NCBI GenBank assembly: GCA_022561215.1
Contig: JADFRQ010000013.1
Span: 653 to 64,652, forward strand
DNA length: 64,000 nucleotides
DNA from: Chloroflexota bacterium
GTDB lineage: Bacteria > Chloroflexota > Anaerolineae > Anaerolineales > E44-bin32
Reading direction: 5' to 3'
The notes under the pieces are model-generated. The model did no database searches. It was not told the origin of the DNA and saw only the letters and a list, made by a program, of their open reading frames with translations. The stretch's first letter is position 1. Each line of letters starts with the position of its first letter. The translations under genes were made by a program, and so were the position numbers. Shown here one piece after another: positions 1 through 64,000 of this stretch.

Positions 1-244
1 ACGGGATTAGCTTAAGGAATGGGAGCGAATTGTATTGGACTATTAGCCTGGCCATTTTTTGTCTAGCCACAACGAATTGGCCGGCGGCCGATTGGTTAGG
101 GTGACCGTTCTGCGTTCACCCATGCGCCTCGTGCCCTTTTGGTTAGGATGGCAACGCCATCCAGAGATACTTTGTGCGTTAGGATACAGAGCAATATTTT
201 TTCTAATCAACAACAAATCATGATTAAAAAATAAGAGGAACCTT

Positions 245-1201
245 ATGAGTCCAGACAAGTTGAGTGGTCAAGCGCCGTTTGTGTTTAACCATCGAAAAGA
301 CTTATCCAATCTTCCTTCCGCAGCAAAGGAGCAGGAGATAAATTTGCACGGCGGTTTTGACATTGATACCCGCGATGGCTACGGACAAATATATTACGGG
401 ATGCCAGGAACCGGCATCATGCGCATCGATGCGAATTTGCAAAGGCAGAACATCATACGACTGCCAGACGAATTGAAACCGCTGAATTTTCACAGCACCA
501 AGATTGGCGAATTTGATGGCAAATGGCGACTTTTTCTGTCCGCCAACGATGATGAACAGGTCGTCATTCTTAACTTTGAGGGGGAAGTCGATTTTATATT
601 GCCGCGACCCGTTTTTGATGAATACCAATCGCAAGAGGTGCCCTACGAACCAACCGATACGGTATTGGTTGGCAATCAGCTTTACATCGCTGACGGTTAT
701 GGGTCAAACTACATCACTTCTGCGGATGTAAAGACGCAAAAATGGACCAGTATCTTTGGTGGCACGACCGACAACCCCGAAGAAAACGGTAAATTTGCGA
801 CGGCCCACGGGATCAACTTAAATCCAATTCATCACCATCTTGATATTGCGGACCGCCCCCATTCACGCATTCAGGTTCATCATGGCGATGGTCATTTTGT
901 TGCTTCTCACAAACTCCCATCCGGGGCATTTCTGTGCGGGATTAGTTACCTAGAGGTTCAAGAACGTTGGCTCGCCGTGATTGGCTGCTTGCGCGATCCA
1001 CAAGAGGGTCGTCCTGCGCCCATTTACATTATTGATGCATCCACCTATGAACTTCTGTCCACCATTCGCCCGAAAGAGGACCTGGGGATCGAACCGGCTC
1101 AACATCTACACAATGTTGTTTTGCATGTTCAAGATGATCACATCTTTCTCGTTTGTCAGTCGTGGAATCCTGGCCATTACTTTGTATTGCAGAAAGTTTA
1201 A
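245..1201 (+). CDS. hypothetical beta-propeller protein (NHL / peptidyl-hydroxyglycine-lyase-like repeats)
   Basis: 318-aa ORF with an AAGAGGAA RBS just upstream of the ATG. Motifs IADGYGSNYI and ADRPHSRIQVH resemble NHL/PAL propeller blades. The function is not established. Confidence 0.6.
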   Translation: MSPDKLSGQAPFVFNHRKDLSNLPSAAKEQEINLHGGFDIDTRDGYGQIYYGMPGTGIMRIDANLQRQNIIRLPDELKPLNFHSTKIGEFDGKWRLFLSANDDEQVVILNFEGEVDFILPRPVFDEYQSQEVPYEPTDTVLVGNQLYIADGYGSNYITSADVKTQKWTSIFGGTTDNPEENGKFATAHGINLNPIHHHLDIADRPHSRIQVHHGDGHFVASHKLPSGAFLCGISYLEVQERWLAVIGCLRDPQEGRPAPIYIIDASTYELLSTIRPKEDLGIEPAQHLHNVVLHVQDDHIFLVCQSWNPGHYFVLQKV

Positions 1202-1668
1202 TGTACGCGGAACCAAGATAAACAGCCCCAAGTCGATCAGCTGATATGCGTGGGTTGCTCCATGGCTGGATAACAGGAGTTCTCTCGTCGGTCGCGCCAG
1301 GAAGGCCCCATAAGGGCAAAGCGAGGGAGCTGCGCGAGAGATTTCCAATGCAGATTTCATCCGAAATCAACCCGACTAGATCCTGATGTCGTTAGGGAAA
1401 GTCAGAAGGCAATAAATGGATAGACACTTTATGCGGATGGGGGGTTGCACTTCCAGCTGACACAAGTAATTGTCTATTGGGAAATAGGGATTTATTTGGT
1501 ACCCTTAACCGTTCGCCAGCAGCCGACGGTTCACTGGCGCAACCAGTTATCACGGAAACATGCCAACTCGGGCATCGATGGAGTGCACCATAATCAATGA
1601 AACATTAGGGTAGGACCAATCCAATCAATATCCAAAAGGAGTGAGCGCGTTTCACGCGCAGCAATTTT

Positions 1669-3138
1669 ATGAAGCTACCAAAGATCATTCAAGGGGGAAT
1701 GGGCGTTGCCATTTCCGACTGGAACCTGGCCAAAAGTGTGTCGATGGCGGGGCATATGGGAGTCGTTTCGGGGACAGGAATTGGGCCGGTCATGATTGGG
1801 CGGTTGATGGGGGGCGATAGAGAAGGTCATATTCGGCGAGCACTAAGCCATTTTCCTTTTCAAGAGCCGGTTCGCCGTATTTTAAATAGGTACTATGTCG
1901 CCGACCCAATAACTCCGCAGCCGCCTTACAAACGTCTGACGATGTGGACCCTCAAGCCACCCAGAGCGCTCAACGAAATGACAGTCATTGCCAACTTCGT
2001 CGAAGTGTTTCTGGCGAAGGAGGGGCATCAGAACGTGGTAGGGCTGAACCTGTTGGAGAAATTGCAGATGCCGACGATGGCCTCTCTCTACGGAGCGATG
2101 CTGGCGCAGGTAGACTTCGTGATCATGGGAGCCGGCATTCCGCTGCAAATTCCCGGCATCCTCGATAAGCTGGCCGACCACCAGGCGGTCAGCTACCGGA
2201 TCGATATGCAGGCAGCCGATCTGGAAGATGATTATCAGATACACTTTGATCCCCAGGTAATTTTCCCCGTCGTCGTGGAAAAGATAGGCCGCTTGCCGCG
2301 CCCCAATTTCCTGCCGATCATCTCCTCTGTGGTGCTTGCGAAAGCCCTGATCAAGCGGGCAACGGGAAAGATTAACGGCTTTATCATCGAAGCACCCACG
2401 GCTGGTGGACACAATGCTCCCCCCAGAGGGCCGATGCTCCTGGATGAGGAGGGCGAGCCGATTTATGGGAAGAAAGATGAAGTGGACCTGGATAAAATTA
2501 AAAAGCTCGGTCTGCCCTTTTGGATGGCCGGTGGCTACGACAGCCCAGAGAAATTGAAGGAGGCACTGGATGCTGGCGCAAGCGGTATCCAGGTGGGCAC
2601 CTCCTTCGCCTATTGCGCCGAATCGGGCATGGATGACAAAATAAAAAGGCGCGTCATCCAAAAAGTCCTCGATCAAGACATAAAAGTGCGCACCGATCCC
2701 CTCGTCTCCCCAACCGGCTACCCCTTCAAAGTGGTTCAACTGGATGGAACCCTGTCCGATCCGCAGATAGTCCATGACCGGCCGCGACTGTGCGATATTG
2801 GCATGCTGCGAATTACTTACAAGCGATCGGATGGCAAAGTGGGCTACCGTTGTTCGGCCGAACCGGTGGACCAATACCTGGCCAAAGAGGGCAACCTGGA
2901 GGATACAGTCGGAAAAAGTTGCCTATGCAACAATCTACTCACCACAGCGGGCTATGGGCAACATCGAAAAGACGGCTACGTCGAACCGCCGATAGTCACT
3001 TCGGGAGACGGGCTGACAGGTATCGGCAAATATGTCGTACCGGGCGAACAAGCCTATACCGCCCAGGATGTGCTTGACTATCTGACCGGGCGAAAAACCC
3101 CCAACCAGAATGATCCGCAAGTTGCGGTCGCCAACTGA
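1669..3138 (+). CDS. nitronate monooxygenase (NMO / 2-nitropropane dioxygenase-like) family FMN oxidoreductase
   Basis: 489-aa ORF. The N-terminal IQGGMGVAIS motif and the later GFIIEAPTAGGHN and GIQVGTSF motifs are typical of the NMO/FabK-like TIM-barrel family. Ends in TGA. Confidence 0.85.
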   Translation: MKLPKIIQGGMGVAISDWNLAKSVSMAGHMGVVSGTGIGPVMIGRLMGGDREGHIRRALSHFPFQEPVRRILNRYYVADPITPQPPYKRLTMWTLKPPRALNEMTVIANFVEVFLAKEGHQNVVGLNLLEKLQMPTMASLYGAMLAQVDFVIMGAGIPLQIPGILDKLADHQAVSYRIDMQAADLEDDYQIHFDPQVIFPVVVEKIGRLPRPNFLPIISSVVLAKALIKRATGKINGFIIEAPTAGGHNAPPRGPMLLDEEGEPIYGKKDEVDLDKIKKLGLPFWMAGGYDSPEKLKEALDAGASGIQVGTSFAYCAESGMDDKIKRRVIQKVLDQDIKVRTDPLVSPTGYPFKVVQLDGTLSDPQIVHDRPRLCDIGMLRITYKRSDGKVGYRCSAEPVDQYLAKEGNLEDTVGKSCLCNNLLTTAGYGQHRKDGYVEPPIVTSGDGLTGIGKYVVPGEQAYTAQDVLDYLTGRKTPNQNDPQVAVAN

Positions 3139-3308
3139 CAGATTATTGCAAGGCGCAGCTAAAGTCCGCTTCTGAGGTGGGCGTGTTCGACAACAAGTTG
3201 ATTTTGGTGTCGCTGCCGTTGAACAGCTGCCTGTCGATATTCCTCCCATTAAGCCTCGTTGCCATTCGTCTGCTACGTACAATAGATGCATCGAAATGAG
3301 GTGCGCCT

Positions 3309-3863
3309 ATGGCCTGGATCAAGATCATCCACGAAAACGAAGCGGACGGCGAACTTAAAGCCGCTTATGCGGAACTAACCGAGCCGTGGGGCGGTGTGGA
3401 TAACATCATGAAGATCCACAGCCTCAACCCACCGTCCTTGGCGGGGCATTCCGCCCTCTACCGAACTTTGATGCGCGGCCATTCCGACCTGACAATCGTG
3501 CAGCGCGAGATGATCGCAGTTGTGGTCTCAGCGCTCAACCGCTGTCACTATTGACTGCGACATCACGGAGCGGGACTCCGTCGACAGACGCGTGACGCCG
3601 AGCTGGTCGAACAACTGATGGCGGACTTCCGTCAGGCGCCATTGAAAAGCTCAGATCGGGAGATGCTTGACTATGCCACGAAACTGACGCGAGAGCCGTG
3701 GAACATGGCGGAACAGGATGTCATCTCCCTGCGTGAAGCGGGCTTCAGCGATGAGGCAATCCTCGATATCAACCAGGTTACGGGTTACTATGCCTTCGTA
3801 AATCGGCTGGCGGATGGCCTCGGTGTTGAGCTGGAGGCGTTTTGGAAAGAGGGAAGAGAGTAG
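3309..3863 (+). CDS. AhpD-like / carboxymuconolactone-decarboxylase-family peroxidase-related protein, candidate selenoprotein (in-frame TGA at 3552-3554)
   Basis: ORFs 3309-3554 and 3618-3863 are in the same frame with no other stop between them. The joined sequence reads ...SALNRCHY-TGA-LRHHGAGLRR..., so the TGA falls on the second Cys of the family motif C-x-Y-C-x-x-HH. The C-terminal half (REPW..., INQVTGYYAFVNR) is also typical of this family. Confidence 0.6.
3565..3581 (+). promoter_or_regulatory. SECIS-like hairpin downstream of in-frame TGA
   Basis: ACGGAG-CGGGA-CTCCGT: a 6-bp stem with a G-rich 5-nt loop, starting 10 nt after the TGA at 3552-3554. Confidence 0.4.
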
Positions 3864-3906
3864 TCGGGCGGAACTGGTTTTCAACTTCAGGAAAGGACAA
3901 TCGTAC

Positions 3907-5070
3907 ATGGAAACAGGCACTTCACAGATGAAACAGACCCCCATCGTCTCCCCTGATGATCAGAAGGTGACCTTCGTTGAACTGTTCTTCGATTTGGTGT
4001 TCGTGTTTTCTGTAACACAGGTCGTCAGCCTGCTGCACAAGGACTTATCTTGGATCACGGTGGGCCAGGCGATCCTTGTGTTCTGGCTCGTATGGTGGGG
4101 GTGGGGTCAATTCACTTGGGCGCTGAATGCTGCCAATACGACACACCATTTCGTCCAGATCGCTGTACTGATGGCAGCTGCAATTGCGCTCTTTATGGGT
4201 ATCAGTCTTCCGGGGGCGTTTCAGGATCGAGCGTTGTGGTTCGCCATCTCTTACATTCTAGTACGACTGATTGGACTGATCCTGTTCTCCCTCGTATCCC
4301 TGGAAGATCCCGCAATGCGTGGAGCAGTACGAACCTGGACCCTGCTATCGATTACGGGCATTATTGCTATTGTTGCAGGAGGGTACATGGGCGGCGCGGC
4401 GCAATACGTGTTATGGGGCCTTGCAATCGTCCTGGACATCTTCGCCGCGAACGTCAGCGGACAAGCGGAGGGGTGGAAAATTCAACCGGATCACTTTAGT
4501 GAACGCCATGGGCTCTTTGTCATCATCGCGTTGGGTGAAACTTTGATTGTCGCGGCGAGTGAAGTTACAGAAGCGATCTTAACTTTCAACCTTGTCGTTG
4601 TAGGAGTTCTGGTAGTCGCAATCACCTGCGCCCTCTGGTGGAGCTACTTCGTGCGCGCCAAACCCGTGCTCGATCACGCCCTTAAATCTTCTCAAGGTGG
4701 CAAGCGATCGACGATGGCGAGAGACGTTTACAGCATGCTGCATTTCCCGATGTTATTCGGGGTGATCGCCTATGCCGCCTTGGTGGAAGAAGCCGTAGCC
4801 GATCCTGGTGAGCCGCTACCCTTGGCGGGAAGAGCGATGCTTGCGCTCGCTGTGGTCCTTTTTGTTGGTGGGATGGCGGTTGCCTTGTGGCGCGCGACCG
4901 GCAATCCTGTGTGGGCACGTGCGATTCTCATCATTGCGACAGCCATGGCGATCATGGCTGTCGCTGGAGTGAGCACCGCGGTCAGCCTCGGTATTGCGCT
5001 CAGCGGCATCCTCGCGATTATAGTGCTGGAGCAGCGCGCCCGAAGCTTGGTTGGAGCTGAACGTGCCTAG
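3907..5070 (+). CDS. low temperature requirement protein A (LtrA) family membrane protein
   Basis: The VTFVELFFDLVFVFSVTQ signature sits near the N-terminus, followed by many TM segments. I prefer the ATG at 3907, which follows an AGGAAAGGA RBS. The ORF track extends upstream to 3814 and would overlap the previous gene. Confidence 0.8.
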   Translation: METGTSQMKQTPIVSPDDQKVTFVELFFDLVFVFSVTQVVSLLHKDLSWITVGQAILVFWLVWWGWGQFTWALNAANTTHHFVQIAVLMAAAIALFMGISLPGAFQDRALWFAISYILVRLIGLILFSLVSLEDPAMRGAVRTWTLLSITGIIAIVAGGYMGGAAQYVLWGLAIVLDIFAANVSGQAEGWKIQPDHFSERHGLFVIIALGETLIVAASEVTEAILTFNLVVVGVLVVAITCALWWSYFVRAKPVLDHALKSSQGGKRSTMARDVYSMLHFPMLFGVIAYAALVEEAVADPGEPLPLAGRAMLALAVVLFVGGMAVALWRATGNPVWARAILIIATAMAIMAVAGVSTAVSLGIALSGILAIIVLEQRARSLVGAERA

Positions 5071-5101
5071 TACTGAGTCAAGATGATAGTGGTGGAACGA
5101 T

Positions 5102-5246
5102 GTCATTCTGAGGAGCGAAGGCGCTTCATAATCCGAAGCGACGAAGAATCTCGTTTTCCAATGAAAAAAGTCCTTGTCCATGGGCAACGAGATCCTTTCG
5201 TTCGTTGAAAGGCATTTGCATCCTCTTCGCTTTGGCTCAGAATGAC
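5102..5246. repeat. nested-palindrome MITE-like element (family A), complete copy
   Basis: Termini are GTCATTCTGA...TCAGAATGAC. An inner inverted repeat GAAGAATCTCGTTTTCC...GCAACGAGATCCTTTC lies between them. The element is intergenic. Confidence 0.75.
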
Positions 5247-5337
5247 AACCCATCCTATCCACGATGACATAGCACTAGTGGCGAATCGCCGGAGATGGGC
5301 TCGAGACCGCTAGACAAAAATCGAGTTGAGGTTGAGA

Positions 5338-5724
5338 ATGTCCAATTCAGAAAGTAGCGTCATAGATGAGATTATTCGAGTTGAGCAGCGCTGGGTGCAG
5401 GCTCATCGCGATCTTGATCTCCCCGCGCTGGAGGATATCCTGGCCGAGGATTATGTTCAGATACGGGCGGACGGAAGAGTAATTGGCAAATCCGAGGCGA
5501 TGCAATCCTATCGATCTGGAAAAAGGAGATGGGATTTCGCGCAGAGCGATCAATATCGCGTGAATGTGTATGGTGACGTTGCAATCCTGCTGGGGCGCTG
5601 GATGGGGCGCGGGGAAAACGATGGCGCCGCGTTCGACTATAGCGCGCGCTTCATGGCAATTTATGTGCGGCACGATAACCGCTGGCAGTTAACAGCCGAT
5701 CAATCTACCCCGCTCAGCGAATAA
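5338..5724 (+). CDS. SnoaL-like / DUF4440 (NTF2-fold) protein
   Basis: About 128 aa. The pattern EQRWVQAHRDLDLPALEDILAEDY...GDVAILLGRW...IYVRHDNRWQL is typical of DUF4440/NTF2-like proteins. Confidence 0.7.
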   Translation: MSNSESSVIDEIIRVEQRWVQAHRDLDLPALEDILAEDYVQIRADGRVIGKSEAMQSYRSGKRRWDFAQSDQYRVNVYGDVAILLGRWMGRGENDGAAFDYSARFMAIYVRHDNRWQLTADQSTPLSE

Positions 5725-5758
5725 AATTATCCGCAACGCTTAGCTACTCGAAGGATTT

Positions 5759-6259
5759 ATGCCGCTGCCCAATAGGATGACGGGTGATTCAGCTCGACAC
5801 GTTGCGCGCATTATCGTGATGGATGATGCCGACAAAGTGCTGCTTGTGCGTTATGAAGATGCAGAGTCATTCGACCCGGATGGTGAAGGACCGGTCACGT
5901 ATTGGGTTCCACCCGGAGGTGCGCTCAATAAGTACGAGTCGCATCGCTCTGCAGCGGCACGCGAATTGCATGAAGAGACTGGGCTAACGCCTGAGATTGG
6001 CCCGGCGCTCTGGGAGGGCAGGATCACATTGCGGATCGAGGGCAAGCTGGTTAATCAGTGGGAAAGATATTTCCTGGCGAGGTTGCCGGTTTCATCCCCG
6101 ACCGTTTCGAACCAGTCAGCGGAGGCCATTGTGGAGCATCGCTGGTGGACCTTGCCTGAACTTAAGCGTTCCTCTGCGCAGTTTTTTCCAAAGAGACTTT
6201 TTAAACTTCTGGCGCCAGTCATTAAGGGTGAAATTTCATCGGCTGCACTCCGGATTTGA
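5759..6259 (+). CDS. NUDIX hydrolase
   Basis: Complete Nudix box GALNKYESHRSAAARELHEETGL, matching GX5EX7REUXEEXGU. Confidence 0.85.
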   Translation: MPLPNRMTGDSARHVARIIVMDDADKVLLVRYEDAESFDPDGEGPVTYWVPPGGALNKYESHRSAAARELHEETGLTPEIGPALWEGRITLRIEGKLVNQWERYFLARLPVSSPTVSNQSAEAIVEHRWWTLPELKRSSAQFFPKRLFKLLAPVIKGEISSAALRI

Positions 6260-6374
6260 TCGCGCGTACAACCGGCCTGGATGTGGTGCATTTATTCAGG
6301 GATTGGCCGACGTATTGCTCCCCGGTCGAAATTTCGACTTGCGCGCGGAACCCAGAAGAATTTGGACCTGGGCG

Positions 6375-6788
6375 TCAACCCCCCACAATCGGGGAAAAAG
6401 TGTAGCACCATGCCACACCTTCAAGGACAATTTCGCCATCCGCGCGTGTTACCGTTACGGCGATCTCGGTAACAGGCTTAGAATCATGCACACTCAAGAT
6501 TTCAGCCCTGGCGGTCACCGTATCCCCAATAAAAACGGGAGCCGTGAAGCGCCATTCCTGGCTCATAAATACCGTGCCAGGCCCGGGTAGATCTTCGGCC
6601 ACGAGGGCGTGAAGAAGCCCGGTGGTGAGCCCGCCCTGGACCACCAATCTCCCAAATTTGGTAGCAGCCACAAACCCTTCATCGAAGTGCAGCGGGTTTC
6701 GATCCCCGGTCAGTTCAGCATAGGTACGCACGTGCTCGGCCGTGAAGGTGATGCTGCGCTGTGCCGTCTGGCCGACGTGGTAATTCAA
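6375..6788 (-). CDS. MaoC-like (R)-specific enoyl-CoA hydratase / dehydratase
   Basis: 137-aa hot-dog-fold protein with YAELTGDRNPLHFD and VQGGLTTGLL motifs. Confidence 0.85.
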   Translation of the reverse strand: MNYHVGQTAQRSITFTAEHVRTYAELTGDRNPLHFDEGFVAATKFGRLVVQGGLTTGLLHALVAEDLPGPGTVFMSQEWRFTAPVFIGDTVTARAEILSVHDSKPVTEIAVTVTRADGEIVLEGVAWCYTFSPIVGG

Positions 6789-6830
6789 TGTGCTGCCTTC
6801 CTCCTGTCAAGCAAGGGAATCAGGGTGGTA

Positions 6831-8069
6831 TTAGCGGCGACCCCCCGCCAGCCGAACCGCGGCGGGGGAGCGGCGCAACGCCAGCATCCCCCAAATTCCG
6901 ACCAGAGGCCCGAAGGCAAGGATAACAAACGCCCACTCCCAGCCGACGCGGGAAACAAGGCTCGGGACCAGGCGAATCGTGAATAACGTCAAAAGGAAGC
7001 CGATGCTGGTCTGCAGGGTCAAAGAAGTTCCCACGTAACGCTCGTCACAGAGCTCGCTGATGCTGGCGGAGAATTGTGCCGAGTCGGCCACGACCGTAAA
7101 CCCCCAGATCAGGCTCAGCGCCACGAGCGGGATCATCGGACCGCCGAAGAGAAATCCAATCGTAAGGGCGCAGGCGCCGCTGATCCCCATCAAGAGCGAT
7201 GTCACCGCCGTTCGCCCGATGCGATCCGCGAGCTGTCCGGCGAACAAGCTTCCCAGGGCGCCAGCGCCGAAAACAGCAAATGAAAGAACACTGGCGAGGC
7301 GAAGATCCAGGCCCAGCGATTCGAAACTTGCCAATAAAAACACCGGCAGCCAGGCCCACATGGCAAATAGCTCCCACATGTGGCCCAAATACCCAAGATT
7401 GGTGAGCATGATCTCGCGGTCGCGCAGGATCGCTCCTACGTAGCGCCAATTGAATCTCGGCGTGCGCGCGGCGAAGGGTCCCTCACGCACAAAAATCGCC
7501 GCCACCAGCGCCCCGGCTGCAGCCAGCCCCGCCGATAGATAGAGCACATACTTCCAATCCTCAAATCCGCCAGCCGCGTTGATCAGGTGTGGGGCGCCAG
7601 AGCCGAGGGCAAGCGCACCCACCAGCAAGCCAAGCCCAAGCCCGCGATCGGCCTTGGTCCAGGTAGCCATGATTTTCATAGCGACGGGATAGACGCCTGC
7701 GAGGGCCACGCCGGTCAGGAATCTCAGGGTCAATGCAATGCCCAGGCCGCTAGCGGAGGTTGCAATCAATGCGGTAGCGAGAGCCGCCAAGGCAGATGAG
7801 ATTGCCATCATCCAACGTGCGGGCAGACGATCGGCCAGGTTGAGCAGCGAGGAAGCAATCGCTCCCACGACGAACCCGATTTGAACCGACATTGTCAGCC
7901 AGGCGCGTCCAGAGTCATCCAACTGCCAGAGCTGACTCAATTGCGGCACAATAGCCGAGGCAGAGAACCAAACCGACATCCCGAACAGCGTTGCTATAGA
8001 AAGAAGGACCAGCGTGGGCCACTTGCCCACAATTCCGATAGAGCGCGGATGCGCGACTGCTTCGCCCAA
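6831..8069 (-). CDS. MFS transporter
   Basis: 412 aa and roughly 12 predicted TM helices. Gly/Ala-rich helices and loop motifs (ADRLPAR, DRIGR) resemble MFS. Confidence 0.8.
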   Translation of the reverse strand: MGEAVAHPRSIGIVGKWPTLVLLSIATLFGMSVWFSASAIVPQLSQLWQLDDSGRAWLTMSVQIGFVVGAIASSLLNLADRLPARWMMAISSALAALATALIATSASGLGIALTLRFLTGVALAGVYPVAMKIMATWTKADRGLGLGLLVGALALGSGAPHLINAAGGFEDWKYVLYLSAGLAAAGALVAAIFVREGPFAARTPRFNWRYVGAILRDREIMLTNLGYLGHMWELFAMWAWLPVFLLASFESLGLDLRLASVLSFAVFGAGALGSLFAGQLADRIGRTAVTSLLMGISGACALTIGFLFGGPMIPLVALSLIWGFTVVADSAQFSASISELCDERYVGTSLTLQTSIGFLLTLFTIRLVPSLVSRVGWEWAFVILAFGPLVGIWGMLALRRSPAAVRLAGGRR

Positions 8070-8131
8070 GTGAAAAATCTCCTTAACGAGTGCCTGTAGG
8101 CATCGCCGACAAACCGCGCCCGAGCAGAAGC

Positions 8132-10180
8132 CTAAGCGTCAGTTTTCGTGTCGTCACCCTGCACCATCTGGCGAATGTGCTCGACGACATCCGGGTTGGC
8201 GAGTGTGGTGACGTCACCGACATCCCGTCCGTTGGATATGGCGGTCAGGATGCGACGCATGATTTTTCCCGACCGCGTTTTGGGCATATCGGGCACGATC
8301 CATACGTTTTTGGGGCGCGCGATCTTACCAATGCTCTCTTCGATGGCGCGCACCACCGCCGCCTCGATCTTCTTTGAGGCCTTTGTATTAGGCTTTAATG
8401 AGATGTACATATCGGGGACGCGTCCTTTTATTTCGTCGCGCAGCGGAACCACGGCCGCCTCCGCCACCTCTTTCACGATCAAGCTAGCCGACTCCAGCTC
8501 CTTCGTACCGAGGCGGTGACCGGCTACATTGATCACGTCATCGACGCGACCCAGGATGCGGTAGTAGCCGTCCTCCGCCAGCACGGCAGCATCACCGGTA
8601 AGGTATGGCCAGTCACGCCAGTCCTTGCTCTCAGGGTCCTTGTTGTAACGCGCGTAGTAGGTCTCGACGAAACGGTCATGATCGCCCCATATGGTCTGGA
8701 ACGCTCCTGGCCACGGATTGCGGATACAAATGTTTCCCGCCGTGCTACCGGGCGGGACCTCGTTGCCATCATCATCGTAGATTATGGGATGAATCCCGGG
8801 AACGGCCGGGCCTGTGCTCCCGGGTTTCATGGGGTGCAGGGCGGGCATGGTGCTGCACAGGAATCCGCCGGTCTCCGTCTGCCACCAGGTATCGACGATG
8901 ACCGCCTCCCCTTTGCCAACGGAATGGTAGTACCAGCGCCATACCTCAGGTTCGATTGGTTCCCCCACCGTAGTCATGTGTTTGAATTTAAAGTTGTATT
9001 TGGCGGGCTCATCGGGGCCGGCCTTGCGCAGCGTGCGCACCGTGGTGGGAGCGGTGTGAAAAATATTGACATTTAACTGCTCCGCGATGCGCCAGGGTCG
9101 ACCGGCGTCGGGATACGTGGGGACTCCCTCATACAACACGCCGGTCGCCCCAAGCGCCAACGGCCCATACACGATGTAGGAGTGCCCGGTGATCCAGCCA
9201 ATATCCGCCATGCACCAATACACATCCTCAGGGTGGATGTCCTGGATGTACTTCGAGGTGCCGGCTGCGTAGGCCAGATAGCCACCGGTCGAGTGCTGGC
9301 AGCCCTTCGGTTGGCCGGTCGTCCCGCTCGTGTACATCAAGAACAGCGGCGCCTCCGCCGGCATAGGAATCGGGTCAACGCGAACTCCGCGGTAGTCCGC
9401 CAGCAGTTCGTCCACAAAGAAGTCGCGTTGCTCAACCATCTTGCTCCTGGATTGATATTCGCCCTGTTTCCGACGCCAGACGAGCATCTTCTCGACTTCC
9501 TGGCCCAAATCCCTGGCGCTGGCGATTGCCAGGTCGCCGTTCACGCGGTGATCGAGCAGCTTCCCGTTGCGATAGTAGCTGTCCATCGTGATAAGCACTT
9601 TGCTGCCCGAATCGGCGATGCGCTCCCCGCAGGCGTGACCGCTGAATCCGCCGAATACCACGGAGTGGATGATGCCCAGGCGCGCACAGGCCAGCATCGT
9701 GATGGGCAGCTCCAGCACCATAGGCATATGTATAGTGACGCGGTCTCCCGCCTTAAGCCCACAATGATCACGCAGCAGCGCCGCAAATTCGTTGACGCGC
9801 ACATAAAGCTCCTGATAGGTCAGCACAACGTGGGGTTCGTCCTCCGGCTCCGGGACCCAGATAAAGGCGGCCTTGTTGCCATGTTGCTGCAAGTGACGGT
9901 CGACACAGTTGTAGGAGGCATTGATCAGCCCTCCCACGAACCACTTCCAGGAGGGAGCTGCGCTGGTGTCCAGCATGGTGTGCCAGTAGCGCTCCCAATC
10001 CAGCAGATCGGCGTACTCCTTGAAACAATCGGGGAAATTCTCCAGGCTGAAGCGCTGGAAAATCTCTGCATCGGTCATGTTGGCTTGGGCGATGAAGCCT
10101 GCTGTGGGCGCGAACTTGTTCTCCTCCTGCCAATGCACGGCGATCTGGGCCTCGCTCACTCTGAGCTCTTTGTCAGTCAT
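8132..10180 (-). CDS. acs: acetyl-CoA synthetase (AMP-forming acetate--CoA ligase family)
   Basis: 682 aa. Motifs YTSGTTGQPKG, WWQTETGG, NCVDRH and the C-terminal PKTRSGKIMRR are diagnostic of Acs-type adenylate-forming enzymes. Exact substrate (acetate or propionate) is not determinable here. Confidence 0.85.
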   Translation of the reverse strand: MTDKELRVSEAQIAVHWQEENKFAPTAGFIAQANMTDAEIFQRFSLENFPDCFKEYADLLDWERYWHTMLDTSAAPSWKWFVGGLINASYNCVDRHLQQHGNKAAFIWVPEPEDEPHVVLTYQELYVRVNEFAALLRDHCGLKAGDRVTIHMPMVLELPITMLACARLGIIHSVVFGGFSGHACGERIADSGSKVLITMDSYYRNGKLLDHRVNGDLAIASARDLGQEVEKMLVWRRKQGEYQSRSKMVEQRDFFVDELLADYRGVRVDPIPMPAEAPLFLMYTSGTTGQPKGCQHSTGGYLAYAAGTSKYIQDIHPEDVYWCMADIGWITGHSYIVYGPLALGATGVLYEGVPTYPDAGRPWRIAEQLNVNIFHTAPTTVRTLRKAGPDEPAKYNFKFKHMTTVGEPIEPEVWRWYYHSVGKGEAVIVDTWWQTETGGFLCSTMPALHPMKPGSTGPAVPGIHPIIYDDDGNEVPPGSTAGNICIRNPWPGAFQTIWGDHDRFVETYYARYNKDPESKDWRDWPYLTGDAAVLAEDGYYRILGRVDDVINVAGHRLGTKELESASLIVKEVAEAAVVPLRDEIKGRVPDMYISLKPNTKASKKIEAAVVRAIEESIGKIARPKNVWIVPDMPKTRSGKIMRRILTAISNGRDVGDVTTLANPDVVEHIRQMVQGDDTKTDA

Positions 10181-10704
10181 CTATCGCTCTCCTCATTGGG
10201 TTCTCTCGACGAATCTCGCCATTTCTTCGAACGTCTTATTCATACGCTGTGACGTCATGAAGTGCGGCGGTTGAAGTTGCGGGCCTCCTTCTGGGTCGCA
10301 ATTGACATGCCTCTCTGCAGGGGATGCGCTAGAAAACGCATTCCACCTGCCAGTGTCATAGACATTGCGGAAAGAAGGTGAAGCCCATCTCCGAAATTGT
10401 AAGGGTAACACGCAGTGCCTCCAAATAATATCGGGTAGAAGTGTCGAAGTCTTCGAGGCCAACCTGCCCATTATTTGTGTGCAGACGGTGCGTTGGATTG
10501 CATGTCGCTTCGTTTTCTGTACTTCCGTCTGCCGCCAGGGGGCTGCAACCTTCCTGAAACATCCCCGGTTTTCCTTGTCGCGAGAAGCTCATTCACATTC
10601 TCGTTCGAGATTAGCCCCCAAGTGTGTGATGATAAAGTACACCGCTTGCGCGGGTACTTGGATCCGAATACGAAGCCCTAACAAATTAGAAAAGGAGGTG
10701 GTGC

Positions 10705-11125
10705 ATGAGTACTGCCGAAAGCTGGTTAATTCTTGGCGGCCTTTTTAATCTTTTTGCAACAGTTATCATGGGTTACGCTCTTTATTGGGTACGGATGCGC
10801 AATCCGCAAGAGCCGGCACAACCTTATGCGATGATCGCCCATAAGTTGATTCTCTGGAATGGACTGATCCTGCTGGCATTGGCCGACAGTCATCGAACGC
10901 ACGGGCTTTGACCCAGCTGTGAACACCGGCTTGGCGGTTGCTGAAGTGTCGATGACCCTATTTGCCGGTGGGCGAACAATAAGCAGCTGGGCGAAAAAGA
11001 TAGAAAGCGAAATCGGAGTCGGAGGCTGGCTGGCACGCGGTATCGGTATCGGCAACATGATTCACTTGCTGGTGATTGGCGGTATTCTCTACGGTGTTAC
11101 CCGCAACATCGTAGGACTTAATTAG
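10705..11125 (+). pseudogene. small membrane protein, apparently frameshifted
   Basis: Two 68-aa hydrophobic ORFs lie in different frames. Reading through near 10880 in the second frame gives a continuous sequence ...ILLALA/TVIERTGFDPAVNTGLAVAEV.... Confidence 0.4.
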
Positions 11126-11155
11126 GCTCGCGACGTAGGCATCGAGGAGGATCAT

Positions 11156-11947
11156 ATGCCGACACTCTCATCGGAATGGGGCCTTTGGGTATTGGTAAAT
11201 ATCGTGCTGGGCTCCGGTTTGGTATTCGCGATTATCATCCCAAGAATAAATAATTTCTTCCCCGGGACAATTGAACATAAACAAAGCAGCATCTTTCTTG
11301 TCACCGGCTTTATGATGCGTGGGGCTATTTTTCTATCCATAATTTTCGCCGGGACCTGGGGCGAAATCCGTTGGATGGTGCTGGGGACATCGATCTATGG
11401 CCTAATTTTGCTCGGCGCCAGTATGGTGTATGGCGATAAATTTCACTGGCGAAAGCCGCTCGCCATTATCTGGTTCGCCGTATACCTCGAGGAACCACTC
11501 TGGATCCTTATACGCTGGCGCCCAACTCACGCGCGGCAGTTGCGACTGCAGGGGTGTTTGCACTGCCGGGTGCCTCATTAAACCCCCTCTTGCAAGCTGT
11601 GCTTTGGCTGCAAGCCGCGATCATGATCATCGCTGGCCTCTCCATGTTTCTGCGCTTGAAAACCACCTCAATCTGGCCCTGGAAGCCGGATATTGTCTCG
11701 GGCCTGGGTTATTGCGGCATTCCCAATTGGGTGGTCTTTCTGGTCAGCCGCGTTGGCTTCCGCGCCGAGCTGGGCCGAGGCTAACACTGGTGTGTTGATC
11801 AACATCTTCTGGCTCGGCCTGGTATTCATTTCATTGCTGCTCTTTCGCTCGCGATTTGATTTCAGCAAACGCGGGACGCGCGTGTTTGCCTCTGTGAATT
11901 TGTTCTTATTGGTGCTTGTAGGTGCTGGGTACGTCATTCAGGGTTAA
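11156..11947 (+). pseudogene. multi-pass membrane protein split over three frames (two frameshifts)
   Basis: ORFs 11156-11581, 11554-11784 and 11693-11947 are all hydrophobic and overlap end to end in different frames. Confidence 0.45.
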
Positions 11948-12147
11948 AGGATCTTGTAAAGCTTAATCGCTTCATTCTAAAAGCAGTTGTGGATTGATAG
12001 TAAAAGCTTACACAGGTTTAAGGCACATCGAAGCCGAGCACACCCGCGTAAGGTTAAAAGAATGGTTTATTGGCATGGGGAACTTCTGTCGCGCGCCGCA
12101 TTTACGTTGAAACCTTAAAGAAGAGAAATATGATTTCACAAGTTCAT

Positions 12148-12172
12148 GGTCAGGTATGGAAACCTGACCTAC
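12148..12172. repeat. short hairpin repeat, family B (GTAGGTCAGGT-loop-ACCTGACC, reverse orientation)
   Basis: GGTCAGGTATGGAAACCTGACCTAC. The same unit occurs at 36804, 63664 and, partially, at 58791. Confidence 0.7.
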
Positions 12173-12214
12173 TCCATCGGTTCGTTAAATTGCGGTCTTC
12201 ATCGAAAATTAGTC

Positions 12215-12237
12215 GTAAGGGCGACTGGCAGTCGCCC
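12215..12237. repeat. short hairpin repeat, family C (GTAAGGGCGACTG-loop-CAGTCGCCC)
   Basis: GTAAGGGCGACTGGCAGTCGCCC. A second copy lies at 57124-57147. Confidence 0.7.
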
Positions 12238-12319
12238 CCGCATCGGTTAGCTAGATTGCGGGCAACCGGCGGTGTGCTTCAGCAGGCCTGGGCCCACACA
12301 TTGGTCCTTCGGAGGGAAA

Positions 12320-12670
12320 ATGGCGCAACCATACCTGGAAAACCTCTCACAGCTGATCGCTGGGCTGGCATTATCGATTGCGGGAGTTAAGCTGGAAACC
12401 AAACATTTCTTCAGCGGCGCCGCGCTCTATGCCAATGGGAAAATTTGCGCCTCGCTCAGCCCGGCAGGTTTTGCGCTGAAGCTTCCCGCGGACAAGAGGC
12501 AGGAACTGATTGAGTCGCGCATGGGGTCAGAATTCCGCTTTTTCCCCAGCGGGCCGATCAAACATGAATATGTGACGCTTTCCGAGCCCCTCATCCAGGA
12601 CGATAAGGCGTTTCGAGCACTGCTGGGCATCAGCATAAACTATGTATTGGGTAAGCAAAGGGATGTCTAA
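12320..12670 (+). CDS. TfoX N-terminal domain protein
   Basis: ATG at 12320 follows a GGAGGGA RBS. The pattern KHFFSGAALYANGKICASLSPAGFALKLPAD matches the TfoX_N fold signature. Confidence 0.7.
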   Translation: MAQPYLENLSQLIAGLALSIAGVKLETKHFFSGAALYANGKICASLSPAGFALKLPADKRQELIESRMGSEFRFFPSGPIKHEYVTLSEPLIQDDKAFRALLGISINYVLGKQRDV

Positions 12671-12750
12671 AAAGCCCTAACCTGGGACCAGGGTGATATC
12701 CATTTTGGACAGACCCGAAGCGTTTCAAGTTGAACGAAGAATCCAGGACC

Positions 12751-13977
12751 TCATTCCATTGCCGCCTGAAGCAAATCAATTGCCCGGTGCTCGATCGCGC
12801 TGATGTTCAAGACAAGCCTCGCTAACTGCTCGCGCAGCGCGGCAACCTCCGTGTTCGACATAGGGAAATTTTCAGCGACACTTGCTCGAATCTCTTCCAG
12901 ACGCACGTTAATTCCCTGGATCTCGTCGCGCGCGGCCACGCCTTCGTTTACGAAGAGCGCATGTTTGGAAAGCAGCAGCTCGCGGTTTTCTTTGAACAGC
13001 GGGACGTCATCAGGCAACAGCGCCTCGGCAAGCTCGTCCCAGGCGGCGCTACTGGCGCGAAATTGCTTGCTTGCATGTTTGAGTTTCGGCTTGCCCAAAA
13101 TCTGCGCGGCTTCATCCAGGAAATCGGCGTACAGCAGTCGGTCGTCCACCTGGTTCGAAGGGTAGGTGCGCGCCCATCCGAACGCTCCTGGCTGATATCC
13201 GAAGCCAGCCAGCGCGGCATACATTCGTCTGCCAGGTGGTAGCAAGCGTTCCCAACTTTGTTTGTTGCGTGTGTTGGTGAGCATGTGCGCCCACTTTTCG
13301 TAAGCCGCAAAGCCGAAATTGTCACGCGCGCCTTTCGGCGGCGCTTCGCTATACAGCGCAATACACTGCCAAATGCCTTTCTGGATGGCAGCGGGTAGTT
13401 TCTTGAGGTCCGGAGTGCCCAGCGCCAGCACCCGGTACTTGTCTTTCTTCACCCGACCTCTGGCCGCCGCCAGTTCGTCTGCGGTCACCGTCAGCGTCAT
13501 CGCGGAGCGATCGGCAATGTGCACGGCGTCACCCTCGTAGCCGTACACCACGATCGGCAGCATGGCCCACATGTTCTCGTCGGGAGCGAGGGTGTTGTAA
13601 GGCAGGCCGAATGTATTGGCCCAGACGATGGCGGGCCGCCCGCTTTCGAGAACCTCGATCAAATTACGCACCCCTTTTTCGGGGTTGGCCGTGTGCAGGA
13701 GATCTTGGGGAATGGCCAACCGTTCCAGCAGCGTGTCCAGCGGATCAAAAGTGTTGCGCGAGAGCAGCGCCACGTAGGGATCGGTTCCTTTGTAGTCGAA
13801 AACAAAGTAGCCAAAGGCCGCCCCGCCGCTGATCCCCATCAACATCGCCTCCGACAAGGGCGCTTCTGATTTCGCGCTGCGCGCATTCTGGTAGGCGAGC
13901 ACATTGTGCACAGAACCCGTTTCCCAGTGGCGTCCGTCGAACTGCGCGTAGTGGGTCAGAATCGGCATGAACATCAT
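12751..13977 (-). CDS. BtrH N-terminal domain / DUF4872 protein (peptidase-like)
   Basis: 408 aa. The N-terminus (HWETGSVHNVLAYQ...MLMGISGGAAFGYF) resembles the BtrH_N family. Assignment is from motif memory only. Confidence 0.6.
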   Translation of the reverse strand: MMFMPILTHYAQFDGRHWETGSVHNVLAYQNARSAKSEAPLSEAMLMGISGGAAFGYFVFDYKGTDPYVALLSRNTFDPLDTLLERLAIPQDLLHTANPEKGVRNLIEVLESGRPAIVWANTFGLPYNTLAPDENMWAMLPIVVYGYEGDAVHIADRSAMTLTVTADELAAARGRVKKDKYRVLALGTPDLKKLPAAIQKGIWQCIALYSEAPPKGARDNFGFAAYEKWAHMLTNTRNKQSWERLLPPGRRMYAALAGFGYQPGAFGWARTYPSNQVDDRLLYADFLDEAAQILGKPKLKHASKQFRASSAAWDELAEALLPDDVPLFKENRELLLSKHALFVNEGVAARDEIQGINVRLEEIRASVAENFPMSNTEVAALREQLARLVLNISAIEHRAIDLLQAAME

Positions 13978-14060
13978 CCTTTCGCGAGAGTGGTTCCTCG
14001 ATTATAAGGAATTCAAACGTCCGGTGGGGAAAATAGAGACAATGTATTGACTTTTGTATG

Positions 14061-14078
14061 TGCAACCGGCCGGTTGCA
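14061..14078. repeat. short hairpin repeat, family D (GCAACCGG/CCGGTTGC palindrome)
   Basis: TGCAACCGGCCGGTTGCA. A second copy, GGCAACCGGCCGGTTGCC, lies at 56997-57014. Confidence 0.6.
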
Positions 14079-14287
14079 CGTACACTCGGGCGCTTCACGA
14101 CGTAATCAGGGCACTGTCGAGCTGAAGCTCGATCCAGACGCCCTTACGGCGGTTAGCACACTGCGCGCTTCATCCATAATCCAGCAGGGCATAAGCGAGC
14201 TGAAGCTCGTTAGCTAAAGCTGGTTAGCTAAAGCTCGTTCGCTGAAGCATGTTGGACGCTGAGGGAGCCAGAGGGTAAACTTTTATA

Positions 14288-14683
14288 ATGAACCAGTCGA
14301 TCTTGCATGTTGCCCTTGTGGCAAGCGACTACGATGAAGCGATCGACTTTTACTGCCAAAAACTGCATTTCACATTGCTCGAAGACACCTACCAACCCGA
14401 ACAGGACAAACGTTAGGTAGTTGTGGCTCCTCCGGGGTCAAAAGGTAGCAATCTTCTGCTGGCGCGCGCCTCAACCCCCGAGCAGGAAACATTTATTGGC
14501 CGCCAAAGGTGGCCGCGTCTTCCTGTTCCTTAACACGGATGACTTCTGGCGTGATCACGAGGTGATGTTTGCCGCCGGATAAAGTTCGCCAGGGAACCGA
14601 AAACTTTTGACTAGGGGACGGGGGCTGTTTATGAAGATTTGTACGGAAATTTGTGGGATTTGATCGCGCCAAACAGCCGGTGA
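14288..14683 (+). pseudogene. VOC (glyoxalase/bleomycin-resistance/dioxygenase) family pseudogene
   Basis: Recognisable VOC sequence MNQSILHVALVASDYDEAIDFY...KR*VVVAPPGS...GGRVFLFLNTDDFWRDHEVMFAAG...IKFAREPKTFD*GTGAVYEDLYGNLWDLIAPN. Reading it requires two frame changes and passes two in-frame TAG codons (14414-14416 and 14612-14614). Confidence 0.8.
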
Positions 14684-14903
14684 GGAAAAGCGATACAGGG
14701 AAAATTCACCCTCTGAATACGTATAGAGACCTCCTGGGCGATGGAATCATGTTCGCTGACCTAAAATTAACAAGACGAAAATCGAGGAGAGGGCAAACCG
14801 CGCTGGTTTTGTAGGCGAAGGTAAATAGTGGCCAGGGGGGCTGCTACAATACGTGCGCGTTAGACCACGACCTTCGTTTTCTTGAATACGCCTGATCCAT
14901 ATC

Positions 14904-15479
14904 TTGCAAGTCCGAGGAGATCGAATTCTGACGAACAAGCGTGCGCTGGTTTTCGGAGCCATATTTATTTTGGCAGCTTCCTGTGGCGCGCCGCACTCCA
15001 CTACGGAGCAAGCTCCGATTCCAGAAGCAACGACCCAGCGTACGCCGGTCGCTCCGCCTGAACTGCGCGTGCTGCAGCAGACGGCGGAAATTATTTGTCC
15101 GCCATCCGAACCGATCCCTTTTAACACACCAACCTATAGGGTGGAAACGGGCCTCTTCGTGTTGAGTTGCGACCAGATTGCAACCAGTGTGCGTATCGAG
15201 CGCTACACACGCGTGGAAATTGCGCGCGCTGCGTTTCGCGAGAATACAGGGCCGTATGCGGTAGGCGATTTTCATGGTCGGCCATCGCTGGCATTGAAGG
15301 AGGTGCGTTTAACCGCCGATTCCGACGACAGGGTACAAACCTTCGAATGGCGTCTGGAAATATGGATCATCAGGATCATCTCGAGCGACGAGACGGCCCT
15401 GGTAAGCGCACTCGAGCCGCGCGCAGTGGCGGAGATCGTCTATCAGATCGTGGAGGAAACTGGTTTGTTGGGGAAGTGA
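14904..15479 (+). CDS. hypothetical lipoprotein
   Basis: Signal peptide with lipobox ILAASCG. The start codon is uncertain; the track uses TTG at 14904. Confidence 0.55.
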   Translation: MQVRGDRILTNKRALVFGAIFILAASCGAPHSTTEQAPIPEATTQRTPVAPPELRVLQQTAEIICPPSEPIPFNTPTYRVETGLFVLSCDQIATSVRIERYTRVEIARAAFRENTGPYAVGDFHGRPSLALKEVRLTADSDDRVQTFEWRLEIWIIRIISSDETALVSALEPRAVAEIVYQIVEETGLLGK

Positions 15480-15748
15480 TCATTGACAGCTGGGGCCCAG
15501 CCTTTCGCCGGTAGGTAAGTGGGCAAGCGGCTGGGCTGTTTTGCGAGTGGCGCGCGGACCTGTTATCTCTCAACCAAAACAATTCCGGCTGCGGGAAGGC
15601 ATCGTTACCCGGAATGTTATCAAGCAAGTTCTCAATAAAGGAATCGGCCTGTGAACAGAGAGCGAATCCCGCTTGTACTTCTGGTGATGCTAATGATTGT
15701 CGTCGTGCTGGCTTTCCAATACCGAGCCAGCGAACCTACTAAAAGCAT

Positions 15749-15863
15749 GTCATCCTGAAGCCTTTGCAGAGCAAAGGATGAAGGATCTCGTTTTTCGTCA
15801 TTTATTTTGTCTTGCTGGTGCGAAACGAGATCCTTCGATCCATTTCATTCCTCTCAGGATGAC
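15749..15863. repeat. nested-palindrome MITE-like element (family A), complete copy
   Basis: Termini GTCATCCTGA...TCAGGATGAC. Inner repeat GAAGGATCTCGTTTTTCG...GCGAAACGAGATCCTTCG. Confidence 0.75.
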
Positions 15864-16125
15864 ACTACATTGGGAGAACGCAGCTCCCATTATGTTTTCT
15901 GATTAATAGGTAATCCGGTATGTAAAATGCAATGTCCAAATCCCTTGTTTGCAATTCGTGGGTTACCATGTTTTCGCCGAACCGGGTAGAGCCACAGCAG
16001 ACATTGGTAAGAATCGACCATGAACACGCGTATGCTATTTATCAATCTGAATGTACACAACTAAACCATCGAGATCGGCATGGCGAAAAGCAACGCGAAC
16101 TAATGATCGGCACACGAGGCTGGCA

Positions 16126-17466
16126 ATGCACAGATTGAATTTCCCACGAATGATCATCATGGGCATGTTGCTACTCGTGAGCTGTGTGTCGCCTCCAGGA
16201 GAAGATTTGCAAATCAGCCCGGTCTCACCGACGAATTCGAGCACCGAAAGCGGTCCCGTTCATACGGGTACTATTCCCGAACAAGCAGACATCCTTGCCG
16301 CCTATACCTACCAACAAGCGGACGGCAATCGGTTTTTGCCAGGCAAGGGAACAATACGCAATTCTCAGCCGTTGGATATTGCTTTAACGGGACGGCCGAT
16401 CTGGCTCGTCGCCGCGCCGCTGAACGAAGGGAGCATCTGGGTGGCTGTTCTCGCCGATGGAAATGTGCAGGCCTTCCTTGTTTCCGGAAGGATTGTCGAA
16501 TCGGCAGAGATTACGCCCGCGCGGCTACCGGTGGGGATGCCGCCCATGCTCATCATCGAAAAGGGACTGCCGCAGTTGCTCACGAACCCTGCCGAGGGGG
16601 GATCAACGCTTTCCCACCCCGTCCGATTTTCCGAATCCGTCCTTTATCTTACGCAAGAAGGCGATCTCGTGGCGTGGGAAAACGCTGAAGTTGGCCGTTT
16701 GGCGCTAAATATCTTGCGCGACGCGCGCCTGCTCGAAGATGAATTCGGGCGCCTGCTTTTTCTGGGCGATCCGACGGGCGATTATGGGCACGCTGTGCTT
16801 GGCGATGCTCTCGAAGCCCGTAGCATCACGCTGGTCGAAACTTCGCCGTCATTGCGTGTAGTCAATAAAATATTGATTCCTGCACCCGATGTTATCGAGG
16901 GCATCGCGCCGATTTGGACGGACATAACCGGCGACGGAAAACGCGAGATCATCGTCACCCTAAGCAATGCCCAGGAAGGCGCACGCATCGTCGTCTATGA
17001 CGAAGAAGGAGCGCAGGTTGCCATGGGACCATCGATTGGCCAGGGGAGCCGTTGGCGTCATCAGCTGGTTGTGGCGCCCTTCGGTCCAGCAGGTGAGCTG
17101 GAGCTTGTTGATGTGCTCACACCGCATATCGGTGGGGTGGTTGAATTTTATCAACTGGTTGGCGAGCGGCTGGAGATCGTCGCCCGCGTGCCCGGTTACA
17201 GTTCTCACGTGATCGGCTCTCGCAACCTGGATCAAGCACTCGCAGGAGATTTTGACGGCGACGGTAGCGTAGAACTTCTCGTCCCGAACAGAGCGCAGGA
17301 AATGCTGGGGGCGATCCGGCGCACTAATGATGGTGCGCAAGCCGTTTGGACACTCTCCATCGGGGGAAGACTGAGCACAAATTTGGTGGGGGTGTCATTG
17401 CCGGATGGGGGACTGCTTGTCGGTGTTGGGCGGGAGGATAATATCCTCAGACTCTGGCTGCCGTAG
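16126..17466 (+). CDS. FG-GAP/VCBS-repeat lipoprotein
   Basis: Lipobox LLLVSCV after the ATG at 16126. Ca-binding-like repeat motifs DITGDGKREIIV and GDFDGDGSVELLV. Confidence 0.7.
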   Translation: MHRLNFPRMIIMGMLLLVSCVSPPGEDLQISPVSPTNSSTESGPVHTGTIPEQADILAAYTYQQADGNRFLPGKGTIRNSQPLDIALTGRPIWLVAAPLNEGSIWVAVLADGNVQAFLVSGRIVESAEITPARLPVGMPPMLIIEKGLPQLLTNPAEGGSTLSHPVRFSESVLYLTQEGDLVAWENAEVGRLALNILRDARLLEDEFGRLLFLGDPTGDYGHAVLGDALEARSITLVETSPSLRVVNKILIPAPDVIEGIAPIWTDITGDGKREIIVTLSNAQEGARIVVYDEEGAQVAMGPSIGQGSRWRHQLVVAPFGPAGELELVDVLTPHIGGVVEFYQLVGERLEIVARVPGYSSHVIGSRNLDQALAGDFDGDGSVELLVPNRAQEMLGAIRRTNDGAQAVWTLSIGGRLSTNLVGVSLPDGGLLVGVGREDNILRLWLP

Positions 17467-17516
17467 ATGGATGCTGTGCAAGTTTGATCGATTGAAAACT
17501 GGGGAGGAAAATTTGT

Positions 17517-18125
17517 ATGACGAGCGATAAAATCTTGATCGGGTTGGCGCTTATGCTGAGTGTAGCCGCCTGTGGTCAGGCCGTTTCGCCAACCACAAGT
17601 GTAGCAGAAGCGACAGAGGCTCCAGAAGCAACTCAGGCCCCGCAGGCTACGCTGGAAGAACTTGCGACCGCAATCCCCACAACCAGCGCGCCCAGTTTTA
17701 ATTATGAGGCATGCAAGTTGCTTGATCCAGGGGATATCGAAGCGGCAGCACTCGATGATTTCCCTGTGGGCGAAGCGAGGGAAGGTGATGATGTCCCCCT
17801 GGGTTCCGGGGAGGCCAGTTCCTGCCAATGGGAGTTCGGCAACCCCAATGCTCAATTCCACGAGCGTCTCACCCTGTATGTGTTCAAATTGAGTGAGGGG
17901 GAAAATCCAGAAAGTGCATTCGAAGCGCAAGCGCGACGTATGTCCAATGCTACAGAACCCTCGACGAGCATCGGCGATCGGGCAGTTTACAGTGAGCGTA
18001 CCGCAGCAATTTTGGTGCTCGATGATGGTTATCTCTTCTATTTACGCGCCGATAAACTGGGCGTTACGCCGGAAACACAAGACAAGGTAATCGGCTTGGC
18101 CAGGCTGGTGCTCGATCGCAGATAG
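17517..18125 (+). CDS. hypothetical lipoprotein
   Basis: GGGGAGG RBS and lipobox LSVAACG, followed by a low-complexity Thr/Ala/Glu linker. Confidence 0.6.
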   Translation: MTSDKILIGLALMLSVAACGQAVSPTTSVAEATEAPEATQAPQATLEELATAIPTTSAPSFNYEACKLLDPGDIEAAALDDFPVGEAREGDDVPLGSGEASSCQWEFGNPNAQFHERLTLYVFKLSEGENPESAFEAQARRMSNATEPSTSIGDRAVYSERTAAILVLDDGYLFYLRADKLGVTPETQDKVIGLARLVLDRR

Positions 18126-18163
18126 CCTTGTGCGATGACTTAATAAGGTTCAACGCACGTTAA

Positions 18164-18388
18164 ACGTGCAATACACCTGGAAAATCATCTCATCCTGAAG
18201 GTGCATTCCAGCGTAGGAGCGGGGTTTCCCCGCCCACAGGATCACCAAGTTCCTCGCGGGAAAACGAGTGGGCCTCTTCTGCGAGGGGATGCCAACAATC
18301 GAATTGTGCTTCACCCCCACAATTCCCATTCAATAAGTAGCCTCGCGCGCTAGTGAATGTCTCCCAGCGCGCTCCTTCTCAAGATGAC
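18164..18388. repeat. composite intergenic repeat (family E hairpin plus degenerate family A element)
   Basis: Module order ACGTGCAATACACCTGGAAAATCAT-CTCATCCTGAAGG...GCGTAGG...TTTCCCCGCCCACAG...ATCGAATTG...CCATTCAATAAGTA...TCAAGATGAC. The same modules recur in the same order at 19956-20319. Confidence 0.65.
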
Positions 18389-18675
18389 ACCGTGCCCGTC
18401 AGCAGGCGATCCCGCCAATCATCCGCACCCGCTCCCTCACCAACCAGCCAACCCTGCTTGCTGGTTTCGGCCGCGCCAGGAAATCTAGCGCAAGAATACG
18501 CGCCATGGGAGGATTGCGGATAGTGAAACTCCGAATGATGATTGCTTCCATCACTTCTTCGACCAATTCTCCCTATGTACTGTTCGCAACAGTATGCAAT
18601 CATGGCTGCATGTCATAATTTTAGAATACGTTTTGTTCATGGCAATCTTGCCGCCTTCCAAAAGGAGAGGTCCCA

Positions 18676-19875
18676 GTGCGCAGGAGCAGGAATTCCCCAG
18701 CGATTGAAATTGCCCTCAATCGAGCAGTTCCCCTAGGCCTTCTTTTTATGTTGGCTCTGTCGAGCTGTGGAGCAAATCTGCCCCAAGTTCCGAACCAGGA
18801 GCAACCATCTCCGCAGGAAATGCCTGATCAGGTGCCAAGTGACATTCCGCAAAAAAAACCTATTGTAGAGATTCCTTCGCTCACACCACCATCTGAACAA
18901 GGTGGGATAAACACATCATTTATCCGTGATAAGGTGACCGAAGGAAATGGAAACTGGCCCTTCGTACCACTCGACAATCCGGAATTTGTCACCGCCGATC
19001 AGGCCACGTATATCGGAGCTCTCGACCTTGTGCTCGGGGTCTCTTTGTATGGTGAAAGCAAGGCCTACCCCATCAACATGATGTGGTTTCATCATGTGGC
19101 CAATGACACGATTGGGGGTCATCCCATCGCGGTAACCTACTGAATAGTCTGTAGTTCAGGGGTTGGGTTCAACCCCGTAATCGATGGTCGAAGGTTGAAT
19201 TTTGAACTCTTTGGTCTCTACAATGCGGTGATGGTGATGAGCGACAGAGAGACGGGGAGCATATGGTCTCATATAGGGGGCACGGCCCTCTATGGGCCGA
19301 GCAAGGGAGCCCAGATGGAGCTGCTGCCACTCCAGCTTACAAGCTGGGAAAAATGGCTGGAGCTACATCCCGATACATTGGTCTTATCTAACGATACGCC
19401 TTATCAGGAATGGTACACCAACATAAGCCTTGGGAGTTCATCCCTGGGCCCCGAATTTGTCGCTAGCATTGTCTACTGGGACACGCGCCTTACGCACAAC
19501 CGCTTGGTTTTGGGTGTAACCGTTGATCAGGCATTCCGCGCCTATCCGCTCGACAGGGTTGCCGCCTCCGGCGGTGTTGTCAACGATATTTTGGCAGATC
19601 GACCTGTTGTTGTGGTGGTAGATGATCAGAGCGTATTCTCCATTGCGTTCTCAAGGGAGATAAACGGGCAAGTGTTGAACTTCGAACGTACAGGCGCAGA
19701 TTCTCTTCAACTCGTCGATAAAGAAACTGGTTCCATTTGGAACCTCGAAGGTCTTGCAATCGATGGGCCCCTGGAGGGAGAGTCTTTGTCCTTTGTCACC
19801 TCCTTCATCACCGAATGGTATGGTTGGTCCGCCTATCATCCCGAGACCGAAATCTACGCGATCGCGAATCCTTGA
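18676..19875 (+). CDS. DUF3179-family lipoprotein, candidate selenoprotein (in-frame TGA at 19141-19143)
   Basis: GTG start after an AGGAGAGG RBS; lipobox LALSSCG. ORFs 18676-19143 and 19195-19875 share one frame with no other stop between them. The junction reads PIAVTY-TGA-IVCSSGVGF...LYNAVMVMSDRETGSIWSH, matching the DUF3179 core (TYCPLC.SG...D.ETGS.WSQ, from memory) with TGA on the first Cys. Confidence 0.6.
19159..19176 (+). promoter_or_regulatory. SECIS-like hairpin downstream of in-frame TGA
   Basis: GGGGTTG-GGTT-CAACCCC: a perfect 7-bp stem with a GGUU loop, starting 15 nt after the TGA. Confidence 0.45.
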
Positions 19876-19955
19876 GATCTAGACGTTAACACCACTCACA
19901 TGGGCGCACCTCCCTCGGTATGAACCGGTCCCATCCCGAGGCATAAATAGTAGTA

Positions 19956-20319
19956 ACGTGCAATGCACCTGGAAATTCATGTCATCCTGGAGCGATCTCG
20001 CTGCGTAGGCCATCTCGCCCGCAGGTTTATCGAATTGCAATGATTTACCTGCGTAAATCCGTCTGAAGGTGTAATACCCGAAAGAGGAATGTCATCCTAA
20101 AGCGATCTCACAGGATAGGGGCCGGATTTCCCCGCCCGCAGTTTATCGAATTGCAATGGTTTACCTGCGTAAATCCGCCTGAAGGTGTAATACCCGAAAG
20201 AGGAATGTCATTCTGAAGCCTTTGCAGCGCAAAGGTTGAAGGATCTCGTTTTCCGAGATCAAATTAGTTGTCTTCCAGTGCGACCTCCGATCCCGAGCGC
20301 TTACCATTCAATAAATAAC
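19956..20319. repeat. composite intergenic repeat with internal tandem duplication (units 19981-20090, 20091-20206, partial 20207-20260)
   Basis: Two roughly 110-116-bp units each begin with GTCATCCT and contain TTTATCGAATTGCAATGRTTTACCTGCGTAAATCCGYCTGAAGGTGTAATACCCGAAAGAGGAAT. A third unit is a family A left half. Confidence 0.75.
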
Positions 20320-20382
20320 TTCGATCACCAGGGGGTTATTCTCCTGGGGTTCTTCCTCCCAGAGGGCTCGTACGCGCCCGCT

Positions 20383-21496
20383 TTATTCCTTTCGAAAGGA
20401 AAGTGGACTTGTGCGGGCTCCGGCCAGGTCGACCAGCTTCTCTGCCGTCTTGGCATACAGCTGCGTGGTGCGGATGCTGCGGTGGTTGAGGAAGCGCTGT
20501 ACCTGGTCGATGGGGACCCCTTCGCCGAGCATCTGCGTCGCCCGCCAATGACGAAAATCATGCGGGTGAATATGCGGCAGCCCCAGTTTTCGAACAGCAT
20601 TGTGGATCATGCGCCACACGGCATTGGATGAAAACGGTTTCCCACGGTACTCCGGCCGCGTGCGCGCGTGGCTTACAAAGAGCGCAGCTGCACCGGGATC
20701 GTTCCTTAATCCCAGATACTTGCGCATCGCTTCCAGGGTTGGCTCCGTGAAGCGCAGGATCACCTGTCGGCCGTAACGACCGCGGCCCTTGCCGCGCACA
20801 GAGATTTGCCAGATTGCCTGCGCGTTCAAGCGCGCTCCACGCACCTCATCCGCAGTGATGCGTAAAATTTCACTTACACGTGCCCCGCTATCCGCCAGCG
20901 CATAGAGCAGGCTTCTGTTGCGGCTGTTCTCCAGCCGCCTGCGATGCGCTTCTTTTAAAGGGAGATCATCCGCGATCTCGATGGCATCAAAGGCATGGAT
21001 CAGCTCTTCGATGCCCTCCGGCGGCTCCGGAGCAGAATCCCGTGATTGTGACATTGGAATGTAGGTGCTCAGCCTGCGCTGCGCCTTGCTGATTGCTGCT
21101 GATGCGGGAAAGCGCTCGTGGAGCAGGAGCTCATCAGCGAGATAGCGAAACCAGGAGATCAACGCCTGGCCGTACAAACGCACGGTTGCAGGTTCGAGAG
21201 GCAGCCCTGAGCCAGCAGGTGAGACCGACTTTTTTACCTCCTGCCCCAGGTAGTTGACAAACCAGGCCAGCATATTGACGTCGTTAGTGGAGGCGCCCAG
21301 CTCGGAGAGCAATCGCTCCTGCGGGGACGGGCCGGTGAAGGACAGGCTTGCGGATAACGGCGATCCTTCAAGAAAAGCATAAAAATGCTTCACCGCATAG
21401 CCGTAGGTCTGCAGCGATGCCGGACTGAGATTGCTTTGCGAACAGAAGGTAGCGAATGATTCTTTGAGTGTGAAACTGCGGTCAGTAGTCATCATA
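20383..21496 (-). CDS. tyrosine recombinase / phage-type site-specific integrase
   Basis: The catalytic set is visible: GARVSE (R), KGRG (K), HDFRHWRA (HxxR), LNHRSIRTT (H) and QLYAK (Y). I prefer the start at ATGATG 21496; the longest ORF extends to 21642. Confidence 0.85.
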
Positions 21497-21559
21497 ATTT
21501 TTGAATAGAGTGTGTTGCATGAAATGTTCCGTTGATTCAATTCTTTATGATTATCGTAC

Positions 21560-21678
21560 GGGCGAAGCACACGGCTAGCAGGCACTCGCCTTCCAGCTTG
21601 GGAGATTGGACAACTTCTGGTTGTTTTCCCAATCTCCTGCAAAGAGAAAACTCACTCCAATTTGAACGTGCTTCGCCC
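21560..21678. other. long-range inverted repeat enclosing a 14-bp hairpin, adjacent to the integrase 5' end
   Basis: GGGCGAAGCAC (21560-21570) pairs with GTGCTTCGCCC (21668-21678). The inner hairpin is GGAGATTGG-ACAAC-ttctg-GTTGT-tttc-CCAATCTCC (21601-21637). Confidence 0.35.
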
Positions 21679-21737
21679 CTACACATGTCCTCGAACCTAT
21701 TTACTCTTTGACCCATTCACATTTCAATAATTTCAGA

Positions 21738-24251
21738 TCATCTTCTTCTAAGAAGCAATCTCCCCTCTGCATTTTCAATCACCTGCTCGCGTGTCCAGAG
21801 CATCGGAACGTATTCGCCCTTCAACCAGGGTTTGACCAGGTCATCATAATGCCGATTTCCGAGATGGCCGGATTGGCCAGGTGGAAGGATGGCCATCGAG
21901 CGCGAGAAATCGCCAAGATCGATAATCTGACGGTAAGAAGGCCCCGCGGCTTTGGCCGCATACGGTTCATGCGGCAGCATCGCCATCTGGTTGGGTGTAT
22001 CCGTGTCGCCACCCATTGCGTAGGGGCCGCGGTTAAACACCCGGTCCAGCGGCTTGCGCATGCCCAGCGAATGGCCAAAGGTTAAACGATGAATTTTTCC
22101 CCACTTCCAGCGGTCGGGATTGCTCCCTAATGTTTCCCTGAGCCACTCGACAGTCTGCCGTATGCTTCTCGTGAGCAACGCCTCACGTCCGCCAGCCTGC
22201 ATGAGCCACCACGATCCGGGGTTCTGCAACGTGCGCAGCAGCATGCCCGTGTCGTGGCCGTAGAATTCATTCGTCGGGGCATACAGCGGGTGAAAACCCT
22301 TTCCCAGGGATTTTTCTAGCAGCTCAGCGGATAATCCTGATTCGAGCAGATTGTGCACCAGGGTGGTGCGCAGGACTTCGTAAAGCGCGCCGCCAACCGA
22401 ATCGACCGTGAGCTCACCATCCCAGTCCCGCAAGCGCTCGAGGGCCAGTTGAACATCGGCATTCTCGCTCTCCAATCCCTGTAGCTGCTCCATCAGTTCC
22501 AAACCCGCCAGGCTGGTGCGATCGTTCTGTATCCGGCGGAAATCATCGGCGGTGAGTTTGACATGTTCGCTTAATAGGTCCTCGATGCGCTGGGCACGAT
22601 AACCGTTCACCCAAACGTTGCCCAGGAAATGAGGGTAGTCGTCAGGAACGAGACGGTTATTGCAGGCGACAATGTGGCCCCCCTGTGGATTGAAAGAATG
22701 CGGCATTTCTTCAAAAGGGACCTCACCGATCCATTCGTATTCCCCCGTCCAGCCAGGAGCGGGGACGGAACCATCACCTTTTTCACGGATGGGGACCTTC
22801 CCTGTGACCCAAAAACCGATGTTGCCCCCCACATCGGCATAGGTTATGGCCAATTGGGGCGCCTCGATCAAACGCATGGCCTCGACAAAATCGTCCCAAT
22901 GCTGCGCCTGATTGAGCCGCAACCAGCCGAGGAACGCGCTTCCCGGCCGCAGGGCCATCGAATTCAAGGCGAGGGATTGTTTGCCATCGCCGATGACTTC
23001 GGAGATGATCGGCCCGTGATGGGTGATGATCACCTCTTCCAGGTGCGCGGCCTGGTTTTTCACCTCAATCGTCTCGTGCACGACCTCGGCTTTGCGCCAT
23101 TTGTTTTTGAACTGGTAGCGCGCAGGATCCTGGGGGCTCATGCGCTCGACAAAGAGATCCTCACAATCGGTAAATGCGAGCGCCATTCCCCAGGCAATTT
23201 GCGTATTATGGCCAACAATAACCAGGGGTAGGCCTGGCAGGCTTGCACCTGTCACGTTGAACCCGGCGCCGATAAGATGCGTTGCGTACCAGAGCGAAGG
23301 TAGTGACAATTTTAGATGCGGGTCATTGCACAAAAAAGGTTTTCCAGTGCTCGTCTTCTCTCCGGATACCGCCCAGGCGTTGCTGCCCATGCTGCGTTCC
23401 AGAAAAGGACCTTTCGATTTGCGCAGCGTCCCATCTGCGTCCAGCAGGTTGAATTCGATTCCATGGGGCATCGCCAGGGGATGGCCAGCAGTGTAGTTAA
23501 TTTCGAGTTCGGCGGCATGTTCCTCGCCGACTTCTTCCGCGATTTCTGCGCGCGCAATTTCGCTTGACCAGGCATGCGAAAGCTGCCAGTTCAAGACCCG
23601 GGCATAGGAGCTGCTGTCCTCCGGCGTCCACGGCTCCGGCCGATGCTTGAGCAGGGTAAATTCCAGCGGTAGTTTGCTGGAAGGACTCTCTATAAATGCA
23701 TTCACGCCCTGGCTGTAGGCAAGGAGGATTTCGCGCAATTCGCCGCTCAAGCCTTGCCAATCGTCGATCCCTAAGCGGTTGAACCCCAGGACACGCGAGA
23801 TGCGGTCTGTCTCCAGGGTAACCTCCCCAAAAATCTCGCTCAGTCGGCCCTGCGCAACCCGGCGATTGAGCTCCATCTGCCACAGACGATCTTGGGCATG
23901 CACAAAGCCCTGGGCAAAGAACAGGTCGTGCAAATTTTGGGCGTAAATATGGGGGATTCCCCAGCGATCGCGGATGATCTCAGTCGAGTGCAACAAGCCC
24001 TCAAGGGCCAGCGTGCCATGGATCAGGGGATGGCGCCGACGGCTAAGAAAGGTGAGGCCGGCTTTGGCAAATGGGGCAATGAGCGTGTGCAGTATGGACA
24101 GGATAGACTCCCTACTTACGGCGGACAGCAAAGGTGCACCTGGATACGTTTTCTCTTGGGCACATTGGGTTGATGCATTGTAGCATTGGCGCAAACATCG
24201 AGCTAAAACCCAGGGTGCAACGAGTAAAGCATAAGTGTTGATCCCAAACAT
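21738..24251 (-). CDS. penicillin acylase family Ntn-hydrolase (penicillin amidase / acyl-homoserine-lactone acylase-like)
   Basis: 837 aa. The SNAWAVSG nucleophile motif at the alpha/beta processing site is followed by CNDPHL, and overall length fits the family. Confidence 0.85.
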   Translation of the reverse strand: MFGINTYALLVAPWVLARCLRQCYNASTQCAQEKTYPGAPLLSAVSRESILSILHTLIAPFAKAGLTFLSRRRHPLIHGTLALEGLLHSTEIIRDRWGIPHIYAQNLHDLFFAQGFVHAQDRLWQMELNRRVAQGRLSEIFGEVTLETDRISRVLGFNRLGIDDWQGLSGELREILLAYSQGVNAFIESPSSKLPLEFTLLKHRPEPWTPEDSSSYARVLNWQLSHAWSSEIARAEIAEEVGEEHAAELEINYTAGHPLAMPHGIEFNLLDADGTLRKSKGPFLERSMGSNAWAVSGEKTSTGKPFLCNDPHLKLSLPSLWYATHLIGAGFNVTGASLPGLPLVIVGHNTQIAWGMALAFTDCEDLFVERMSPQDPARYQFKNKWRKAEVVHETIEVKNQAAHLEEVIITHHGPIISEVIGDGKQSLALNSMALRPGSAFLGWLRLNQAQHWDDFVEAMRLIEAPQLAITYADVGGNIGFWVTGKVPIREKGDGSVPAPGWTGEYEWIGEVPFEEMPHSFNPQGGHIVACNNRLVPDDYPHFLGNVWVNGYRAQRIEDLLSEHVKLTADDFRRIQNDRTSLAGLELMEQLQGLESENADVQLALERLRDWDGELTVDSVGGALYEVLRTTLVHNLLESGLSAELLEKSLGKGFHPLYAPTNEFYGHDTGMLLRTLQNPGSWWLMQAGGREALLTRSIRQTVEWLRETLGSNPDRWKWGKIHRLTFGHSLGMRKPLDRVFNRGPYAMGGDTDTPNQMAMLPHEPYAAKAAGPSYRQIIDLGDFSRSMAILPPGQSGHLGNRHYDDLVKPWLKGEYVPMLWTREQVIENAEGRLLLRRR

Positions 24252-24310
24252 TGACGACCCGAATGCCTGATGCTAAGGTCAGGATGAGAAAACATCCATT
24301 GGAGGGATCA

Positions 24311-24511
24311 ATGACAATCGCAAAAGTGATCGAAGTGCTTGCAGAGGGCTCGAGTATTGAGGCCGCAGTAGAAGCAGCCGTGAGTGAAGCGGGTCAAACC
24401 GTGCGCGGGATCAAACATGTGTATGTCGAGGCGATCCAGGCGATCGTGGAAAACGATAAGATCACCAAGTATCGCGTGAATGCTAAGGTGACGTTCGTTA
24501 TCGAGAGCTAA
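24311..24511 (+). CDS. dodecin family flavin-binding protein
   Basis: ATG follows a GGAGGG RBS. The 66-aa sequence AKVIEVLAEGSSIEAAVEAAVSEAGQTVRGIKHVYVEAIQAIVENDKITKYRVNAKVTF matches dodecin. Confidence 0.8.
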   Translation: MTIAKVIEVLAEGSSIEAAVEAAVSEAGQTVRGIKHVYVEAIQAIVENDKITKYRVNAKVTFVIES

Positions 24512-24580
24512 CCAGGCAACTCTTCCTCCATCCGTCTCATGCTCACATTTTTCTGAGAAGCAAATGGGTTCGTGATCGAT

Positions 24581-24599
24581 CTTTCCAGCGGCTGGAAAG
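24581..24599. terminator. putative bidirectional hairpin terminator between convergent genes
   Basis: CTTTCCAGC-G-GCTGGAAAG palindrome between the dodecin stop and the stop of the minus-strand oxidase. The T-tract is weak. Confidence 0.35.
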
Positions 24600-24649
24600 T
24601 ATTCTGCAATGCCCCATAGATCGCTAAAGTGCGCCGCTATCCTGAGCGC

Positions 24650-27556
24650 CTAATCCAGCGCGCTTGCCAAAATTTCTATTGGGTGCAGCGCCGCACGACC
24701 TGTCGTGTGGTTGATCTGATCGCGGCATGAAATGCCCGTGGCGGCGATGATCGCATCCTCTGAGGCAGCTCTTACAGCAGGCGCCAGCGACATCTCCGCC
24801 AGTTTGATCGAGAGATCGTAGTGCTCGGCCTCGTAGCCAAACGACCCCGCCATCCCACAGCAGCCAGATTGGATCAATTCGACATGCGCATTGGGGAGCA
24901 TGCGCAGCATGGCGATAGTCGAATCCGTCCCGAAAATGGCTTTCTGTTGGCAATGGCCATGGAAATGGATCGTGCGCGGCCGATCGCTCAGTGACAATTT
25001 AAAGGTTTCCTTTTCACGTTCTCCGACAAGAAATTCCTCGATCGGCAGCGCCATGCGGGCGACGCTCTTTGCTTGCGCCGTGGGGACCAGGCTCACATAT
25101 TCGTCCACCAGCATCGTCATACAGCTTGGTTCACAACCAACGATTGAGATCCCTTGTTCGGCATAGGGTGCTAGAAGGGCGATGTTATGCCGCGCCAGGC
25201 GCGCCGCCTCGTCGAGGAAGCCTTTGGATACCGCCGGTCGACCGCAGCATTGCCGTCGCTCGACGAGAATGGGCTCAAACCCCGCGGCTTCGAGCACGCG
25301 CACCGCAGCCCTTCCTACCTTGGGGTGATTGTGCTCCATAAAGGTGTCGTGGAAGAGCACAACTTGTTTCGACCCCGGAGCCTTCTGCCGTTGGCGAAAC
25401 CATCGGCTGAAGGTCTCGCGTGCCAAAGGGGGAATGGAACGCTGGGGCGCAATACCCAACTTTGTTTGCAACCAGCGCGTCGATCCGCCGAGGAGCAGGT
25501 TGGTTAGTGGTCGCAATGGCTGGCCAAGCTTATTTAAACGGGCGATATTGCCGAACACCCTGTCGCGTAGGGGAATGCCGTGTACTTGATGATAGTTATG
25601 CAGGAATTCGGCCTTTAACTTGGCCATATCGACGGCGGAGGGGCACTCGGCTTTGCAGGCCTTGCAGGATATGCAAAGGTCGAGGATCGGGTACAGCTCT
25701 TCGGAAGTCATCCCCTCTGGGCCAAGCAGTCCCATCATCGCCGACCGCAGTGCATTGGCCATCCCGCGCGTGCTGTAGGCTTCGTCTCGTGTTGCCTGGA
25801 ACGGAGGGCACATGACGCCCTGGCCATGCTGGCGGCAGACCCCCGAACCGTTGCACATCTCCACCGCGCCCGAAAAACCGCCCTCCTGTTGAAAGTTGAG
25901 CCGTGTGGATTGGGGCGCTAGTGGAACGGCGTAATCGCTGCCGAAGCGCAGATGGGTTTCGTCATCCATGCGCGGCACATCGACCACTTTCCCGGGATTG
26001 AACATCCCCTGCGGATCAAAAACTGCTTTTACATGGCGAAAGGCCTGGGTGAGTTCAGGACCAAAAAGGCGCTCCGAAAACTCGCCCCGCGCCAGGCCTT
26101 CGCCGTGTTCTCCGCTGGTCGTCCCTCCATACTCCATGACCAACGCCAGCGATTTTTCGGCAATTTGCCGCAGTTGGCGCAATCCCGTCTCCGCTTTCAG
26201 GTTGATCAAGGGGCGCACATGGATACAGCCCGCGCTGGCATGCGCGTACATCGCCACGCGCTCCACACCTACCTCTTTAGAAAAATTGTCAATCCTGCTA
26301 ACGTAATCAGCCAAATGTTCGACGGGGACCGCGGCGTCCTCGATGAAGGGGATGGGTTTGGCATCTCCGCGAATACTCATGAGGATGCCCAGTCCAACGG
26401 AACGTACAAACCAAACGTTGGCCTGCTGGCGCGCATCGCTGACCATGACGACTGGATCCTTATGCTTTAATTCGCCAAGTGTTTTCCGCAAGCGAGTGAT
26501 GCCGTGATCGAGGATCTGCTCAGTGTCCCCGGCGTACTCGACAAGCAGCACAACCACAGGATCGCCCTCGATAAAAGTCAATAATCGACGGTATTCGATG
26601 CGCTCGCGTGTGAGATCGAGCAGCATTTTGTCGAGAATTTCAATGGCGGAAGGCTCGCTTTCCAGGATTCTGGGCACTGCTTCGAGCGCCGCGCGCAGGT
26701 CGGAAAAGTGAACCATCGCCAGGTGTTTGACCTTGGGGGTGGGGACGAGGTTGAGGGTCGCTTCCGTGATCACCCCAAGCGTCCCTTCCGAACCGACGAT
26801 CAAGCTCGCCAGGTTGGGTCGGTTGCTGTCACTCAGAAGATTGAGGTTGTATCCGGCGACATTGCGGAAAGTACGCGGATAACGTGTGGCGATTTGCTCG
26901 GCATACTTCTCCATAAGCTGTGCAAGGGATCGATAAATGCCCCCCTCCAGGCCGGGCCGTTTGCCGCGCAAACCCCATTCATCAGGGTCAAAGCTGTCAA
27001 ACGTGGCGGAGGAGGCATCGCTGAGGATGACGTGGGCGTCGATGACGTGGTCGGCCGTCATGCCGTAGAGGATGGAATGGGCGCCGGTGGAATTGTTGCC
27101 CATCACGCCGCCAACGGTGGCGCGATCGGCGCTGGCGGGGTCGGGTCCGTACATCAAGCCGTGCGCCTGCAAGGATCGATTGAGTCGCCCGAGCGTGATC
27201 CCTGGCTGCGCACGCACCGTCTTCGCCGCAGGATTTATTTCCAGAACCTGGTCCATGTGGCGCGTGAAGTCGAGGATAAGTGCATGGCCAATGGCCTGGC
27301 CTGCCAGACTGCTGCCGCTGCCGCGTGGTAGCAGGGGGATATGGTGCCTGGCGGCGATCTCGACTGCCGCGCGTACATCATCGCTATTTTGGGGAAAGGC
27401 CACGCCGATGGGCATCATTTGATAAATGCTGGCATCCGTGCTGTACAGCAGGCGCGACATACGATCGAAACGAACTTCGGGCAACGCGGCCCGAAGTTCG
27501 TTGATTAATTCCTGGCTGGCTTCGATGTCTTGGGCTTGCGCAGAAAGTATGCTCAT
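24650..27556 (-). CDS. FAD-binding oxidase fused to 4Fe-4S and CCG domains (GlcD/GlcF-like, YdiJ-like 2-hydroxyacid dehydrogenase)
   Basis: 968 aa. The N-terminal FAD_binding_4-like region is followed by a ferredoxin motif (CISCKACKAECP) and a C-terminal CCG motif (SGCCGMAGSFGY). Confidence 0.85.
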   Translation of the reverse strand: MSILSAQAQDIEASQELINELRAALPEVRFDRMSRLLYSTDASIYQMMPIGVAFPQNSDDVRAAVEIAARHHIPLLPRGSGSSLAGQAIGHALILDFTRHMDQVLEINPAAKTVRAQPGITLGRLNRSLQAHGLMYGPDPASADRATVGGVMGNNSTGAHSILYGMTADHVIDAHVILSDASSATFDSFDPDEWGLRGKRPGLEGGIYRSLAQLMEKYAEQIATRYPRTFRNVAGYNLNLLSDSNRPNLASLIVGSEGTLGVITEATLNLVPTPKVKHLAMVHFSDLRAALEAVPRILESEPSAIEILDKMLLDLTRERIEYRRLLTFIEGDPVVVLLVEYAGDTEQILDHGITRLRKTLGELKHKDPVVMVSDARQQANVWFVRSVGLGILMSIRGDAKPIPFIEDAAVPVEHLADYVSRIDNFSKEVGVERVAMYAHASAGCIHVRPLINLKAETGLRQLRQIAEKSLALVMEYGGTTSGEHGEGLARGEFSERLFGPELTQAFRHVKAVFDPQGMFNPGKVVDVPRMDDETHLRFGSDYAVPLAPQSTRLNFQQEGGFSGAVEMCNGSGVCRQHGQGVMCPPFQATRDEAYSTRGMANALRSAMMGLLGPEGMTSEELYPILDLCISCKACKAECPSAVDMAKLKAEFLHNYHQVHGIPLRDRVFGNIARLNKLGQPLRPLTNLLLGGSTRWLQTKLGIAPQRSIPPLARETFSRWFRQRQKAPGSKQVVLFHDTFMEHNHPKVGRAAVRVLEAAGFEPILVERRQCCGRPAVSKGFLDEAARLARHNIALLAPYAEQGISIVGCEPSCMTMLVDEYVSLVPTAQAKSVARMALPIEEFLVGEREKETFKLSLSDRPRTIHFHGHCQQKAIFGTDSTIAMLRMLPNAHVELIQSGCCGMAGSFGYEAEHYDLSIKLAEMSLAPAVRAASEDAIIAATGISCRDQINHTTGRAALHPIEILASALD

Positions 27557-27886
27557 GGGTTTAATCAGCGGGGATTATTTCTTGTTGGTAATCCAGCGGG
27601 CTCTCTTCCCGTTGGCATTATCATAACGCATATCGTGCAGCAAATTCGATCAGTGGGGTGAATGGGGAGAGTTTCTACATCCGGGTCTAACTTCGCGTCT
27701 CCGTTGACGAACATTTCCCCCAAACCCGTGATCAGAACCCCCGGGGGCTAGCTTAATCCCCACGCCCGCAGTCCGCGTCCCTCTCGTGCGCATAGCCAAT
27801 AATACTGCGCGATTTTATGGCGGTCGTTCGGTTGTGATCGAATTTCTCAATGTATAATTGCGCAGACTTCCTCGAGGGGATTACGT

Positions 27887-28600
27887 ATGTTTCCTTTGCG
27901 CGACACCGTGAAATCGAAATCTTTCCCCATCGTTAACCTCTCGCTGATCATCCTAAATATTTTCATTTTTGTCTATCAATCCTCATTAGGACCGAGAGAG
28001 TTCGATGTTTTGTTTGATCGATTTGGTCTGGTGCCCGCCAGCCTATCGGTATTCCGGCCACTGCGCTTTTTTACTTTCCTCTCTTCGATGTTTCTGCATG
28101 GAGGCTGGTTTCATATGATCAGCAATATGTGGACGCTCTTCATATTTGGCGACAATGTAGAAGATCGCATGGGCTCGCTGCGCTATTTGGCCTTTTATGT
28201 GCTTGCGGGACTTTTTGCCGGATTGGCGCATTTGATCGTGTCGGACATCGTATTTGGCCCGCAATCCGCTGTGGCACAGATTCCGATAGTGGGGGCGAGT
28301 GGTGCTATCGCCGGGGTATTGGGAGCTTATTTTCTGCTCTACCCACGCGCGCGTATTACGACGCTGCTGATCATCGTAATCATTCCCTGGATCGTAAGAA
28401 TCCCTGCCATTATCTTTCTGGGGCTCTGGTTCCTGGCACAGCTGCTTCCAGGCGTCAGCAGTTTGGGGGGGGAGTTCGGCGGTATCGCCTGGTGGGCGCA
28501 TATTGGGGGATTTATTTTCGGGTTGGTGATGGTGAATTTCTTCGCCCGCCGGCAGCGCACCTACGTTCAGGTCTCCGGCGAAGATTCATGGCGGAATTAA
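27887..28600 (+). CDS. rhomboid family intramembrane serine protease
   Basis: HGGWFHMISNM, GASGAIAGVLGAY (catalytic Ser) and AHIGGF (catalytic His). Confidence 0.85.
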   Translation: MFPLRDTVKSKSFPIVNLSLIILNIFIFVYQSSLGPREFDVLFDRFGLVPASLSVFRPLRFFTFLSSMFLHGGWFHMISNMWTLFIFGDNVEDRMGSLRYLAFYVLAGLFAGLAHLIVSDIVFGPQSAVAQIPIVGASGAIAGVLGAYFLLYPRARITTLLIIVIIPWIVRIPAIIFLGLWFLAQLLPGVSSLGGEFGGIAWWAHIGGFIFGLVMVNFFARRQRTYVQVSGEDSWRN

Positions 28601-28702
28601 GCGCGCAGCACTCAACTTTCTCGCCTTTCAGGGGGTCATTTCTTCCACCGGCCAGGCCTCAACTCCAAACGGTTTGACCAATGAAAACATCCGCTACAAA
28701 CG

Positions 28703-29446
28703 TTAACTTTTGCGATAACGCCCTATCAACATAGTGTAGGTGACACGGATCTTGAATTTCCTCTCGTCCTGCTCCATAATTTTCGTGGCGTTTTCGAGGG
28801 TGTTTTCAGGGATTAGTACATCGTCCCAATTCTCGTCTGCCCAGGAAGCAAATTCATCGAGGGTGTCCCAATAGGTAGAAAGTTTGAAGCGCCCCACGCG
28901 TTCCTTCAGAAAATCGCCACGTGCAAAGACGATTTCGAGGGCATCGTTGACGAGCTCCTCATCAAGAACCCAGGCGCTATCGTCAATCTCACCCGCGAAT
29001 TGGATCTCATCCCCGAAGGCTAGTTCAAGTGGAGGTTTGCTGGCCATGGGGCGGATATCGAGCAGCCAGCCATCTTTCTGAACTACCCGCCTAACTTCTT
29101 CCAGGGCATGCACCATGCCCTCCGGGTCAATTCATCAAAACGACCAGGCAAAAATCGCTCCATCGAAAGTGGAGTCCTTGAAGGGCAGCGCTTCGGCTTT
29201 GGCCTGAGCGAAGTACACTTCGGGTGCGAAATTCTTAGGTCGGTCATCCACGGCTTCCTTCAAACGATCAAATTCTGGATCGATGCCGGCAACAGATTTC
29301 GTCAGAGAGGCATAACGCCAGGTCATGCGTCCGTTCCCGGTACCTATTTCAATCACGCGCGCATGTTCGAGGTCCGCATACTCACGCAGCTGCTTCGGCT
29401 CGTTTTCTTCCGGATCGCGAACAGGATCCATGGCAATCTCCTCCAC
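28703..29446 (-). pseudogene. class I SAM-dependent methyltransferase interrupted by tandem in-frame TGA-TGA (29132-29137); either a pseudogene or recoded
   Basis: Motif I VIEIGTGNG and motif II FDGAIFAWSF are followed by TGA TGA. The same frame continues IDPEGMVHALEEVRRVVQKDGWLLDIRP (motif III region) with no frameshift. Confidence 0.5.
29104..29120 (-). promoter_or_regulatory. SECIS-like hairpin downstream of tandem TGA-TGA
   Basis: On the minus strand, GGGCATG-GTG-CATGCCC: a perfect 7-bp stem with a GUG loop, starting 11 nt after the second TGA. Confidence 0.3.
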
Positions 29447-29826
29447 AGTTTATCGCGCGTTTTCCCGCTTAACAGTCATGCCACACTCAATAAAGATAAG
29501 GACTTTACATCGCTTGTGCAGGATGGTCAAGCGTGTTTTTGCTACGTGTCGGCCAAAGCAAGGGCGATGGTCGAGCGCGCCATAATACGGATCATGCTCC
29601 TTTAGATCTGTGATTGTGCCGGCCGCCAATCTGAGCTCAGTCTATACTAGGCTGAGCGCCAGATAAAGCAGCGCACGGCTGCGCCTAGAATGGGGCGACA
29701 TTTGCGAGCTCCTGAAGGGATAAAATAGACGCTACAAAACGCACTCGCATCGTCATTCTCGTGTTGTTCGTCGGAAGTTAACCTAAGAGGATCGATGATG
29801 CCTTAGCTGCACCGCAATCGATCGAG

Positions 29827-30435
29827 ATGCCTTTGATCACTCCACCTGAGGTTTCATCCATCTATACACGTCTTCTTGATCGCGTGGCATCTATGCCCTC
29901 GATGGTGATCGCCTTTTTCTGGGGGATGGCGGAGGCGACGTTTTTCTTTGTGGTCCCCGATGTTTACCTGGGTTTCGTCGCTCTTTTTCACCCCCGTAGA
30001 GCACTGAGGGCGGCAATGATCGCGGTGGGCGGGGCCTTAATCGGTGGCGGTTCGATGTACGCGCTGGGAAATCTTTTGGGATCAGGGATGGAGGATCTTC
30101 TGCTGCGCATCCCGCTCATCGATCGAGAGATGCTCGATCTTGTTGCCAATCAATTGAGTTCACAGGGACTGCTTGCGCTCGTTAGTGGTCCTTTTCAAGG
30201 CGTGCCTTATAAAATCTATGCCGTGCAGGCCGGCGCAAAGGATCTTGGGATCCTGGCGTTCCTGCTCGTGACTGTTCTTGCACGCTTGGAACGCTTCCTC
30301 CCGCTGACATTTCTGGTGATGCTTGTGGGAAAGATCTTCGTGAAAAATGTGCAGCGGCGTACACATTTGGTCCTGGGTGTGTATGGGTTGGTCTGGTTGA
30401 GCATTTATGCTGCGTACGCCATTACCTTAAAATAA
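29827..30435 (+). CDS. membrane protein (YqaA/DedA-like)
   Basis: 202 aa with 4-5 TM helices. The FFWGMAEATFFFVVPDV motif resembles the COG1238 family. Confidence 0.55.
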   Translation: MPLITPPEVSSIYTRLLDRVASMPSMVIAFFWGMAEATFFFVVPDVYLGFVALFHPRRALRAAMIAVGGALIGGGSMYALGNLLGSGMEDLLLRIPLIDREMLDLVANQLSSQGLLALVSGPFQGVPYKIYAVQAGAKDLGILAFLLVTVLARLERFLPLTFLVMLVGKIFVKNVQRRTHLVLGVYGLVWLSIYAAYAITLK

Positions 30436-30456
30436 TCCACCATCCAGGTTCTTCGG

Positions 30457-31383
30457 CTAACGCAACCCGTATTCCATCACCAAAAAGGTAAAGTAATAAA
30501 CCAACGGGATCACGACAACCAGGCTGTTGGCGCGGTCGAGGAGCCCGCCGTGGCCGGGCAGGATGTCTCCCCAATCTTTGCTTCCGGCGACGCGTTTGAT
30601 CAGCGAGCTGATCAGATCCCCCCAAGCCGAGCCCAGCCCGATGATGAAGGCAAGTGCCGCGAAATGTACCAGTACAAATTGTTCCGGCAGCGCAAAACGA
30701 AAAAGAGCCACTGCTACGGACGCGCCGATAAAATCGCCTAGCAGACCTTCCCAAGCCTTGCGCGGGTTGACCTCCGGGGAAATGATGTGTTTTCCAAATA
30801 GTTTGCCGATCGTGTACTGCATCACATCGCTGAGCGCCACTCCGACTCCGACGAGCATGACCAGTCCAAGCCCACCGATCTGTTTCAGCAAAATAATGTG
30901 GCCGACGGACCAAACCAGGTAGAGGTATCCGCGTCCGGCGTACGAAAGCTGCAGGTACAAATTCTCAATGCTGCGCGTTAAGATGGGCACGAGGGTCAGC
31001 AGCAGGATCGCCGCAGCAGGAAGCGCGAAATAAAGTCGTGGAAAGAAAGCGGCTGTGAGCAGCGTTATGGGAATTAGGCTGTAGAGGTACATGGCGTAAG
31101 GACGGTCCACACCGACAACGCGCACATATTCAGTCGTTACAAGGTAAAAGAAAACCAGCAAGATGAGGGTGGCCAGAAGTCCTCCGACAAATGTGGCGAC
31201 CAGGAAGAGGGGCGCGAGGATCATCCAGCCAATAAACCGTTTTCCCAATTCGCCGGTCAGCCCAGCTTTTAAATCCTTCCGTCCAAAAAAGAGCACCAAT
31301 CCAAACCCAAAGACGAACAATACGGCCACGATCTCCAGAGAGGGAATAAATAACGGGTTATTAAGTGGATTGCGCATAGCCAC
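30457..31383 (-). CDS. cdsA: phosphatidate cytidylyltransferase
   Basis: C-terminal CdsA signature SSLIKRVAGSKDWGDILPGHGGLLDR in a multi-pass membrane protein. Confidence 0.85.
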   Translation of the reverse strand: MAMRNPLNNPLFIPSLEIVAVLFVFGFGLVLFFGRKDLKAGLTGELGKRFIGWMILAPLFLVATFVGGLLATLILLVFFYLVTTEYVRVVGVDRPYAMYLYSLIPITLLTAAFFPRLYFALPAAAILLLTLVPILTRSIENLYLQLSYAGRGYLYLVWSVGHIILLKQIGGLGLVMLVGVGVALSDVMQYTIGKLFGKHIISPEVNPRKAWEGLLGDFIGASVAVALFRFALPEQFVLVHFAALAFIIGLGSAWGDLISSLIKRVAGSKDWGDILPGHGGLLDRANSLVVVIPLVYYFTFLVMEYGLR

Positions 31384-31960
31384 GTAAGATGCGGAGGCGT
31401 TGATAAATGGTAATCACGGATGCCAGGCAGGCAAACGCCAAGTACCAATTGAAGCTCGCCAAATCCCCCGTGAAAAGTGGAATCGGCACGTAGAGCGCCA
31501 GCGAAAGCATCCGATCGCCTTTGCCGAAAATGCCACTATAGATGCGCTTGTATCCCAGGGCTTTGCTCAATATGCCCAGGTAAGAGGCGAGCAATACCAG
31601 GGTGAGGGCGAGGGCAATTAGGCGCAGATCAGCATACGCGCTCAGCGCTAAAAAAATCGCCGCATCGGCAACGCGATCGCCGAACTCATTTTTCACTTCA
31701 CCCCACTTATCGGCCATTCCCAAACCACGCGCTACCTGCCCATCCATCAGGTTAAAAAGCAGGCGCGAGAGCAAACCGACCGGGACCAGCCACAACACCT
31801 GGTGATTGGAGGGAGCGCTAGCCAGCGCCGCAGCTGCTAGAAAGGCGAAGACGAGCCCACCGGCCGTAAATATGTTGGGACGCACCCGATGGCGTATGGC
31901 ATAGGCGACCCAGCGCTGCATCCATCTCTGCCAGGCTGTTTTTGTGCGGTACACGCCCAC
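31361..31960 (-). CDS. CDP-alcohol phosphatidyltransferase family protein
   Basis: DGQVAR...G...DRVAD motif region in a 199-aa membrane protein. Overlaps the cdsA start by 23 nt, which suggests an operon. Confidence 0.75.
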   Translation of the reverse strand: MGVYRTKTAWQRWMQRWVAYAIRHRVRPNIFTAGGLVFAFLAAAALASAPSNHQVLWLVPVGLLSRLLFNLMDGQVARGLGMADKWGEVKNEFGDRVADAAIFLALSAYADLRLIALALTLVLLASYLGILSKALGYKRIYSGIFGKGDRMLSLALYVPIPLFTGDLASFNWYLAFACLASVITIYQRLRILRGYAQST

Positions 31961-32152
31961 GTGAATTTCCCTCCGCTCGATTCAATAACGAGCACGCACT
32001 CTCTGCGCTAACACTATCTGCGGCCTCATACTACACCATCGAACAAGCATTTCTTCTTTTAGGATGAGGCGACAGCAACCCGGGCTACTCAAGAGGGTTA
32101 CTACTACTAGTCCTCGGGCTACCTCTCAGGCAACTGTACCATCACGGAAAGT

Positions 32153-34141
32153 GTGATGACCTTTCTTAACCAACGTCAACAACATAGCCTGGCGATGATC
32201 TGCGACACCCTCGTTCCTTCCCTAACCGCCGCAGGTGACGAGGACGTGCGCCTGTTCGCCATCGGGGCTGCCGATGTCGATCTTGGCAGCCAGCTTGAAG
32301 AAGCACTCGAGGAAGTCACCGATGATCAAGAAAAATCTGACCTAAAGCTCTTTCTTTTCTTACTCGAACTTCCATGGGTCAACGCCTTGATTGCCCGAAA
32401 ATGGATGGCGTTTTCGAAGGGAGATCTTGCGCAGCGCACCGCCATCCTGGGTGGCTGGCGAGATAGTCCCCTCATGCTGGCGCGCCAGGGATTTCAGGTG
32501 GTCAAACGATTAAGCTTGTTTATCTTTTACGCCCATATGCCGGATGATCAGCCCAATCCTACATGGCCCGTCTTTGGTTATGCGGCTCCTGCCCGTGACC
32601 CGCAAAGTTCGCAATCGCGGGAACAGCGCCCGATCGTGCCCATCGTCCCCACGCAGGAGACAACCCTGGAAGCCGATGTTCTCGTGATTGGATCGGGAGC
32701 CGGTGGCGGCGTTATGGCTGGTGAGCTCAGCGCGGCCGGGCTCGATGTGCTGGTTGTGGAAAAGGGCAGTTATTACGCCGATCATGACTTTCACGGTCGT
32801 GAATCGGATAGCATGCAGGCGTTGTATGAAAATTATGGTGCGCTGACGACCAAGGATATCAGCATGGTCGTGCTCGCCGGCGACGCCCTGGGAGGCGGCA
32901 CGATTGTCAATTGGATGACATCCTTGCGCCCCCCCGAATCTGTCCTGCAGGAGTGGGCGACCGATTACGATTTTGGCGAGGCGGCCAGCGCGGCAATGCA
33001 AAGCAGTCTGGATGAAGTTTGGGCTAGATTAAATATCAACACGCAGGAGAGCGAGCCCAATCGACCGAATGCGCTCTTGGAAAAGGGGTCGCGTGCGCTC
33101 GGTTATGAGGCCGAGATTATTCCCCGCAATGTACGCGGATGTGAAACCTGCGATTATTGTATGTACGGCTGTGTTTACGGGGCGAAGCAGAGCGGCCTGA
33201 AGACCTATTTGCGCCAGGCGAACGAACATGGCGCACGTTTTCTCGTTGATACATATGTCGATCGGATTCTGCACAAGAATGGCGCAGCTAGCGGAGCGAT
33301 GGCCACTCTGCAGGGCGACCCGCCATTGCGCTTGACTCTGAAGGCGAAATTGGTTGTTGTCGCCGCAGGCTCGATTCATACCCCAGCGATTTTAATGCGC
33401 TCGGGATTGCGTAATCGCAACATTGGCAAGAACCTGCATCTCCATCCTACGACGGTGACTGTTGCGCGCTACGAAGAAGCTGTGCGAGGCTGGGAAGGGC
33501 CGCCGCAGACGCGCGTGATGAGGGATTTAATCGATCTGGACGGACAAGGCTATGGGGTGTGGCTCGAGGTTGCCGTCGGTCATCCTGGGTTATCTGCTTC
33601 AACGGCAGCATGGCTATCCGGGCGGCACCACAAGCGCGCGATGCAGGATTATGAACATTTGGCCAACAACATCATCTTGGTGCGGGATTATCATGCCGGC
33701 GAAATCAAACTCAAGAAAAATTTGCAGCCGGCGGTTCACTATGTGCTTCATCCTTACGACGCCCGCCATTTAATGCAGGGGTTGCTGGAGGGGTTGAAAA
33801 TTCACCACGCCGCGGGAGCCAGGGAAATCATCTCGCCGCACAGCACAAGTATTCGCTATCGCGAAGGGCAGGATTCCTTTGAGACATTCCTGGAGCGCGT
33901 CCAGAACGAGGGCTTGCGGGGAAACAGCCATGCTTTGTTCAGCGCACATCAAATGTCTTCCTGCAGGATTGCGGGTGATGCGCGGCGTGGGGCGGTGAAG
34001 CCCAGCGGCGAGACCTATGAGCTAAAAAATCTGTATGTCGCCGATGGGAGTGTCTTCCCCACCGCGGTCGGCGTCAATCCCATGGTTTCCATCCTCGGGG
34101 TGGCGCATCTCATCGCCCAACAGATAAAGGGCCGACTCTAG
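32153..34141 (+). CDS. GMC family FAD oxidoreductase (long-chain alcohol oxidase-like)
   Basis: Rossmann motif VIGSGAGGGVMAGELSAAGLDVLVVEKG and C-terminal GMC motif DGSVFPTAVGVNPM. Confidence 0.85.
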   Translation: MMTFLNQRQQHSLAMICDTLVPSLTAAGDEDVRLFAIGAADVDLGSQLEEALEEVTDDQEKSDLKLFLFLLELPWVNALIARKWMAFSKGDLAQRTAILGGWRDSPLMLARQGFQVVKRLSLFIFYAHMPDDQPNPTWPVFGYAAPARDPQSSQSREQRPIVPIVPTQETTLEADVLVIGSGAGGGVMAGELSAAGLDVLVVEKGSYYADHDFHGRESDSMQALYENYGALTTKDISMVVLAGDALGGGTIVNWMTSLRPPESVLQEWATDYDFGEAASAAMQSSLDEVWARLNINTQESEPNRPNALLEKGSRALGYEAEIIPRNVRGCETCDYCMYGCVYGAKQSGLKTYLRQANEHGARFLVDTYVDRILHKNGAASGAMATLQGDPPLRLTLKAKLVVVAAGSIHTPAILMRSGLRNRNIGKNLHLHPTTVTVARYEEAVRGWEGPPQTRVMRDLIDLDGQGYGVWLEVAVGHPGLSASTAAWLSGRHHKRAMQDYEHLANNIILVRDYHAGEIKLKKNLQPAVHYVLHPYDARHLMQGLLEGLKIHHAAGAREIISPHSTSIRYREGQDSFETFLERVQNEGLRGNSHALFSAHQMSSCRIAGDARRGAVKPSGETYELKNLYVADGSVFPTAVGVNPMVSILGVAHLIAQQIKGRL

Positions 34142-34236
34142 TGGGCGGGATCAGGAACCGACTTTAATCGGCGGGTTCAGGAAGCCGGGATCAAGGACCA
34201 GGATAGATCCAAAAATCCACACAACACGAGGATGGT

Positions 34237-36210
34237 ATGCAAAAGACGATTGTCATCGACGATCTTTTTAAACTCCAATTTCTGCAAGACGCGCAGTTCT
34301 CGCCGGATGGCCTAAGGGTTGCCTATGCGGTGAGCAAAGTGGTTGCCGATGAAGCTGCGGAAATAGAATCTGAGCGCGAGCTGCAAAAAACAGCGATTTG
34401 GATCCTTTCACTCGAAACACAGTCGGCAAGGATGCTTACGACAGGAGAACATGAGGATACCTCGCCGCGCTGGTCGCCGGATGGAAAACGGATCGCCTTT
34501 CTCTCTGACCGCGCGGAACAATCACAAATTTACATCATCCCCTTCGACGGAGGAGAGGCACAGGCGCTCACGAAGCTAAAACAGGGCGTTGGCAGCTCAC
34601 CGACATGGTCGCCGGATGGGACACAGATTGCCTTCACCGCAGGCCCTGCGCGAAAAGCGCGCGATCCCGGCGCACCCTACCGCATCGTGCGGCATATCTT
34701 TCGCTTTGATGATCTGGGGTATATCGATGACGTGATTCAGGACATCTATATCGCCGCGGTTGGCGGAGGCGAACCGCGACGGTTAACCAGTGACGAGAAT
34801 CTAAATGGCAATTTGGCCTGGTCACCAGATGGCGCAGAGATCGCATTTACGGCGACGATGATGCCTTCGACGCATCAACTTTACACAGGCCTTTGTGCCG
34901 TCAACCTCGAGGGGCGCACTCGCAATATCGTTTCCGACTGGGAATTTATTTCGCCCCCGGCCTGGACACCCAATGGGGAGCAAATTGTTTTTATCGGCAG
35001 GATGGCCGATGCTCGCGCAGGATCGAAGAGTGATCTCTGGATTGTGGCTAGTCAGGGAGGGGAACCTAAACCACGGACCTCGCGACTGAAAAATGGTGTG
35101 GGTGGATCTTTGATAGCGGACTTCCCCACGTTAAGCGATAAACGCGCCTCACCGCTAATCAAGATCGCCCAGGATGGGAGGCGCGCCTATGTGCAAGGAA
35201 AAGAGGGTGGCAGCCTTCATCTTTATGAAATTGCTCTCCGGGGAACCGAGGAGCATGGCATCGCAGTTGGGGGTGAACGCAGCTGCATCTTGCTGGATGC
35301 GCACGGCTCGCGCTTGTTGTATGCCGTGAGCGCGCTCGATAATCCGACGGAACTTAGTATTTTCGACACCAAGAGTGGCGAGGAGCAGCAGCTCACGCAG
35401 CTTAACGCAGATTTTCTTGCCCAGCGCACGCTGCAATCGGTCGAGCAGCTCATATTTTCCGGGAACGATGGTGAGCAGGTTGAAGGTTGGCTGCTTAAAC
35501 CGCCCGAGGGGCGGCCTCCGTACGCAACCATTCTGTACATTCATGGTGGCCCGCATTCCGGATTTGGACACATGTTTTCGTTTGATTTTCAAATGCTCAC
35601 GGGGGCCGGCTACGCGGTGTTGTTGATCAACCAGCGTGGTTCGACAGGCTACGGCGATGAATTCGCAGGTGCAATTACCGGCGATTGGGGTAATCTGGAT
35701 TACGAGGATTTGATGGCTGGGGTCGATCATGTGATCGCGCTAGGTCTCGCCGATCCCGAGCGTTTGGGCTGCTGTGGCTTGTCGGGGGGTGGCAATCTTT
35801 CCTGCTGGATCGTCGGGCATACCGATCGCTTCAAGGCAGCCGTGCCCGAAAATCCGCTCACCAATTGGGTGAGCTTTTACGGCGTGAGCGACATTGGGCC
35901 CTGGTTTAGTGTGAAGGAACTGGGTGGCCATCCGCATGAGATCCCGCAAACTTATTCCCGCTGCTCGCCGTTAACCTATGCCCATCGCTGCACGACGCCG
36001 ACCCTGCTTGTGCAAGGCGAAGACGATTTCCGCTGTCCGGCGGAACAAGCGGAGCAATTTTATGCCGTTCTCAAGGCCAACGGCTGTGAGGTGGAAATGC
36101 TGCGCTTGCCCGATAGCTCCCACGCGGGATCGATTCGCGGCGCGCCCACAGTTCGACGCGCACAGAACGAAGCGCTCCTGGATTGGATGAACCGTCATGT
36201 GCTCCGGTAG
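34237..36210 (+). CDS. S9 family serine peptidase (beta-propeller plus prolyl-oligopeptidase/acylaminoacyl-peptidase domain)
   Basis: Repeated WSPDG propeller motifs, the catalytic Ser context GLSGGG, and a C-terminal Asp/His region (GEDDFRCP, SSHAG). Confidence 0.85.
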   Translation: MQKTIVIDDLFKLQFLQDAQFSPDGLRVAYAVSKVVADEAAEIESERELQKTAIWILSLETQSARMLTTGEHEDTSPRWSPDGKRIAFLSDRAEQSQIYIIPFDGGEAQALTKLKQGVGSSPTWSPDGTQIAFTAGPARKARDPGAPYRIVRHIFRFDDLGYIDDVIQDIYIAAVGGGEPRRLTSDENLNGNLAWSPDGAEIAFTATMMPSTHQLYTGLCAVNLEGRTRNIVSDWEFISPPAWTPNGEQIVFIGRMADARAGSKSDLWIVASQGGEPKPRTSRLKNGVGGSLIADFPTLSDKRASPLIKIAQDGRRAYVQGKEGGSLHLYEIALRGTEEHGIAVGGERSCILLDAHGSRLLYAVSALDNPTELSIFDTKSGEEQQLTQLNADFLAQRTLQSVEQLIFSGNDGEQVEGWLLKPPEGRPPYATILYIHGGPHSGFGHMFSFDFQMLTGAGYAVLLINQRGSTGYGDEFAGAITGDWGNLDYEDLMAGVDHVIALGLADPERLGCCGLSGGGNLSCWIVGHTDRFKAAVPENPLTNWVSFYGVSDIGPWFSVKELGGHPHEIPQTYSRCSPLTYAHRCTTPTLLVQGEDDFRCPAEQAEQFYAVLKANGCEVEMLRLPDSSHAGSIRGAPTVRRAQNEALLDWMNRHVLR

Positions 36211-36343
36211 GGAAGGAGTGTTTGATTGGTTGTATTTTTCTGGTTCAATGGTTGCAAGTTTCAATGCGCATAGCCAACATGACAAGCGGAAAAAGGCGAA
36301 AAGTCGTAAAATTTGGGCGGCAAACTTAATAGGGAGAAGGAAG

Positions 36344-36658
36344 ATGGAAAAATTTAGGCGCAAGATACGCTGGTGGTCGTTGGTTGATTCAAGATTGCTG
36401 GCGCATTATTCGGAAACTCTGGAAGTCTGGGATGATCGTTTCGTGATGCGCAGGGGGATATTAAGCAAGAATGAGACCGTGATCCCATTTTCGAGCATCA
36501 CCAATTATTCGAGCCAACAGAGCTTTTTCGATCGGATTTTTAATATCTGTCGGCTCATCATCGAGACGGCGGGTTCGATTAATCCCGAGCTGGATTTGCG
36601 CGGATACCCGGAGAAATTGCTCGAGGTTTTTGCGGATGCGGTCGATGACGACATCTGA
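36344..36658 (+). CDS. bacterial PH domain (bPH_2 / DUF304) protein
   Basis: ATG at 36344 follows an AGGGAGAAGGAAG RBS. The pattern VMRRGILSKNETVIPFSSITNYSSQQSFFDRIFNICRLIIETAG is typical of YdbS/YdbT-like PH domains. Confidence 0.65.
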   Translation: MEKFRRKIRWWSLVDSRLLAHYSETLEVWDDRFVMRRGILSKNETVIPFSSITNYSSQQSFFDRIFNICRLIIETAGSINPELDLRGYPEKLLEVFADAVDDDI

Positions 36659-36803
36659 AATTTAATGATCGTGAATGTGTCTAAAATGTATAGTTCTACT
36701 GCTGCCAATGATGAGAGAATCCCTGGATTGTTGGAAGTGGAGCAAAATTGTTGATGTCAGTGGCGTGCCCACGCAGGAGCGTGGGACAAGAGAACACCAC
36801 ACC

Positions 36804-36828
36804 GTAGGTCAGGTTTCCATACCTGACC
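36804..36828. repeat. short hairpin repeat, family B
   Basis: GTAGGTCAGGT-TTCCAT-ACCTGACC. Another GC hairpin, CCCACGC-AGGA-GCGTGGG, lies just upstream at about 36771-36788. Confidence 0.7.
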
Positions 36829-37004
36829 GGGCACAGGCGAAATCTGGATCCTTTTCTTTAGAGATTCGTAGTGTGGGAGACGCGAGCTGCAGCTTGTTGC
36901 GGTCGCCGTAGCATCTGGGAACCGGCGCAGCTTAAGGGAGAATAAAACATCTGCTCTCCGCCTGGTGATGCAGGAGGAAAAACCCTCGTTACTGTACCTT
37001 AATT

Positions 37005-37604
37005 TCAGGGATACGTTTCATCCAGGAGCACCAGGATTGCGGCTTCTGTCTGCTGGTAACCGCCTTCGCCAATGTGTTTGTAGCGAATGTGACCCTTTTT
37101 ATCAATCAGATAAAGCGTAGGCCAATAGCGGTTTTTGTAGGCCGTCCAGGTTCGCCGGTCATTGTCCTGGGTGATCGGGTAAGTGATATCAAAACGAATG
37201 AGCGCTTCCTTTAAGTTTTCAATATCACGTTCATAGGAAAATTCAGGGTAATGATTGCCGATCACGACGAGACCCTTGTCGGCGTAGGTGTTGTGCCATT
37301 CCCTCAACGAGGGAATTACGTGTTCACAGTTTATTCAACCAAAGGTCCACATTTCAAGCAGGACGACACTGCCGCGCAGATTAGCGAGACGAAGGGGACC
37401 TTGCGTGTTGAGCCAGACTTCATTCTCAATCTCGGGCGCGGGGCCATAATCGTCTAGCAAAATCGACGCACTTTCCTGAGTAACTACCTGCTCCGGAGAA
37501 TCGTCCTGGATTATCTGCGGAGCAACTGAGGGCGCGGAACAGGCAGTGAGCAGCAAACTTATTCCCAACCCGACCCAAAAATACAGGCGGTTGAGGTTAT
37601 TCAT
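37005..37604 (-). CDS. TlpA-like thioredoxin-fold thiol:disulfide oxidoreductase lipoprotein, candidate selenoprotein (in-frame TGA at 37335-37337)
   Basis: Lipobox LLLTACS after the ATG at 37604. ORFs 37335-37700 and 37005-37307 share one frame. The junction reads VVLLEMWTFG-TGA-INCEHVIPSLREWHNTYADKGLVVIG, the classic W-x-x-x-C-x-x-C redox motif with TGA on the first Cys. Confidence 0.65.
37298..37316 (-). promoter_or_regulatory. SECIS-like hairpin downstream of in-frame TGA
   Basis: On the minus strand, ATTCCCTC-GTT-GAGGGAAT: a perfect 8-bp stem with a GUU loop, starting 18 nt after the TGA. Confidence 0.45.
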
Positions 37605-37922
37605 AGAGCCTTGGCTCGAGAGCATTATTGGTTCGCGCAAAACCCCATCCTTTTCAGGTAACCTGATCGCATGGTGATAGCGAGGGTTACGTTCCAACAA
37701 AAAAGAGTATAGTCTCCTATAGTATGACGGAGAAAGATTACAAAAGGATTACGAGTTTTACGAAGAAGATCCGCATCGGAACTAGCAAGTGATCAGTGAA
37801 CAGTAAGCAGGGACGCGAATACCTGCATTTGGCCACGATGAGGCAAAAACAAAAAAGCAGCGTTGAATACGGAAGCCTGAGAAAAACCATAGATCAAAGA
37901 TTTGGTGGAGGGACTACAATCG

Positions 37923-38732
37923 ATGAGCGATCAATTCGAGCAAGACGCGCGGGTCGAGAAAATGTGGCGCGACTACATGATCAATGGTGAACCCGATAGG
38001 GAAAGGCGGCAGCGTTTCATTCTGGGGCTGCTGCCCGGAAACCCTCGCTGCAAGTACTGCAATGCACCCTTTCAGGGTCCCGGCAGTATCGTCGCCAAAT
38101 TCATCTTTAATAAACGGCCATCAAGTTTAAACCCAAAACTGTGCAATATTTGCGAGAGGTTTGCCAGCGAGTATCAGGGAGGCGCGGAGGTAGAACTTTC
38201 CTTGTTGTTTGCTGACGTGCGCGGTTCGACGACGCTCGCCGAATCAATGAGACCCATGGAATTCAGCAAGTTGATTAACCGTTTTTATAACAGCACCTCG
38301 AAGGTGCTGGTGAAGACGAATGCGCTGATTGATAAGATCATTGGCGATCAAGTTGCGGGGATGTATGTACCGGGTTTCGCAGGGCCTCAACACGCACGCG
38401 TTGCGGTAGAGGCGGCACAAAAGATTTTACTGGCAACAGGCCATGATCGTGTCCAGGGGCCGTGGATTCCATTGGGTATCGGGGTGCATACGGGGATCGC
38501 GTTTGTCGGCTCGGTGCATTCGGAGGATGGTATCTCTGACATTACGGTATTGGGCGATGTCCCGAACGTTGCCGCGCGCTTGTCATCCCAGGCCCAACCA
38601 GGCGAAATATTGATCAGCGAGCCTGCCTACAAGGCTAGCGGGTTCGGTGATCGCACATTGGAGACACGTGTGCTTGAGTTGAAGGGCAAAGAAAAATCGA
38701 CGACCGTTTATGTCCTCGAACCCTTCGCCTGA
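37923..38732 (+). CDS. class III adenylate/guanylate cyclase domain protein with N-terminal Cys-rich region
   Basis: LLFADVRGSTTLAE, IGDQVAGMY, GVHTGIAFVG and VLGDVPNVAARL motifs. N-terminal CKYC...CNIC zinc-ribbon-like pairs. Confidence 0.8.
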   Translation: MSDQFEQDARVEKMWRDYMINGEPDRERRQRFILGLLPGNPRCKYCNAPFQGPGSIVAKFIFNKRPSSLNPKLCNICERFASEYQGGAEVELSLLFADVRGSTTLAESMRPMEFSKLINRFYNSTSKVLVKTNALIDKIIGDQVAGMYVPGFAGPQHARVAVEAAQKILLATGHDRVQGPWIPLGIGVHTGIAFVGSVHSEDGISDITVLGDVPNVAARLSSQAQPGEILISEPAYKASGFGDRTLETRVLELKGKEKSTTVYVLEPFA

Positions 38733-38822
38733 CTCGAGTGGATGGAAAAAACGGATCGCAAATCGGCCTCGATAACTTGCGCCGATTGGAGAAAATGCAC
38801 AGCATCAAATGGAGAAAAGCAC

Positions 38823-39038
38823 ATGTCCAAATTTTCCGAACATGCCAATTTTAATAAGCTTGGGATTATTCTTCTCGATGAACTAGGAGCCTACGCCGTT
38901 ATCGTTAACAAAAATCGCTATGAACAAGGTAAGGTGGCAAAGTTTGCAGTGGTGAATGTGAGCGAAGAATGGGTGGATAGCGTCCATAGTAACCGAGATG
39001 AGGCATTCAACACGACCCTAAATCTATACGGCAAGTAA
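38823..39038 (+). CDS. hypothetical small protein
   Basis: 71-aa ORF after a GGAGAA RBS, with no recognisable motif. Confidence 0.35.
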   Translation: MSKFSEHANFNKLGIILLDELGAYAVIVNKNRYEQGKVAKFAVVNVSEEWVDSVHSNRDEAFNTTLNLYGK

Positions 39039-39090
39039 GTAACACAGATTTTCATTGCCTCTCGATAGTTCCCATTCTAAGGAGTTTTAA

Positions 39091-40239
39091 ATGACGCGCA
39101 CCAGCGATCAGTCCATGAGCACGCGCCTTGCACATGCAGGCTACACCATCGATAAATCCACGGGAGCGGTAATCCCTCCCATTCAGCCATCGACTACGTT
39201 CGCCCGCGATGAGAATTATGAACTCATCGGCGATTATGTGTACAGCCGAACGCAGAGCCCCAACAACGAACACGTCGAACAGCTGGCGGCCGATCTGGAC
39301 AATGGGGCGGAAGCATTGTTGTTCTCCTCTGGAATGGCGGCGATTACGTCCGTCTTCGAGACGGTGAAGATGGGCCAGCAGATTGTCGCCCCAACGATCA
39401 TGTATTACGGCGCGCAGGACTGGCTGCGCTGGATTGCTGAAAGACGAAACATCGAATTGTCTTTATTTGACCCGACGGATCCTGAGGCATTGCAGCGCAC
39501 CATCAAACCCAAGAAAGCAGCCATTGTCTGGATTGAGACTCCGGTTAACCCGACATGGGATGTGATCGATATCGAGCAGGCTGCGGGCCTGGCGCATGCA
39601 GCGGGCGCCATTCTTGGGGTAGATGCAACCGTTGCCCCTCCTGTGACCACGCAGGCACTGCAGCTTGGAGCCGATCTTGTTTTTCACTCGGCGACAAAGT
39701 ATATGAACGGACATTCGGACCTGACCGCAGGTATCCTGGTGACCAAGCAGGCCGATGCGCGCTGGCAGGAGATAAAATTCGTGCGTGAGCACAGCGGCGG
39801 GGTGTTGGGTTCATTTGAGGCCTGGCTCCTGCTGCGAGGAATGCGCACACTGGCCCTGCGCTTTGAACGCGCCTCGAACTCGGCATTGAAGATCGCGCGC
39901 CATTTCGCCAACCATCCGAAGTTGGAAGCGGTCCTCTATCCGGGTCTCGAGAGCCATCCGGGGCACGCGATCGCCCGGCGACAGATGCGTAATGGCTTTG
40001 GCGGCATGCTCTCGATTTGCGTAACTGGAGGCGCCAAAGAAGCGCTTGCCGTGGCCGTTAACTTGAAACTGTTTATCCCGGCGACGTCGCTTGGCGGCGT
40101 GGAGAGCCTGGTTGAGCACAGGGCCTCGGTGGAAAGCCCATTAAGCAAGGTGAAACCAAATTTACTGCGCCTGTCGATCGGGATCGAGGAGCCCGCCGAT
40201 CTGATCGCGGATCTAGAGCAGGCGCTCGACCACGCTTGA
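39091..40239 (+). CDS. Cys/Met-metabolism PLP-dependent enzyme (cystathionine gamma-synthase / beta-lyase family)
   Basis: 382 aa. The PLP-lysine motif HSATKYMNGHSD and the C-terminal LGGVESL...RLSIGIE are typical of the transsulfuration family. Confidence 0.85.
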   Translation: MTRTSDQSMSTRLAHAGYTIDKSTGAVIPPIQPSTTFARDENYELIGDYVYSRTQSPNNEHVEQLAADLDNGAEALLFSSGMAAITSVFETVKMGQQIVAPTIMYYGAQDWLRWIAERRNIELSLFDPTDPEALQRTIKPKKAAIVWIETPVNPTWDVIDIEQAAGLAHAAGAILGVDATVAPPVTTQALQLGADLVFHSATKYMNGHSDLTAGILVTKQADARWQEIKFVREHSGGVLGSFEAWLLLRGMRTLALRFERASNSALKIARHFANHPKLEAVLYPGLESHPGHAIARRQMRNGFGGMLSICVTGGAKEALAVAVNLKLFIPATSLGGVESLVEHRASVESPLSKVKPNLLRLSIGIEEPADLIADLEQALDHA

Positions 40240-40436
40240 ATGTTATTTGGCCTCACATTATTCAAGTGTTTTGCAATCCCGAAGTGTGCTGCACCTGATG
40301 ATGTGCAACCATATGAAGTAGCGCTACTTGGTTCCGGAGTATCGAACGAATATGTGATTCGTGCGCAATCAGCAGTTGGAGTATGATCTTTTGCGGAAGA
40401 TCGACATTCCCAGATTCGGTCAAAGGAGAGCATTAG

Positions 40437-41063
40437 TTGGATAATCCGCTCATCGTAATCCCCATTCTCATCGCCGTAGTCTTGATCGTTACCAAAGGTA
40501 GAGAGTATCTTGCGTACATATCGACGCGCAGGAGCTGGTCGGAGCTTGCAAGAAGCGAAGCGCTTGAATTTGTCTCCGGCGATTTTCGAATTTTCGGCTG
40601 GCAAACTCCCGACAAACTCAGCGGAACCTATAAGGACCGGGAAATTCTGGCCTACAATTCGCATGTCGATCTCGGCGATCCCTGGCCCAACCGCTATACG
40701 AGCATTCAAATCTCAGCGCGCGCATATCCTGAAGCACTGGCGCACTTTGAAAACCGCTGGCTGTGGAATTACCGCCGCAGGAAACATGCAACCGGCGACG
40801 ATAATTTTGAGAGGTGGGTTGTGGCAGAGAGCGTCCCCAGCAATTACAAGACGAAACTTTTGGAAAGCGCACATAATCGAGATTTGATCAAATCGATCGT
40901 CTCCCCTACATTTGGTTCCGCTGGAAAATTAGTTTTTAACGATACAGGCAAAATCACCTATCGTGGGAAGCGAATTTTCTCCCCTTCCCAATTGAAAAAG
41001 AAATTGGATCAGCTTTCCGAACTTGCCGCGATCGTGGAAGCGCAAGCGCCGCAGTTGAAATAA
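40437..41063 (+). CDS. hypothetical protein with N-terminal TM anchor
   Basis: 208-aa ORF with a TTG start and one N-terminal hydrophobic helix. No recognised motif. Confidence 0.45.
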   Translation: MDNPLIVIPILIAVVLIVTKGREYLAYISTRRSWSELARSEALEFVSGDFRIFGWQTPDKLSGTYKDREILAYNSHVDLGDPWPNRYTSIQISARAYPEALAHFENRWLWNYRRRKHATGDDNFERWVVAESVPSNYKTKLLESAHNRDLIKSIVSPTFGSAGKLVFNDTGKITYRGKRIFSPSQLKKKLDQLSELAAIVEAQAPQLK

Positions 41064-41214
41064 TGCTATTCCAGCAATCGCGCCCCAAAAGATGTTCATT
41101 CTGATAAATATCCCCTCCTTCCCGCCGTAGGCTTGATCCAGACTACCATGATCCTACTTCTCTATGTCTCCGCATATGGTATTGTAAGGAAATCCATATT
41201 CGTGGGAGTTAGCC

Positions 41215-41940
41215 ATGCTGCCGTTGAAGGATCTCAACCCAACACGCCGTACTCCGTATGTCACTTACGGCTTAATCGCAATTAATGTCGTTATCTTTCT
41301 CTGGGAGCAATTATTCTCTGTTGCCGATCTGCAAAATATGTTCCTGCGGCTCTCCGTTGTCCCCGCCAATGTGGCCCAGGATCCCTTTGCCCTCGAAACG
41401 CTGTTTGATTTTGTGCGCAGCATGTTTTTTCACGGAGGATGGGCACACTTATTAGGCAATATGCTGTATTTGTGGTTGTTTGGGGATAATATCGAGGACC
41501 GCTTTGGGGCCATACTCTACATAATCATCTACTTTATTGGTGGCTTCGCCGCCTCCGTTGCGCAAATCTTGATTGACCCTAATTCACCGATCCCACTAAT
41601 TGGCGCCAGTGGCGCTATCGCAGCTGTCTTGGGCAGCTATCTGATTTTGTTTCCGGGCGTGCGCGTGCGCGGCATCATCTTTTTTGGCTTTTTCACACGT
41701 TTGGCGGAATGGCCCGCCTGGGGGGTCCTGGGTTTGTGGTTTGTTCTGCAGCTGCTCAATGGTGCGGCATCTTTGGGGGTGGCGATTGGCGCCAGCGGCG
41801 GTGTTGCCTTCTTCGCCCATATTGGTGGTTTTATCATGGGCGTTGTGTTGACATGGTTCCTCATGCGCATTATCCCCCAACCTCCACAGGATGCGCGCCG
41901 CGAAATGCTCTACGAACGCGCGAAGCGTTATCGTTATTGA
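41215..41940 (+). CDS. rhomboid family intramembrane serine protease (second copy)
   Basis: HGGWAHLLGNM, GASGAIAAVLGSY and AHIGGF motifs. Confidence 0.85.
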   Translation: MLPLKDLNPTRRTPYVTYGLIAINVVIFLWEQLFSVADLQNMFLRLSVVPANVAQDPFALETLFDFVRSMFFHGGWAHLLGNMLYLWLFGDNIEDRFGAILYIIIYFIGGFAASVAQILIDPNSPIPLIGASGAIAAVLGSYLILFPGVRVRGIIFFGFFTRLAEWPAWGVLGLWFVLQLLNGAASLGVAIGASGGVAFFAHIGGFIMGVVLTWFLMRIIPQPPQDARREMLYERAKRYRY

Positions 41941-42008
41941 GTGGGACTTTCCTGAAATCACACAACCCTCACTAAAAGCGCCAGTGTAACTATCCTGGAT
42001 TAGTTCAT

Positions 42009-43001
42009 TTGGATGAAAAGGGTTTCTTTCCCCAGAGTATAAGAAAACGAGCAGCGCTGCTTATTGCCATCCTGGCGGCGCTGACATATGTCTTAATCAC
42101 ACGTGTAATCTTTGGCAGCGATTTTAACGTCTATGGCCCATTCAGTCTGAGCTTTTTCTTTCTCGCACCACCGGTCTTGGGGTTTCTCACGATCATCTTA
42201 CTGCCACCCGAGAAAGAGGTCTCGATCCCCAATGCAATGCTCCTGCCGCTGGCACCCATGCTGGCATGCATCTTTATCGCCGGGATATTTCATGTCGAAG
42301 CGTGGTTCTGTGTGATTCTGGCGCTGCCCATATTTGTCGGGTTGGCATCATTCGGCGGGATAATTGCTCGATTCATTCGCAAACTTGACCGCGGTCCGAG
42401 ATTCGGCGCGCTGCTCTTCGCAGTCAGCCTCCCCTATCTTGTGACGCCTATCGAGAGCCTATTCCCGGTTCAAGAGAGCATACGCAGGGTACATTCACAG
42501 ATTGAGATTAATGCGTCGGCGAGTGTAGTATGGGCCAATATTACCAACTTTGATCCTATCCTGCCTTCTGAGCAATCTTTTGCCTTCTTTCATCTCATTG
42601 GCCTTCCTCGGCCGAAGAGAGCGCAGATGCACTGTGCTCAGGTAGGGTGCATCCGTCAGGGTCATTGGGAAAACGGGCTGGTTTTCGATGGGACGATTAC
42701 CGAGATCGAACTCGGAAAATCCTATTGGGTAGACCTGCGCGCCGACACGCGTAATGTGCGCTCGTCCATGGCTCCGTTGGCGCAAATTGGGGGTTCCCAG
42801 TTTGGGATGGTGGATGACGGCTATTTCATCGAGGATTTGGGGGAAGGGGGATCGATCCTGCATCTCTACAGCACCTACCGCATCTCCACCGGAATCAACG
42901 CCTATGCCGGGTTGTGGCTGGATTTCCTCATGCGCGACATTCAACGCTACATTCTCGGCATTGAGAAGGTCCGTAGCGAGAGCCAGGCGGCATTTAATTA
43001 G
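42009..43001 (+). CDS. membrane protein with C-terminal SRPBCC-like domain (hypothetical)
   Basis: 330 aa. About four N-terminal TM helices precede a soluble domain (ASASVVWANITNFD...) that resembles SRPBCC/polyketide-cyclase-like proteins. Weak assignment. Confidence 0.5.
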   Translation: MDEKGFFPQSIRKRAALLIAILAALTYVLITRVIFGSDFNVYGPFSLSFFFLAPPVLGFLTIILLPPEKEVSIPNAMLLPLAPMLACIFIAGIFHVEAWFCVILALPIFVGLASFGGIIARFIRKLDRGPRFGALLFAVSLPYLVTPIESLFPVQESIRRVHSQIEINASASVVWANITNFDPILPSEQSFAFFHLIGLPRPKRAQMHCAQVGCIRQGHWENGLVFDGTITEIELGKSYWVDLRADTRNVRSSMAPLAQIGGSQFGMVDDGYFIEDLGEGGSILHLYSTYRISTGINAYAGLWLDFLMRDIQRYILGIEKVRSESQAAFN

Positions 43002-43237
43002 TTTGAAACGACGGCATCTCAAACATCCCCTCTTCATCCCTCCTCAAAAATGCACAGGAATCGCAATGCACCCGGTTTTGTTCGCAGGAGACCAAGGTCG
43101 GTAGGCAGAAGCAGTCTTAAGCGGGGTTTCTTCGTAACGCTTTCCAGACGTATTTTGTTTAAAATAGTGGCATTGAGAGCAGGTACAAGTGCCGCGCGTC
43201 ATTTTTCAGGAGTAGGACTTATGCTGCAAATCGTTAA

Positions 43238-44064
43238 GTGTATAGAATATCAAGGTTGACTACGATGAATTCCCGCGCTCCGCGCTGGTTGGCATGGTTC
43301 ATCGTGGGAGTTTATTTCTCCCTTATCACGCTGGGTCTTGTCCCGCAGTTCATAACCCAAGCCACCCTCCTGGATCTCGACTTTCCCTTCCTGCTTCTGA
43401 ATTCCCTCGCCCTCGGATTCCTGTCCATCGTGGGCGCGATCATCGCCTGGCGGCAGTCTGGGCACCTGATCGGATGGATAGCTTGCATTGGGCCCTTATT
43501 CTGGGCAATGAATATTGCCGCATTTGGCCACGTTTATTATGCCTATATTGCCCATCCGGGTTCGTTACCCGCCAGCGACATCATCCTCCTTTGGCTTTCG
43601 CGGATAGGTTCTACCATCGGATTCCTCGCTGCGATGTTTGCATTCCTGCTGTTTCCGACGGATAAACTGCTGACAGCGCGATGGCGGATTGTGCCCCAGA
43701 CAGCCATTGTAGCCGCGGCCATATTCACACTGGCAGCGGCTTTTGAACCCGGGCCCTTGGGGTAGTTTCCCTTGCTTTCCAATCCAGTTGGAGCCGATCA
43801 GCCTTTATGGACAGTTCTGCAACCGATCATGGGGATGATGTTCTTTCTTATTGTCGCGGCTTTCTTCGCCGCGGGAATTTCCCTGATTGTCCGCTCTAAG
43901 CGGTCGAAGGGCGATGGGAATATACCTCTGATACGCTCTCCTCTTTGAACAGGATTGTAGAAGCCATGATTTATGGTTTGGTGATCGGATTGATCGGAGG
44001 CACCGTTCTCGTCGTTCGTCAAAGGGGTAGCAACCCTACTGCACCAAACGACGAGAAAGCGTGA
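43238..44064 (+). pseudogene. remnant of a membrane sensor N-terminal module (no output domain)
   Basis: A hydrophobic ORF ends at an in-frame TAG (43763-43765). The same frame continues FPLLSNPVGADQPLW...RSKRSKGD, then shifts frame to a further TM segment ending at 44064. No kinase or other output domain follows. Confidence 0.4.
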
Positions 44065-44082
44065 AGCGCCAACCAGTATGAC

Positions 44083-44523
44083 GTGTACATTCAGCACGGC
44101 TTATGCGGATTTTCGAAGGCCCTTCGGATGAACAAGCCACAACGCATAAGCCTTATCGGCGGCGCAGCGATGATCCTGGGAGCGCGCTTTCGCATGTTTA
44201 ACTATGACTTGATCTTGGCGATGGAGTCGGGGACAGAATTCGCAGGGCTGGAGCGACTAACTGTTTGGATTGGCTTTGTTATCCTGCTTGGCGGCCTCGT
44301 ATACGGAGGCAAGCCAGGGAAACGCTATTCATTGGGGACACCTATCTTTGCGCTGCTTGCCGGGGCGATGTTTTTCCCGGCCTGTTATCTCGCGCTAGCG
44401 GCAGAACCCATTGCCGGAGACGAACTCAGATCAATCCCCGGTTTGGGTCTCTATCTCACATTCCTTGGAATCGGACTTGCAATCACTGGGGGGGGTTGCA
44501 AGTTGTTGAGCAGTGAAGGATAA
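44083..44523 (+). CDS. hypothetical membrane protein
   Basis: 146-aa ORF with about four hydrophobic helices. Confidence 0.4.
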   Translation: MYIQHGLCGFSKALRMNKPQRISLIGGAAMILGARFRMFNYDLILAMESGTEFAGLERLTVWIGFVILLGGLVYGGKPGKRYSLGTPIFALLAGAMFFPACYLALAAEPIAGDELRSIPGLGLYLTFLGIGLAITGGGCKLLSSEG

Positions 44524-44766
44524 AAAGCAGAAGGAATCTTTCGCGCAACTCCTGAGCTTCGCATTAACTCAAAGCGTTTGAAAGGCTCCGTGCATCGCCG
44601 CGATTGAGATAGGAAGTGGTTATCACCGTAGGGATCTTAGAACACGCACGGCATAAACTCCGAGCAAAGGGATCCAGGATCTACCTGGCGCCGCCTAGGC
44701 CGGGACCGCTTTATCTTAGCGATAAACAGGTTCATCTTCGATATTGAGAATCAATCGATGAGCCCT

Positions 44767-45042
44767 TCACCGAATGTCGAAAAGAAGCGATTCCGACCCA
44801 AGACCCGAGATGACCGCCCGATCGCGTCCCGGTGAAAGTCTTAGCTTCTGGCCGCGCTCTAGCACGAAGTCCTTGCCATCGAAGGTCAACCAGGCCTTTC
44901 CTGAGAGGACCCTCAGCACCTGGTTCCTTCGCTCCACGCTGAATGGCTGTCCATCCTTCAAGCAGTGGATTGAGGCTTTATTCGCACCAACCCCATTCCT
45001 CCCAATTCTGCCGATTGCCCTCCGAGCTGCCTGTGTAAACAT
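44767..45042 (-). CDS. hypothetical small beta-rich protein (DUF2917-like, tentative)
   Basis: 91-aa ORF. The pattern LSGKAWLTFDGKDFVLERGQKLRL is reminiscent of DUF2917/cupin-like proteins. Confidence 0.4.
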   Translation of the reverse strand: MFTQAARRAIGRIGRNGVGANKASIHCLKDGQPFSVERRNQVLRVLSGKAWLTFDGKDFVLERGQKLRLSPGRDRAVISGLGSESLLFDIR

Positions 45043-45180
45043 GCCTGGTTCCTCCTTCTGGCGAAAGCCGTTCTATAGCATTGCCCCCAACATAGCAGAG
45101 GCAGCGTCCCTGAAGCGTTCCACCCAGCGTTTCTCTGGCGTGGACAAATCTGGTTCTCTGCCAAGATGTATGAGCAAATT

Positions 45181-45212
45181 AAAAGAGGGGCGACGATGTT
45201 CGCCCCTCTTTT
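45181..45212. terminator. rho-independent, bidirectional-type terminator
   Basis: AAAA-GAGGGGCGA-cgatgt-TCGCCCCTC-TTTT. It lies 25 nt 3' of the stop of the minus-strand STAND gene. Confidence 0.7.
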
Positions 45213-45236
45213 ACTGCTTGTTAGGCAGAATCAGCG

Positions 45237-48200
45237 CTAACGCTCTCTATCTTCGAAAGCGTATGTCAGCGCCTCCTCTTCCGTCATATGCTCGCCTTCT
45301 GCGATCAGCCTGACAAGCGTCTTTTCTTCGAGCAGTGCTTGGGTGGAAGCCAGATCTCTTTCGTACTCGAGGCGATTTGCTGGCCACAAAGACACCCCGA
45401 TTTCCTCGAGCAGCGCCTTGGAGGCGCCCAGTAAAAGTGCCGCGCGCTCGGGATTCCCTAGTGCCACCGCTGGCCCCGCCAGGCTCGCAAAGCACTCCGC
45501 TATTCCTTTCTTGTCCTTTGCCTCAAGCAGCCAGGTTCAGACTGGCCCTAAACAACTCCTCCGCCTCGTCATAACCCCCTCGGTATTGGGCTATGCAACC
45601 CAGATTGTGGAACAAGTGAAGGAGCCGAACTCGGCGCGTCAACTGTTGGGCAAGGTCCAAACTTTCCTGGTAGAGCTTTCCGGCGGTGATGTAGTCATTC
45701 TCGCATCTGGCGAGATCTCCGAGCCGATTCAATGACCTGGCAATGCCGTCTCTGTATTCCATTTCACGGTAAGAGGCCATACTCTCCTCATAGACCTCTC
45801 GTACATCCGCGTAATCCTCCCGCAAATAGGCCAACAGCCCAAGATCGCCCACCAACGCCGCAGTTTTCATGAGGTCTTTGGATTCCTTCAGCAGCGCAAC
45901 GCTTTCCTCGAAGCATGACTGGGCCAACCCGAAATCGCTTTGATCCATGTGCACATGACCGAGAGCATGAAGTGAATCCGCGATCCCGAGCGTGTATCCC
46001 GTTTCGCGGGATATTGTAAGACTCTGATTGAGCAGGTCCTGAGTTCTCGAATAGTCACTCTGATGCCAGGCGATCCACCCCTGATAGCGAAGTGCGTCTG
46101 CGGTGCCCTCGGTGTCTACCCAATTCGCTCAAAAGCTTCTGGCTCTCTTGTGCGAGACGAAGGGAGGTGGCGTAATCCCCCTGCTGGTATATGAGCCATG
46201 CCAATGAATTGCGTCCTTTCGCGTGAAGGAGCATTCGGCCATCCTCCTTCGCGAACGATAAGGCTCCTTCTATCCATTCACGGCCTTCGGATAGGCGTTC
46301 CCGGCGACTCCAAAATCCTTCGAGCAAAAGTGCCAACCGCAAGCCCAATTCAGCATCTTCTTGTTCTAAAGCCCAACCCAATGCAGCCCTCAGGTTCCCC
46401 AGTTCAGATTCCAGGTGGTTCAGCCATCGGATCTGCTCTGGCCCTCTGAGCTTTTGCGCCGCCTCTTCCGCCAAGTCGCGGAAGAAGTGAAAGTGGCGAT
46501 GGCGCAGTGCTCGCCTCTCCCCCGCCTCGTGCAGCTTCTCGTGTGCATACTGACGGATGGTATTCAGCATCGAGTAGCGAACGACACGCTCATGACCTTC
46601 AGCAAGAACCAAGGACTTATCGATCAAGTTGGATAGTATCTCCAACACATTCTCTGGATAAAACTCTTCAGAGGATGAAGCCGCAGAGCCATCCTTGCTA
46701 ACGATAGGGTCGAGGTCAGGCGCGACCTTTTCGACGGCATGAAGAGAAAAACCGCCTGCGAAGACAGTAAGCCGGCGGAACAAAGTTTGCTCTTTAGGGG
46801 TCAGCAGCACGTAGCTCCAATCTATCGCCGCGCTTAGCGTCTGGTGGCGCGATGGAGCCACCGTACTGCCTCCAGTCAGCAAGCCGAAAGTGTCATCGAG
46901 ACGCGTGGCGATCTCTTGAGGAGTAAACATTCGAATACGCGCCGCTGCCAGCTCGATCGCCAAAGGGATACCGTCTAGACGTCTGCAGATCTGCACGACG
47001 GATGCCGCGTTCGTCTGGTTGAGTGAGAAGGTTTGCATCACAGATGCGGCTCGTTCGACGAACAAGTGGATGGCTTCGGATTTCATCAATTCAGCCGGAA
47101 CGCTAGCGCCGAGATTTGGCAAATTCAGGCTCGGGACCTGCCAGACTACCTCACTAGGGACATTCAGCCGCTCTCGGCTGGTCGCTAAGATGCGCAAGGA
47201 TGGATTGGATCGGAGGAGCGAATCGGCCAGGCGAGCGCAGTCAGGGAGCAAATGCTCGCAGTTATCTAGAATGAGAAGAAGTTGCTTGGGCTGCAGATAG
47301 TCCATAAGCGCCTGTAGCAGCGGTAGATCGCGTTCCTCCCTCACACCAAGAACCGCAGCGATCGCGTCTAGGACGAGCGCGCTGTCAGAGAGCGACGCCA
47401 ATTCAACCAACCATATGCCGTCCTTCATCTCTGATAGTCTGTCCGCCGCAACGCGCAAGCCCAGTCTCGTCTTTCCACTTCCTCCCGAGCCGGTCAGTGT
47501 CAACAGACGAGCATTCTGCAATTGCTTCATGACTTCCTCTACTTGACGCTCGCGTCCGATAAAGCTCGTCAATTGGGTGGGCAGGTTGTCCTTCCGGGGC
47601 TGAACAACAGCGCGGCCAGATGGTTCAAAGGCTTCGACCGATTTGAGAACCTGTTCATAGGCCTGGCGGGTGGCCGGGCTAACGGCCACGCCAAGCTCGC
47701 GTCTAAGGACTTGCACGCAAGTCTGATATACGCGGACCGCGCTCGCCTTGTCACGAACAAGTGCGTATAGCCGAATCAGCTGTCTGTGGTATTCCTCGCG
47801 AAGTGGGTCCTGCAGCACAAGGCGCTTCGCGTAACTGATCGCCGATCGATAACTGCGTTCGTCCTTGAGAAGATCCGTTAGCTGCTCCAAGGCCTCCTGA
47901 AGCCCTGCGCAAGACGTTCCCGTTCGGCGAGTACCCACGCATCGTAAAGACCTGGCAACAATTCACCTCGATAAAGATCGACGGCTTCGCGCAGTGCGGG
48001 TAACGACTGGGCTTCATCTAGGCTGCGTTCGAACTCGAGCATGTCCACTCGATAGGGTGCATCCTGAAGCCAGTGGATCGTCGATTGATCGGAAGCGATA
48101 AAGTCTCCTGCACTTGGAAGTGCCTGACGGATCCTGTGGAGCAGTCCGCGCAAGTTAGTACGGGCTTGGGCTTCCGTCGAATCTGGCCAGAACAGGAAAG

Positions 48201-48342
48201 CAATATGCTGACGAGATTGAGGCGCGTCAGGGTGCAGAATCAGATAGGCGATTAAGGATTGCAGGCGCGGCGAATCGAAATCGGTTAGAGGTTTATCGTC
48301 GTAGACAAGTCGGAAGCCACCAAGCAGTTGAATGTCAAGCAT
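45237..48342 (-). pseudogene. BTAD/SARP-type wHTH plus NB-ARC/AAA ATPase plus TPR (STAND) regulator, split by at least 3 frameshifts
   Basis: Four collinear ORFs in different frames. (1) wHTH+BTAD (LLGGFRLVYDDKPL..., LYRGELLPGLYD). (2) BTAD continuation plus Walker A LTLTGSGGSGKTRL. (3) TPR repeats. (4) A family-typical C-terminal tail (GNPERAALLLGASKALLEEIG). Confidence 0.8.
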
Positions 48343-49867
48343 TACGAAACCGAGGCGCGCAGGATCTTAGAAGCGAGAAGTTGGGGTCGGTGGGGTGAAT
48401 TTCCTGATAGTTTTCTGCCTATTTGTCAGTGTGGAACACCAATATGCGAAGCCCGCGCGGTCAAGATTATTTTAGGTGTACTACTGCTCCTCGTCGAGGA
48501 ACCGAGGTGGGGAGGATGCGAGTGGATGCAGGCAACCGGAATCCTCAGTCACATACTTCTACCGGCTAGATTCTGATCGACTGGCTCCAAGACCGTCGTT
48601 GAAATGGTGTTCAGGATAGGCATTAACAACATGGGGGACCGGCTCCAGGCATAGCCCGATCAATTCATCTGGCGAAAAGCTCCATGACTTAAGGTAATGA
48701 AAACAAATGGAATGGTCCCACCTGTGCTATCCGATGGGGGGGATGATCTCCGCCGGTGGCGTTTGATCGTAGACTTCCTTGCTGATCTGGTAGGCTTGCT
48801 CTTCCAAATCCAAGGTCTCGGCACGGAGCTCGGCCGGGACCTGCCGGTCGAGGTGGGCGAACTCCAGATCCTCTTTGGCATCATCCGCACCTCTCCATCT
48901 GACTCGCATATTGCCCACGCCCGGCGCGTAATATTTGATCTGGAACAGCTTGGGTTCCGACAGACTGAACTCCCAGATCACTAAACGTCCTCATAGCAAT
49001 CGACGGGGCCGCATAACTGCTGGATCATCCTAATCATCTGTCCGCGGCCCGTTTAGTTCACAACTGGCTTCCATCCTTGAGAGTAACTGGGCAGCTCTGG
49101 ATTCGCCTTCATGACGATCCCTGCTCTTGCCCCCATGAGGTCTGTGATCCAGGCAGGGCCTCAACGAACTTTCCGAGATCCTATACTTCGGGGTACTTCC
49201 TCCTCCACCGAACTTCCTTTCGTTAAATGTGTCAGTTGCCGGTTATTCTAGGAATCAGATGATCGTTGATAAGGTAGGTGGGGATCCATTTGGATGGAAT
49301 ATGCCAGGTCCGAGGGCCTGCTCAATACCAGGAGTTGATCCACAGGGATGATTGCACGCCTAGTTTGATAGGCCCGGCTCATTTCACTGGATCCCGCGCC
49401 TACTCCTGAGTTGGGCTTCCTGATCGATCCGCCAAAACCCCCTTTTACCAATTATGATTAACTTTTTACAATCTAAATGATGATACAAACTCATCCTATT
49501 CAATGATAAAGAAGATGCAGGAAATCGATCAAATGCCTGCATGAGAGGATAAGAGGAACCATTGCAGCACAAATATTGTGTGCACTTCTCTTCCTATAAA
49601 TATTTTTAATAGTTCCGTCCCGATAAAAAGTAAACCAGCTCATCATGTTTCTAGACCTATGCGTGCTCGAAAGAGTACATTCCACACAGCAACAAGCGCG
49701 AAGGATAGCTCGCGGCCAATTCGATCAAGGTCATTTCGGTAGGATGCCGTTGAAAGTACATGTGTCTACTCTCCATAAAAAGTCTCATCGAGTGAACCAG
49801 GTTGAGAGTAGATCCGGAAACAGCTAAGGAAATGGTTGTGGAGATTCGTTAATCACTAGGATAAACA

Positions 49868-50572
49868 ATGGACTCGAACCCGCGCGTTAATCTTGTTGAA
49901 CGCTTCTTCTCCGGTACAGGTACTACTTACGATCGAATAGCCACCTTATTTACAGGCGGGATTGACAAATTGTGGAAGCGCAGGATACTCGACCAGCTAC
50001 CATCCCATCCCAAGCTTGTGGTTGATCTGGCCTCTGGCACTGGGATCGTCACCTTCGCTATCGCTCGCCGCTATCCCGACGCCAAGGTGATCGGCGTTGA
50101 ACTACGCTCTGAATATATGGAAATTGCACGCGTGCGTGTCTTACGTGAGAAAATCGATAACGTCGAATTCATATTGAGCCGTGCGGAGGATGTCCAACTT
50201 CAATACCCAGCGGATGCCATCACCTCCTCGTACCTGGCAAAGTATGTCAACTGGGATCACTTGGCCAGAAACATGTACAAAATGCTTGAACCCGGAGGAA
50301 CGGTCGTGATTCACGAATTTACGTATCCCGCCTCTCCTGTTATCCGTTGGGCATGGGAATTTTATCTGTTTCTGTTGCGCGTCATTGGCAGTCGCCTATT
50401 CCCGCAATGGCGTACGATTTTCCACGAACTGCCGGGACTAATCCGTCGCACAGCCTGGGTTGAAGATGCGCTCACTGCGCTGAAAACGGAAGGTTTTGTC
50501 GATATTCACTTCGAGAGTTTGACAGTTGGCGCGGCTGGCATAATCACAGCAAGGAAGGCCAGCGCAGCCTGA
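49868..50572 (+). CDS. class I SAM-dependent methyltransferase (UbiE/COQ5-like)
   Basis: The YDRIATLFTGGIDKLWKRR N-terminal region and motif I VVDLASGTG are UbiE/MenG-like. Confidence 0.75.
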   Translation: MDSNPRVNLVERFFSGTGTTYDRIATLFTGGIDKLWKRRILDQLPSHPKLVVDLASGTGIVTFAIARRYPDAKVIGVELRSEYMEIARVRVLREKIDNVEFILSRAEDVQLQYPADAITSSYLAKYVNWDHLARNMYKMLEPGGTVVIHEFTYPASPVIRWAWEFYLFLLRVIGSRLFPQWRTIFHELPGLIRRTAWVEDALTALKTEGFVDIHFESLTVGAAGIITARKASAA

Positions 50573-51266
50573 GCAGCAGGAGGCTCACCCCCAGTAAGAT
50601 GACCCCCAAACTGATACTCTTCAATATGCGCTCATAAACCATTGCTCTTTGTTCATCGCTCTGGCTCTTTTCCACAGAACGTTTGATGGCCTTATATGGC
50701 CTGGAAGCCGTGATCTCCACGAGACTAAAAAGACCAGTCGCCAGGGCCATTGGTAGCAGAATCAGGGAGAAGCGATTGGTTTGCAGTACATAACCAGCAA
50801 ACAACGGCAGCACGCCCCAGGAGAACGCAAACCAGCCATCGCTATGAAAGCGACCATTGAACCATTCCAGGTTATAAGCAAACAAGAAGAAGAACTCCAG
50901 CAGCCCTATCGGCCAGAGTAGTGGCGCGAAGTTGACTGCATAAAATATTCCCATCGCAGTAACTGGAATTAAACTAATGATCGCAAGTGCCCACAATTGC
51001 GCCGGTTGAAAATGTACTCCCCAGGGCTTGATCGCATGGCTACCCAGAGCATCGAGAGCGTGGGCAGCAATCCCTAACGCCAGAAAGTGGATTGCGATCA
51101 ATCCGCCAGCTAGTCCCTTATCAAAATTATTGGCAAGCGCTGCGCCAATCACCGTGTACGCCAGCACCATCCCGGTGTATGGAAGAAACAACAGGCCAAT
51201 GAAAACGCGAAATTTCAATGGACCAAATGAGGGAACAAACCACTCTTGGCGGCGATCCGCGCTCAA
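50544..51266 (-). CDS. hypothetical multi-pass membrane protein
   Basis: 240 aa with about 7 TM helices. Convergent with, and overlapping by 29 nt, the methyltransferase gene. Confidence 0.55.
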   Translation of the reverse strand: MSADRRQEWFVPSFGPLKFRVFIGLLFLPYTGMVLAYTVIGAALANNFDKGLAGGLIAIHFLALGIAAHALDALGSHAIKPWGVHFQPAQLWALAIISLIPVTAMGIFYAVNFAPLLWPIGLLEFFFLFAYNLEWFNGRFHSDGWFAFSWGVLPLFAGYVLQTNRFSLILLPMALATGLFSLVEITASRPYKAIKRSVEKSQSDEQRAMVYERILKSISLGVILLGVSLLLLRLRWPSLL

Positions 51267-51548
51267 TTTTGCCTCCTCCTTTTCAGCTTTCCACCGATTG
51301 CACCGCTGGCAGAGCCGCGAAGACTATTAAGGGCTTCGTTCGAAAGCATTGCCCATAATCACCACTTGGTCTGCGGCATCCGCCAACCGATTTCGCTGCT
51401 GACTCCTTTGTTATATCTCTTTTATTGGACAAAGGCATCAGATAACGATTCTGATTTCAAGGTTTCAAAAATTTCAAAGGACCCATGGATCAAGAATTCA
51501 GAAACTTGTTGTGGGCTAGGTGAGTGAATTTAAGTCATCTCCAAGAGA

Positions 51549-51577
51549 TTGACTAGGCTATTGGTCTAGTCTATAAT
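51549..51577 (+). promoter_or_regulatory. sigma-70-type promoter with embedded palindromic operator for the TA operon
   Basis: TTGACT, a 17-nt spacer, then TATAAT. The spacer and the -35 region contain the inverted repeat GACTAG-N8-(T)CTAGTC. It lies 34 nt upstream of the antitoxin start. Confidence 0.6.
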
Positions 51578-51610
51578 TACGATTGAGTCCTTTTCATTGG
51601 AAGGTGCCGG

Positions 51611-51847
51611 ATGGTGAAGATCATTAATATCTATGAGGCCAAGACACATTTCTCCAAACTCATTGCACGTGTGATGAGCGGGGAGGAAGTGGTGATTGGG
51701 AAGGCGGGGAGGCCGATTGCGCGTCTGATCCCATATGAAAAGATACCCGCACGTCGAGAGCCTGGTAGCGGTATTAAGAGTATTGTCGTTTCTCCAGATT
51801 TTGACGCAGCGCTTCCAGATGAAATCCTCGAGGAATTCGAGAAGTGA
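51611..51847 (+). CDS. type II antitoxin, Phd/YefM family
   Basis: The 78-aa sequence IINIYEAKTHFSKLIARVMSGEEVVIGKAGRPIARLIP is typical of Phd/YefM. Its stop overlaps the toxin start (GTGA). Confidence 0.85.
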   Translation: MVKIINIYEAKTHFSKLIARVMSGEEVVIGKAGRPIARLIPYEKIPARREPGSGIKSIVVSPDFDAALPDEILEEFEK

Positions 51848-52230
51848 GAGCATTGTTGGACACACACACGTTCCTGTGGTGGATCACAGACAGCCCCGAG
51901 CTCTCCCAAAGTGCACGTAATGCCATCGGAGACTCAACGAACGAACTTTATTTGAGTGCAGCAAGCGGATGGGAGATTGCGATAAAAACCAAGCTAGGCA
52001 GATTAGGGATTGCGGGTGACCCGGAAAAGCTGATCCCGGAACAGATGGCCCTCAATGCCATTGATGGGCTGCCAGTCCAGATGAGCCATGCGTTACACGT
52101 CTTTCAGCTTCCGGACCTACATCGAGATCCATTCGATCGAATCCTGATCGCTCAATGCCAGGTAGAAGAGATCCCCATCATCACCAGAGATCCAGCGATC
52201 TCACAATACGACGTGGAGATCATTTGGTGA
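51844..52230 (+). CDS. vapC: type II toxin, PIN-domain ribonuclease (VapC family)
   Basis: The LLDTHTFLWW N-terminus and DPFDRILIAQ motif contain the PIN acidic residues. 4-nt overlap with the antitoxin. Confidence 0.85.
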   Translation: MRALLDTHTFLWWITDSPELSQSARNAIGDSTNELYLSAASGWEIAIKTKLGRLGIAGDPEKLIPEQMALNAIDGLPVQMSHALHVFQLPDLHRDPFDRILIAQCQVEEIPIITRDPAISQYDVEIIW

Positions 52231-52755
52231 GGGGGACCTCGTTATGACTGGCCTAATTATTTACCCCCTAGGCGTTAATGCAACTAAATGTAAGTTATGT
52301 TTGATTAACAGGGGTAAATAGGGGTCGGGGAGCGGGAACCAGGGATTAGGAGCCTGAGATCAGGTATCAGTGGCTGGTAACCAATGACCGGCTAACCGTT
52401 ACAAATTACCTGACCAAGTACACGGCTTCTTTACTCTTGATCTGCGGATCGCATTTTTCACATCGCCAATTCGCTCTTCTTCGATCCACAATAAAAAAGA
52501 TGAGTCTTAGACTATGGAAGAATCTGACTGTTCGATGTGATTCTGACGGCGCTGGCTTACGATTTTCATCGTGCGACAAAACCGTATCTTACGCAGCAAA
52601 AAATGGAGACACCGCAATGCCTGCTTGAGATGCAGCCGATTTCGGCATGACCTTCACCATTATCCAAAACGTCACACCCCTAAAGTAATCACCAGCAATC
52701 ATATAGCTAAACATAGAACACATGTTCGATTAATTATCCATCCTCAGCTCGACGT

Positions 52756-55700
52756 TTACTCAGGTACCGAATGAGGCTTGATGAATGTCTCCTCGATTCG
52801 CGCTATCCCCAAGGCATCGTGCCACCACCCCTGAACCCACGGCTTCACCAGAGAGACGTAATCCCCCATGCCATAGCTCAGCGGGATAACCAAGACCTCT
52901 TCATCCACAAGGAGCCGGTCCACCCGTCGATAGATTTCTAAGCGCTTCAAGCGATCCTGGGATCGCAGAGCTTCGTCAAGTAGTTCGTTGACGGATGACA
53001 TTCCAGCCCATCCGGTTGTGGAGAGAAAATCGTTGATGTTGCTTGTGCGTAGAAAGTTATCCGGATCTGGATAATCTGCATGCCATTGGGCGGCATAAAC
53101 GTGAGTCGTTAAGGGGTCGAGATCTTGGTCTGTGTCAACCAGCTCCAGGACTTCGGTGTCAATCCCAAGGCTTTCTTGCCAAAGTCGCAGCAGCCCTCGG
53201 AATGGATCTAGCCAGTAGGCTGCAAAAGATAGCTTTGGAAGACCCTTACCATCATGGAATCCCGCTCTCCTTAGGTTCTCGGTGGCTTTCGACAGATTGT
53301 ATTGGAATCCAATTTCCGGCGAATGCCCCGGCATTCCTATTGGAATGATTCCACCCCGGAGCCCTTGTGCACCCCCACTATTTTCAGGCTTGGCGAAGAG
53401 TAACCCGCGCTGCACGGAGTGCGCCAAGGCTCTTCGGACGCGAATATCATCCAGGGGAGGTAGTAGCGGATTAAGCACCAGAAAGCGAGTGCTGTAGTTT
53501 ACTAGCGGGCGTTGTATTTCATCAGACACAACGCCTTCGGCCAGGTCTCCCGCGGGGATTAGCCGTATGGCATCCGCTTTGCCTTGAGCGTATGTGCGCA
53601 TGGAGCTAATGTGATTGTCGACTCGCTGCCACACCTGCCGCACCACATTTCCTGTGAAATCGCCGAAATATTTGCGATTGCGAACAAACTCTATACGATC
53701 AGAATCTGATTTTGTGACCAGGAAGGGTCCATTGGATACGATGTGCTCAGGATCCGACCAGGCGTCTCCATATTTCTTGACCCTATGCCGGGGGACTGGA
53801 AACGTTATGGAGTGCGCTACCAAGAAAACAAAGAATGGCACCGGCACAGAAAGCCGCACCTCGAGGGTGAACTCGTCTAATACCCGCACTCCTACACTTT
53901 CTGGATCCGAGGTAGTGCCTTCTCGATACTCGCGAGCGCCATCGATTACATCGAGTATCGGGGCTGCAGTTCCTTGCGTCTCAGGAGCGAGATTTCGTAC
54001 CCAGGAGAACCTGAAATCGTCGGCTGTCACCCGTTTTCCATCGCTCCAGAAGACATCATCCCTGATATGGAAGACATAGCGCAAACCTCCTTCCAGCACC
54101 TCCCATGATCTGGCTACATAAGGAACGACATTCATCGCCGCGTCCAATTGGGTCAAGCCAGCAAAACTGGTATGAGCCACTTGGGCATCATATAGATCGA
54201 CTGCTTTCCCAGGATCAAGTTCGTAGTTGAAAAGCTCGTCAAAAACGAGCATGTGGAAAACGATGGCATCTCGACGGTCGGTCTCCTCAGGCGTCGGCCC
54301 GCCCCCGTCAGCGGTCCGAAGTTGTTGTCGGAGATCGAAGGCGGCCTCGTGAGCTTTATGAGCCGCATCGAAGTCAAAGTCTTTTAAATGCACCAGGCTG
54401 ATCTTCAGCCAAGTTTTTGCTTCCCCCTCAACATCGCCTGTCTCTGAATGCAGTTTCAGCGCACGCGCGTAGTAAGCCAGCGCCTCTGCTTGCGCGTCTT
54501 CAAGTCGGGCTTTGTCGCCGGATTGAATCAAATACTTGATTGCTTTGTCGTTGACCTCCGCCGCTTCAAAATGATGGGCAAGCAGTCCGAAGAACTCCTC
54601 CCGGCGGTCGGCGAACAATCTTTCAATCGCCTCGCCAACTTTAAGGTGGAAGGCTTTGCGCCGCTCGAGGAGCAGTGAGTGATAGGCCGCCTCGTGCGTG
54701 AGCGCGTGTTTGAAGGTGTATTCCAGTTCCGGCCAGCGTGCTTTCTCGCGCACAAGATCGACACGCTGCAGCCGGGAGAGATGTGCCTCCAACTGCAGTT
54801 CCGCCTCCGCGATTGCGTCCAAGAGGCGGTAGAGAAAGTTCTTTCCGATTACGGAGGCCAACTGCAGGGTGTCGCGCACATCTTCCTCCAGCCGATCGAT
54901 GCGTGCGAGAAGCACGCCCTGCAGCGTGTCGGGAATAATGACGTCCTGGATTGCTTCGGTCACATGCCAGGTATCATCCTGCAAGCGAATGGCCTCATTG
55001 TCGATCAAATGACGGATAATCTCCTCGGGATAGAAGGGGTTGCCTTCCGCGCGCCTCAAAATCAGTTCATGGAATGCAGTGGGAAATTCGGCCACCTCCA
55101 AAAGCTGCTCCACTAAATCATCGGACTCCTCTGCTGTCAGGCGAGTGAGAGAAATTTCCTTGAAGCGATGACCATAGTCGGTCTCGGCTTTCAGCTTTGT
55201 CCCCCAGGAGGCATGATCGCGTTCGACCCGTGTGACCAGCAGAAGCATCAACGGCGCACGATCCGTAATCGCAAAAAGTCGCTCCAATGCAGCGAGGCTG
55301 GAAGGATCGGCCCAATGCAAATCCTCAAACACTAGCACTGTGGGCGTATCTGCGGCAGCGCGGGCGAAATAATCCCCGAGGGTAATGATCATCTGCCGTT
55401 TCAGTGTTTCGCCGTCGAGGACCTGGATTTTATGTTCATCCTCCACGTCTTGTTTCACCCCGAGTAAGTGTGCGAGGTAGGGAAAAACTTCGGCGGTTTC
55501 ATCAGCAAACAACTCGTTTACGCGCTTGCGCAGAGCAGCCTTGATCCGTGCCTCCGGTTCGCCTTCGGAGAGACCCAAATCCGCAAGCAGGAGCTGGGTG
55601 ATTGCCCAACAAGAAAGCCCTGCACCGTAGGAGAGTGACCTGCCTTCAAGCCAACGTAGTTTTCCCCCTGCTCTGGTCCTGATCTCCTCCAGCAGGCGGC

Positions 55701-56646
55701 TTTTCCCGATCCCCGCTTCCCCTGTGACGACGAGGATCTGGCCGTGCCCGTCAAGAAGAGCATTTAGGGAGCCTTCAAATATCTGCAATTCATCGTTTCG
55801 GCCGACAAACGCCGAGGAAATGCCCTCGCCTTGCGCCCCGGTGTGGCGCGCAGCACTTCAAAGACGGGAAGCGGATCGCTTTTGCCTTTAACTTCGATCA
55901 AGCCCAGGTCCTGCAGCTCGAATTCGGTCTCGGCCAGGCGCGCGGTGGTCTCCGAAAGCAAAATTCTGCCCGGACGGGCCGCGGATTGCAGGCGTGCAGC
56001 GAGGTTCACCGCATCTCCAAATGCGAGGTACTCGAGATGCATATCGCTGCCGATGTCGCCAAGCACAACCGTGCCGGTGTTGACCCCGATGCGCATCTGA
56101 AAGGTCTCGACAAGCCCTTTTAACTCACGTTCGTACTCGCGCATGGCGGCCTGAATCGCCAAGGCGGCGTGGATCGCGCGCACGGGATCATCCTCGTGGG
56201 TAAGCGGTGCACCGAAGAAGGCCAATACCCCATCGCCCAGCAGTTGCGCGATGGTGCCTTCGTAGCGGTAAATGGCGTCGCCGATGCGCGCCGGAAACAA
56301 CCTCCTTCCATTCCTCCGGGTCCAATCCTTCTGCCATCGCAGTGGATCCGACAATATCGGCGAAGAGGATGGTGACCGGCTTACGCTGCCCCTGAATTTC
56401 ATCGCGCGCCTCACGCACCCGGCTTTGTAATTTCTCGGGAACGGCCTCGCGCAAGGTCTCGAGCCGGATTTCATCGAGCGAATGCAATTCGGCTTCCAAG
56501 TTGGTCCCGCATTTCATGCAGAATTTCGCTTCAGGGGCGTTCAGTGTGCCGCAATTGGCGCATTGATGCAAAAGCGGCTGCCCGCATTGCTGGCAAAATT
56601 GAGCTTCAATTGGGTTATCAAAATTGCAATGGGAGCAAGTTTGCAT
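52756..56646 (-). pseudogene. zinc-ribbon, class III cyclase, AAA/STAND ATPase, TPR and family-5 solute-binding-protein domain fusion, split by 2 frameshifts
   Basis: ORF 56188-56646 carries double CxxC ribbons plus ILFADIVGSTAMAE. ORF 55764-56474 carries the cyclase core GDGVLAFFGAP, GVNTGTVVLGDIG, FGDAVNLAARL. ORF 52756-55788 carries Walker A VVTGEAGIGKSRL, TPR-like helices, and a C-terminal SBP_bac_5-like region of about 500 aa (VARSWEVLEGGLRYVFHIRDDVFWSDGKRVTADDFRFSW). Confidence 0.75.
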
Positions 56647-56728
56647 GGCAATTCCGTTGGTGGCTGCTTAATACTACATCATCGAGCGAAAGTTTGGATA
56701 TTTTCAAATCGGGGGGTTCCCTAAGCAT

Positions 56729-56832
56729 GTCATCCTGCGCAGAAACCCTTCAGCAACTGAAGGGCAGGATCATCGTTTTCCACTAGGACAGCATTTCACC
56801 TGCGGACAACGAGATCATTTTCTCAAGAGGAC
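56729..56832. repeat. nested-palindrome MITE-like element (family A), diverged copy
   Basis: Termini GTCATCCTG...TCAAGAGGAC. Inner repeat GGATCATCGTTTTCC...GACAACGAGATCATTTTC. Confidence 0.65.
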
Positions 56833-56846
56833 ATGGGGTTTAAGGA

Positions 56847-56877
56847 GGTGCATTGCACTTCCAAAGTGCGTTGCACC
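56847..56877. repeat. short hairpin repeats, family E (GGTGCA-TGCACC type), two adjacent units
   Basis: GGTGCATTGCACTT-ccaa-AGTGCGTTGCACC. Related units occur at 18164, 19956, 58880 and 63741. Confidence 0.6.
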
Positions 56878-56996
56878 TTATGATCTCTGCCGGGGTCGCG
56901 CATAAGCCCATCGATCCATGGGGCTCTCACAAAAGGGTATATCGGAATCTAACATTGTGACTTCTTAAAGATGCCTGGCAATTTTCAGGGTGTACA

Positions 56997-57014
56997 GGCA
57001 ACCGGCCGGTTGCC
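56997..57014. repeat. short hairpin repeat, family D
   Basis: GGCAACCGGCCGGTTGCC. Compared with 14061-14078 (TGCAACCGGCCGGTTGCA), the outer base pair differs in a compensatory way. Confidence 0.6.
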
Positions 57015-57123
57015 CATGCGATTGAAGTATGGACGAACCGAAATGTATTTGATTACTTTTTAGGCCGCCCCTACAAGGAATTTATGTGGGTGGGAAGACC
57101 ATTCATTTCATCAAATCCCACTC

Positions 57124-57147
57124 GTAAGGGCGACTGGCCAGTCGCCC
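57124..57147. repeat. short hairpin repeat, family C
   Basis: GTAAGGGCGACTGGCCAGTCGCCC, near-identical to 12215-12237. Confidence 0.7.
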
Positions 57148-57194
57148 TAAACGTGTGAGCTGACTTCAAGATTCAAGAATATCATTTTCCGAAT

Positions 57195-57255
57195 GTCAGG
57201 AGACCACCTTTTTGGAAACGAGATCCTTCGGCAAAATATATCGCCCCAGGATGAC
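57195..57255. repeat. family A element, partial (right half)
   Basis: GGAAACGAGATCCTTCGG...CCAGGATGAC(AT). Confidence 0.6.
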
Positions 57256-57278
57256 ATTGGTTGGAACCCTCGCTAAAT

Positions 57279-57393
57279 GACATTCTGAACACCGTAGGGG
57301 TGAAGAATCTCGTTTTCCACCAGTCAGACCTGTTAACCTGCGGCAAACGAGATTCTTCGTCAACCACTCTGCGCATTGCATCCTCAGAATGAC
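57279..57393. repeat. nested-palindrome MITE-like element (family A), complete copy
   Basis: Termini GACATTCTGA...TCAGAATGAC. Inner repeat GAAGAATCTCGTTTTCC...GCAAACGAGATTCTTCG. Confidence 0.75.
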
Positions 57394-57532
57394 ATGGCCA
57401 TCCTGGAAACCTTGGCATCGCAAGCACGCAATTTATGCATCGCCCTAATCAAGAAGAGTACAATCATCAGGTTATTAACGGCCAAAAATGATCCGTTAAT
57501 GTTTGAACCAAGCAATCTAACCCCGAGGATCC

Positions 57533-58759
57533 ATGTCACCCACCACGCTCTACCTCACGCTTAGCTTCCTGGCCGACTTCATCTTTACGATGATTTTCAC
57601 CGTCAGCCAAATTTATTACGTCATCAACGTGGGGATGAGTCCGCTGCAATTGGTGCTGGCCGGAACGATCTTAGAAACTTCGATCTTCCTCTTTGAGGTC
57701 CCTACGGGTGTTATCGCCGATCTAAAAAGCCGGCGCCTTTCGATCATCATCGGCTACTTCATTATGGGTTTCGGATTTCTAATGGAAGGCGCGCTGCCCT
57801 TCTTCTGGAGTGTGGCTTTGGCGCAAGTGCTTTGGGGGCTGGGATACACCTTCACCAGCGGTGCCACAGAAGCCTGGATTGCGGATGAAATTGGCAGCAG
57901 CAATGCAGGCGATACGTACCTCCGATCCTCACAATGGGGAAATGCCGGTGCGCTGGTAGCGATCCCGCTCGCTGTGCTGCTGGGGAATATACAAGTCAAT
58001 CTTCCCATCCTGATCGGCGGGGCGGCGTTGATCGGCCTTGGCGCGTTGCTCGTGCTCTCGATGAAGGAGACCGGGTTTACGCCTGCTCCGGCCGGGAATC
58101 GCTCCACCTGGAAACAAATGGCCAACACCATCGCCCAAGCGCGTGATCTCGTGCGCCGCCAGCCTGTCCTGCTTGGGCTTTTGGGAATCGCCTTTTTCTC
58201 AGGACTCTATAGCGAGGGCCTCGACCGTCTCTGGACCCCGCATCTGATCGAGAACTTCGAATTTCCATTGGCAGGGACTTTGACAATCGTGACCTGGTTC
58301 GGGGTTATCCGCGCCGTGGGGTTGCTGCTGAGCATTCTGGGAACATGGATAGTTCGTCAGCGTGTGGACCTCCAGCTGGCGCACAGGATCGGGAACTTAT
58401 CGCGTTTCGCCAGCCTGGGTATCATCCTCGGCCTCTTGAGTTTTGGGCTGACGACCGTATTCTGGCTGGCACTGATTTTCTATTGGCTGATCACGATGTT
58501 GCGCAGCATCCGCGCTCCGCTGCATACAACCTGGGTGAATCTCAATGTCGATGATCCACAGGTGCGGGCGACGCTGCTTTCGGTTAACAGCCAAACCGAT
58601 GCAATTGGCCAGATTGCCGGCGGCCCGGTCATCGGCCTGGTCGGCAATGTTTCGATCCGTGCAGCCCTGGCGGCTTCCGCCCTGCTGCTCACCCCGGTCA
58701 TCGCGCTCTACACGCGCGCCTTACGAGGCGAACATGGGCGAGGCGAGGGTTCCCATTAA
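57533..58759 (+). CDS. MFS transporter
   Basis: 408 aa with about 12 TM helices. The GVIADLKSRR loop motif between TM2 and TM3 is typical of MFS. Confidence 0.8.
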   Translation: MSPTTLYLTLSFLADFIFTMIFTVSQIYYVINVGMSPLQLVLAGTILETSIFLFEVPTGVIADLKSRRLSIIIGYFIMGFGFLMEGALPFFWSVALAQVLWGLGYTFTSGATEAWIADEIGSSNAGDTYLRSSQWGNAGALVAIPLAVLLGNIQVNLPILIGGAALIGLGALLVLSMKETGFTPAPAGNRSTWKQMANTIAQARDLVRRQPVLLGLLGIAFFSGLYSEGLDRLWTPHLIENFEFPLAGTLTIVTWFGVIRAVGLLLSILGTWIVRQRVDLQLAHRIGNLSRFASLGIILGLLSFGLTTVFWLALIFYWLITMLRSIRAPLHTTWVNLNVDDPQVRATLLSVNSQTDAIGQIAGGPVIGLVGNVSIRAALAASALLLTPVIALYTRALRGEHGRGEGSH

Positions 58760-58760
58760 T

Positions 58761-58806
58761 GTCATCCTGATCCCAATTCATTAAGTATTGGAAACCTGAC
58801 CTACGA
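58761..58806. repeat. solo family A terminus plus half of a family B hairpin
   Basis: TTAAT-GTCATCCTGA lies immediately after the MFS stop. GGAAACCTGACCTAC follows at 58791-58805. Confidence 0.55.
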
Positions 58807-59006
58807 TCGCGAGAAATACATCTGGTCTATCCGAGTTGGGCCTTTCTTGATGGGAGTGAAGACCCACCGCCAGGTTTTTAGGTGCAACGCACTTTTTATG
58901 TGTACTTCATGCATAAATGCCTTGCTTGGGTTCCAAACCTTCGGTGGGCTAAGAAACGAGTGTAACCACTAGTAAGACATCTACCTCAAGACCGATCCCC
59001 TTTAAT

Positions 59007-59114
59007 GTCATCCTGAGCGAAGCGAAGGATCTCGTTGTTGGGATGCGAAGTGAGGTGCTTTTGCGAAAAGAGATTTTTCGTCAACCATGCTGCTCATGGT
59101 TTCCTCAGAATGAC
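59007..59114. repeat. nested-palindrome MITE-like element (family A), complete copy
   Basis: Termini GTCATCCTGAGCGAAGCGAAGGATCTCGTTG...CGAAAAGAGATTTTTCG...CCTCAGAATGAC. Preceded by TTAAT, as at 58756. Confidence 0.75.
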
Positions 59115-59129
59115 ATTTTGTACGCAGAA

Positions 59130-60584
59130 CTACGCTGCGAGTTCCCTGGAAAGCGCCGAACGTGCGGCGAAGTAGCCGCACATGCCATGCACCCCACCCC
59201 CCGGCGGCGTGGCTGAAGAGCAAAGGTAGAGGCCTTTGCCGGGGATGCGGTAAGGGTTGATCCTCGGCGCCGGTCGTGTGAAGTGTTGGCGCAGGTCTTG
59301 AACGCCTCCGTTGATGTCGCCGCCGGCGTAGTTGGGATTATAAATTTCCAATTCGCTGGCATTCATGGTGGCTCGCGCCAAAATTACCTCCCGAAAACCG
59401 GGTGCAAAACGTTCCACCTGATTTTCGATGCGTGTAGTCATATCTTCGGTTGAGCCATTGGGGACGTGACAGTAGGCCCAGGCGGTGTGTTTGCCCTCGG
59501 GAGCACGCGAAGGGTCAAAAAGGCTTTGCTGGGCGAGCAAAACAAACGGCCGATCGGGATGCTCGCCGTCCCACACCGCGCCTTCCGCGGCCACGATCTC
59601 TTCCATGTGCCCGCCAATATGCACAGTACCTGCCTGAAGACATTCCGACGCGGCCCACGGAATAGGTTCGTCGAGAGCCCAGTCGATCTTGAAAACACCT
59701 GGCCCATAGCGATAACGTTGCAGCCGGCGCCGATAAGATCTGGGGATTCTGGATCCCAGGATTGGCAGAAGCTGTTTGGGTGTTAAATCAAAGAGCACTG
59801 CGCGCGCAGGCGGCAGGTCCTCCAAAGAATCAATTTGCTTATTGGTCTCGATACTCCCGCCGAGGGAAATGAAGTGATCCGCCAGCGCGTCGGCGATGGC
59901 CTGCGAACCACCGCGTGCCATCGGCCAACCGACGGCGTGGGCCAACATCCCCAACATCAGGCTGAACGCAGCCGTGGGTGGACGATCCAGGCGCATCATC
60001 GAATGCGCAGCCATCCCGGCAAGCAGCGCCTGGGCGCGCTCACCGGAAAATTTTCCCCTAATCAATCCTTGTGCGGAGCGTAGTGCCTGCAAACCAAAAC
60101 GAGACAGGATGATGGGATGGCGCGGGATGCGTAGCGGGCCGAGGATTTCAGAGATCAAATTCTCCCAATCGCCGACCAGAGGCCCCATAAGGCGTACGTA
60201 AGCGCGTGAATCATCACCCAATCGCCGTGCCGTAGCCTCAATCGAACCGGCGAGCACCACCGCGGAGCCGTCGTCAAGTGGGTGTGCCAAAGCGGCCGGT
60301 GGCTGAATCCACTCGACGCCAAGTTTTTCAAAGGGGATCGTGCGGAAAAAGGGGGAGGCTAATGCGAGCGGATGGATTGCTGAACAAACGTCGTGGGTGA
60401 AGCCCGGCAGCGTGAGCTGCGCGGAGCGCGTGCCTCCGCCTACAGTTTCTCTTGCTTCGTATAGCTTAACGGCATGCCCCTGGCGGGCGAGATGGATCGC
60501 CGCGGCGAGACCATTTGGTCCTGACCCAACGACGATGGCGTCATAGCGATTGGTAATGGCCATCTGCCTAAAGTGTACTTTCAA
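59130..60584 (-). CDS. NAD(P)/FAD-dependent oxidoreductase, phytoene-desaturase (CrtI)-like family
   Basis: Dinucleotide-binding motif YDAIVVGSGPNGLAAAIHLARQGHAVKLYEARETVGGG. A C-terminal GGGVHG motif closes the FAD fold. The start is either TTG 60584 or ATG 60563. Confidence 0.8.
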   Translation of the reverse strand: MKVHFRQMAITNRYDAIVVGSGPNGLAAAIHLARQGHAVKLYEARETVGGGTRSAQLTLPGFTHDVCSAIHPLALASPFFRTIPFEKLGVEWIQPPAALAHPLDDGSAVVLAGSIEATARRLGDDSRAYVRLMGPLVGDWENLISEILGPLRIPRHPIILSRFGLQALRSAQGLIRGKFSGERAQALLAGMAAHSMMRLDRPPTAAFSLMLGMLAHAVGWPMARGGSQAIADALADHFISLGGSIETNKQIDSLEDLPPARAVLFDLTPKQLLPILGSRIPRSYRRRLQRYRYGPGVFKIDWALDEPIPWAASECLQAGTVHIGGHMEEIVAAEGAVWDGEHPDRPFVLLAQQSLFDPSRAPEGKHTAWAYCHVPNGSTEDMTTRIENQVERFAPGFREVILARATMNASELEIYNPNYAGGDINGGVQDLRQHFTRPAPRINPYRIPGKGLYLCSSATPPGGGVHGMCGYFAARSALSRELAA

Positions 60585-60766
60585 ATGAACTCATCAAAAG
60601 GGCAGCGATGAGTGGATAAGTATGTTTGCTAACGGCTTTTCTTTGTTGGAAAAAGGCATTTCTCAAAAGATATTGCTCCCTTATGAAGTGCCTTCTTCCT
60701 CTTTCGGCTGGCGGCGCTGAACAACCTTGCGCTGCAGCATGCCGATAAGGACTGTTTGAGGAGGGG

Positions 60767-60972
60767 TTGAAAATCGGCCAATCTGCCTTAAACTTATGCC
60801 TGCAGATCGGCGATCGTCATCGCCAAGCAGCACTGTACAGCAACCTGGCTGATTCCTACCACGCGCTGGGGCGAAAAGACGAGTCGATGGCGCAATCGAA
60901 AGAATCAGCCGCAAATTATGCTGAAATGGGGGTTGATTTGAACCAGTGATCTGGAAATTGACGGAATTGTAG
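60767..60972 (+). pseudogene. C-terminal TPR fragment of a regulator, frameshifted remnant
   Basis: TPR-like sequence LQIGDRHRQAALYSNLADSYHALGRKDES with no N-terminal domains upstream. The family-like tail PVIWKLTEL is only readable after a frame change. Confidence 0.3.
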
Positions 60973-61532
60973 TCTGAAATTCGATTTCACATGCCCAGCA
61001 GCACAGTTTGGGACACCGCCACTCCGCCCCATCTCCAAACTTTGATCCAGGCCCAATGTATTGCGTTACAGTCGCCTGAGGGCCGCCTGGGCCTATTTCC
61101 GACACGTGACGCTCGCAAGTTGCATCCAGCAGAGAACAAAATCAGCGGAATCTCCGTAAATCGCGAGAATATGCCGATCAGATCCCAGACAAAGCGGATT
61201 GCGCATAGCCTCGATTTTATTAAAATCATAGAAGTTTCAAGATTATTCAAATATATGGCTATGCGCATTATTTCTCTCGGCTGATTAACCGGGCCCACCT
61301 CCACCGCACCCACTTGTTCGATTCTGCCTAGCCTCCTCTGAGCACGATCTGCATTTGCCGCACACGACTAGATGCACATCTTGGCCGCATCGCACCTCGA
61401 TTTGCTTCGAGTGCCTGCGATCCAGGCCCAGATCGCAGTGTTTCCCCCTCTAACTTGACAGATAAGAAGAGATATGACATCATTAAATCAGGAGATAAGG
61501 AGATATGAAGACTAATACAATTACAGGTCCAT

Positions 61533-62840
61533 ATGGATAAATTAAGACGAGTCCGCGTTATTCAGCGCACCTACTACCTGATCACCGTTCTTTTCTGGTT
61601 TTCTCTCGCCCTACCCTTACCTTTAATGGTGCTCCTCATCCAGGCGCGTGGCATGAGCTTATTCCAGATTGGCGCGCTGATGGGGGCCTATTCACTTACG
61701 ATCGTTCTCCTGGAATTACCCACAGGTGGTCTTGCCGATGCGATTGGGAGAAAAAAAGTGGGATTAGTGTCCTACTTCTTCATGCTGCTCGCCGGAGTGG
61801 TGCTTGTTTTTTCCTTTTCCTTCCCGGCCTTTCTGCTTGGCTTCATCCTCAGTGGCATAGGCAGGGCGCTCACTTCGGGCACTCTCGATGCCTGGTTCGT
61901 CGATGCGCTTCAAGAGGCGGACCCCGCTATCGACCTGCAGCCCTCGCTTGCCCAGGCAGGCACCTTCACCTTTCTCGCCCTGGGAATCGGCACGATCCTG
62001 GGTTCGCTGATCCCGCGCTTTTTTTCCAACCTTCCCCCCGATGGCAGCGCTCTTATCACGCCGCTGGTCATGCCGCTGATTCTTTCATTTATCCCCCTAA
62101 TAGCCTTGATCCTGACGGTGCAGTTTCTGGTACATGAAGTGCGTCCCACCACCGCTCCTGCGAGCTGGAAAGCAGGCTTTATCCAGGTTCCCAGGATCAT
62201 CCGTGAATCAATCGACCTGAGCCGGGGAAACACGATCCTGCTTCTCCTCATCGGCTCAACGCTCGTTGGTGGGCTTGTTTTATCGGGTTTGGAGACCTTT
62301 TGGCAGCCCCATTTCGCAGATCTGCTCGGGGGAAGCGAGGGCAATAGCTTCGTTTTCGGCGTCATTATGGGGGGTAACTTTATCGTTGGCATGCTGGGTA
62401 ATCTGATGGCGACCTGGCTGAGCAAGCTCTTTAAGCGCCGTTATGGCTTGCTCAGCGCCGCGATCCAGGCCCTGCGCGGGATTTTTCTACTCCTGCTCGC
62501 AATCCAAGCCTCCACCATTCCTGCAATACTCTTTTTCTGGCTGACCTACTTAAATATGGGCATTCTTGCCTCCCCAGTCAATACGCTGATGAACAATGAA
62601 ATCCCTGCGGATCGGCGATCTTCGATGCTATCCATCATCTCGCTGACTGCCTATGTCGGTTCTTTCGTTGGCAGCGTTGGTCTGGGATTTATCGCCGAAC
62701 AAACCTCCATCGGATTGGCATGGGCCATCAGCGGAGTCGTTTTATCCCTATCCGCATTCTTATTCCTCCGAGTCGATAAACTGCTAACGCAAAGGACATC
62801 AGTCCATGAATATGAAGGCACTCTTCTCGAAACCACTTAA
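61533..62840 (+). CDS. MFS transporter
   Basis: 435 aa with about 12 TM helices. GGLADAIGRKK loop motif. Confidence 0.8.
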   Translation: MDKLRRVRVIQRTYYLITVLFWFSLALPLPLMVLLIQARGMSLFQIGALMGAYSLTIVLLELPTGGLADAIGRKKVGLVSYFFMLLAGVVLVFSFSFPAFLLGFILSGIGRALTSGTLDAWFVDALQEADPAIDLQPSLAQAGTFTFLALGIGTILGSLIPRFFSNLPPDGSALITPLVMPLILSFIPLIALILTVQFLVHEVRPTTAPASWKAGFIQVPRIIRESIDLSRGNTILLLLIGSTLVGGLVLSGLETFWQPHFADLLGGSEGNSFVFGVIMGGNFIVGMLGNLMATWLSKLFKRRYGLLSAAIQALRGIFLLLLAIQASTIPAILFFWLTYLNMGILASPVNTLMNNEIPADRRSSMLSIISLTAYVGSFVGSVGLGFIAEQTSIGLAWAISGVVLSLSAFLFLRVDKLLTQRTSVHEYEGTLLETT

Positions 62841-63612
62841 TAAGCAAACGCTGGCCGACAAGCTCTTCGCCGAGATCCAGGGGTTAATTCTCGACGGCAC
62901 GCTTGAGAGTGGTGCGGCGCTGCCGAGCGAACAAGAACTTGCCGAACAATACGGGGTCAGCCGCGCCGTCGTGCGCGATGGCACTCGAATGTTGATGGCC
63001 GTCGGTCTGGTTGAAATTCAGCATGGCAAAGGCGTGTTTGTCACACCGGTACAGAATGCGGCCTTTGGCCAAGCGCTCCTTTTGGCACTCAAACGCAGTG
63101 CAGCAACAGTTTGGGATGTCGAACACTTCGAGATGATCCTTTTTCCGGAGGTGGTTGCCCTGGCGGCTAGTGAAGCCACGGAAGAGGAGATTGAAGCGAT
63201 TCGGGCGGCAATGAAGGCCTACTTGGAGACGTACAATACCATGCTCACGCTTTCACAAGAAAAGATCGACCTTCAATCTGCCGACCAAGATCAATTAAGG
63301 GACGCGCTGCTCAGCAAGTACCAAGCCTTTATCGAAGGTATTTTTCGCGCGACGCATAACATGCTGCTGATGCAGCTCGCCCCTGCTCTCTTGATGCTGC
63401 GCAATCTACGCGACTGGCAATCGGAAGCGGGCGCTTCCTTCTCCCCGCAGGAGTCGGAGGCAGCCTATTTTGAGTCGTTGCTCGAAGCGATAGAATCTCG
63501 AGATCCCGATCATGCGCGCAAGATGCTGCGCGGCATGATGGTACTGCCGGATGAAGCGATCCGCGCGATGAAAAACACGCCGGTCGGCGAAGTGCCTACC
63601 ATTTCCAATTAA
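62806..63612 (+). CDS. GntR family transcriptional regulator (FadR/FCD subfamily)
   Basis: The wHTH sequence LPSEQELAEQYGVSRAVVRDGTRMLMAVGLVEIQHGKGVFV is followed by an all-helical FCD-like C-terminal domain. Overlaps the MFS gene 3' end. Confidence 0.85.
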   Translation: MNMKALFSKPLNKQTLADKLFAEIQGLILDGTLESGAALPSEQELAEQYGVSRAVVRDGTRMLMAVGLVEIQHGKGVFVTPVQNAAFGQALLLALKRSAATVWDVEHFEMILFPEVVALAASEATEEEIEAIRAAMKAYLETYNTMLTLSQEKIDLQSADQDQLRDALLSKYQAFIEGIFRATHNMLLMQLAPALLMLRNLRDWQSEAGASFSPQESEAAYFESLLEAIESRDPDHARKMLRGMMVLPDEAIRAMKNTPVGEVPTISN

Positions 63613-63663
63613 ACCGCGGTGCGCCTACTTCAGAATCGTCGGGAAACCGAGCCCACACCTGAA

Positions 63664-63688
63664 GTAGGGCAGGTTTCCATACCTGCCC
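63664..63688. repeat. short hairpin repeat, family B variant
   Basis: GTAGGGCAGGT-TTCCAT-ACCTGCCC. Relative to 36804 it carries a compensatory T->G / A->C change that keeps the stem paired. Confidence 0.7.
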
Positions 63689-63740
63689 GTCGATTACGAA
63701 TTAACCCTCCGCGACAGGTAACCGATCATTGGTTAACAAA

Positions 63741-63755
63741 AGGTGCAATGCACCT
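63741..63755. repeat. short hairpin repeat, family E
   Basis: AGGTGCAATGCACCT palindrome. Confidence 0.6.
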
Positions 63756-63904
63756 TCACGATCTTAAGCAGAGCGAAGTCATTCAGTTTTCTCGAGCAAA
63801 TGGCATTAATCTTGCACACCCAACCAGCAGCAACCGGATGACGTGCACTCACTTCTTGGGTGCGGGATAGGATCTTGCCAATTTTCGGCACGGCGAAAAC
63901 ACGA

Positions 63905-64000
63905 ATGCTCGATAGTAACTTTCAGATGACATCACGTATTAAGATCTGGCGCGCGATGGCTTATGCTTTCGCCTTGCTGCTGCTCACCGTGCTAACGCGA
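63905..64000 (+). CDS. 5' end of an ORF encoding a signal/TM segment (partial, runs off the window)
   Basis: ATG at 63905 (or 63926) followed by ...RIKIWRAMAYAFALLLLTVLT. Too short to classify. Confidence 0.3.
   Translation, partial: MLDSNFQMTSRIKIWRAMAYAFALLLLTVLTR

Follow-up and report, generated by a model that had tools for sequence, protein, structure and literature searches.

The window, by which we mean the whole 64-kb stretch of DNA that was analysed, contains two short open reading frames (ORFs), 3309-3554 and 3618-3863, that lie in the same frame. The sole break between the ATG at 3309 and the TAG that closes the second ORF is a TGA triplet at 3552-3554, and reading through this triplet gives the context VVSALNRCHY-[TGA]-LRHHGAGLRRQ. 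A first description of this DNA, made from its letters and referred to here as the sequence-only reading, had proposed a single frame broken only by this TGA, and our ORF and translation check bore this out. In the public annotation of the metagenome scaffolds that carry the gene (63-65 kb), it is split into two ORFs of 81 residues each. The joined gene, the codons of its predicted active site, the hairpin that follows the TGA and two further window genes with an in-frame TGA are listed in Table 1.

Table 1. Features of the AhpD-like locus and of two further window genes with an in-frame TGA (window coordinates).
Feature	Position	Strand	Remarks
Predicted AhpD-like (TIGR01926, CxxU) selenoprotein CDS	3309-3863	+	Complete, 184 residues including the predicted Sec82; stop TAG 3861-3863
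Shine-Dalgarno-like GAGGTG	3298-3303	+	5 nt 5' of ATG 3309; read from the sequence, putative function
Glu67 codon	3507-3509	+	Counterpart of Glu118 in the proton relay of M. tuberculosis AhpD; part of an R-E-M that is invariant in alignment A1
Cys79 codon	3543-3545	+	First residue of CxxU; no variation in alignment A1 or at any motif-matched locus
Predicted Sec82 codon, in-frame TGA	3552-3554	+	Column of the second Cys in C-x-Y-C
His85 codon	3561-3563	+	Directly before His86; invariant in alignment A1
His86 codon	3564-3566	+	Corresponds to His137 of M. tuberculosis AhpD; kept in at least 90% of A1 sequences
Candidate bacterial SECIS hairpin	3565-3581	+	Stem 3565-3570/3576-3581; apical loop CGGGA 3571-3575
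DUF3179 protein	18676-19875		TGA 19141-19143; context VTY-U-IVC; Pfam match of 231.9 bits across the TGA
TlpA/ResA-like redoxin	about 37625-37005	-	TGA 37337-37335; context WTFG-U-INC

The joined protein, with Cys put in place of the residue encoded by TGA, was searched against profile HMMs. It matched NCBIfam TIGR01926 ("peroxidase-related enzyme") with 141.9 bits against a cutoff of 81.8, and the match extended over residues 2-173, corresponding to model positions 1-173 of 178, with the TGA spanned. Pfam CMD (PF02627) also matched the joined protein. The score for canonical AhpD (TIGR00777) was 21.4 bits, below the cutoff of 191.95, and that for the AhpD-related CFYUT (seleno)protein (NF041238) was 49.1 bits, below the cutoff of 175. 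Judged by these scores, the protein is AhpD-like and is not an AhpD ortholog. The nearest solved structures were 2pfx (E = 4.7e-34), 3c1l (1.3e-32) and 6k40, with E-values in the range of 4.7e-34 to 4.5e-27, and the alignments to 2pfx and 3c1l covered about 150-160 residues. All three structures have the motif C-x-Y-C, the second Cys of which falls on the TGA column. The protein is predicted to adopt the all-helical CMD/AhpD fold.

The residues of the AhpD-type site, Glu-x11-Cys-x-(Tyr/His)-Cys/Sec-x3-His, are all present (Glu67, Cys79, Tyr81, the predicted Sec82 and His86), and Tyr81 was invariant in alignment A1, as were Glu67 and Cys79. Proton relays have been described that consist of Glu118/Cys130/His132/Cys133/His137 in M. 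tuberculosis AhpD and of Glu36/Cys48/Tyr50/Cys51/His55 in PA0269 (PMC3141380). By the alignment offset, the relay spacing of the window protein equals that of both enzymes (PMC3141380). The sequence-only reading had assigned the protein to the AhpD/CMD-like peroxidase-related family, had placed the TGA on the second catalytic Cys, and had suggested an HMM search of the joined 184-aa sequence with U replaced by C. The assignment was supported by the full-length TIGR01926 match, above its cutoff, together with that to Pfam CMD, and the placement agrees with the Cys that occupies this column in 2pfx, 3c1l, 6k40 and the Cys-form homologs described below.

The family match also bears on whether translation simply ends at 3554. 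In that case an 81-residue N-terminal fragment would be made, possibly alongside a separate 81-residue protein that starts from ATG 3618. Both ORFs do start with ATG, and at a UGA codon Sec insertion is always in competition with termination, which counts in favour of such an outcome. However, neither half corresponds to a family of its own, and both are required for the HMM match. The 63 nt from the TGA to ATG 3618 encode the conserved in-frame peptide H-H-G-x-G-L-R-R-L, and the first fragment would be without the second redox residue and the relay His. Two separate products, or a single truncated one, are thus very unlikely to be what the locus encodes.

Relatives of the gene were collected in two scans of one-genome-per-species contigs, which yielded 161 motif-bearing loci from many phyla. 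The codon in the TGA column was TGA at 135 of these loci, TGC at 16, TGT at 8, AGA at one and TTA at one. At the nearest 80 loci (55-75% identity) it was TGA in every case, and these loci came from MAGs labelled Chloroflexota, Acidobacteriota, Marinimicrobia, Gemmatimonadota, Planctomycetota, SAR324, Calditrichota and others. The 24 Cys-form loci (TGC or TGT) read N-x-C-x-Y-C-x-x-H-H, with the Cys on the same column. No species-representative genome matches the window copy at more than 75% identity, and the window as a whole had no exact match among these genomes. Many full-length homologs, of approximately 182 residues and with 55-70% identity, were found in a protein search.

A TGA is one base away from a Cys codon, and a TGC or TGT misread in sequencing or assembly would produce the same letters. 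However, three public assemblies, drawn from two BioSamples, carry the 555-nt gene without any difference, which excludes a sequencing error, and TGA is also found in all 80 of the nearest genomic relatives. The probability that the TGA is an artefact is accordingly close to nil.

A genuine TGA could have arisen from TGC or TGT by a nonsense mutation in a Cys-type gene, with the downstream part now decaying as in a pseudogene. The in-frame stop does leave two 81-codon ORFs, as in the public annotation, and the 64-kb window is without Sec machinery genes, both of which are compatible with decay. However, the same TGA is present at 135 related loci across many phyla, including the whole of the nearest 80, and the full-length HMM match spans it. 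The mean identity to the window protein over these 80 loci was 63% 5' of the TGA and 61% 3' of it, and the frame remained open for 95-110 codons beyond the TGA at each of them. Since conservation is even on the two sides of the TGA and the frame continues in all 80 loci, we consider a pseudogene to be excluded, with at most a very slight residual probability. The sequence-only reading had favoured recoding over decay, and the recurrence of the TGA and the even conservation on its two sides uphold this preference. The column-conservation check that it had suggested gave TGA at 135 and TGC or TGT at 24 of the 161 loci, and the relatives it had named as contrary evidence, truncated at this point with degraded downstream sequence, were not seen among the nearest 80 loci, where the frame always continued.

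The UGA could also be read as a standard amino acid, either in a reassigned code (table 4 or 25, with Trp or Gly) or by near-cognate read-through. Catalogue proteins seem to favour this, as the TGA column holds W in most of the close homologs, with a few having R, G (two) or L; Cys appears in remoter homologs. One of the W proteins, P0002, was checked at the DNA level. Its codon is TGA, and the locus fails to give that protein under table 11, so that its W is a gene-calling choice made on a short contig. The R of P0001 is encoded by AGA and the L of P0011 by TTA, each one base off TGA and each with the downstream hairpin intact. In the window, TGA is the terminator of 6 of the 17 confident genes, including the NMO gene directly upstream; as TGA serves as an ordinary stop in window genes, a reassigned code is excluded. 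The column is moreover that of the redox Cys in the Cys-form clade, and Trp or Gly at this catalytic position would abolish CxxC chemistry. The downstream hairpin also argues against a standard amino acid, being found in all TGA forms but in only part of the Cys forms (see below). We regard this reading of the UGA as highly improbable.

The hairpin has the arms ACGGAG/CTCCGT, which form 6 bp; its stem begins 10 nt and its loop 16 nt beyond the UGA. The sequence-only reading had pointed to this hairpin (ACGGAG-CGGGA-CUCCGU, 10 nt past the TGA), and it does belong to the minimum-free-energy structure computed for the 81-nt region around it. For the window sequence, the 81-nt fold had a z-score of -0.55 relative to dinucleotide shuffles, and of the synonymous-codon shuffles that preserve this peptide, 19% gave a hairpin at least as good. 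Taken singly, the window hairpin is not beyond chance; it is the comparative pattern that exceeds chance.

In the comparison among relatives, a hairpin with 5 bp or more and a loop that begins 16-28 nt after the UGA was present in 121 of 121 distinct TGA forms compared to 54% of the 24 Cys forms. The hairpins contained a mean of 3.9 G-C pairs in TGA forms and 2.0 in Cys forms, and a G stood at one or both of the first two loop positions in 90% of the TGA forms. The 45-nt stretch that follows the codon folded at -10.9 kcal/mol in TGA forms versus -6.5 kcal/mol in Cys forms (Mann-Whitney p = 6e-8), TGA forms folded more stably than their synonymous-codon shuffles (Wilcoxon p = 6e-9), and a compensatory change from C-G to U-A was found at one stem pair, where all four sequences with a 3' A have a 5' T (Fisher p = 0.007); these p-values ignore the kinship of the Sec-form sequences and so overstate their independence, and the significance is at most as given. 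The four sequences with the compensatory change are labelled as two different phyla.

In the fixed register of the window hairpin, 80.5% of the cells of 82 aligned sequences were paired compared to 79.5% in shuffles, and two pairs changed on both sides. Such weak covariation is expected, since the codons of the conserved peptide H-H-G-A-G-L-R carry the hairpin and dictate part of it, and since relatives shift the register of the stem. Shifted registers included CGGAGC/GCTCCG (loop CGGGCT), GACGGG/TCCGTC, GGAGA/TCTTC and GCGGCGG/TCGTCGC, and one clade, which includes sponge-derived Chloroflexota MAGs, has a stem CTCCG.../...GGAG approximately 10 nt further downstream. The fixed-register count was replaced by a hairpin search in each sequence, with the Sec-versus-Cys comparison and synonymous shuffles as controls, and by the test of the single stem pair.

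The element of E. coli fdhF is the archetype of bacterial SECIS elements. Like bacterial SECIS elements, the window hairpin follows the UGA directly within the coding region and has a small G-containing loop; unlike the archetype, it is short (6 bp), has no evident bulged U and matches no Rfam model. The Rfam searches, of the whole window at the gathering threshold and of positions 3500-3660 at an E-value threshold, gave no SECIS family and chance-level matches only. Bacterial SECIS elements have been described as a stem-loop right after the UGA with a small, guanosine-containing apical loop (PMC1088965), and the conserved hairpin matches these published features. The proposal of a SECIS hairpin 3' of the TGA, also made in the sequence-only reading, thus gains support from the presence of the hairpin in every Sec form and from its small G-containing loop.

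Genes for the selenocysteine machinery were sought in the window and near the gene in relatives. No selA, selB or selD was found among the 30 proteins of the 64-kb window that were scanned against Pfam or NCBIfam, a set in which the joined forms of two Sec candidates were included, and no tRNA-Sec was found, the tRNA scan of the whole 64-kb window giving no tRNA gene. ARAGORN, run on part of the relative loci, likewise detected no tRNA-Sec near the gene. Two other window genes, encoding the DUF3179 protein and the TlpA/ResA-like redoxin, each contain one TGA in frame, at a UxxC redox site, followed by a hairpin of 7-8 bp. The hairpin after the TGA is GGGGTTG/GGTT/CAACCCC in the DUF3179 gene and ATTCCCTC/GTT/GAGGGAAT in the redoxin gene, and the TGA and hairpin of the DUF3179 gene recur in five Dehalococcoidia/Chloroflexota MAGs. 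A relaxed scan for other CxxU/UxxC TGA sites returned only the three genes reported here. The DUF3179 and TlpA-like families are both listed as known selenoprotein families (PMC13188914), and Dehalococcoidia MAGs are reported to be among the selenoprotein-richest bacteria (PMC13326102). The two additional UxxC-TGA genes with hairpins provide strong, though indirect, support for the use of Sec by the organism, as far as the sequences indicate. Gene neighbours were compared across the 80 loci; none was conserved beyond close relatives and no ahpC was adjacent, so that the genomic context does not point to a partner protein.

Taken together, the continuous frame, the family membership, the column shared by Sec and Cys, the conservation of the TGA and of the coding sequence downstream, and the conserved hairpin, all of them seen directly, indicate that TGA 3552-3554 very probably encodes selenocysteine in an AhpD-like oxidoreductase. 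We infer that selenium is inserted and that its insertion depends on SelB; the substrate and the choice of nucleophile between the two redox residues are likewise matters of inference. Positions 3309-3863 would be translated into one 184-residue thiol/selenol oxidoreductase, an AhpD-like "peroxidase-related enzyme" (TIGR01926, COG2128). As in the usual bacterial pathway, the hairpin encoded at 3565-3581, which lies inside the coding region of the mRNA, would act as the bacterial SECIS element and bind SelB-GTP-Sec-tRNA(Sec). The SelB complex would thereby be delivered to the ribosome with the UGA in the A site, where it would compete with release factor 2. In the product, the redox motif would be Cys79-His-Tyr81-Sec82, with Glu67 and His86 at the AhpD relay spacing. 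The most likely cycle would be one between selenol/thiol and selenenylsulfide, in analogy to the dithiol/disulfide cycle of AhpD. By homology, the substrate that is reduced would be either a peroxiredoxin partner or, without such a partner, hydroperoxides.

AhpD-like selenoproteins were first reported in 2005 from the Sargasso Sea metagenome, with 27 sequences assigned to COG2128 and a CxxU motif (PMC1088965). In the GOS data of 2008, "AhpD-like 1" (COG2128, CxxU) comprised 299 sequences and was the fourth most abundant family (PMC2398784). A 2026 review lists "AhpD-like protein, TIGR01926, CxxU" (PMC13188914), and BSepDB offers the AhpD-like family for browsing (PMC13326102). The statement in the sequence-only reading that AhpD-like families include members with Sec was therefore correct (PMC1088965, PMC2398784, PMC13188914). 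The window protein shares with this family the TIGR01926 HMM, CxxU with Sec predicted on the second Cys, and a SECIS-like hairpin with a G-containing loop; Cys-containing homologs of the family are widespread, and nothing essential is different in the window copy. What sets the copy apart is its uncultured, Chloroflexota-like host and its public annotation, which is split in two.

Other known systems are more distant. M. tuberculosis AhpD and P. aeruginosa PA0269 have in common with the window protein the CMD/AhpD core and the spacing Glu-x11-Cys-x-(His/Tyr)-Cys-x3-His, and the Tyr at the x position of the window motif is as in PA0269. The window protein differs from both in the predicted Sec in place of Cys and in having no ahpC adjacent to its gene. 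The nearest structured relatives, 2pfx, 3c1l (Mlr4105) and 6k40 (AhpD), align over nearly the whole length and have C-x-Y-C. All are Cys forms, with A-H-G-A or S-H-G-A after the motif, in contrast to the H-H-G-A-G-L-R of the window protein, the codons of which carry the hairpin. The CFYUT protein of NF041238 ("hypothetical protein 1" of the Sargasso Sea) is also AhpD-related and has Sec at the same CxxU position, but it belongs to a different family, and the window protein matches only the C-terminal part of its 357-position model.

The gene is a previously unannotated member of the AhpD-like selenoprotein family known since 2005, and it adds no new biology beyond that family. Its main value is one of annotation, in that two meaningless 81-residue ORFs are replaced by one predicted functional antioxidant or redox enzyme. 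The Trp at the catalytic position of many catalogue homologs apparently stems from short contigs called with a code in which TGA is Trp. Together with the two other predicted Sec genes of the window, the gene marks the organism as a probable selenium user. More speculatively, and with a rather low probability, the window, with its three predicted Sec genes in 64 kb, may belong to a Chloroflexota lineage that is rich in selenoproteins and has yet to be described, and the SECIS element of AhpD-like genes may be evolutionarily mobile. The element appears mobile because the register of the stem shifts among relatives and because in one clade it has moved downstream by approximately 10 nt. If this is true, the AhpD-like family would provide a natural series for studying what SelB requires of a SECIS element within a constrained coding sequence.

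Two window genes, one encoding a DUF3179 protein and the other a TlpA/ResA-like protein, carry an in-frame TGA followed by a hairpin. The TGA in the DUF3179 gene is the only one in its frame and lies in the context V-T-Y-[U]-I-V-C (UxxC), and a 7-bp hairpin (GGGGTTG/GGTT/CAACCCC) is located 15 nt past it. The Pfam PF11376 match to the joined protein spans the TGA and scores 231.9 bits. Both the TGA and the hairpin are kept in five Dehalococcoidia/Chloroflexota MAG relatives, and DUF3179 is on the list of selenoprotein families in PMC13188914. A tyrosine recombinase gene of the phage-integrase family lies ~500 bp downstream of this selenoprotein gene.

Window positions of the two TGA-containing genes, their hairpins and the neighbouring recombinase gene
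Gene	Position	Strand	In-frame TGA	Hairpin
DUF3179	18676-19875	+	19141-19143	19159-19176
Tyrosine recombinase	20383-21642	-		
TlpA/ResA-like	about 37625-37005	-	37337-37335	37316-37298

The TlpA/ResA-like product has a thioredoxin fold and a lipoprotein-like leader. Its TGA is within W-T-F-G-[U]-I-N-C (UxxC), and an 8-bp hairpin, ATTCCCTC/GTT/GAGGGAAT, starts 18 nt downstream. The motif was present in 78 genomic relatives, of which 77 were Cys forms and one was a Sec form; the scan favoured Cys forms, since the Cys residue was part of one of its search patterns. The single Sec-form relative, Caldilineaceae locus L248, has the same hairpin as the window gene. Several Cys-form loci (L174, L189, L200, L211 and others) also retain hairpin-capable sequence at the SECIS position, about 20-40 nt past the TGC/TGT; one example, ATTCCTTC/CTT/GAAGGAAT, codes for I-P-S-L-K-E-W. 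These sequences could be fossil SECIS elements left after a Sec-to-Cys change; alternatively, they could represent an earlier palindrome that eased a Cys-to-Sec change.

The position of the hairpin varied among Sec-form AhpD-like genes. In one clade, made up of loci from Chloroflexota MAGs, several of them sponge-derived (L053, L059, L062-L065, L072 and L079), and of L146, L147 and L150, the peptide following the UGA is H-H-A-R-N-L-R-Q-L and the usual proximal hairpin is absent. Roughly 10 nt beyond that site, these genes carry CTCCGTCAGTTGAC(N)GGAG in its place, and the SECIS has apparently been relocated downstream in this clade.

The window matches public metagenome scaffolds in ENA (L171-L173; CHEN21-1_SAMN18835368 and LIUR22-1_SAMN17320294), whose annotation splits the AhpD-like gene into a pair of unrelated ORFs without family assignment, of 81 residues each in L171 and L172 and of 81 and 66 residues in L173. 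Two metagenomic homologs have sense codons one base from TGA at the Sec position, AGA (Arg) in L082 (P0001) and TTA (Leu) in L083 (P0011), and the SECIS-like hairpin is intact in both; these codons may reflect either errors in the reads or inactivating mutations of recent origin. In the public protein collection, the catalytic column is occupied by Trp in most close homologs (P0002-P0050). The codon proved to be TGA in P0002 (locus L081), the sole "Trp" homolog checked at the DNA level; evidently, short contigs were called under a TGA=Trp code. Such gene calling disguises selenoproteins as seeming Trp variants.

Follow-up and report, generated by a model that had tools for sequence, protein, structure and literature searches.

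Four probable selenoprotein genes, one with two adjacent UGA codons, in a Chloroflexota MAG

An AhpD-like selenoprotein family was first predicted from marine metagenomes, and alternation of TGA with TGY at redox Cys positions is the classical signature of Sec. E. coli fdhF exemplifies the bacterial SECIS consensus, a stem-loop directly 3' of the UGA. AhpD-like TIGR01926 proteins (CxxU), DUF3179 proteins (UxxC/T) and thiol-disulfide isomerase-like/redoxin proteins (UxxC) are all catalogued selenoprotein families (PMC13188914). Sec-carrying class I SAM methyltransferase domains have been catalogued as well, namely ArsM (UxxG), MduS (CxxU, 2 Sec), MTase/UXPK-star (2 Sec) and the ArsM/DUF2284 and ArsM/AhpD fusions, and some of these selenoproteins hold more than one Sec.

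We analyzed a 64-kb stretch of DNA from a Chloroflexota MAG (the window). With a probability that we put at roughly 88%, it carries four intact selenoprotein genes whose UGA is read as Sec via SECIS hairpins in the coding sequence (Table 1). Three of the four belong to families already catalogued as selenoproteins, and ordinary gene callers split each of the four in two. A first-pass annotation had listed TGA-split genes at 3552, 19141, 29132/29135 and 37335, and we found all four in place. The hairpin that it described behind each TGA is also there, with a 6–8 bp stem, an offset of 10–18 nt and a G within the first two loop positions. Three of the sites fall, as it had said, on CxxC motifs (C-x-x-U in the AhpD-like protein, U-x-x-C in the DUF3179 and DipZ/TlpA-type proteins), and its high local density of selenoprotein genes holds as a count of 4 genes and 5 putative Sec codons in 34 kb. 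Its statement that exactly four genes are split by TGA is right for sites with a hairpin; our scan of stops flanked by coding-like sequence adds two in-frame junctions, with TGA at 38730 and at 44062, and neither is followed by a hairpin.

Table 1. Coordinates of the four candidate selenoprotein genes, their in-frame UGA codons and the downstream hairpins.
Feature	Position	Strand	Remarks
AhpD-like / peroxidase-related (TIGR01926, CMD fold) putative selenoprotein gene	3309..3863	+	read-through translation, 184 aa; motif C79-H-Y-U82
Putative Sec-UGA codon, AhpD-like gene	3552..3554	+	second position of CxxC, from the homologue column
SECIS-like hairpin ACGGAG/CGGGA/CUCCGU	3565..3581	+	10 nt past TGA; loop 16 nt after UGA
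DUF3179 putative selenoprotein gene	18676..19875	+	399 codons counted from GTG 18676 (start provisional); motif U156-I-V-C
Putative Sec-UGA codon, DUF3179 gene	19141..19143	+	first position of CxxC; Cys in homologues
Putative SECIS hairpin GGGGUUG/GGUU/CAACCCC	19159..19176	+	offset 15; loop 22 nt after UGA
Class I SAM-dependent methyltransferase gene, family-specific C-terminal domain	28703..29446	-	start probably ATG 29431; W-S-F-U-U ending strand beta-4
Two adjacent putative Sec-UGA codons	29137-29135 and 29134-29132	-	of 22 loci, first codon TGA in all, second in 18
Single putative SECIS hairpin AGGGCATG/GTG/CATGCCCT (RNA AGGGCAUG/GUG/CAUGCCCU)	29121-29103	-	offsets 13 and 10; loop 21 nt after first UGA, 18 nt after second
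Secreted or lipoprotein-like thioredoxin-fold protein gene, DipZ-C / TlpA / ResA type	37005..37700	-	start probably ATG 37625; W-T-F-G-U-I-N-C
Putative Sec-UGA codon, thioredoxin-fold gene	37335..37337	-	first position of CxxC; aligned Cys
Putative SECIS hairpin ATTCCCTC/GTT/GAGGGAAT (RNA AUUCCCUC/GUU/GAGGGAAU)	37316-37298	-	offset 18; loop 26 nt after UGA

The four elements resemble the bacterial SECIS consensus in their loops of 3–5 nt on 6–8 bp stems, in having G at the first or second loop position with G or U next to it on the 3' side, and in a UGA-to-loop distance of 16–26 nt, which lies within the 16–37 nt rule. The methyltransferase element differs in that one hairpin stands behind a pair of UGA codons. 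In the AhpD-like gene the bare stem (-7.3 kcal/mol) falls 0.2 short of the -7.5 kcal/mol of the published model and needs its lower stem to pass. The first-pass annotation had called for a control on hairpin frequency, and such hairpins proved rare at in-frame codons (0.6–5%). When we searched 15,408 in-frame codons of called genes for a perfect hairpin at offset 8–22, one of at least 6 bp followed 2.6% of them and one of at least 7 bp followed 0.6%. With the constraints of the published bSECIS model applied, energies as good as those of the four hairpins were reached by 5%, 0.85%, 0.64% and 1.6% of codons, and the product of these fractions gives a joint chance probability of about 4.5e-8.

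TGA is a genuine stop here too, as was claimed in arguing against a reassigned code. It is the commonest stop (25 of 59 ORF calls), and 21 of those calls, all outside the four genes, end in it. A second in-frame stop follows within 50 codons in 17 of these 21 genes. No hairpin at -9 kcal/mol or better occurs at any of the 21 terminal TGA stops, and weak ones of about -7 to -7.7 kcal/mol occur at two. At 38730 a cyclase domain is complete ahead of the TGA, which makes it an ordinary stop. Our scan of all stops found no further TGA in the window with both a hairpin and coding sequence on either side.

The reading frame is translated across each of the four sites. In every read-through protein a Pfam domain crosses the TGA (CMD, DUF3179, Methyltransf_25 and AhpC-TSA). 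The TGA sites are unchanged in all near-identical assemblies that cover them (two to four per site, five samples in total), unlike the frameshift lesions that we compared, which vary between such assemblies. Divergent homologues (down to 30–35% identity) in other species and samples also have TGA at this codon, and the stems are maintained through compensatory changes or frozen synonymous sites. SECIS-dependent Sec decoding, as first proposed for this stretch, is well supported because the TGA sites are constant, the hairpins track TGA and Cys is aligned with it; hairpin rarity, stem covariation and the use of TGA as a terminal stop elsewhere also support it.

The DUF3179 gene is an ordinary member of its selenoprotein family (PF11376, UxxC/T), from which we found no difference. 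Its Pfam match (E = 1.4e-68) spans residues 99–391 with the TGA inside, and tblastn matches cover residues 4–399, in frame past the TGA. Full-length homologues have Cys in the TGA column (Ser in one). Most of the other listed homologues (223–259 aa) comprise only the part 3' of the site, and the three that we aligned begin right behind it; the NCBI title of one homologue is 'DUF3179 domain-containing (seleno)protein'. Among 78 metagenomic loci the codon is TGA in 55 and TGC/TGT in 23, and the hairpin is present in 54 of the 55 TGA forms versus 0 of the 23 Cys forms (Fisher p = 7e-19). Its stem covaries, with 98.9% of cells paired and compensatory changes in 3 of 7 pairs, a level reached by 0 of 500 shuffles, and its fold is more stable than shuffled sequences (z = -2.6).

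The thioredoxin-fold protein has Pfam AhpC-TSA and Redoxin matches, and among solved structures it comes closest to M. tuberculosis DipZ (C-terminal domain, 2hyx, E = 1e-39), whose CINC motif has its first Cys opposite the TGA; in W-x-x-x-C-I-N-C the UGA takes the place of the first Cys. Cys occupies the site in 138 of 150 representatives. The other 12 do not reach it, and the four of these that we inspected begin just behind it. One homologue with 66% identity (L118) has TGA at the same position, followed by the hairpin AUCCCCUC/GUU/GAGGGGAU with a compensatory U-A to C-G change. The window hairpin again stands out from shuffles (z = -2.6). The catalogued thiol-disulfide isomerase-like, redoxin and Prx-like selenoproteins (cd02966, PF08534, PF00578) share the thioredoxin fold and UxxC; the redoxin-type subfamilies are defined by CDD or NCBIfam models, and our protein is likened to them by fold and motif, scoring below cutoff with the NCBIfam ResA, DsbE and WAxxUGC models.

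The AhpD-like protein likewise shows nothing essentially different from its family, having C-H-Y-U with an invariant first Cys and a SECIS-type hairpin behind the UGA, though this hairpin is weaker than the other three. It matches NCBIfam TIGR01926 at 141.9 bits (cutoff 81.8) and Pfam CMD, and full-length homologues share 46–70% identity. In 120 homologues the TGA column holds C in 58, 'W' in 53, G in 5, R, L and S in 1 each, and a gap in 1. For the two 'W' entries that we checked among the 53 (L015 and L119), the DNA reads TGA. L015 keeps the hairpin with one G-C to G-U change, L119 has the stem rebuilt as CGGAAAA/GGGC/UUUUCCG, and one Cys form (L121) lacks it. Shuffled sequences fold as stably as the 45-nt segment from the window (z = -0.28), so this hairpin is weak taken alone and draws its support from the homologues. 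Two close homologues carry an Arg codon (AGA) or a Leu codon (TTA) there, each one base from TGA, with the hairpin retained; either the residue can be dispensed with in some proteins or these copies are in decay.

At the methyltransferase, TGA and hairpin are present as first annotated, but what had been entered as a single site is two adjacent candidate Sec codons, maintained as a pair in many species. We compared 22 loci, mostly from Anaerolineae (the window, L011, L014 and L019–L037). The first codon is TGA in all 22. For the second, 18 loci have TGA and 4 (L014, L026, L033 and L037) have TGC/TGT, the U-C variant belonging to a soil clade. Two closed Phototrophicaceae chromosomes (OZ220689.1 and OZ242316.1) carry the same TGA-TGA gene. 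Against the catalogued methyltransferase-selenoprotein models the protein scores 15–26 bits (cutoffs 380–575 bits), no Pfam family matched its C-terminal domain, and the U-U motif is not listed for any of the 119 families and subfamilies in the catalogue. The literature that we searched held no case of adjacent Sec codons in a natural bacterial protein. Recoding at a single UGA-SECIS event in E. coli reaches only about 30–40% (PMC4513850), so a tandem should be costly.

For this gene alone, TGA-TGA could instead be a reinforced stop separating a 98-residue N-terminal part from a 137-residue C-terminal part, made by termination and reinitiation at an ATG inside the hairpin. Doubling a stop codon is a known means of securing termination. 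All 22 loci have an in-frame ATG 15 nt past the second TGA, and gene callers take it as a start. The eight database homologues are all C-terminal fragments with the same cut point. Our homologue searches found no full-length Cys-Cys form. We nevertheless consider this reading unlikely. The second codon is only ever TGA or TGC/TGT, an alternation that would be meaningless in an untranslated spacer. In 21 distinct sequences the spacer has Ile in 18 and Pro in 18 without any indels, and the Pro codon, fixed at positions 1–2 and free at position 3 (1.57 bits), indicates that the spacer is translated; codon-periodic variation continues across the site. The break would cut the Rossmann fold between beta-4 and the next conserved segment, where the Methyltransf_25 match (residues 31–126, profile 1–97 of 97) and alignments to PDB methyltransferases run through both TGAs uninterrupted. 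The hairpin, moreover, has a SECIS loop and spacing. Synonymous sites in its stem are frozen in the same 21 sequences (entropy 0, 0.59, 0 and 0 bits), versus free variation in the loop codon (1.38 bits) and at other invariant residues (1.4–1.9 bits), and codon +5 ends in an invariant G despite a varying amino acid.

A second possibility concerns all four genes. The hairpins could aid UGA recoding with a residue other than Sec, either Cys inserted via the Sec pathway at low selenium or Trp/Cys through near-cognate read-through. Hairpins would slow ribosomes in that case as well, and selA, selB, selD and tRNA-Sec are all absent from the window. Yet the hairpins fit both the bSECIS loop rule and its spacing, three of the families are catalogued as selenoproteins with exactly these motifs, and TGA/TGY alternation is limited to redox Cys positions. 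We think such recoding distinctly improbable.

That the four genes are pseudogenes with nonsense mutations and coincidental hairpins is very improbable. Degraded genes do exist in the window, and for two of them we confirmed the earlier claim that they are broken differently, one by a TAG that lies in frame at 11123 and the other, a STAND regulator, by a frameshift of 1 nt at 46118; in the NCBI annotation at least the C-terminal methyltransferase piece is a separate 'hypothetical protein'. Decay does not explain why the same TGA recurs in other species and habitats, why it is always at a Cys-aligned position (TGA-TGA versus TGA-TGY in the methyltransferase), why conservation continues in frame downstream, or the joint hairpin probability. 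A reassigned code (TGA as Trp under table 4 or as Gly under table 25), which the 'W' and 'G' calls among AhpD-like homologues might suggest, is scarcely credible, since L015 and L119 come from short contigs translated with TGA as Trp (presumably table 4) whose loci do not yield the database protein under table 11, the terminal TGAs with their backup stops follow finished domains such as the cyclase, and in-frame TGAs are confined to Cys-aligned positions and absent from Trp and Gly columns.

Sec decoding in these genes would proceed as follows. The short hairpin in the coding sequence, its apical loop opening with G and then G or U, would act as a bacterial SECIS element that recruits SelB-GTP-Sec-tRNASec once the UGA enters the ribosomal A site, where this complex would outcompete release factor 2. 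The machinery (selA, selB, selD, tRNA-Sec) is assumed to be encoded outside the window. From sequence we infer that the inserted residue is Sec and that SelB binds the hairpins; what the methyltransferase acts on can be judged only in the same indirect way. Its single hairpin presumably acts on the two UGAs one after the other, and both are probably decoded. The U-U would stand at the end of strand beta-4, which in this fold is close to the substrate pocket. The AhpD-like CxxU, DUF3179 UxxC and DipZ/TlpA-type UxxC proteins would be Sec versions of thiol oxidoreductases, and the tandem Sec-Sec, predicted from sequence in a methyltransferase without a catalogued selenoprotein family, would be a new element.

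Reading through the in-frame stops at four places in the window gives four continuous proteins, each interrupted by one TGA or, in a methyltransferase gene, by two adjacent ones. With Cys substituted at the stops, each protein has one Pfam domain spanning the site: CMD in an AhpD-like protein, DUF3179 (E = 1.4e-68), Methyltransf_25 (profile positions 1–97 of 97), and AhpC-TSA/Redoxin in a thioredoxin-fold protein. The first-pass annotation had proposed that these TGAs are decoded as selenocysteine (Sec, U) with the help of SECIS elements, the bacterial hairpins just 3' of UGA that recruit SelB, and that three of the four genes carry the TGA in a CxxC motif. The split genes and the motifs were as it had described (CxxU in the AhpD-like protein, UxxC in the DUF3179 and thioredoxin-fold proteins), as were the hairpins, which have stems of 6–8 bp and loops with a G followed by U or G.

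TGA-split genes of the window and the hairpins that follow the stops (window positions)
Gene	Span	Strand	Stop codon(s)	Hairpin (arm/loop/arm)	Hairpin position	Offset (nt)	Stem (bp)	Loop (nt)	UGA to loop (nt)
AhpD-like	3309-3863	+	TGA 3552-3554	ACGGAG/CGGGA/CTCCGT	3565-3581	10	6	5	16
DUF3179	18676-19875	+	TGA 19141-19143	GGGGTTG/GGTT/CAACCCC	19159-19176	15	7	4	22
Methyltransferase	28703-29446	-	TGA TGA 29137-29132	AGGGCATG/GTG/CATGCCCT	29121-29103	13 and 10	8	3	21 and 18
Thioredoxin fold	37005-37700	-	TGA 37337-37335	ATTCCCTC/GTT/GAGGGAAT	37316-37298	18	8	3	26

The published consensus for bacterial SECIS elements has an apical loop of 3–9 nt, an upper stem of 4–16 bp, a G at loop position 1, 2 or both, with G or U usually next, and a minimum free energy no higher than −7.5 kcal/mol (model quoted in PMC13188914). 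All four hairpins fall within these sizes, carry the loop G (CGGGA, GGUU, GUG and GUU) and lie within the 16–37 nt that the model sets between UGA and loop. The bare AhpD-like stem has an energy of −7.3 kcal/mol and reaches −12.6 kcal/mol in a 45-nt fold with a bulged extension and a lower stem; the other three bare stems have −11.0, −11.5 and −9.6 kcal/mol. The AhpD-like hairpin is the weakest of the four elements: its 45-nt fold was no better than shuffled sequences (z = −0.28), whereas z was −1.7 to −2.6 for the other three.

Fifty-nine genes were called in the window (G+C 49–59%) with a codon-usage model trained on long ORFs. A perfect hairpin of at least 6 bp at offset 8–22 followed 2.6% of 15,408 in-frame codons, and one of at least 7 bp followed 0.6%. 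With the published constraints on bacterial SECIS elements applied, hairpins reaching the stability of the four found here came after 5%, 0.85%, 0.64% and 1.6% of in-frame codons, frequencies whose product is 4.5e-8. No hairpin at −9 kcal/mol or better was found at the 21 gene calls that truly end in TGA. These 21 terminal TGAs, 17 of them backed by another in-frame stop within 50 codons, exclude the genetic codes of tables 4 and 25, in agreement with the first-pass annotation.

Across the whole window, TGA triplets with a hairpin of −8.5 kcal/mol or lower were coding-like on both flanks only at the claimed sites. A scan of all stops with coding potential on both flanks recovered the same TGA sites, except that the adjacent pair at 29132-29137 fell outside its 30-codon filter, and added a TAG at 11123 and TGA junctions at 38730 and 44062. 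No hairpin was found at 44062. We rejected the TGA at 38730 as a fifth Sec site; it is an ordinary terminator, since it lacks a hairpin and the cyclase domain is complete before it. Within 37902-39038, this guanylate-cyclase gene ends at TGA 38730-38732, and 9 nt further on, in the same frame, is a 98-codon ORF of coding-like composition with no Pfam match, which we read as a separate small gene past the stop. We found no further selenoprotein gene among all TGAs with a bSECIS-type hairpin of −8.5 kcal/mol or lower, among all stops with coding flanks, or in the 8.6 kb upstream available in the near-identical contig L001. ARAGORN found no tRNA genes in the window, and Rfam gave no matches at gathering thresholds, either to the window or to the four hairpins. 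Neither these searches nor the Pfam assignments of the called genes that were inspected revealed selA, selB, selD or tRNA-Sec within the 64 kb. Three perfect palindromic hairpins lie between genes at 14055-14084, 45180-45213 and 57127-57148 (13, 14 and 9 bp; −20, −23 and −15 kcal/mol); they are probably intrinsic terminators, possibly bidirectional ones.

Near-identical contigs were present in several independent ENA and Logan assemblies (L001-L010), and these allowed the TGAs to be compared with other lesions. The STAND regulator at 45523-47938 (BTAD/NB-ARC/TPR) is split by an extra A at 46118, and an intact 804-residue allele exists in L008; further single-base indels separate the assemblies at 5956 and 10749. 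The four TGA contexts were identical in every near-identical assembly that covers them. The compared frameshifts are therefore polymorphic, from strain variation or assembly error, and the TGAs are fixed, which supports the earlier view that the other genes are broken in a different way. The NUDIX gene at 5759-6259 is intact in the window and broken in L001 and L002. On the minus strand at 52756-56474, a guanylate-cyclase ORF (55764-56474) overlaps by 25 nt a 1010-residue AAA_16/TPR/SBP_bac_5 ORF; the two may be parts of another large STAND-type gene that a frameshift has broken. At 51611-52230, a 78-codon ORF overlaps a 128-residue PIN-domain gene by 4 nt; the layout is that of a VapBC-type toxin-antitoxin pair.

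The product of the DUF3179 gene matched PF11376 at 231.9 bits (cutoff 27) and has the UxxC/T motif, with T-Y-TGA-I-V-C aligned to T-Y-C-x-V-C of full-length homologues. Most of the other listed homologues (223–259 aa) cover only the part after the site, and all three that were aligned begin directly after it, as expected of gene-caller output from a TGA-bearing gene. A metagenome scan yielded 80 loci, 78 of them typable at this codon: 55 with TGA and 23 with TGC or TGT. A hairpin was present at the same place in 54 of the 55 TGA forms versus none of the 23 Cys forms (Fisher p = 7e-19), with its loop 21–22 nt after the UGA and energies of −8.6 to −16.1 kcal/mol. Pairing holds in 98.9% of the stem cells of 40 distinct TGA-form sequences, and their first loop base is invariably G. 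Compensatory double changes (G-C/A-U, C-G/U-A) occur in three of the seven pairs, and the observed values were reached by none of 500 shuffles. By these comparisons, the pattern is the textbook signature predicted for a Sec codon with its SECIS element. Within the stem (19162-19173), a synonymous Val change (GTT/GTC) is matched on the opposite arm by Asn/Asp (AAC/GAC), so the RNA pairing constraint appears to dictate an amino-acid substitution.

The thioredoxin-fold protein scored 46.9 bits against AhpC-TSA (cutoff 26) and 29 bits against Redoxin (cutoff 26.6). Among solved structures, it is closest to the C-terminal domain of M. tuberculosis DipZ (E = 1e-39), and the TGA falls opposite the first Cys of C-I-N-C in that domain. 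When the 109 residues after the TGA were used as the query, 138 of 150 cluster representatives had Cys at the site; the other 12 do not cover it, and all four of these that were inspected begin just after it. A homologue with 66% identity, on a 532-kb contig, keeps the TGA and shows one compensatory change in the stem, from U-A to C-G.

The AhpD-like protein matched TIGR01926 at 141.9 bits (cutoff 81.8), with CxxU at the CxxC position. In 120 homologues, the first motif Cys (C79) is essentially invariant, and the TGA column (U82) holds C in 58, W in 53, G in five, R, L and S in one each, and one gap. The "W" entries (P0163-P0214) come from short contigs, and both loci that we checked (L015 150-698 and L119 118-654) have TGA in the DNA and give no translation to the database protein under table 11. 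Presumably, gene callers read TGA as Trp (table 4) on such contigs. This artefact is systematic and hides selenoproteins as Trp variants. Both checked loci have a hairpin at the same position, one with a G-C to G-U change and the other with a different stem (CGGAAAA/GGGC/UUUUCCG); one Cys-form homologue had none there. Two close relatives carry other codons one base from TGA at the Sec position and keep the hairpin: AGA (Arg) in L016 99-647, and TTA (Leu) in L017 2001-2546 and L018 1388-1933 (NCBI MAG GCA_001629575.1). These codons may stem from recent loss of Sec, from gene decay or from sequencing error. In L017 (2001-3266), an AhpC-TSA/Redoxin gene lies roughly 170 nt downstream of the AhpD-like gene, and a 53-codon ORF was called in the gap. 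The arrangement is reminiscent of the pairing of Prx-like and AhpD-like genes mentioned in PMC13188914; 33 kb separate the two kinds of gene in the window.

Taken together, the rarity of the hairpins, the alignment of the TGAs with Cys, the division of DUF3179 hairpins between TGA and Cys forms, and the covariation support the SECIS-dependent Sec decoding first proposed for this window. A 2026 inventory of 119 prokaryotic selenoprotein families (PMC13188914) lists AhpD-like TIGR01926 (CxxU), DUF3179 (UxxC/T) and thiol-disulfide isomerase-like/redoxin/Prx-like (UxxC) families that match the window genes, and NCBI names one homologue "DUF3179 domain-containing (seleno)protein". Since their families are already inventoried or named as selenoproteins, these three genes are ordinary members of known families. 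The new element is the putative tandem-Sec methyltransferase family, and the rest is mostly a known phenomenon in a new organism. Among methyltransferases, the inventory has ArsM, MduS, UXPK-star and ArsM fusions, and none of its 119 families has an adjacent U-U motif (PMC13188914). Known NCBIfam selenoproteins were rejected as a match for the window methyltransferase, which scored far below the cutoff in all four models: 18.2 bits versus 380 for MduS (NF045649), 25.9 versus 460 for UXPK-star (NF047649), 24.4 versus 510 for ArsM/AhpD (NF041537), and 14.7 versus 575 for ArsM/DUF2284 (NF041536). Open-access literature searches for adjacent, tandem or consecutive Sec codons in bacteria, and for the use of Sec in Anaerolineae, yielded no relevant hits, which argues only weakly for absence.

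It is common for gene callers to split or mistranslate bacterial selenoprotein genes, and in the NCBI annotation at least the C-terminal methyltransferase piece is a separate "hypothetical protein". The eight homologues in the databases are all C-terminal fragments, truncated at one common point. Every recovered locus has an N-terminal ORF of 97–99 residues followed, 18 nt later, by the C-terminal ORF. Scanning one genome per GTDB species yielded 19 methyltransferase loci, 18 in Chloroflexota (Anaerolineae, Anaerolineales, Phototrophicaceae, Aggregatilineales) and one in an Acidobacteriota MAG (CAZEII010000009.1). The latter, a TGA-TGA gene outside Chloroflexota, could reflect horizontal transfer or a binning error. 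Closed chromosomes with the TGA-TGA gene include OZ220689.1, OZ242316.1, OY760398.1, OZ253492.1 and OZ244801.1.

On read-through as Sec, the sequence at the pair would be ...AWSF-U-U-IDPEGMVHALEEVR. The first codon is TGA in all 22 loci; the second is TGA in 18 and TGC or TGT in four, namely a farmland-soil contig (L014) and three Anaerolineales MAGs with isolate names beginning SMAG. Such an alternation is understandable only for a codon read as Sec or Cys. Five codons separate the stops from the next ATG, and they behave as coding sequence: among 21 distinct sequences, Ile and Pro are each conserved in 18, the third base of the Pro codon varies freely, and indels are absent. In the stem, synonymous sites are frozen (Gly GGC/T, His always CAT, Ala always GCC), and codon +5 ends in G throughout, though its amino acid varies. 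The third position varies freely in the loop Val codon and in the codons of invariant Gly, Val and Arg residues elsewhere. The break sits between strand β4 and the next conserved segment of the Rossmann fold, and alignments to solved methyltransferases cross it.

We conclude that the methyltransferase is one uninterrupted protein in which strand β4 ends with U-U (or U-C), and that a single predicted SECIS element follows both UGAs; we infer that both would be decoded as Sec. The gene would then represent a selenoprotein family that is absent from the catalogues, seems to be obligate and occurs mainly in Anaerolineae, and in which UGA-UGA is read as Sec-Sec via one SECIS hairpin, and we give this full reading a probability of roughly 45%. 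In E. coli, a single UGA-SECIS event recodes about 30–40% (PMC4513850), so a tandem would be costly unless the system is more efficient. The neighbourhoods of the 22 loci gave no functional lead, as unannotated neighbours were common to at most 12 of them. One candidate lead is that the Sec position may match the arsenic-binding Cys of ArsM.

The high local density of selenoprotein genes noted in the first-pass annotation is real: four genes with five Sec codons lie within 34 kb and do not form an operon. Published maxima are 57–63 selenoprotein genes per genome; with four genes in 64 kb, this genome is possibly exceptionally selenoprotein-rich. Recognition of these genes corrects four proteins of this Chloroflexota MAG and shows Sec use in the lineage. 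Some 20 species conserve the UGA-UGA pair with its one frozen hairpin. Should both codons be decoded as Sec, this would be natural tandem selenocysteine insertion in bacteria, with SelB acting twice in succession on one SECIS element. It would then bear on SelB/SECIS recycling on the ribosome and on the efficiency of natural recoding, and would offer a natural template for engineering adjacent selenocysteines. The protein itself would hold a vicinal diselenol/diselenide, or a selenol-thiol in the case of the U-C clade, close to the active site of the methyltransferase, where it might bind a soft metal or metalloid substrate, and such a Sec-Sec pair would point to unexplored metal or metalloid chemistry.

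Follow-up and report, generated by a model that had tools for sequence, protein, structure and literature searches.

What does an in-frame TGA mean when it falls in the middle of a gene that is otherwise open from end to end? The question is raised by positions 18676-19875 of a 64-kb stretch of DNA from a Chloroflexota genome, probably a member of the Dehalococcoidia (the whole stretch is called the window below), where a gene of the DUF3179 family is interrupted at 19141-19143. The codon could be the mark of a dead gene or of a sequencing error, the true end of a first protein, a codon for a standard amino acid, or a codon for selenocysteine (Sec). We conclude that the locus is very probably the gene of a selenocysteine-containing DUF3179 lipoprotein, in which this UGA is read as Sec. 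The preliminary description had already proposed a selenoprotein gene, and this reading is strongly supported by the Cys that occupies the same column in homologs, by the same TGA in 92 of 92 related loci, by the low dN/dS and by a covarying hairpin downstream of the codon.

Structure of the gene

The two open reading frames which had been described as lying in the same frame and parted only by the TGA at 19141-19143 are indeed one frame of 400 codons on the plus strand (18676-19875), with this TGA as the sole internal stop and a terminal TGA at 19873-19875. The junction at the internal TGA reads ...GGHPIAVTY-TGA-IVCSSGVGFNPV.... Frame, Pfam match and the architecture of orthologs together give a complete DUF3179 selenoprotein gene (18676-19875, +) of 399 residues, with the predicted Sec as residue 156.

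The gene had also been called intact apart from the TGA, and each part of that statement was found in place. By direct reading of the sequence, a Shine-Dalgarno-like site, AAGGAGAGG, lies at 18662-18670 (+), and the GTG start follows 5 nt later, at 18676. The translated N-terminus, MRRSRNSPAIEIALNRAVPLGLLFMLALSSC (18676-18768, +), is probably a lipoprotein signal peptide with the lipobox L-S-S-C at residues 28-31 and Cys 31 as the lipidated residue. Orthologs begin with a similar hydrophobic segment ending in Cys (...LIAVSCGGG in L001, ...LAGC/LTGC in P0001/P0002). The DUF3179 domain spans residues 99-391 (18970-19848, +) and contains an internal tandem duplication, as seen from Pfam, tblastn and an AF2 model. 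When Cys was put at the TGA, the match to PF11376 reached E=1.4e-68 and 231.9 bits against a cut-off of 27, and covered positions 7-292 of the 292 in the profile.

Directly downstream of the DUF3179 gene and on the other strand, a tyrosine recombinase of the phage-integrase family (PF00589, E=1.1e-27) was found at 20383-21642 (-).

The TGA codon in homologous proteins

In the preliminary description the TGA took the place of the first Cys in a CxxC pair, and this placement agrees with an alignment of the query with 25 full-length DUF3179 homologs (alignment A1). The TGA column is occupied by Cys in 24 of the 25 homologs and by Ser in the remaining one, so that the first Cys of the conserved CxxC is replaced by TGA, giving U-x-x-C. 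The in-frame TGA (19141-19143, +) is thus the predicted Sec codon at the first position of this motif. The resolving or partner Cys three residues on, residue 159 (C159), is encoded by TGT at 19150-19152 (+) and is invariant in the alignment.

The other hallmarks of DUF3179 are present as well. The motif (C/U)xxC follows ...VTY, with the C156 column conserved in at least 90% of the sequences, and the D, T and W columns are kept in both D-x-E-T-G-S-x-W repeats. A nearly invariant His lies 17 residues before the U/CxxC (His139 in the query). The best matches in the database showed 57% identity to the whole protein, and 70% where a C-terminal fragment was compared.

Conservation of the TGA and selection on the coding sequence

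Among the best 120 database matches, 87 are C-terminal fragments of 223-273 aa (one of 410 aa), which cover 52-61% of the query. All 37 of the fragments that were aligned start at or just past the codon that comes after the motif column; many open with 'MVCSSGVGF...', where the GTG directly after the stop was called as start. The corresponding N-terminal pieces of about 150 aa are called as separate DUF3179 ORFs in the public data. Fragment starts at the TGA codon are the signature of gene callers that halt at a Sec-UGA.

The preliminary description had suggested looking for TGA-bearing orthologs in related genomes, and they proved to be numerous. Related loci were read as DNA from fragment-bearing contigs (L001-L002), from GTDB (L003-L010, all of them Dehalococcoidia/Chloroflexota MAGs), from 80 metagenome loci (L011-L090) and from long contigs (L093-L094). 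TGA occupies the identical codon in 92 of 92 loci (L001-L090, L093 and L094) at protein identities of 38-70%, a proportion which describes the clade of the query and not the whole DUF3179 family, as the loci were gathered via the alignment of Sec-clade fragments. Where the contig permits, the TGA is flanked by about 130-300 open codons upstream and about 236-258 downstream. Five non-Sec relatives were read in the same manner, with TGC in three (L091, L092 and L096), TGT in one (L097, protein P0018, site 706) and TCA in one (L095, protein P0011, site 569, on a contig with 3x coverage).

Selection was estimated by the method of Nei and Gojobori from comparisons of the window with its orthologs and of close ortholog pairs, with dS unsaturated. 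dN/dS was 0.07-0.18 on each side of the TGA, over the 62 codons that precede it and over the approximately 236 that follow. Ratios this low in both parts mean that the two halves of the gene are being kept as coding sequence, and a pseudogene is thereby excluded.

One of the fragment-bearing contigs (L002; ENA ERZ25766727, a 5x long-read assembly) holds extra copies or remnants of DUF3179 near its intact Sec-form gene, at 5267, 6757, 8639, 8829-9344 and 16481-17035. At the motif column, TGA is found in some of them and TGT in one; further stops are present, and transposases are interspersed. These extra copies could be decaying paralogs or assembly errors.

A conserved hairpin downstream of the TGA

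A hairpin of 7 bp had been reported 15 nt downstream of the TGA, with its loop about 25 nt away, and we read it at 19159-19176 (+). The sequence GGGGTTG-GGTT-CAACCCC forms a perfect 7-bp stem (19159-19165 with 19170-19176) and a GGUU loop (19166-19169) inside the codons for G-V-G-F-N-P; the stem starts 15 nt past the TGA, and from the U of the UGA to the first base of the loop the distance is 25 nt. In the bacterial SECIS consensus model of bSECISearch, the loop is found 16-37 nt from the UGA, and the distance of about 25 nt falls inside this range. The hairpin is present in both the MFE and the centroid structure of the 60 nt after the TGA. Folding of the single sequence gave z=-2.1 for these 60 nt and z=-1.3 for a segment with slightly different bounds. 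These values are a modest departure from chance, and the significance of the hairpin rests on the comparative data. The terminal UGA at 19873-19875 works as a stop and has no comparable hairpin.

The comparative data come from an alignment of 58 distinct segments of 63 nt (A3). In this alignment 98% of the cells of the 7-bp helix are paired, and three of its pairs show compensatory changes: columns 30-37 are CG in 34 sequences, UA in 22 and UG in one, with one mismatch; columns 31-36 are GC in 52 and AU in two; and columns 28-39 are GC in 48, GU in seven and AU in one. None of 500 shuffles equalled the observed pairing or covariation score, and pairing fell to 34-71% when the 3' arm was slid by 1-3 columns as a control. 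RNAalifold, run unguided on A3, predicted the same helix and no other. The first loop position is nearly always G, and the second is G or U in 57 of the 58 sequences. A lower helix that would pair the UGA itself with a Ser codon was considered and rejected; it is not conserved in the orthologs and was not predicted by RNAalifold.

The stem is written in the codons GGG GTY G.. ..C RAC CCY, and the codon usage within it is restricted. Gly is encoded by GGG in 58 of 58 sequences, the third base of Pro is only C or U, either of which pairs with G, and at Val the synonymous third base changes in concert with the first base of the codon for Asn or Asp. Such constraint at silent positions of the Gly, Pro and Val codons points to the RNA itself as a target of selection, over and above the demands of the peptide. 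The RNA structure also appears visibly to limit the choice of amino acid (Asn or Asp) inside GVGF(N/D)P.

The relatives that have lost the TGA behave in two ways. In those with TGC (L091, L092 and L096) the helix is lost, with 1-3 mismatches. In the relative with TGT (L097) and the one with TCA (L095) the hairpin is kept, and it is thus not strictly Sec-specific. The latter two may be recent losses of Sec with a fossil SECIS (L095 possibly reflecting a base-call error), or the peptide GVGF[N/D]P may itself partly hold the structure in place. Among Rfam models none matched, with gathering thresholds over the whole window and with permissive ones over 19120-19240, where only noise was returned.

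Selenocysteine decoding and other candidate genes in the window

The 64-kb window contains no tRNA and hence no tRNA-Sec, and no Pfam match to SelA, SelB or SelD was found among the 20 large ORFs scanned in it. A possible SelD near an ortholog was rejected: the 347-aa AIRS/AIRS_C gene located 1.2 kb from the ortholog on L093 is ThiL (NCBIfam, 280 bits against 54 for selD).

Of the 56 long ORFs of the window, about 20 terminate at TGA, and among them are genes whose Pfam match runs to the end of the profile, such as a penicillin amidase (673 of 675 profile positions) and a Cys_Met_Meta_PP gene (380 of 381). TGA is therefore an ordinary stop here, which rules out a reassigned code.

We scanned the window systematically for pairs of ORFs joined by a single stop and obtained two further convincing genes with a single TGA, both in catalogued selenoprotein families. 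One is a TlpA-like lipoprotein of the AhpC-TSA/Redoxin/Thioredoxin_8 type (37005-37625, -; Pfam E=2.5e-12) with the lipobox LLLTAC. Its TGA (37335-37337) is read in the context ...LLEMWTFG-TGA-INCEHV and would give UxxC at the CxxC of the thioredoxin fold. A perfect 8-bp hairpin, AUUCCCUC-GUU-GAGGGAAU (37298-37316), starts 18 nt past this TGA (z=-2.0). The other gene is CMD/AhpD-like (3309-3863, +; PF02627, E=5.4e-11), with TGA at 3552-3554 in the context ...SALNRCHY-TGA-LRHHG, which corresponds to CxxU, the motif listed for CMD-like selenoproteins. The candidate hairpin about 12 nt past its TGA (ACGGAG-CGGGA-CUCCGU) is weak, since it lies outside the MFE fold and its z is non-significant. Both genes look like selenoprotein genes. 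The preliminary description had set the DUF3179 gene against genuine pseudogenes of the window with several lesions each, and the view of the other interrupted genes as pseudogenes needs revisiting for at least these two.

Another link is offered by the ortholog L006, which belongs to Dehalococcoidia bacterium UBA1141. The MAG of UBA1141 is listed in BSepDB with 49 selenoprotein genes, among the largest bacterial selenoproteomes (PMC13326102). The use of TGA as a stop, the two extra candidates and the link to UBA1141 lend indirect support to Sec decoding by the genome of the window.

How the internal UGA is read

If the UGA is not a Sec codon, it may be a simple lesion, a TGC or TGT turned into TGA in a gene that is dead or, by sequencing error, in a gene that truly encodes Cys. 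TGA is one substitution away from either Cys codon, and the TCA of L095, on its contig of 3x coverage, shows that this codon is open to single-base variants or errors. A lesion of this kind would, however, have had to arise in 92 independent loci from many assemblies, which differ at 38-70% identity and keep their frames open on both sides, and it would leave no reason for the dN/dS of 0.07-0.18 downstream of the TGA or for a hairpin that is conserved and covaries. The comparative data effectively refute a pseudogene or sequencing error, and we regard it as extremely unlikely. The chance that the TGA is a true stop, which divides the locus into a 155-aa N-terminal lipoprotein and a C-terminal piece starting from TTG 19195 or an internal ATG, we also take to be negligible. 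Such a stop would hit a catalytic-type Cys column within a contiguous domain and split its CxxC, and the C-terminal piece alone would have no signal peptide. Automatic gene callers do annotate the two-piece arrangement in public data, and a weak promoter-like match lies at 19195-19224; but the restart sites vary among orthologs, from the codon right after the TGA to 11-30 codons further on, no conserved RBS stands ahead of the downstream piece, and the stretch from the TGA to the putative restarts is conserved as protein (CSSGVGF[ND]P).

Another possibility is that one of the standard amino acids (Trp, Gly or Cys) is inserted at the UGA, because the code has been reassigned or by readthrough that needs no SECIS. 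Some bacterial lineages are known to reassign UGA, and when selenium is scarce Cys can be misinserted at UGA-Sec codons; both points count in favour of this possibility. It is opposed by the approximately 20 of 56 long ORFs of the window, with the DUF3179 gene itself among them, which end at TGA, several of them at the end of the Pfam profile. It is further opposed by the position of the in-frame TGAs in the window, which occur only at redox Cys positions and with hairpins downstream (a weak one in the CMD-like gene). We consider this possibility very unlikely.

With the UGA read as Sec, the locus would be one intact gene whose product is exported and lipid-anchored, a DUF3179 protein with Sec-x-x-Cys in place of the Cys-x-x-Cys of the family. 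By what is presumably the standard bacterial route, SelB with Sec-tRNA(Sec) would bind the stem-loop that starts 15 nt past the UGA, and Sec would be delivered to the ribosome before release factor 2 terminates the chain.

Fold and possible function

In its AF2 model, the closest homolog of the Cys form (P0001) is an all-beta (mostly beta) tandem repeat with pLDDT >90 over the domain. This agrees with the internal duplication detected from second tblastn HSPs, in which repeat 1 aligns to repeat 2. Both repeats end in D-x-E-T-G-S-x-W, and the U/CxxC is carried by repeat 1 only.

Searches with the protein and with the model returned little. An NCBIfam scan of the protein assigned no family, a sequence-profile search of the PDB with A1 gave nothing relevant (best E=0.18, a ribosomal protein), and Foldseek of the AF2 model against the PDB gave no significant match (best E=0.024). 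Among local Foldseek matches, Rieske ferredoxins and Rieske domains recurred at the top, at a target-normalised TM of 0.5-0.6 over about 90-115 residues. Assignment as a Rieske [2Fe-2S] domain was rejected; no Pfam Rieske signal was seen up to E 10 in the half-domains, and the motif CxH...CxxH is absent, with HH...(U/C)xxC present. The Rieske likeness of the modelled DUF3179 fold may serve as a weak lead. A thioredoxin fold was also rejected, as the protein has no Pfam match to the Trx family and the model of the Cys-form homolog is all-beta.

The gene neighbourhood gives no functional clue, because no neighbour gene is conserved across the window, L001, L002, L091, L093 and L094. Homolog P0098 is fused to Thioredoxin/Redoxin/AhpC-TSA domains, and other homologs are fused to a cupin domain. 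Our best guess is that the protein has a redox-active or metal-binding U-x-x-C centre on the membrane's outer face, possibly together with His139. This guess is drawn from the mostly redox function of UxxC/CxxC in catalogued selenoproteins and from the homolog with the thioredoxin/AhpC-TSA fusion. It can be extended to a picture in which DUF3179 is an extracytoplasmic redox module that binds a metal or cluster, built of two beta domains that resemble Rieske domains, its active centre formed by Sec156, Cys159 and His139, and in which the Sec form would be standard across a large marine and subsurface clade of Dehalococcoidia and serve a cell-surface redox activity. The extended picture is speculative, and we think it improbable as a whole.

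Significance for annotation

The practical value of these results is in annotation. Most public members of the clade are split at the Sec codon (87 of the best 120 matches), and within this one 64-kb window standard callers would turn three genes into split genes or pseudogenes. The alignment of 58 sequences of the covarying mini-SECIS could seed a covariance model. The results further strengthen the case that the selenoproteomes of some Dehalococcoidia are large, with many exported redox proteins of the UxxC/CxxU type. As a discovery the locus has little weight: the literature and the NCBI naming rules already cover the family, its UxxC motif and the reading of the codon as Sec.

Comparison with known selenoproteins

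The preliminary description had suggested a possible new selenoprotein family, and this suggestion is excluded by the literature. DUF3179/PF11376 is given as a known prokaryotic selenoprotein family with the motif UxxC/T in reviews of 2022 and 2026 (PMC9312934, PMC13188914), both of which credit DUF3179 selenoproteins to Zhang & Gladyshev 2007 (NAR 35:4952, PMC1976440). That paper describes new selenoprotein families from Olavius symbiont metagenomes under provisional names; the name DUF3179 is absent from it, and the correspondence to OS_HP1/OS_HP2 is uncertain. The NCBI name of homolog P0110 is 'DUF3179 domain-containing (seleno)protein'. In the literature we found no report of experimental Se incorporation for any DUF3179 protein.

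The likeness of the hairpin to the SECIS of E. coli fdhF, which had been put forward for its geometry, holds in part. As in the elements of fdhF and fdnG, which SelB recognises, a stem-loop within the coding sequence follows closely on the UGA, its upper stem is rich in G+C, and the first loop base is nearly always G. Unlike the fdhF element of 38-40 nt, it is far smaller, with a 7-bp stem and a tetraloop, and has neither a conserved lower stem nor a bulged U.

Compared with the UxxC/CxxU selenoproteins of thioredoxin fold (TlpA/DsbE-like, AhpC/Prx-like and AhpD/CMD-like), the DUF3179 protein is alike in having Sec for one Cys of a CxxC and in being probably extracytoplasmic, but differs in its fold, which is predicted to be an all-beta tandem repeat. 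Compared with the catalogued DUF3179 selenoprotein family, it shares the full PF11376 profile, the Sec at the first position of U-x-x-C and the SECIS-type hairpin directly downstream, and nothing in it is different in kind. The gene is an ortholog new to this family, from a Dehalococcoidia-like clade as against the Olavius symbiont metagenomes.

Follow-up and report, generated by a model that had tools for sequence, protein, structure and literature searches.

A probable selenocysteine-containing, lipid-anchored redoxin of the TlpA-like/DipZ-C branch encoded by an Anaerolineales-like bacterium

The window, by which we mean the whole 64-kb stretch of DNA that was analysed, carries on its minus strand two open reading frames, 37335..37700 and 37005..37307, that lie in one frame and are separated in the ORF listing solely by a TGA codon at 37337..37335. 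The sequence across this junction is GSVVLLEMWTFG-[TGA]-INCEHVIPSLREWHNTYADKGLVVIGNHYPEF. A sequence-only reading of the window had drawn attention to the shared frame and its TGA junction, and all of the coordinates and sequences that it gave for them were correct. Taken together, the two frames make up a complete candidate selenoprotein gene at 37005..37604 (minus strand), consisting of 199 codons plus a stop, with a likely ATG start at 37604..37602 and a TGA terminator at 37007..37005 that is not accompanied by a hairpin. Translation of 37604..37005 yields 199 residues with a single internal stop, MNNLNRLYFWVGLGISLLLTACS...GSVVLLEMWTFG*INCEHVIPSLREWHNTYADKG...DETYP*, and the in-frame UGA (37335..37337), which aligns with Cys codons of homologues, is residue 90, the predicted Sec (selenocysteine) residue and position 1 of a U-I-N-C motif. 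The resolving Cys of this UxxC site, Cys93, is encoded at 37326..37328 and aligns with the second Cys of the C-I-N-C motif of DipZ. By inspection, the N-terminus (MNNLNRLYFWVGLGISLLLTACS) has a basic residue, then a hydrophobic stretch and then an L-T-A-C lipobox, and was read as a lipoprotein signal peptide (37539..37604) with its Cys22 at 37541..37539. A thioredoxin-like domain of the TlpA/DipZ-C type occupies residues 47-198 (37011..37466), as judged from PDB and Pfam matches, and a putative bacterial SECIS core, an 8-bp stem (AUUCCCUC/GAGGGAAU) with a GUU apical loop, lies at 37298..37316 on the same strand, as recognized from folding and from covariation within the family. The gene is monocistronic, lying between a bPH_2 gene that converges on it and an adenylate cyclase gene that is divergently oriented, and a scan for promoters and terminators gave a signal no higher than background. 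On the same metagenomic scaffold, gene callers have cut the gene into two genes of 89 and 86 aa.

When Cys is put in place of the internal stop, the protein matches the Pfam families AhpC-TSA (47.4 bits), Redoxin (29.6 bits) and Thioredoxin_8 (29.2 bits), all above the gathering cut-off. Its best relative of solved structure is the C-terminal domain of M. tuberculosis DipZ (PDB 2hyx/5cyy; E 1.1e-39 over residues 47-198), whose C-I-N-C motif aligns exactly with the [TGA]-I-N-C of the window protein. The next structural matches are the Trx-like domains of NHLRC2 (E 1.4e-26), SOQ1 and YkuV, and ResA-type proteins appear only after these. Against the NCBIfam models, the window protein scores 55 bits for ResA (cut-off 170), 26 bits for DsbE (cut-off 123) and 20 bits for TlpA (cut-off 230). 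Because these scores fall far under their cut-offs, and because of the order of the structural matches, the protein is best described from its homologies as a TlpA-like redoxin of the DipZ-C/NHLRC2/YkuV branch and not as an orthologue of TlpA or ResA. The TlpA-like thioredoxin fold proposed in the sequence-only reading is thus borne out by the Pfam and PDB matches, and the assignment is refined in that the closest branch is DipZ-C/NHLRC2/YkuV rather than TlpA/ResA proper. DipZ combines an extracytoplasmic C-terminal domain and a CcdA-like membrane domain in one fusion protein; since the window protein has no CcdA domain and only a signal peptide ahead of its Trx domain, it is regarded as similar to DipZ-C and not as DipZ itself. 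At some loci, long frames ahead of the UGA had hinted at fusions to CcdA, and these turned out to be noncoding read-through or unrelated N-terminal extensions. The close homologues all have a lipoprotein signal peptide, with lipoboxes such as LLAGC, LLTGC and LAAC in homologues P0004-P0049, so that the lipoprotein signal claimed for the window protein is both legible in its sequence, as the L-T-A-C lipobox, and retained in its relatives. Together, the inspected lipobox and the signal peptides of the homologues support an extracytoplasmic, membrane-anchored location for the window protein. Release 20 of NCBIfam contains no dedicated model for the WTFGUINC clade to which the protein belongs.

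Relatives were sought among species-representative genomes, and 80 loci were recovered, nearly all of them in MAGs of Anaerolineales or other Chloroflexota and with 50-70% identity to the window protein. The sequence-only reading had asked whether close relatives encode Cys at the position of the TGA, and most of them do: among 81 aligned stretches from these 80 loci, the codon is TGC in 47 and TGT in 31 (78 Cys codons in all), and TGA in the other 3. Together with the alignment to the C-I-N-C of DipZ, these counts uphold the view that the TGA stands at the first, nucleophilic Cys of the active site. One of the TGA loci in this set has a hairpin identical to that of the window, and two have a variant with a compensatory change of C-G to G-C. 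A DNA pattern search of species-representative genomes for W-T-[FY]-G-TGA-I-N-C found at least 120 stretches, and the labels among the matches listed come from about ten phyla, including Chloroflexota, Gemmatimonadota, Methylomirabilota/Rokubacteria, Binatia, Actinomycetota, Acidobacteriota, Armatimonadota, Planctomycetota and others. Some of these TGA orthologues are short like that of the window, and others have about 430-470 additional residues with NHL repeats, an architecture like that of NHLRC2. The continuity of the reading frame and the register of the UxxC motif are kept in every TGA orthologue examined, and an independently made assembly from this population (L081) has the same TGA. 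Over the 100 codons 3' of the UGA, comparison of the window with its closest TGA relatives gave pN values of 0.14-0.20 and pS values of 0.72-0.95 (saturated), with dN/dS of 0.05-0.10 where this could be computed. The in-frame protein beyond the UGA is thus under strong purifying selection, which speaks against a pseudogene and also against translation always stopping at this codon. Sec and Cys forms are intermixed in an NJ tree built from 119 Sec and 74 Cys domains, on which parsimony counts at least 11 changes from one state to the other; the window protein groups with Sec forms, the nearest being L111 (76%) and L199 (75%), and its nearest Cys forms are at 72%.

The hairpin AUUCCCUC-GUU-GAGGGAAU (37316..37298) starts exactly 18 nt 3' of the in-frame TGA and is folded by RNAfold as a perfect 8-bp hairpin of -9.6 kcal/mol by itself. 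The 60 nt from the UGA onward fold with -13.8 kcal/mol (z = -2.0), and 5 of 200 shuffled sequences were as stable. Judged on the single sequence the hairpin is only mildly unusual, and the support for its being more than a product of chance comes from comparison. In a set of 123 distinct TGA sequences, a contiguous stem of at least 5 bp is present at the same place in 111, and the 5' strand of the stem occurs in 50 different sequences. AGUU (39 sequences), GUU (30) and GGU (22) together make up 91 of the apical loops, the others being rarer types; a G occurs at loop position 1-2 in 119 of the 123, and the distance from UGA to loop is 24-26 nt in 119 of them, that of the window hairpin being 26 nt. 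For the class with 3-nt loops, to which the window belongs (n=59), 92.4% of the cells are paired and 6 of the 8 pairs show compensatory double changes (51 cells); none of 500 shuffles reached as high a value, and controls in which the position was slid had 47-59% paired. The class with 4-nt loops (n=44) behaves similarly, with 91.6% of cells paired and compensatory double changes at 5 of 7 pairs, compared with 0 of 500 shuffles as high and 39-60% paired in the slid controls. The stem overlaps the codons for I-P-S-L-R-E-W, and synonymous-codon shuffles were therefore used to test whether the protein alone imposes the hairpin. The Sec genes have a mean stem of 6.6 bp, with 80% at 6 bp or more, and their synonymous-codon shuffles have 3.7 bp and 14%, respectively; the 75 Cys orthologues have a mean stem of 3.2 bp, with 3% at 6 bp or more, and are near their own synonymous shuffles. 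Since the stems of the Sec genes are longer than those of both the synonymous shuffles and the Cys orthologues, these comparisons show that the hairpin is selected at the level of the RNA, and that this holds only for genes with UGA at the codon. The idea that Cys orthologues might retain a "fossil" SECIS was dropped, given that their stems are close to the synonymous-shuffle expectation. At the canonical position, the two nearest TGA relatives of the window (L111 and L120) show no more than a weak hairpin.

The window hairpin lacks the bulged U that is present in the SECIS of E. coli fdhF. Scans with Rfam, of the window at the gathering threshold and of 37200..37420 by E-value, gave no SECIS match, which is expected for short bacterial SECIS elements and carries no information about them. 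The bSECIS model of Zhang and Gladyshev, as it is described in the review PMC13188914, calls for a loop of 3-9 nt, a stem of 4-16 bp, a distance of 16-37 nt from UGA to loop and an MFE of -7.5 kcal/mol or lower. The window hairpin agrees with this consensus throughout, with a 3-nt loop, an 8-bp stem, G-U at loop positions 1-2, a distance of 26 nt and folding energies of -9.6 to -13.8 kcal/mol. What had been noticed by eye as an 8-bp SECIS-like hairpin with a GUU loop can thus be placed within the bSECIS model and covaries across more than 100 TGA orthologues.

Several lines of evidence bear on whether the organism is able to decode UGA as Sec. ARAGORN found no tRNA genes in the 64-kb window and an Rfam scan of it found no tRNA-Sec. 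Pfam annotation of the window showed no selA, selB or selD, and a further 8.8 kb of upstream sequence, taken from matching ENA metagenomic scaffolds, likewise contains neither these genes nor a tRNA-Sec; about 73 kb were covered in all. Searches by tblastn with approximate E. coli SelA, SelB and SelD queries gave no match in the first 205 loci. The window itself contains two further genes in which a single TGA stands at a redox Cys and is followed by a hairpin with G at loop position 1-2. One is an AhpD-like gene (3309..3863) with the in-frame TGA in the context ...NRCHY-[TGA]-LRHHG, a CxxU arrangement, and its read-through product scores 141.9 bits against TIGR01926 (cut-off 81.8); the other is a DUF3179 gene (18676..19875) with ...VTY-[TGA]-IVC, a UxxC arrangement, and a hairpin of GGGGUUG-GGUU-CAACCCC. 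Both AhpD-like and DUF3179 proteins appear among the selenoprotein families listed in PMC13188914. Throughout the rest of the window TGA serves as an ordinary stop, as it does at the end of the candidate selenoprotein gene. A global reassignment of TGA was considered and rejected on the grounds that, although 82 pairs of ORFs in the window are joined by one TGA, the only pairs besides the target to have a coherent protein context are the AhpD-like and DUF3179 genes.

Among related genomes, a generic tRNA-Sec pattern matched 120 loci, and ARAGORN confirmed 96 of them; an Anaerolineae-type pattern gave 120 stretches, and tRNA-Sec was present in all 121 loci checked (these 120 and L308). Co-occurrence of tRNA-Sec and a TGA-form gene in one MAG, judged by matching accession prefixes, was seen in Caldilineaceae HOU_bin.0074 (CALNXY01; tRNA-Sec L308, gene L099), in Chloroflexi NC_groundwater_777 (JACPVF01; tRNA-Sec L329, gene L179), where the hairpin is identical to that of the window, and in Anaerolineales SCS3bin.3 (JAZGCZ01; tRNA-Sec L377, gene L111), where L111 is the nearest relative of the window protein in the set compared. 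One Anaerolineae-type tRNA-Sec shares its 8-kb stretch with a gene for SelB (TIGR00475, 352.7 bits; equivalog cut-off 242). We infer Sec decoding in the window organism, with support from the additional TGA genes in the window, the use of TGA otherwise as a stop, and the tRNA-Sec and SelB of relatives.

Viewed as a whole, these comparisons make it very probable that the product of the minus-strand gene 37604..37005 is a Sec-containing, lipid-anchored extracytoplasmic thiol:disulfide oxidoreductase of the TlpA-like/DipZ-C branch. In the mechanism that we envisage, the hairpin at 37316..37298, whose apical loop has G-U, would bind SelB carrying Sec-tRNA(Sec) as the ribosome reaches the UGA at 37337..37335, and this codon would be recoded, rather than read as a stop, by insertion of selenocysteine as residue 90; translation would then end at the UGA at 37007..37005, which has no hairpin. 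At the outer face of the membrane, the mature lipoprotein would carry its U-I-N-C motif at the start of helix 1 of the thioredoxin fold, where Sec90 could act as the attacking nucleophile on substrate disulfides and form a selenenylsulfide with the resolving Cys93 as it reduces them. For the window organism we infer the insertion of Sec as well as the direction of the redox reaction and its substrates.

Other explanations for the internal TGA need to be set against this one. An ordinary Cys redoxin in which TGC or TGT has become TGA by a nonsense mutation, or by an error of sequencing or assembly, would be in keeping with the splitting of the gene by gene callers, with the Cys codons in 78 of 81 aligned homologue stretches and with the interleaving of Sec and Cys forms in the tree. 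What such a mutation or error does not account for is an identical TGA in at least 120 species-level genomes, accompanied by a covarying hairpin (stem of at least 5 bp in 111 of 123) that is missing from the Cys forms, or the strength of purifying selection on the codons after the TGA. The TGA also recurs in the independent assembly L081 of the same population. We therefore hold a pseudogene or sequence error to be very improbable, and in effect refuted by conservation.

A second possibility is that a standard amino acid, whether Trp, Cys or Gly, is inserted at the UGA through near-cognate suppression or a reassigned code. Some annotation pipelines do put Trp at the TGA, and the homologues P0042 and P0073 are stored as WTFG-W-INC; nevertheless, Trp in the place of the nucleophile would kill a CxxC enzyme, and TGA ends many genes of the window, the candidate selenoprotein gene included. 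Among the in-frame TGAs of the window, the only plausible ones coincide with redox Cys positions in known selenoprotein families, the G/GU loop and the spacing of the hairpin are those of a bacterial SECIS, and related carriers of the gene have tRNA-Sec and SelB, all of which leaves this possibility with only a slight chance of being correct. It is also conceivable that the locus gives two products, an 89-residue lipoprotein and a C-terminal protein that begins at a TTG at 37307, with the hairpin acting as an attenuator or in translational coupling. An ORF with a TTG start does exist at 37307, and termination at a Sec-UGA competes with recoding, according to PMC4513850. Against this, the split would sever the thioredoxin fold at its active site, the TTG lies inside the hairpin with no ribosome-binding site visible ahead of it by eye, and the continuous frame and the UxxC register recur in every TGA orthologue. 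We regard a pair of separate products as a very remote prospect.

The Sec-containing redoxin that we favour has many counterparts among known proteins. Few kinds of bacterial selenoprotein are predicted as often as thioredoxin-fold proteins with a UxxC motif, and the window gene belongs with these; in the GOS survey, 33 of 51 selenoprotein families are thiol-oxidoreductase or Trx-fold homologues. With the Trx-fold UxxC selenoproteins catalogued in the table of PMC13188914, the window protein shares the fold, the position of Sec as first residue of UxxC, the large number of Cys homologues and a bSECIS directly downstream of the UGA. It also matches the same Pfam models as the "Redoxin family protein" of that catalogue (exemplar HEU0032618.1). 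The motif W-T-F-G-U-I-N-C ("UINC") is absent from the sequence supplements for the Sargasso Sea and from that part of the GOS supplements which was covered, and the exemplars in these same portions have DWuTWC or HWUPYC, unlike the W-T-F-G-U-I-N-C of the window.

The active-site context is shared with the C-terminal domain of DipZ (2HYX, 5CYY), which has W-x-x-C-I-N-C where the window protein has W-T-F-G-U-I-N-C; DipZ differs in having Cys, whereas the window protein would have Sec and is an unfused lipoprotein whose gene has no CcdA gene beside it. NHLRC2 (6GC1), SOQ1 (7DJJ) and B. subtilis YkuV (2B5X) are likewise homologous (E 1e-26 to 1e-17) and have a C-I-N-C-type motif in common with the window protein, but the eukaryotic and Bacillus proteins use Cys, and the window protein has no NHL propeller. 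In other phyla, Sec forms of the clade are fused to NHL repeats, as in the architecture of NHLRC2. TlpA, ResA and DsbE (CcmG) resemble the window protein in being membrane-tethered, extracytoplasmic reductases of the Trx fold with CxxC, and the homology to them is weak; the window protein is unlike them in that its scores are far under the NCBIfam cut-offs and there are no cytochrome c biogenesis genes nearby.

We raise, tentatively and as something that may well prove otherwise, the possibility that the W-T-[FY]-G-U-I-N-C clade (DipZ-C/NHLRC2-type), including its NHL-fused forms, is a selenoprotein subfamily that has not been separately catalogued so far. If this were true, the clade would be widespread in lineages of soil, groundwater and sediment (Chloroflexota, Gemmatimonadota, Methylomirabilota, Acidobacteriota, Actinomycetota and Planctomycetota), and it would include both stand-alone lipoproteins and NHL-propeller fusions, the latter being bacterial, Sec-containing homologues of NHLRC2. 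Sec and Cys would have been exchanged repeatedly within it, as the at least 11 switches on the NJ tree suggest, and its SECIS would dictate the codons used for I-P-x-L-[RK]-E-W. The finding overturns nothing that is known, and its value lies mainly in annotation and in comparative SECIS data. With regard to the former, the gene is split in two on a public scaffold, or given Trp at the Sec site, and recoding would restore a complete redox enzyme; the three TGA genes of the window would furthermore mark an Anaerolineales-like organism as a Sec user with several extracytoplasmic or redox selenoproteins. With regard to the latter, more than 100 orthologues with a SECIS in fixed register, along with Cys orthologues that do not have it, make up a clean natural data set on the constraint that a SelB-binding hairpin places on coding sequence and on the interconversion of Sec and Cys.

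From what is seen in its family, the electron donor of the window redoxin is probably a transporter of the CcdA/DsbD type. There is no DsbD_TM/CcdA gene adjacent to the gene in the window or at the two Cys homologue loci that were inspected, and cytochrome c biogenesis genes were likewise not found near the window gene. The labels "reductase" and "CcdA-dependent" are carried over from the family as a prediction for the window protein, whose genomic context points to no donor or substrate. At the two Cys homologue loci, the gene is located downstream of a two-component system, and at one of them it precedes an MsrPQ-like pair.

The cysteine form of the redoxin, which carries TGC or TGT at the first Cys of the C-I-N-C motif, was found together with a tRNA-Sec in two MAGs, CAZSVR01 (loci L342 and L005) and CAVVPC01 (L391 and L011), so that the selenocysteine form is not forced by possession of the Sec machinery. 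Their co-occurrence is consistent with frequent switching between the two states, for which the neighbor-joining (NJ) tree gives a count of at least 11 events. The TGA-bearing relatives closest to the window protein include L111 (JAZGCZ010000133.1, 76%) and L120 (CAYZXF010000113.1, 71%), and in both of these just 2 bp pair contiguously where the SECIS stem is normally located. These loci may use a different SECIS, or the element may be in decay; the MAG of L111 does encode a tRNA-Sec (L377), despite the 2-bp stem.

Among the TGA-form matches listed, the U-I-N-C thioredoxin-like domain is also found fused to some 430-470 residues containing NHL repeats (L096, L089, L124, L147 and about 40 other loci), in Actinomycetota, Gemmatimonadota and other taxa, and most of these loci have a SECIS with an AGUU loop. 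The fused proteins are bacterial NHLRC2-like proteins with a predicted selenocysteine; a search of a literature collection for NHL-repeat bacterial selenoproteins returned no paper. The database homologues include two JGI proteins, P0042 and P0073, that are stored with W-T-F-G-W-I-N-C, i.e., with Trp in place of Sec at the TGA, presumably because the gene caller used an alternative genetic code, so that public protein sets contain mistranslated selenoproteins. Another homologue, P0001 (337 aa), has by its sequence two redoxin domains in tandem with WTFGCINC in each copy, and P0002 (339 aa) and P0003 (324 aa) resemble it in length and score.

About 2.8-3.8 kb before the first position of the window, on its upstream side, lies a gene for a zinc-type alcohol dehydrogenase (6220..7210 in L206 vs 6221..7210 in L205). 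It is intact at 329 aa in one sample's assembly, while in the assemblies of the same population from two other samples (L206 and L083) the gene call covers only a C-terminal part of 226 aa, to which L206 adds a separate 76-aa piece. This discrepancy could reflect strain variation, error or another recoding site.

Two genes of the window with an in-frame TGA belong to selenoprotein families that have already been catalogued. The DUF3179 lipoprotein-like gene (18676..19875, plus strand; TGA at 19141..19143) reads IAVTY-[TGA]-IVCSSG (UxxC) and has a 7-bp hairpin, GGGGUUG-GGUU-CAACCCC, 16 nt 3' of the UGA (fold z = -2.1). On the public scaffold it is annotated as a pair of DUF3179 genes, one encoding 155 aa and the other 186 aa. 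The AhpD-like gene (TIGR01926, "peroxidase-related enzyme"; 3309..3863, plus strand; TGA at 3552..3554) reads SALNRCHY-[TGA]-LRHHG (CxxU). A possible hairpin, ACGGAG-CGGGA-CUCCGU, begins 10 nt 3' of the UGA, but the 60-nt stretch has a different MFE structure. This gene, too, is split by gene callers, into two genes of 81 aa each.
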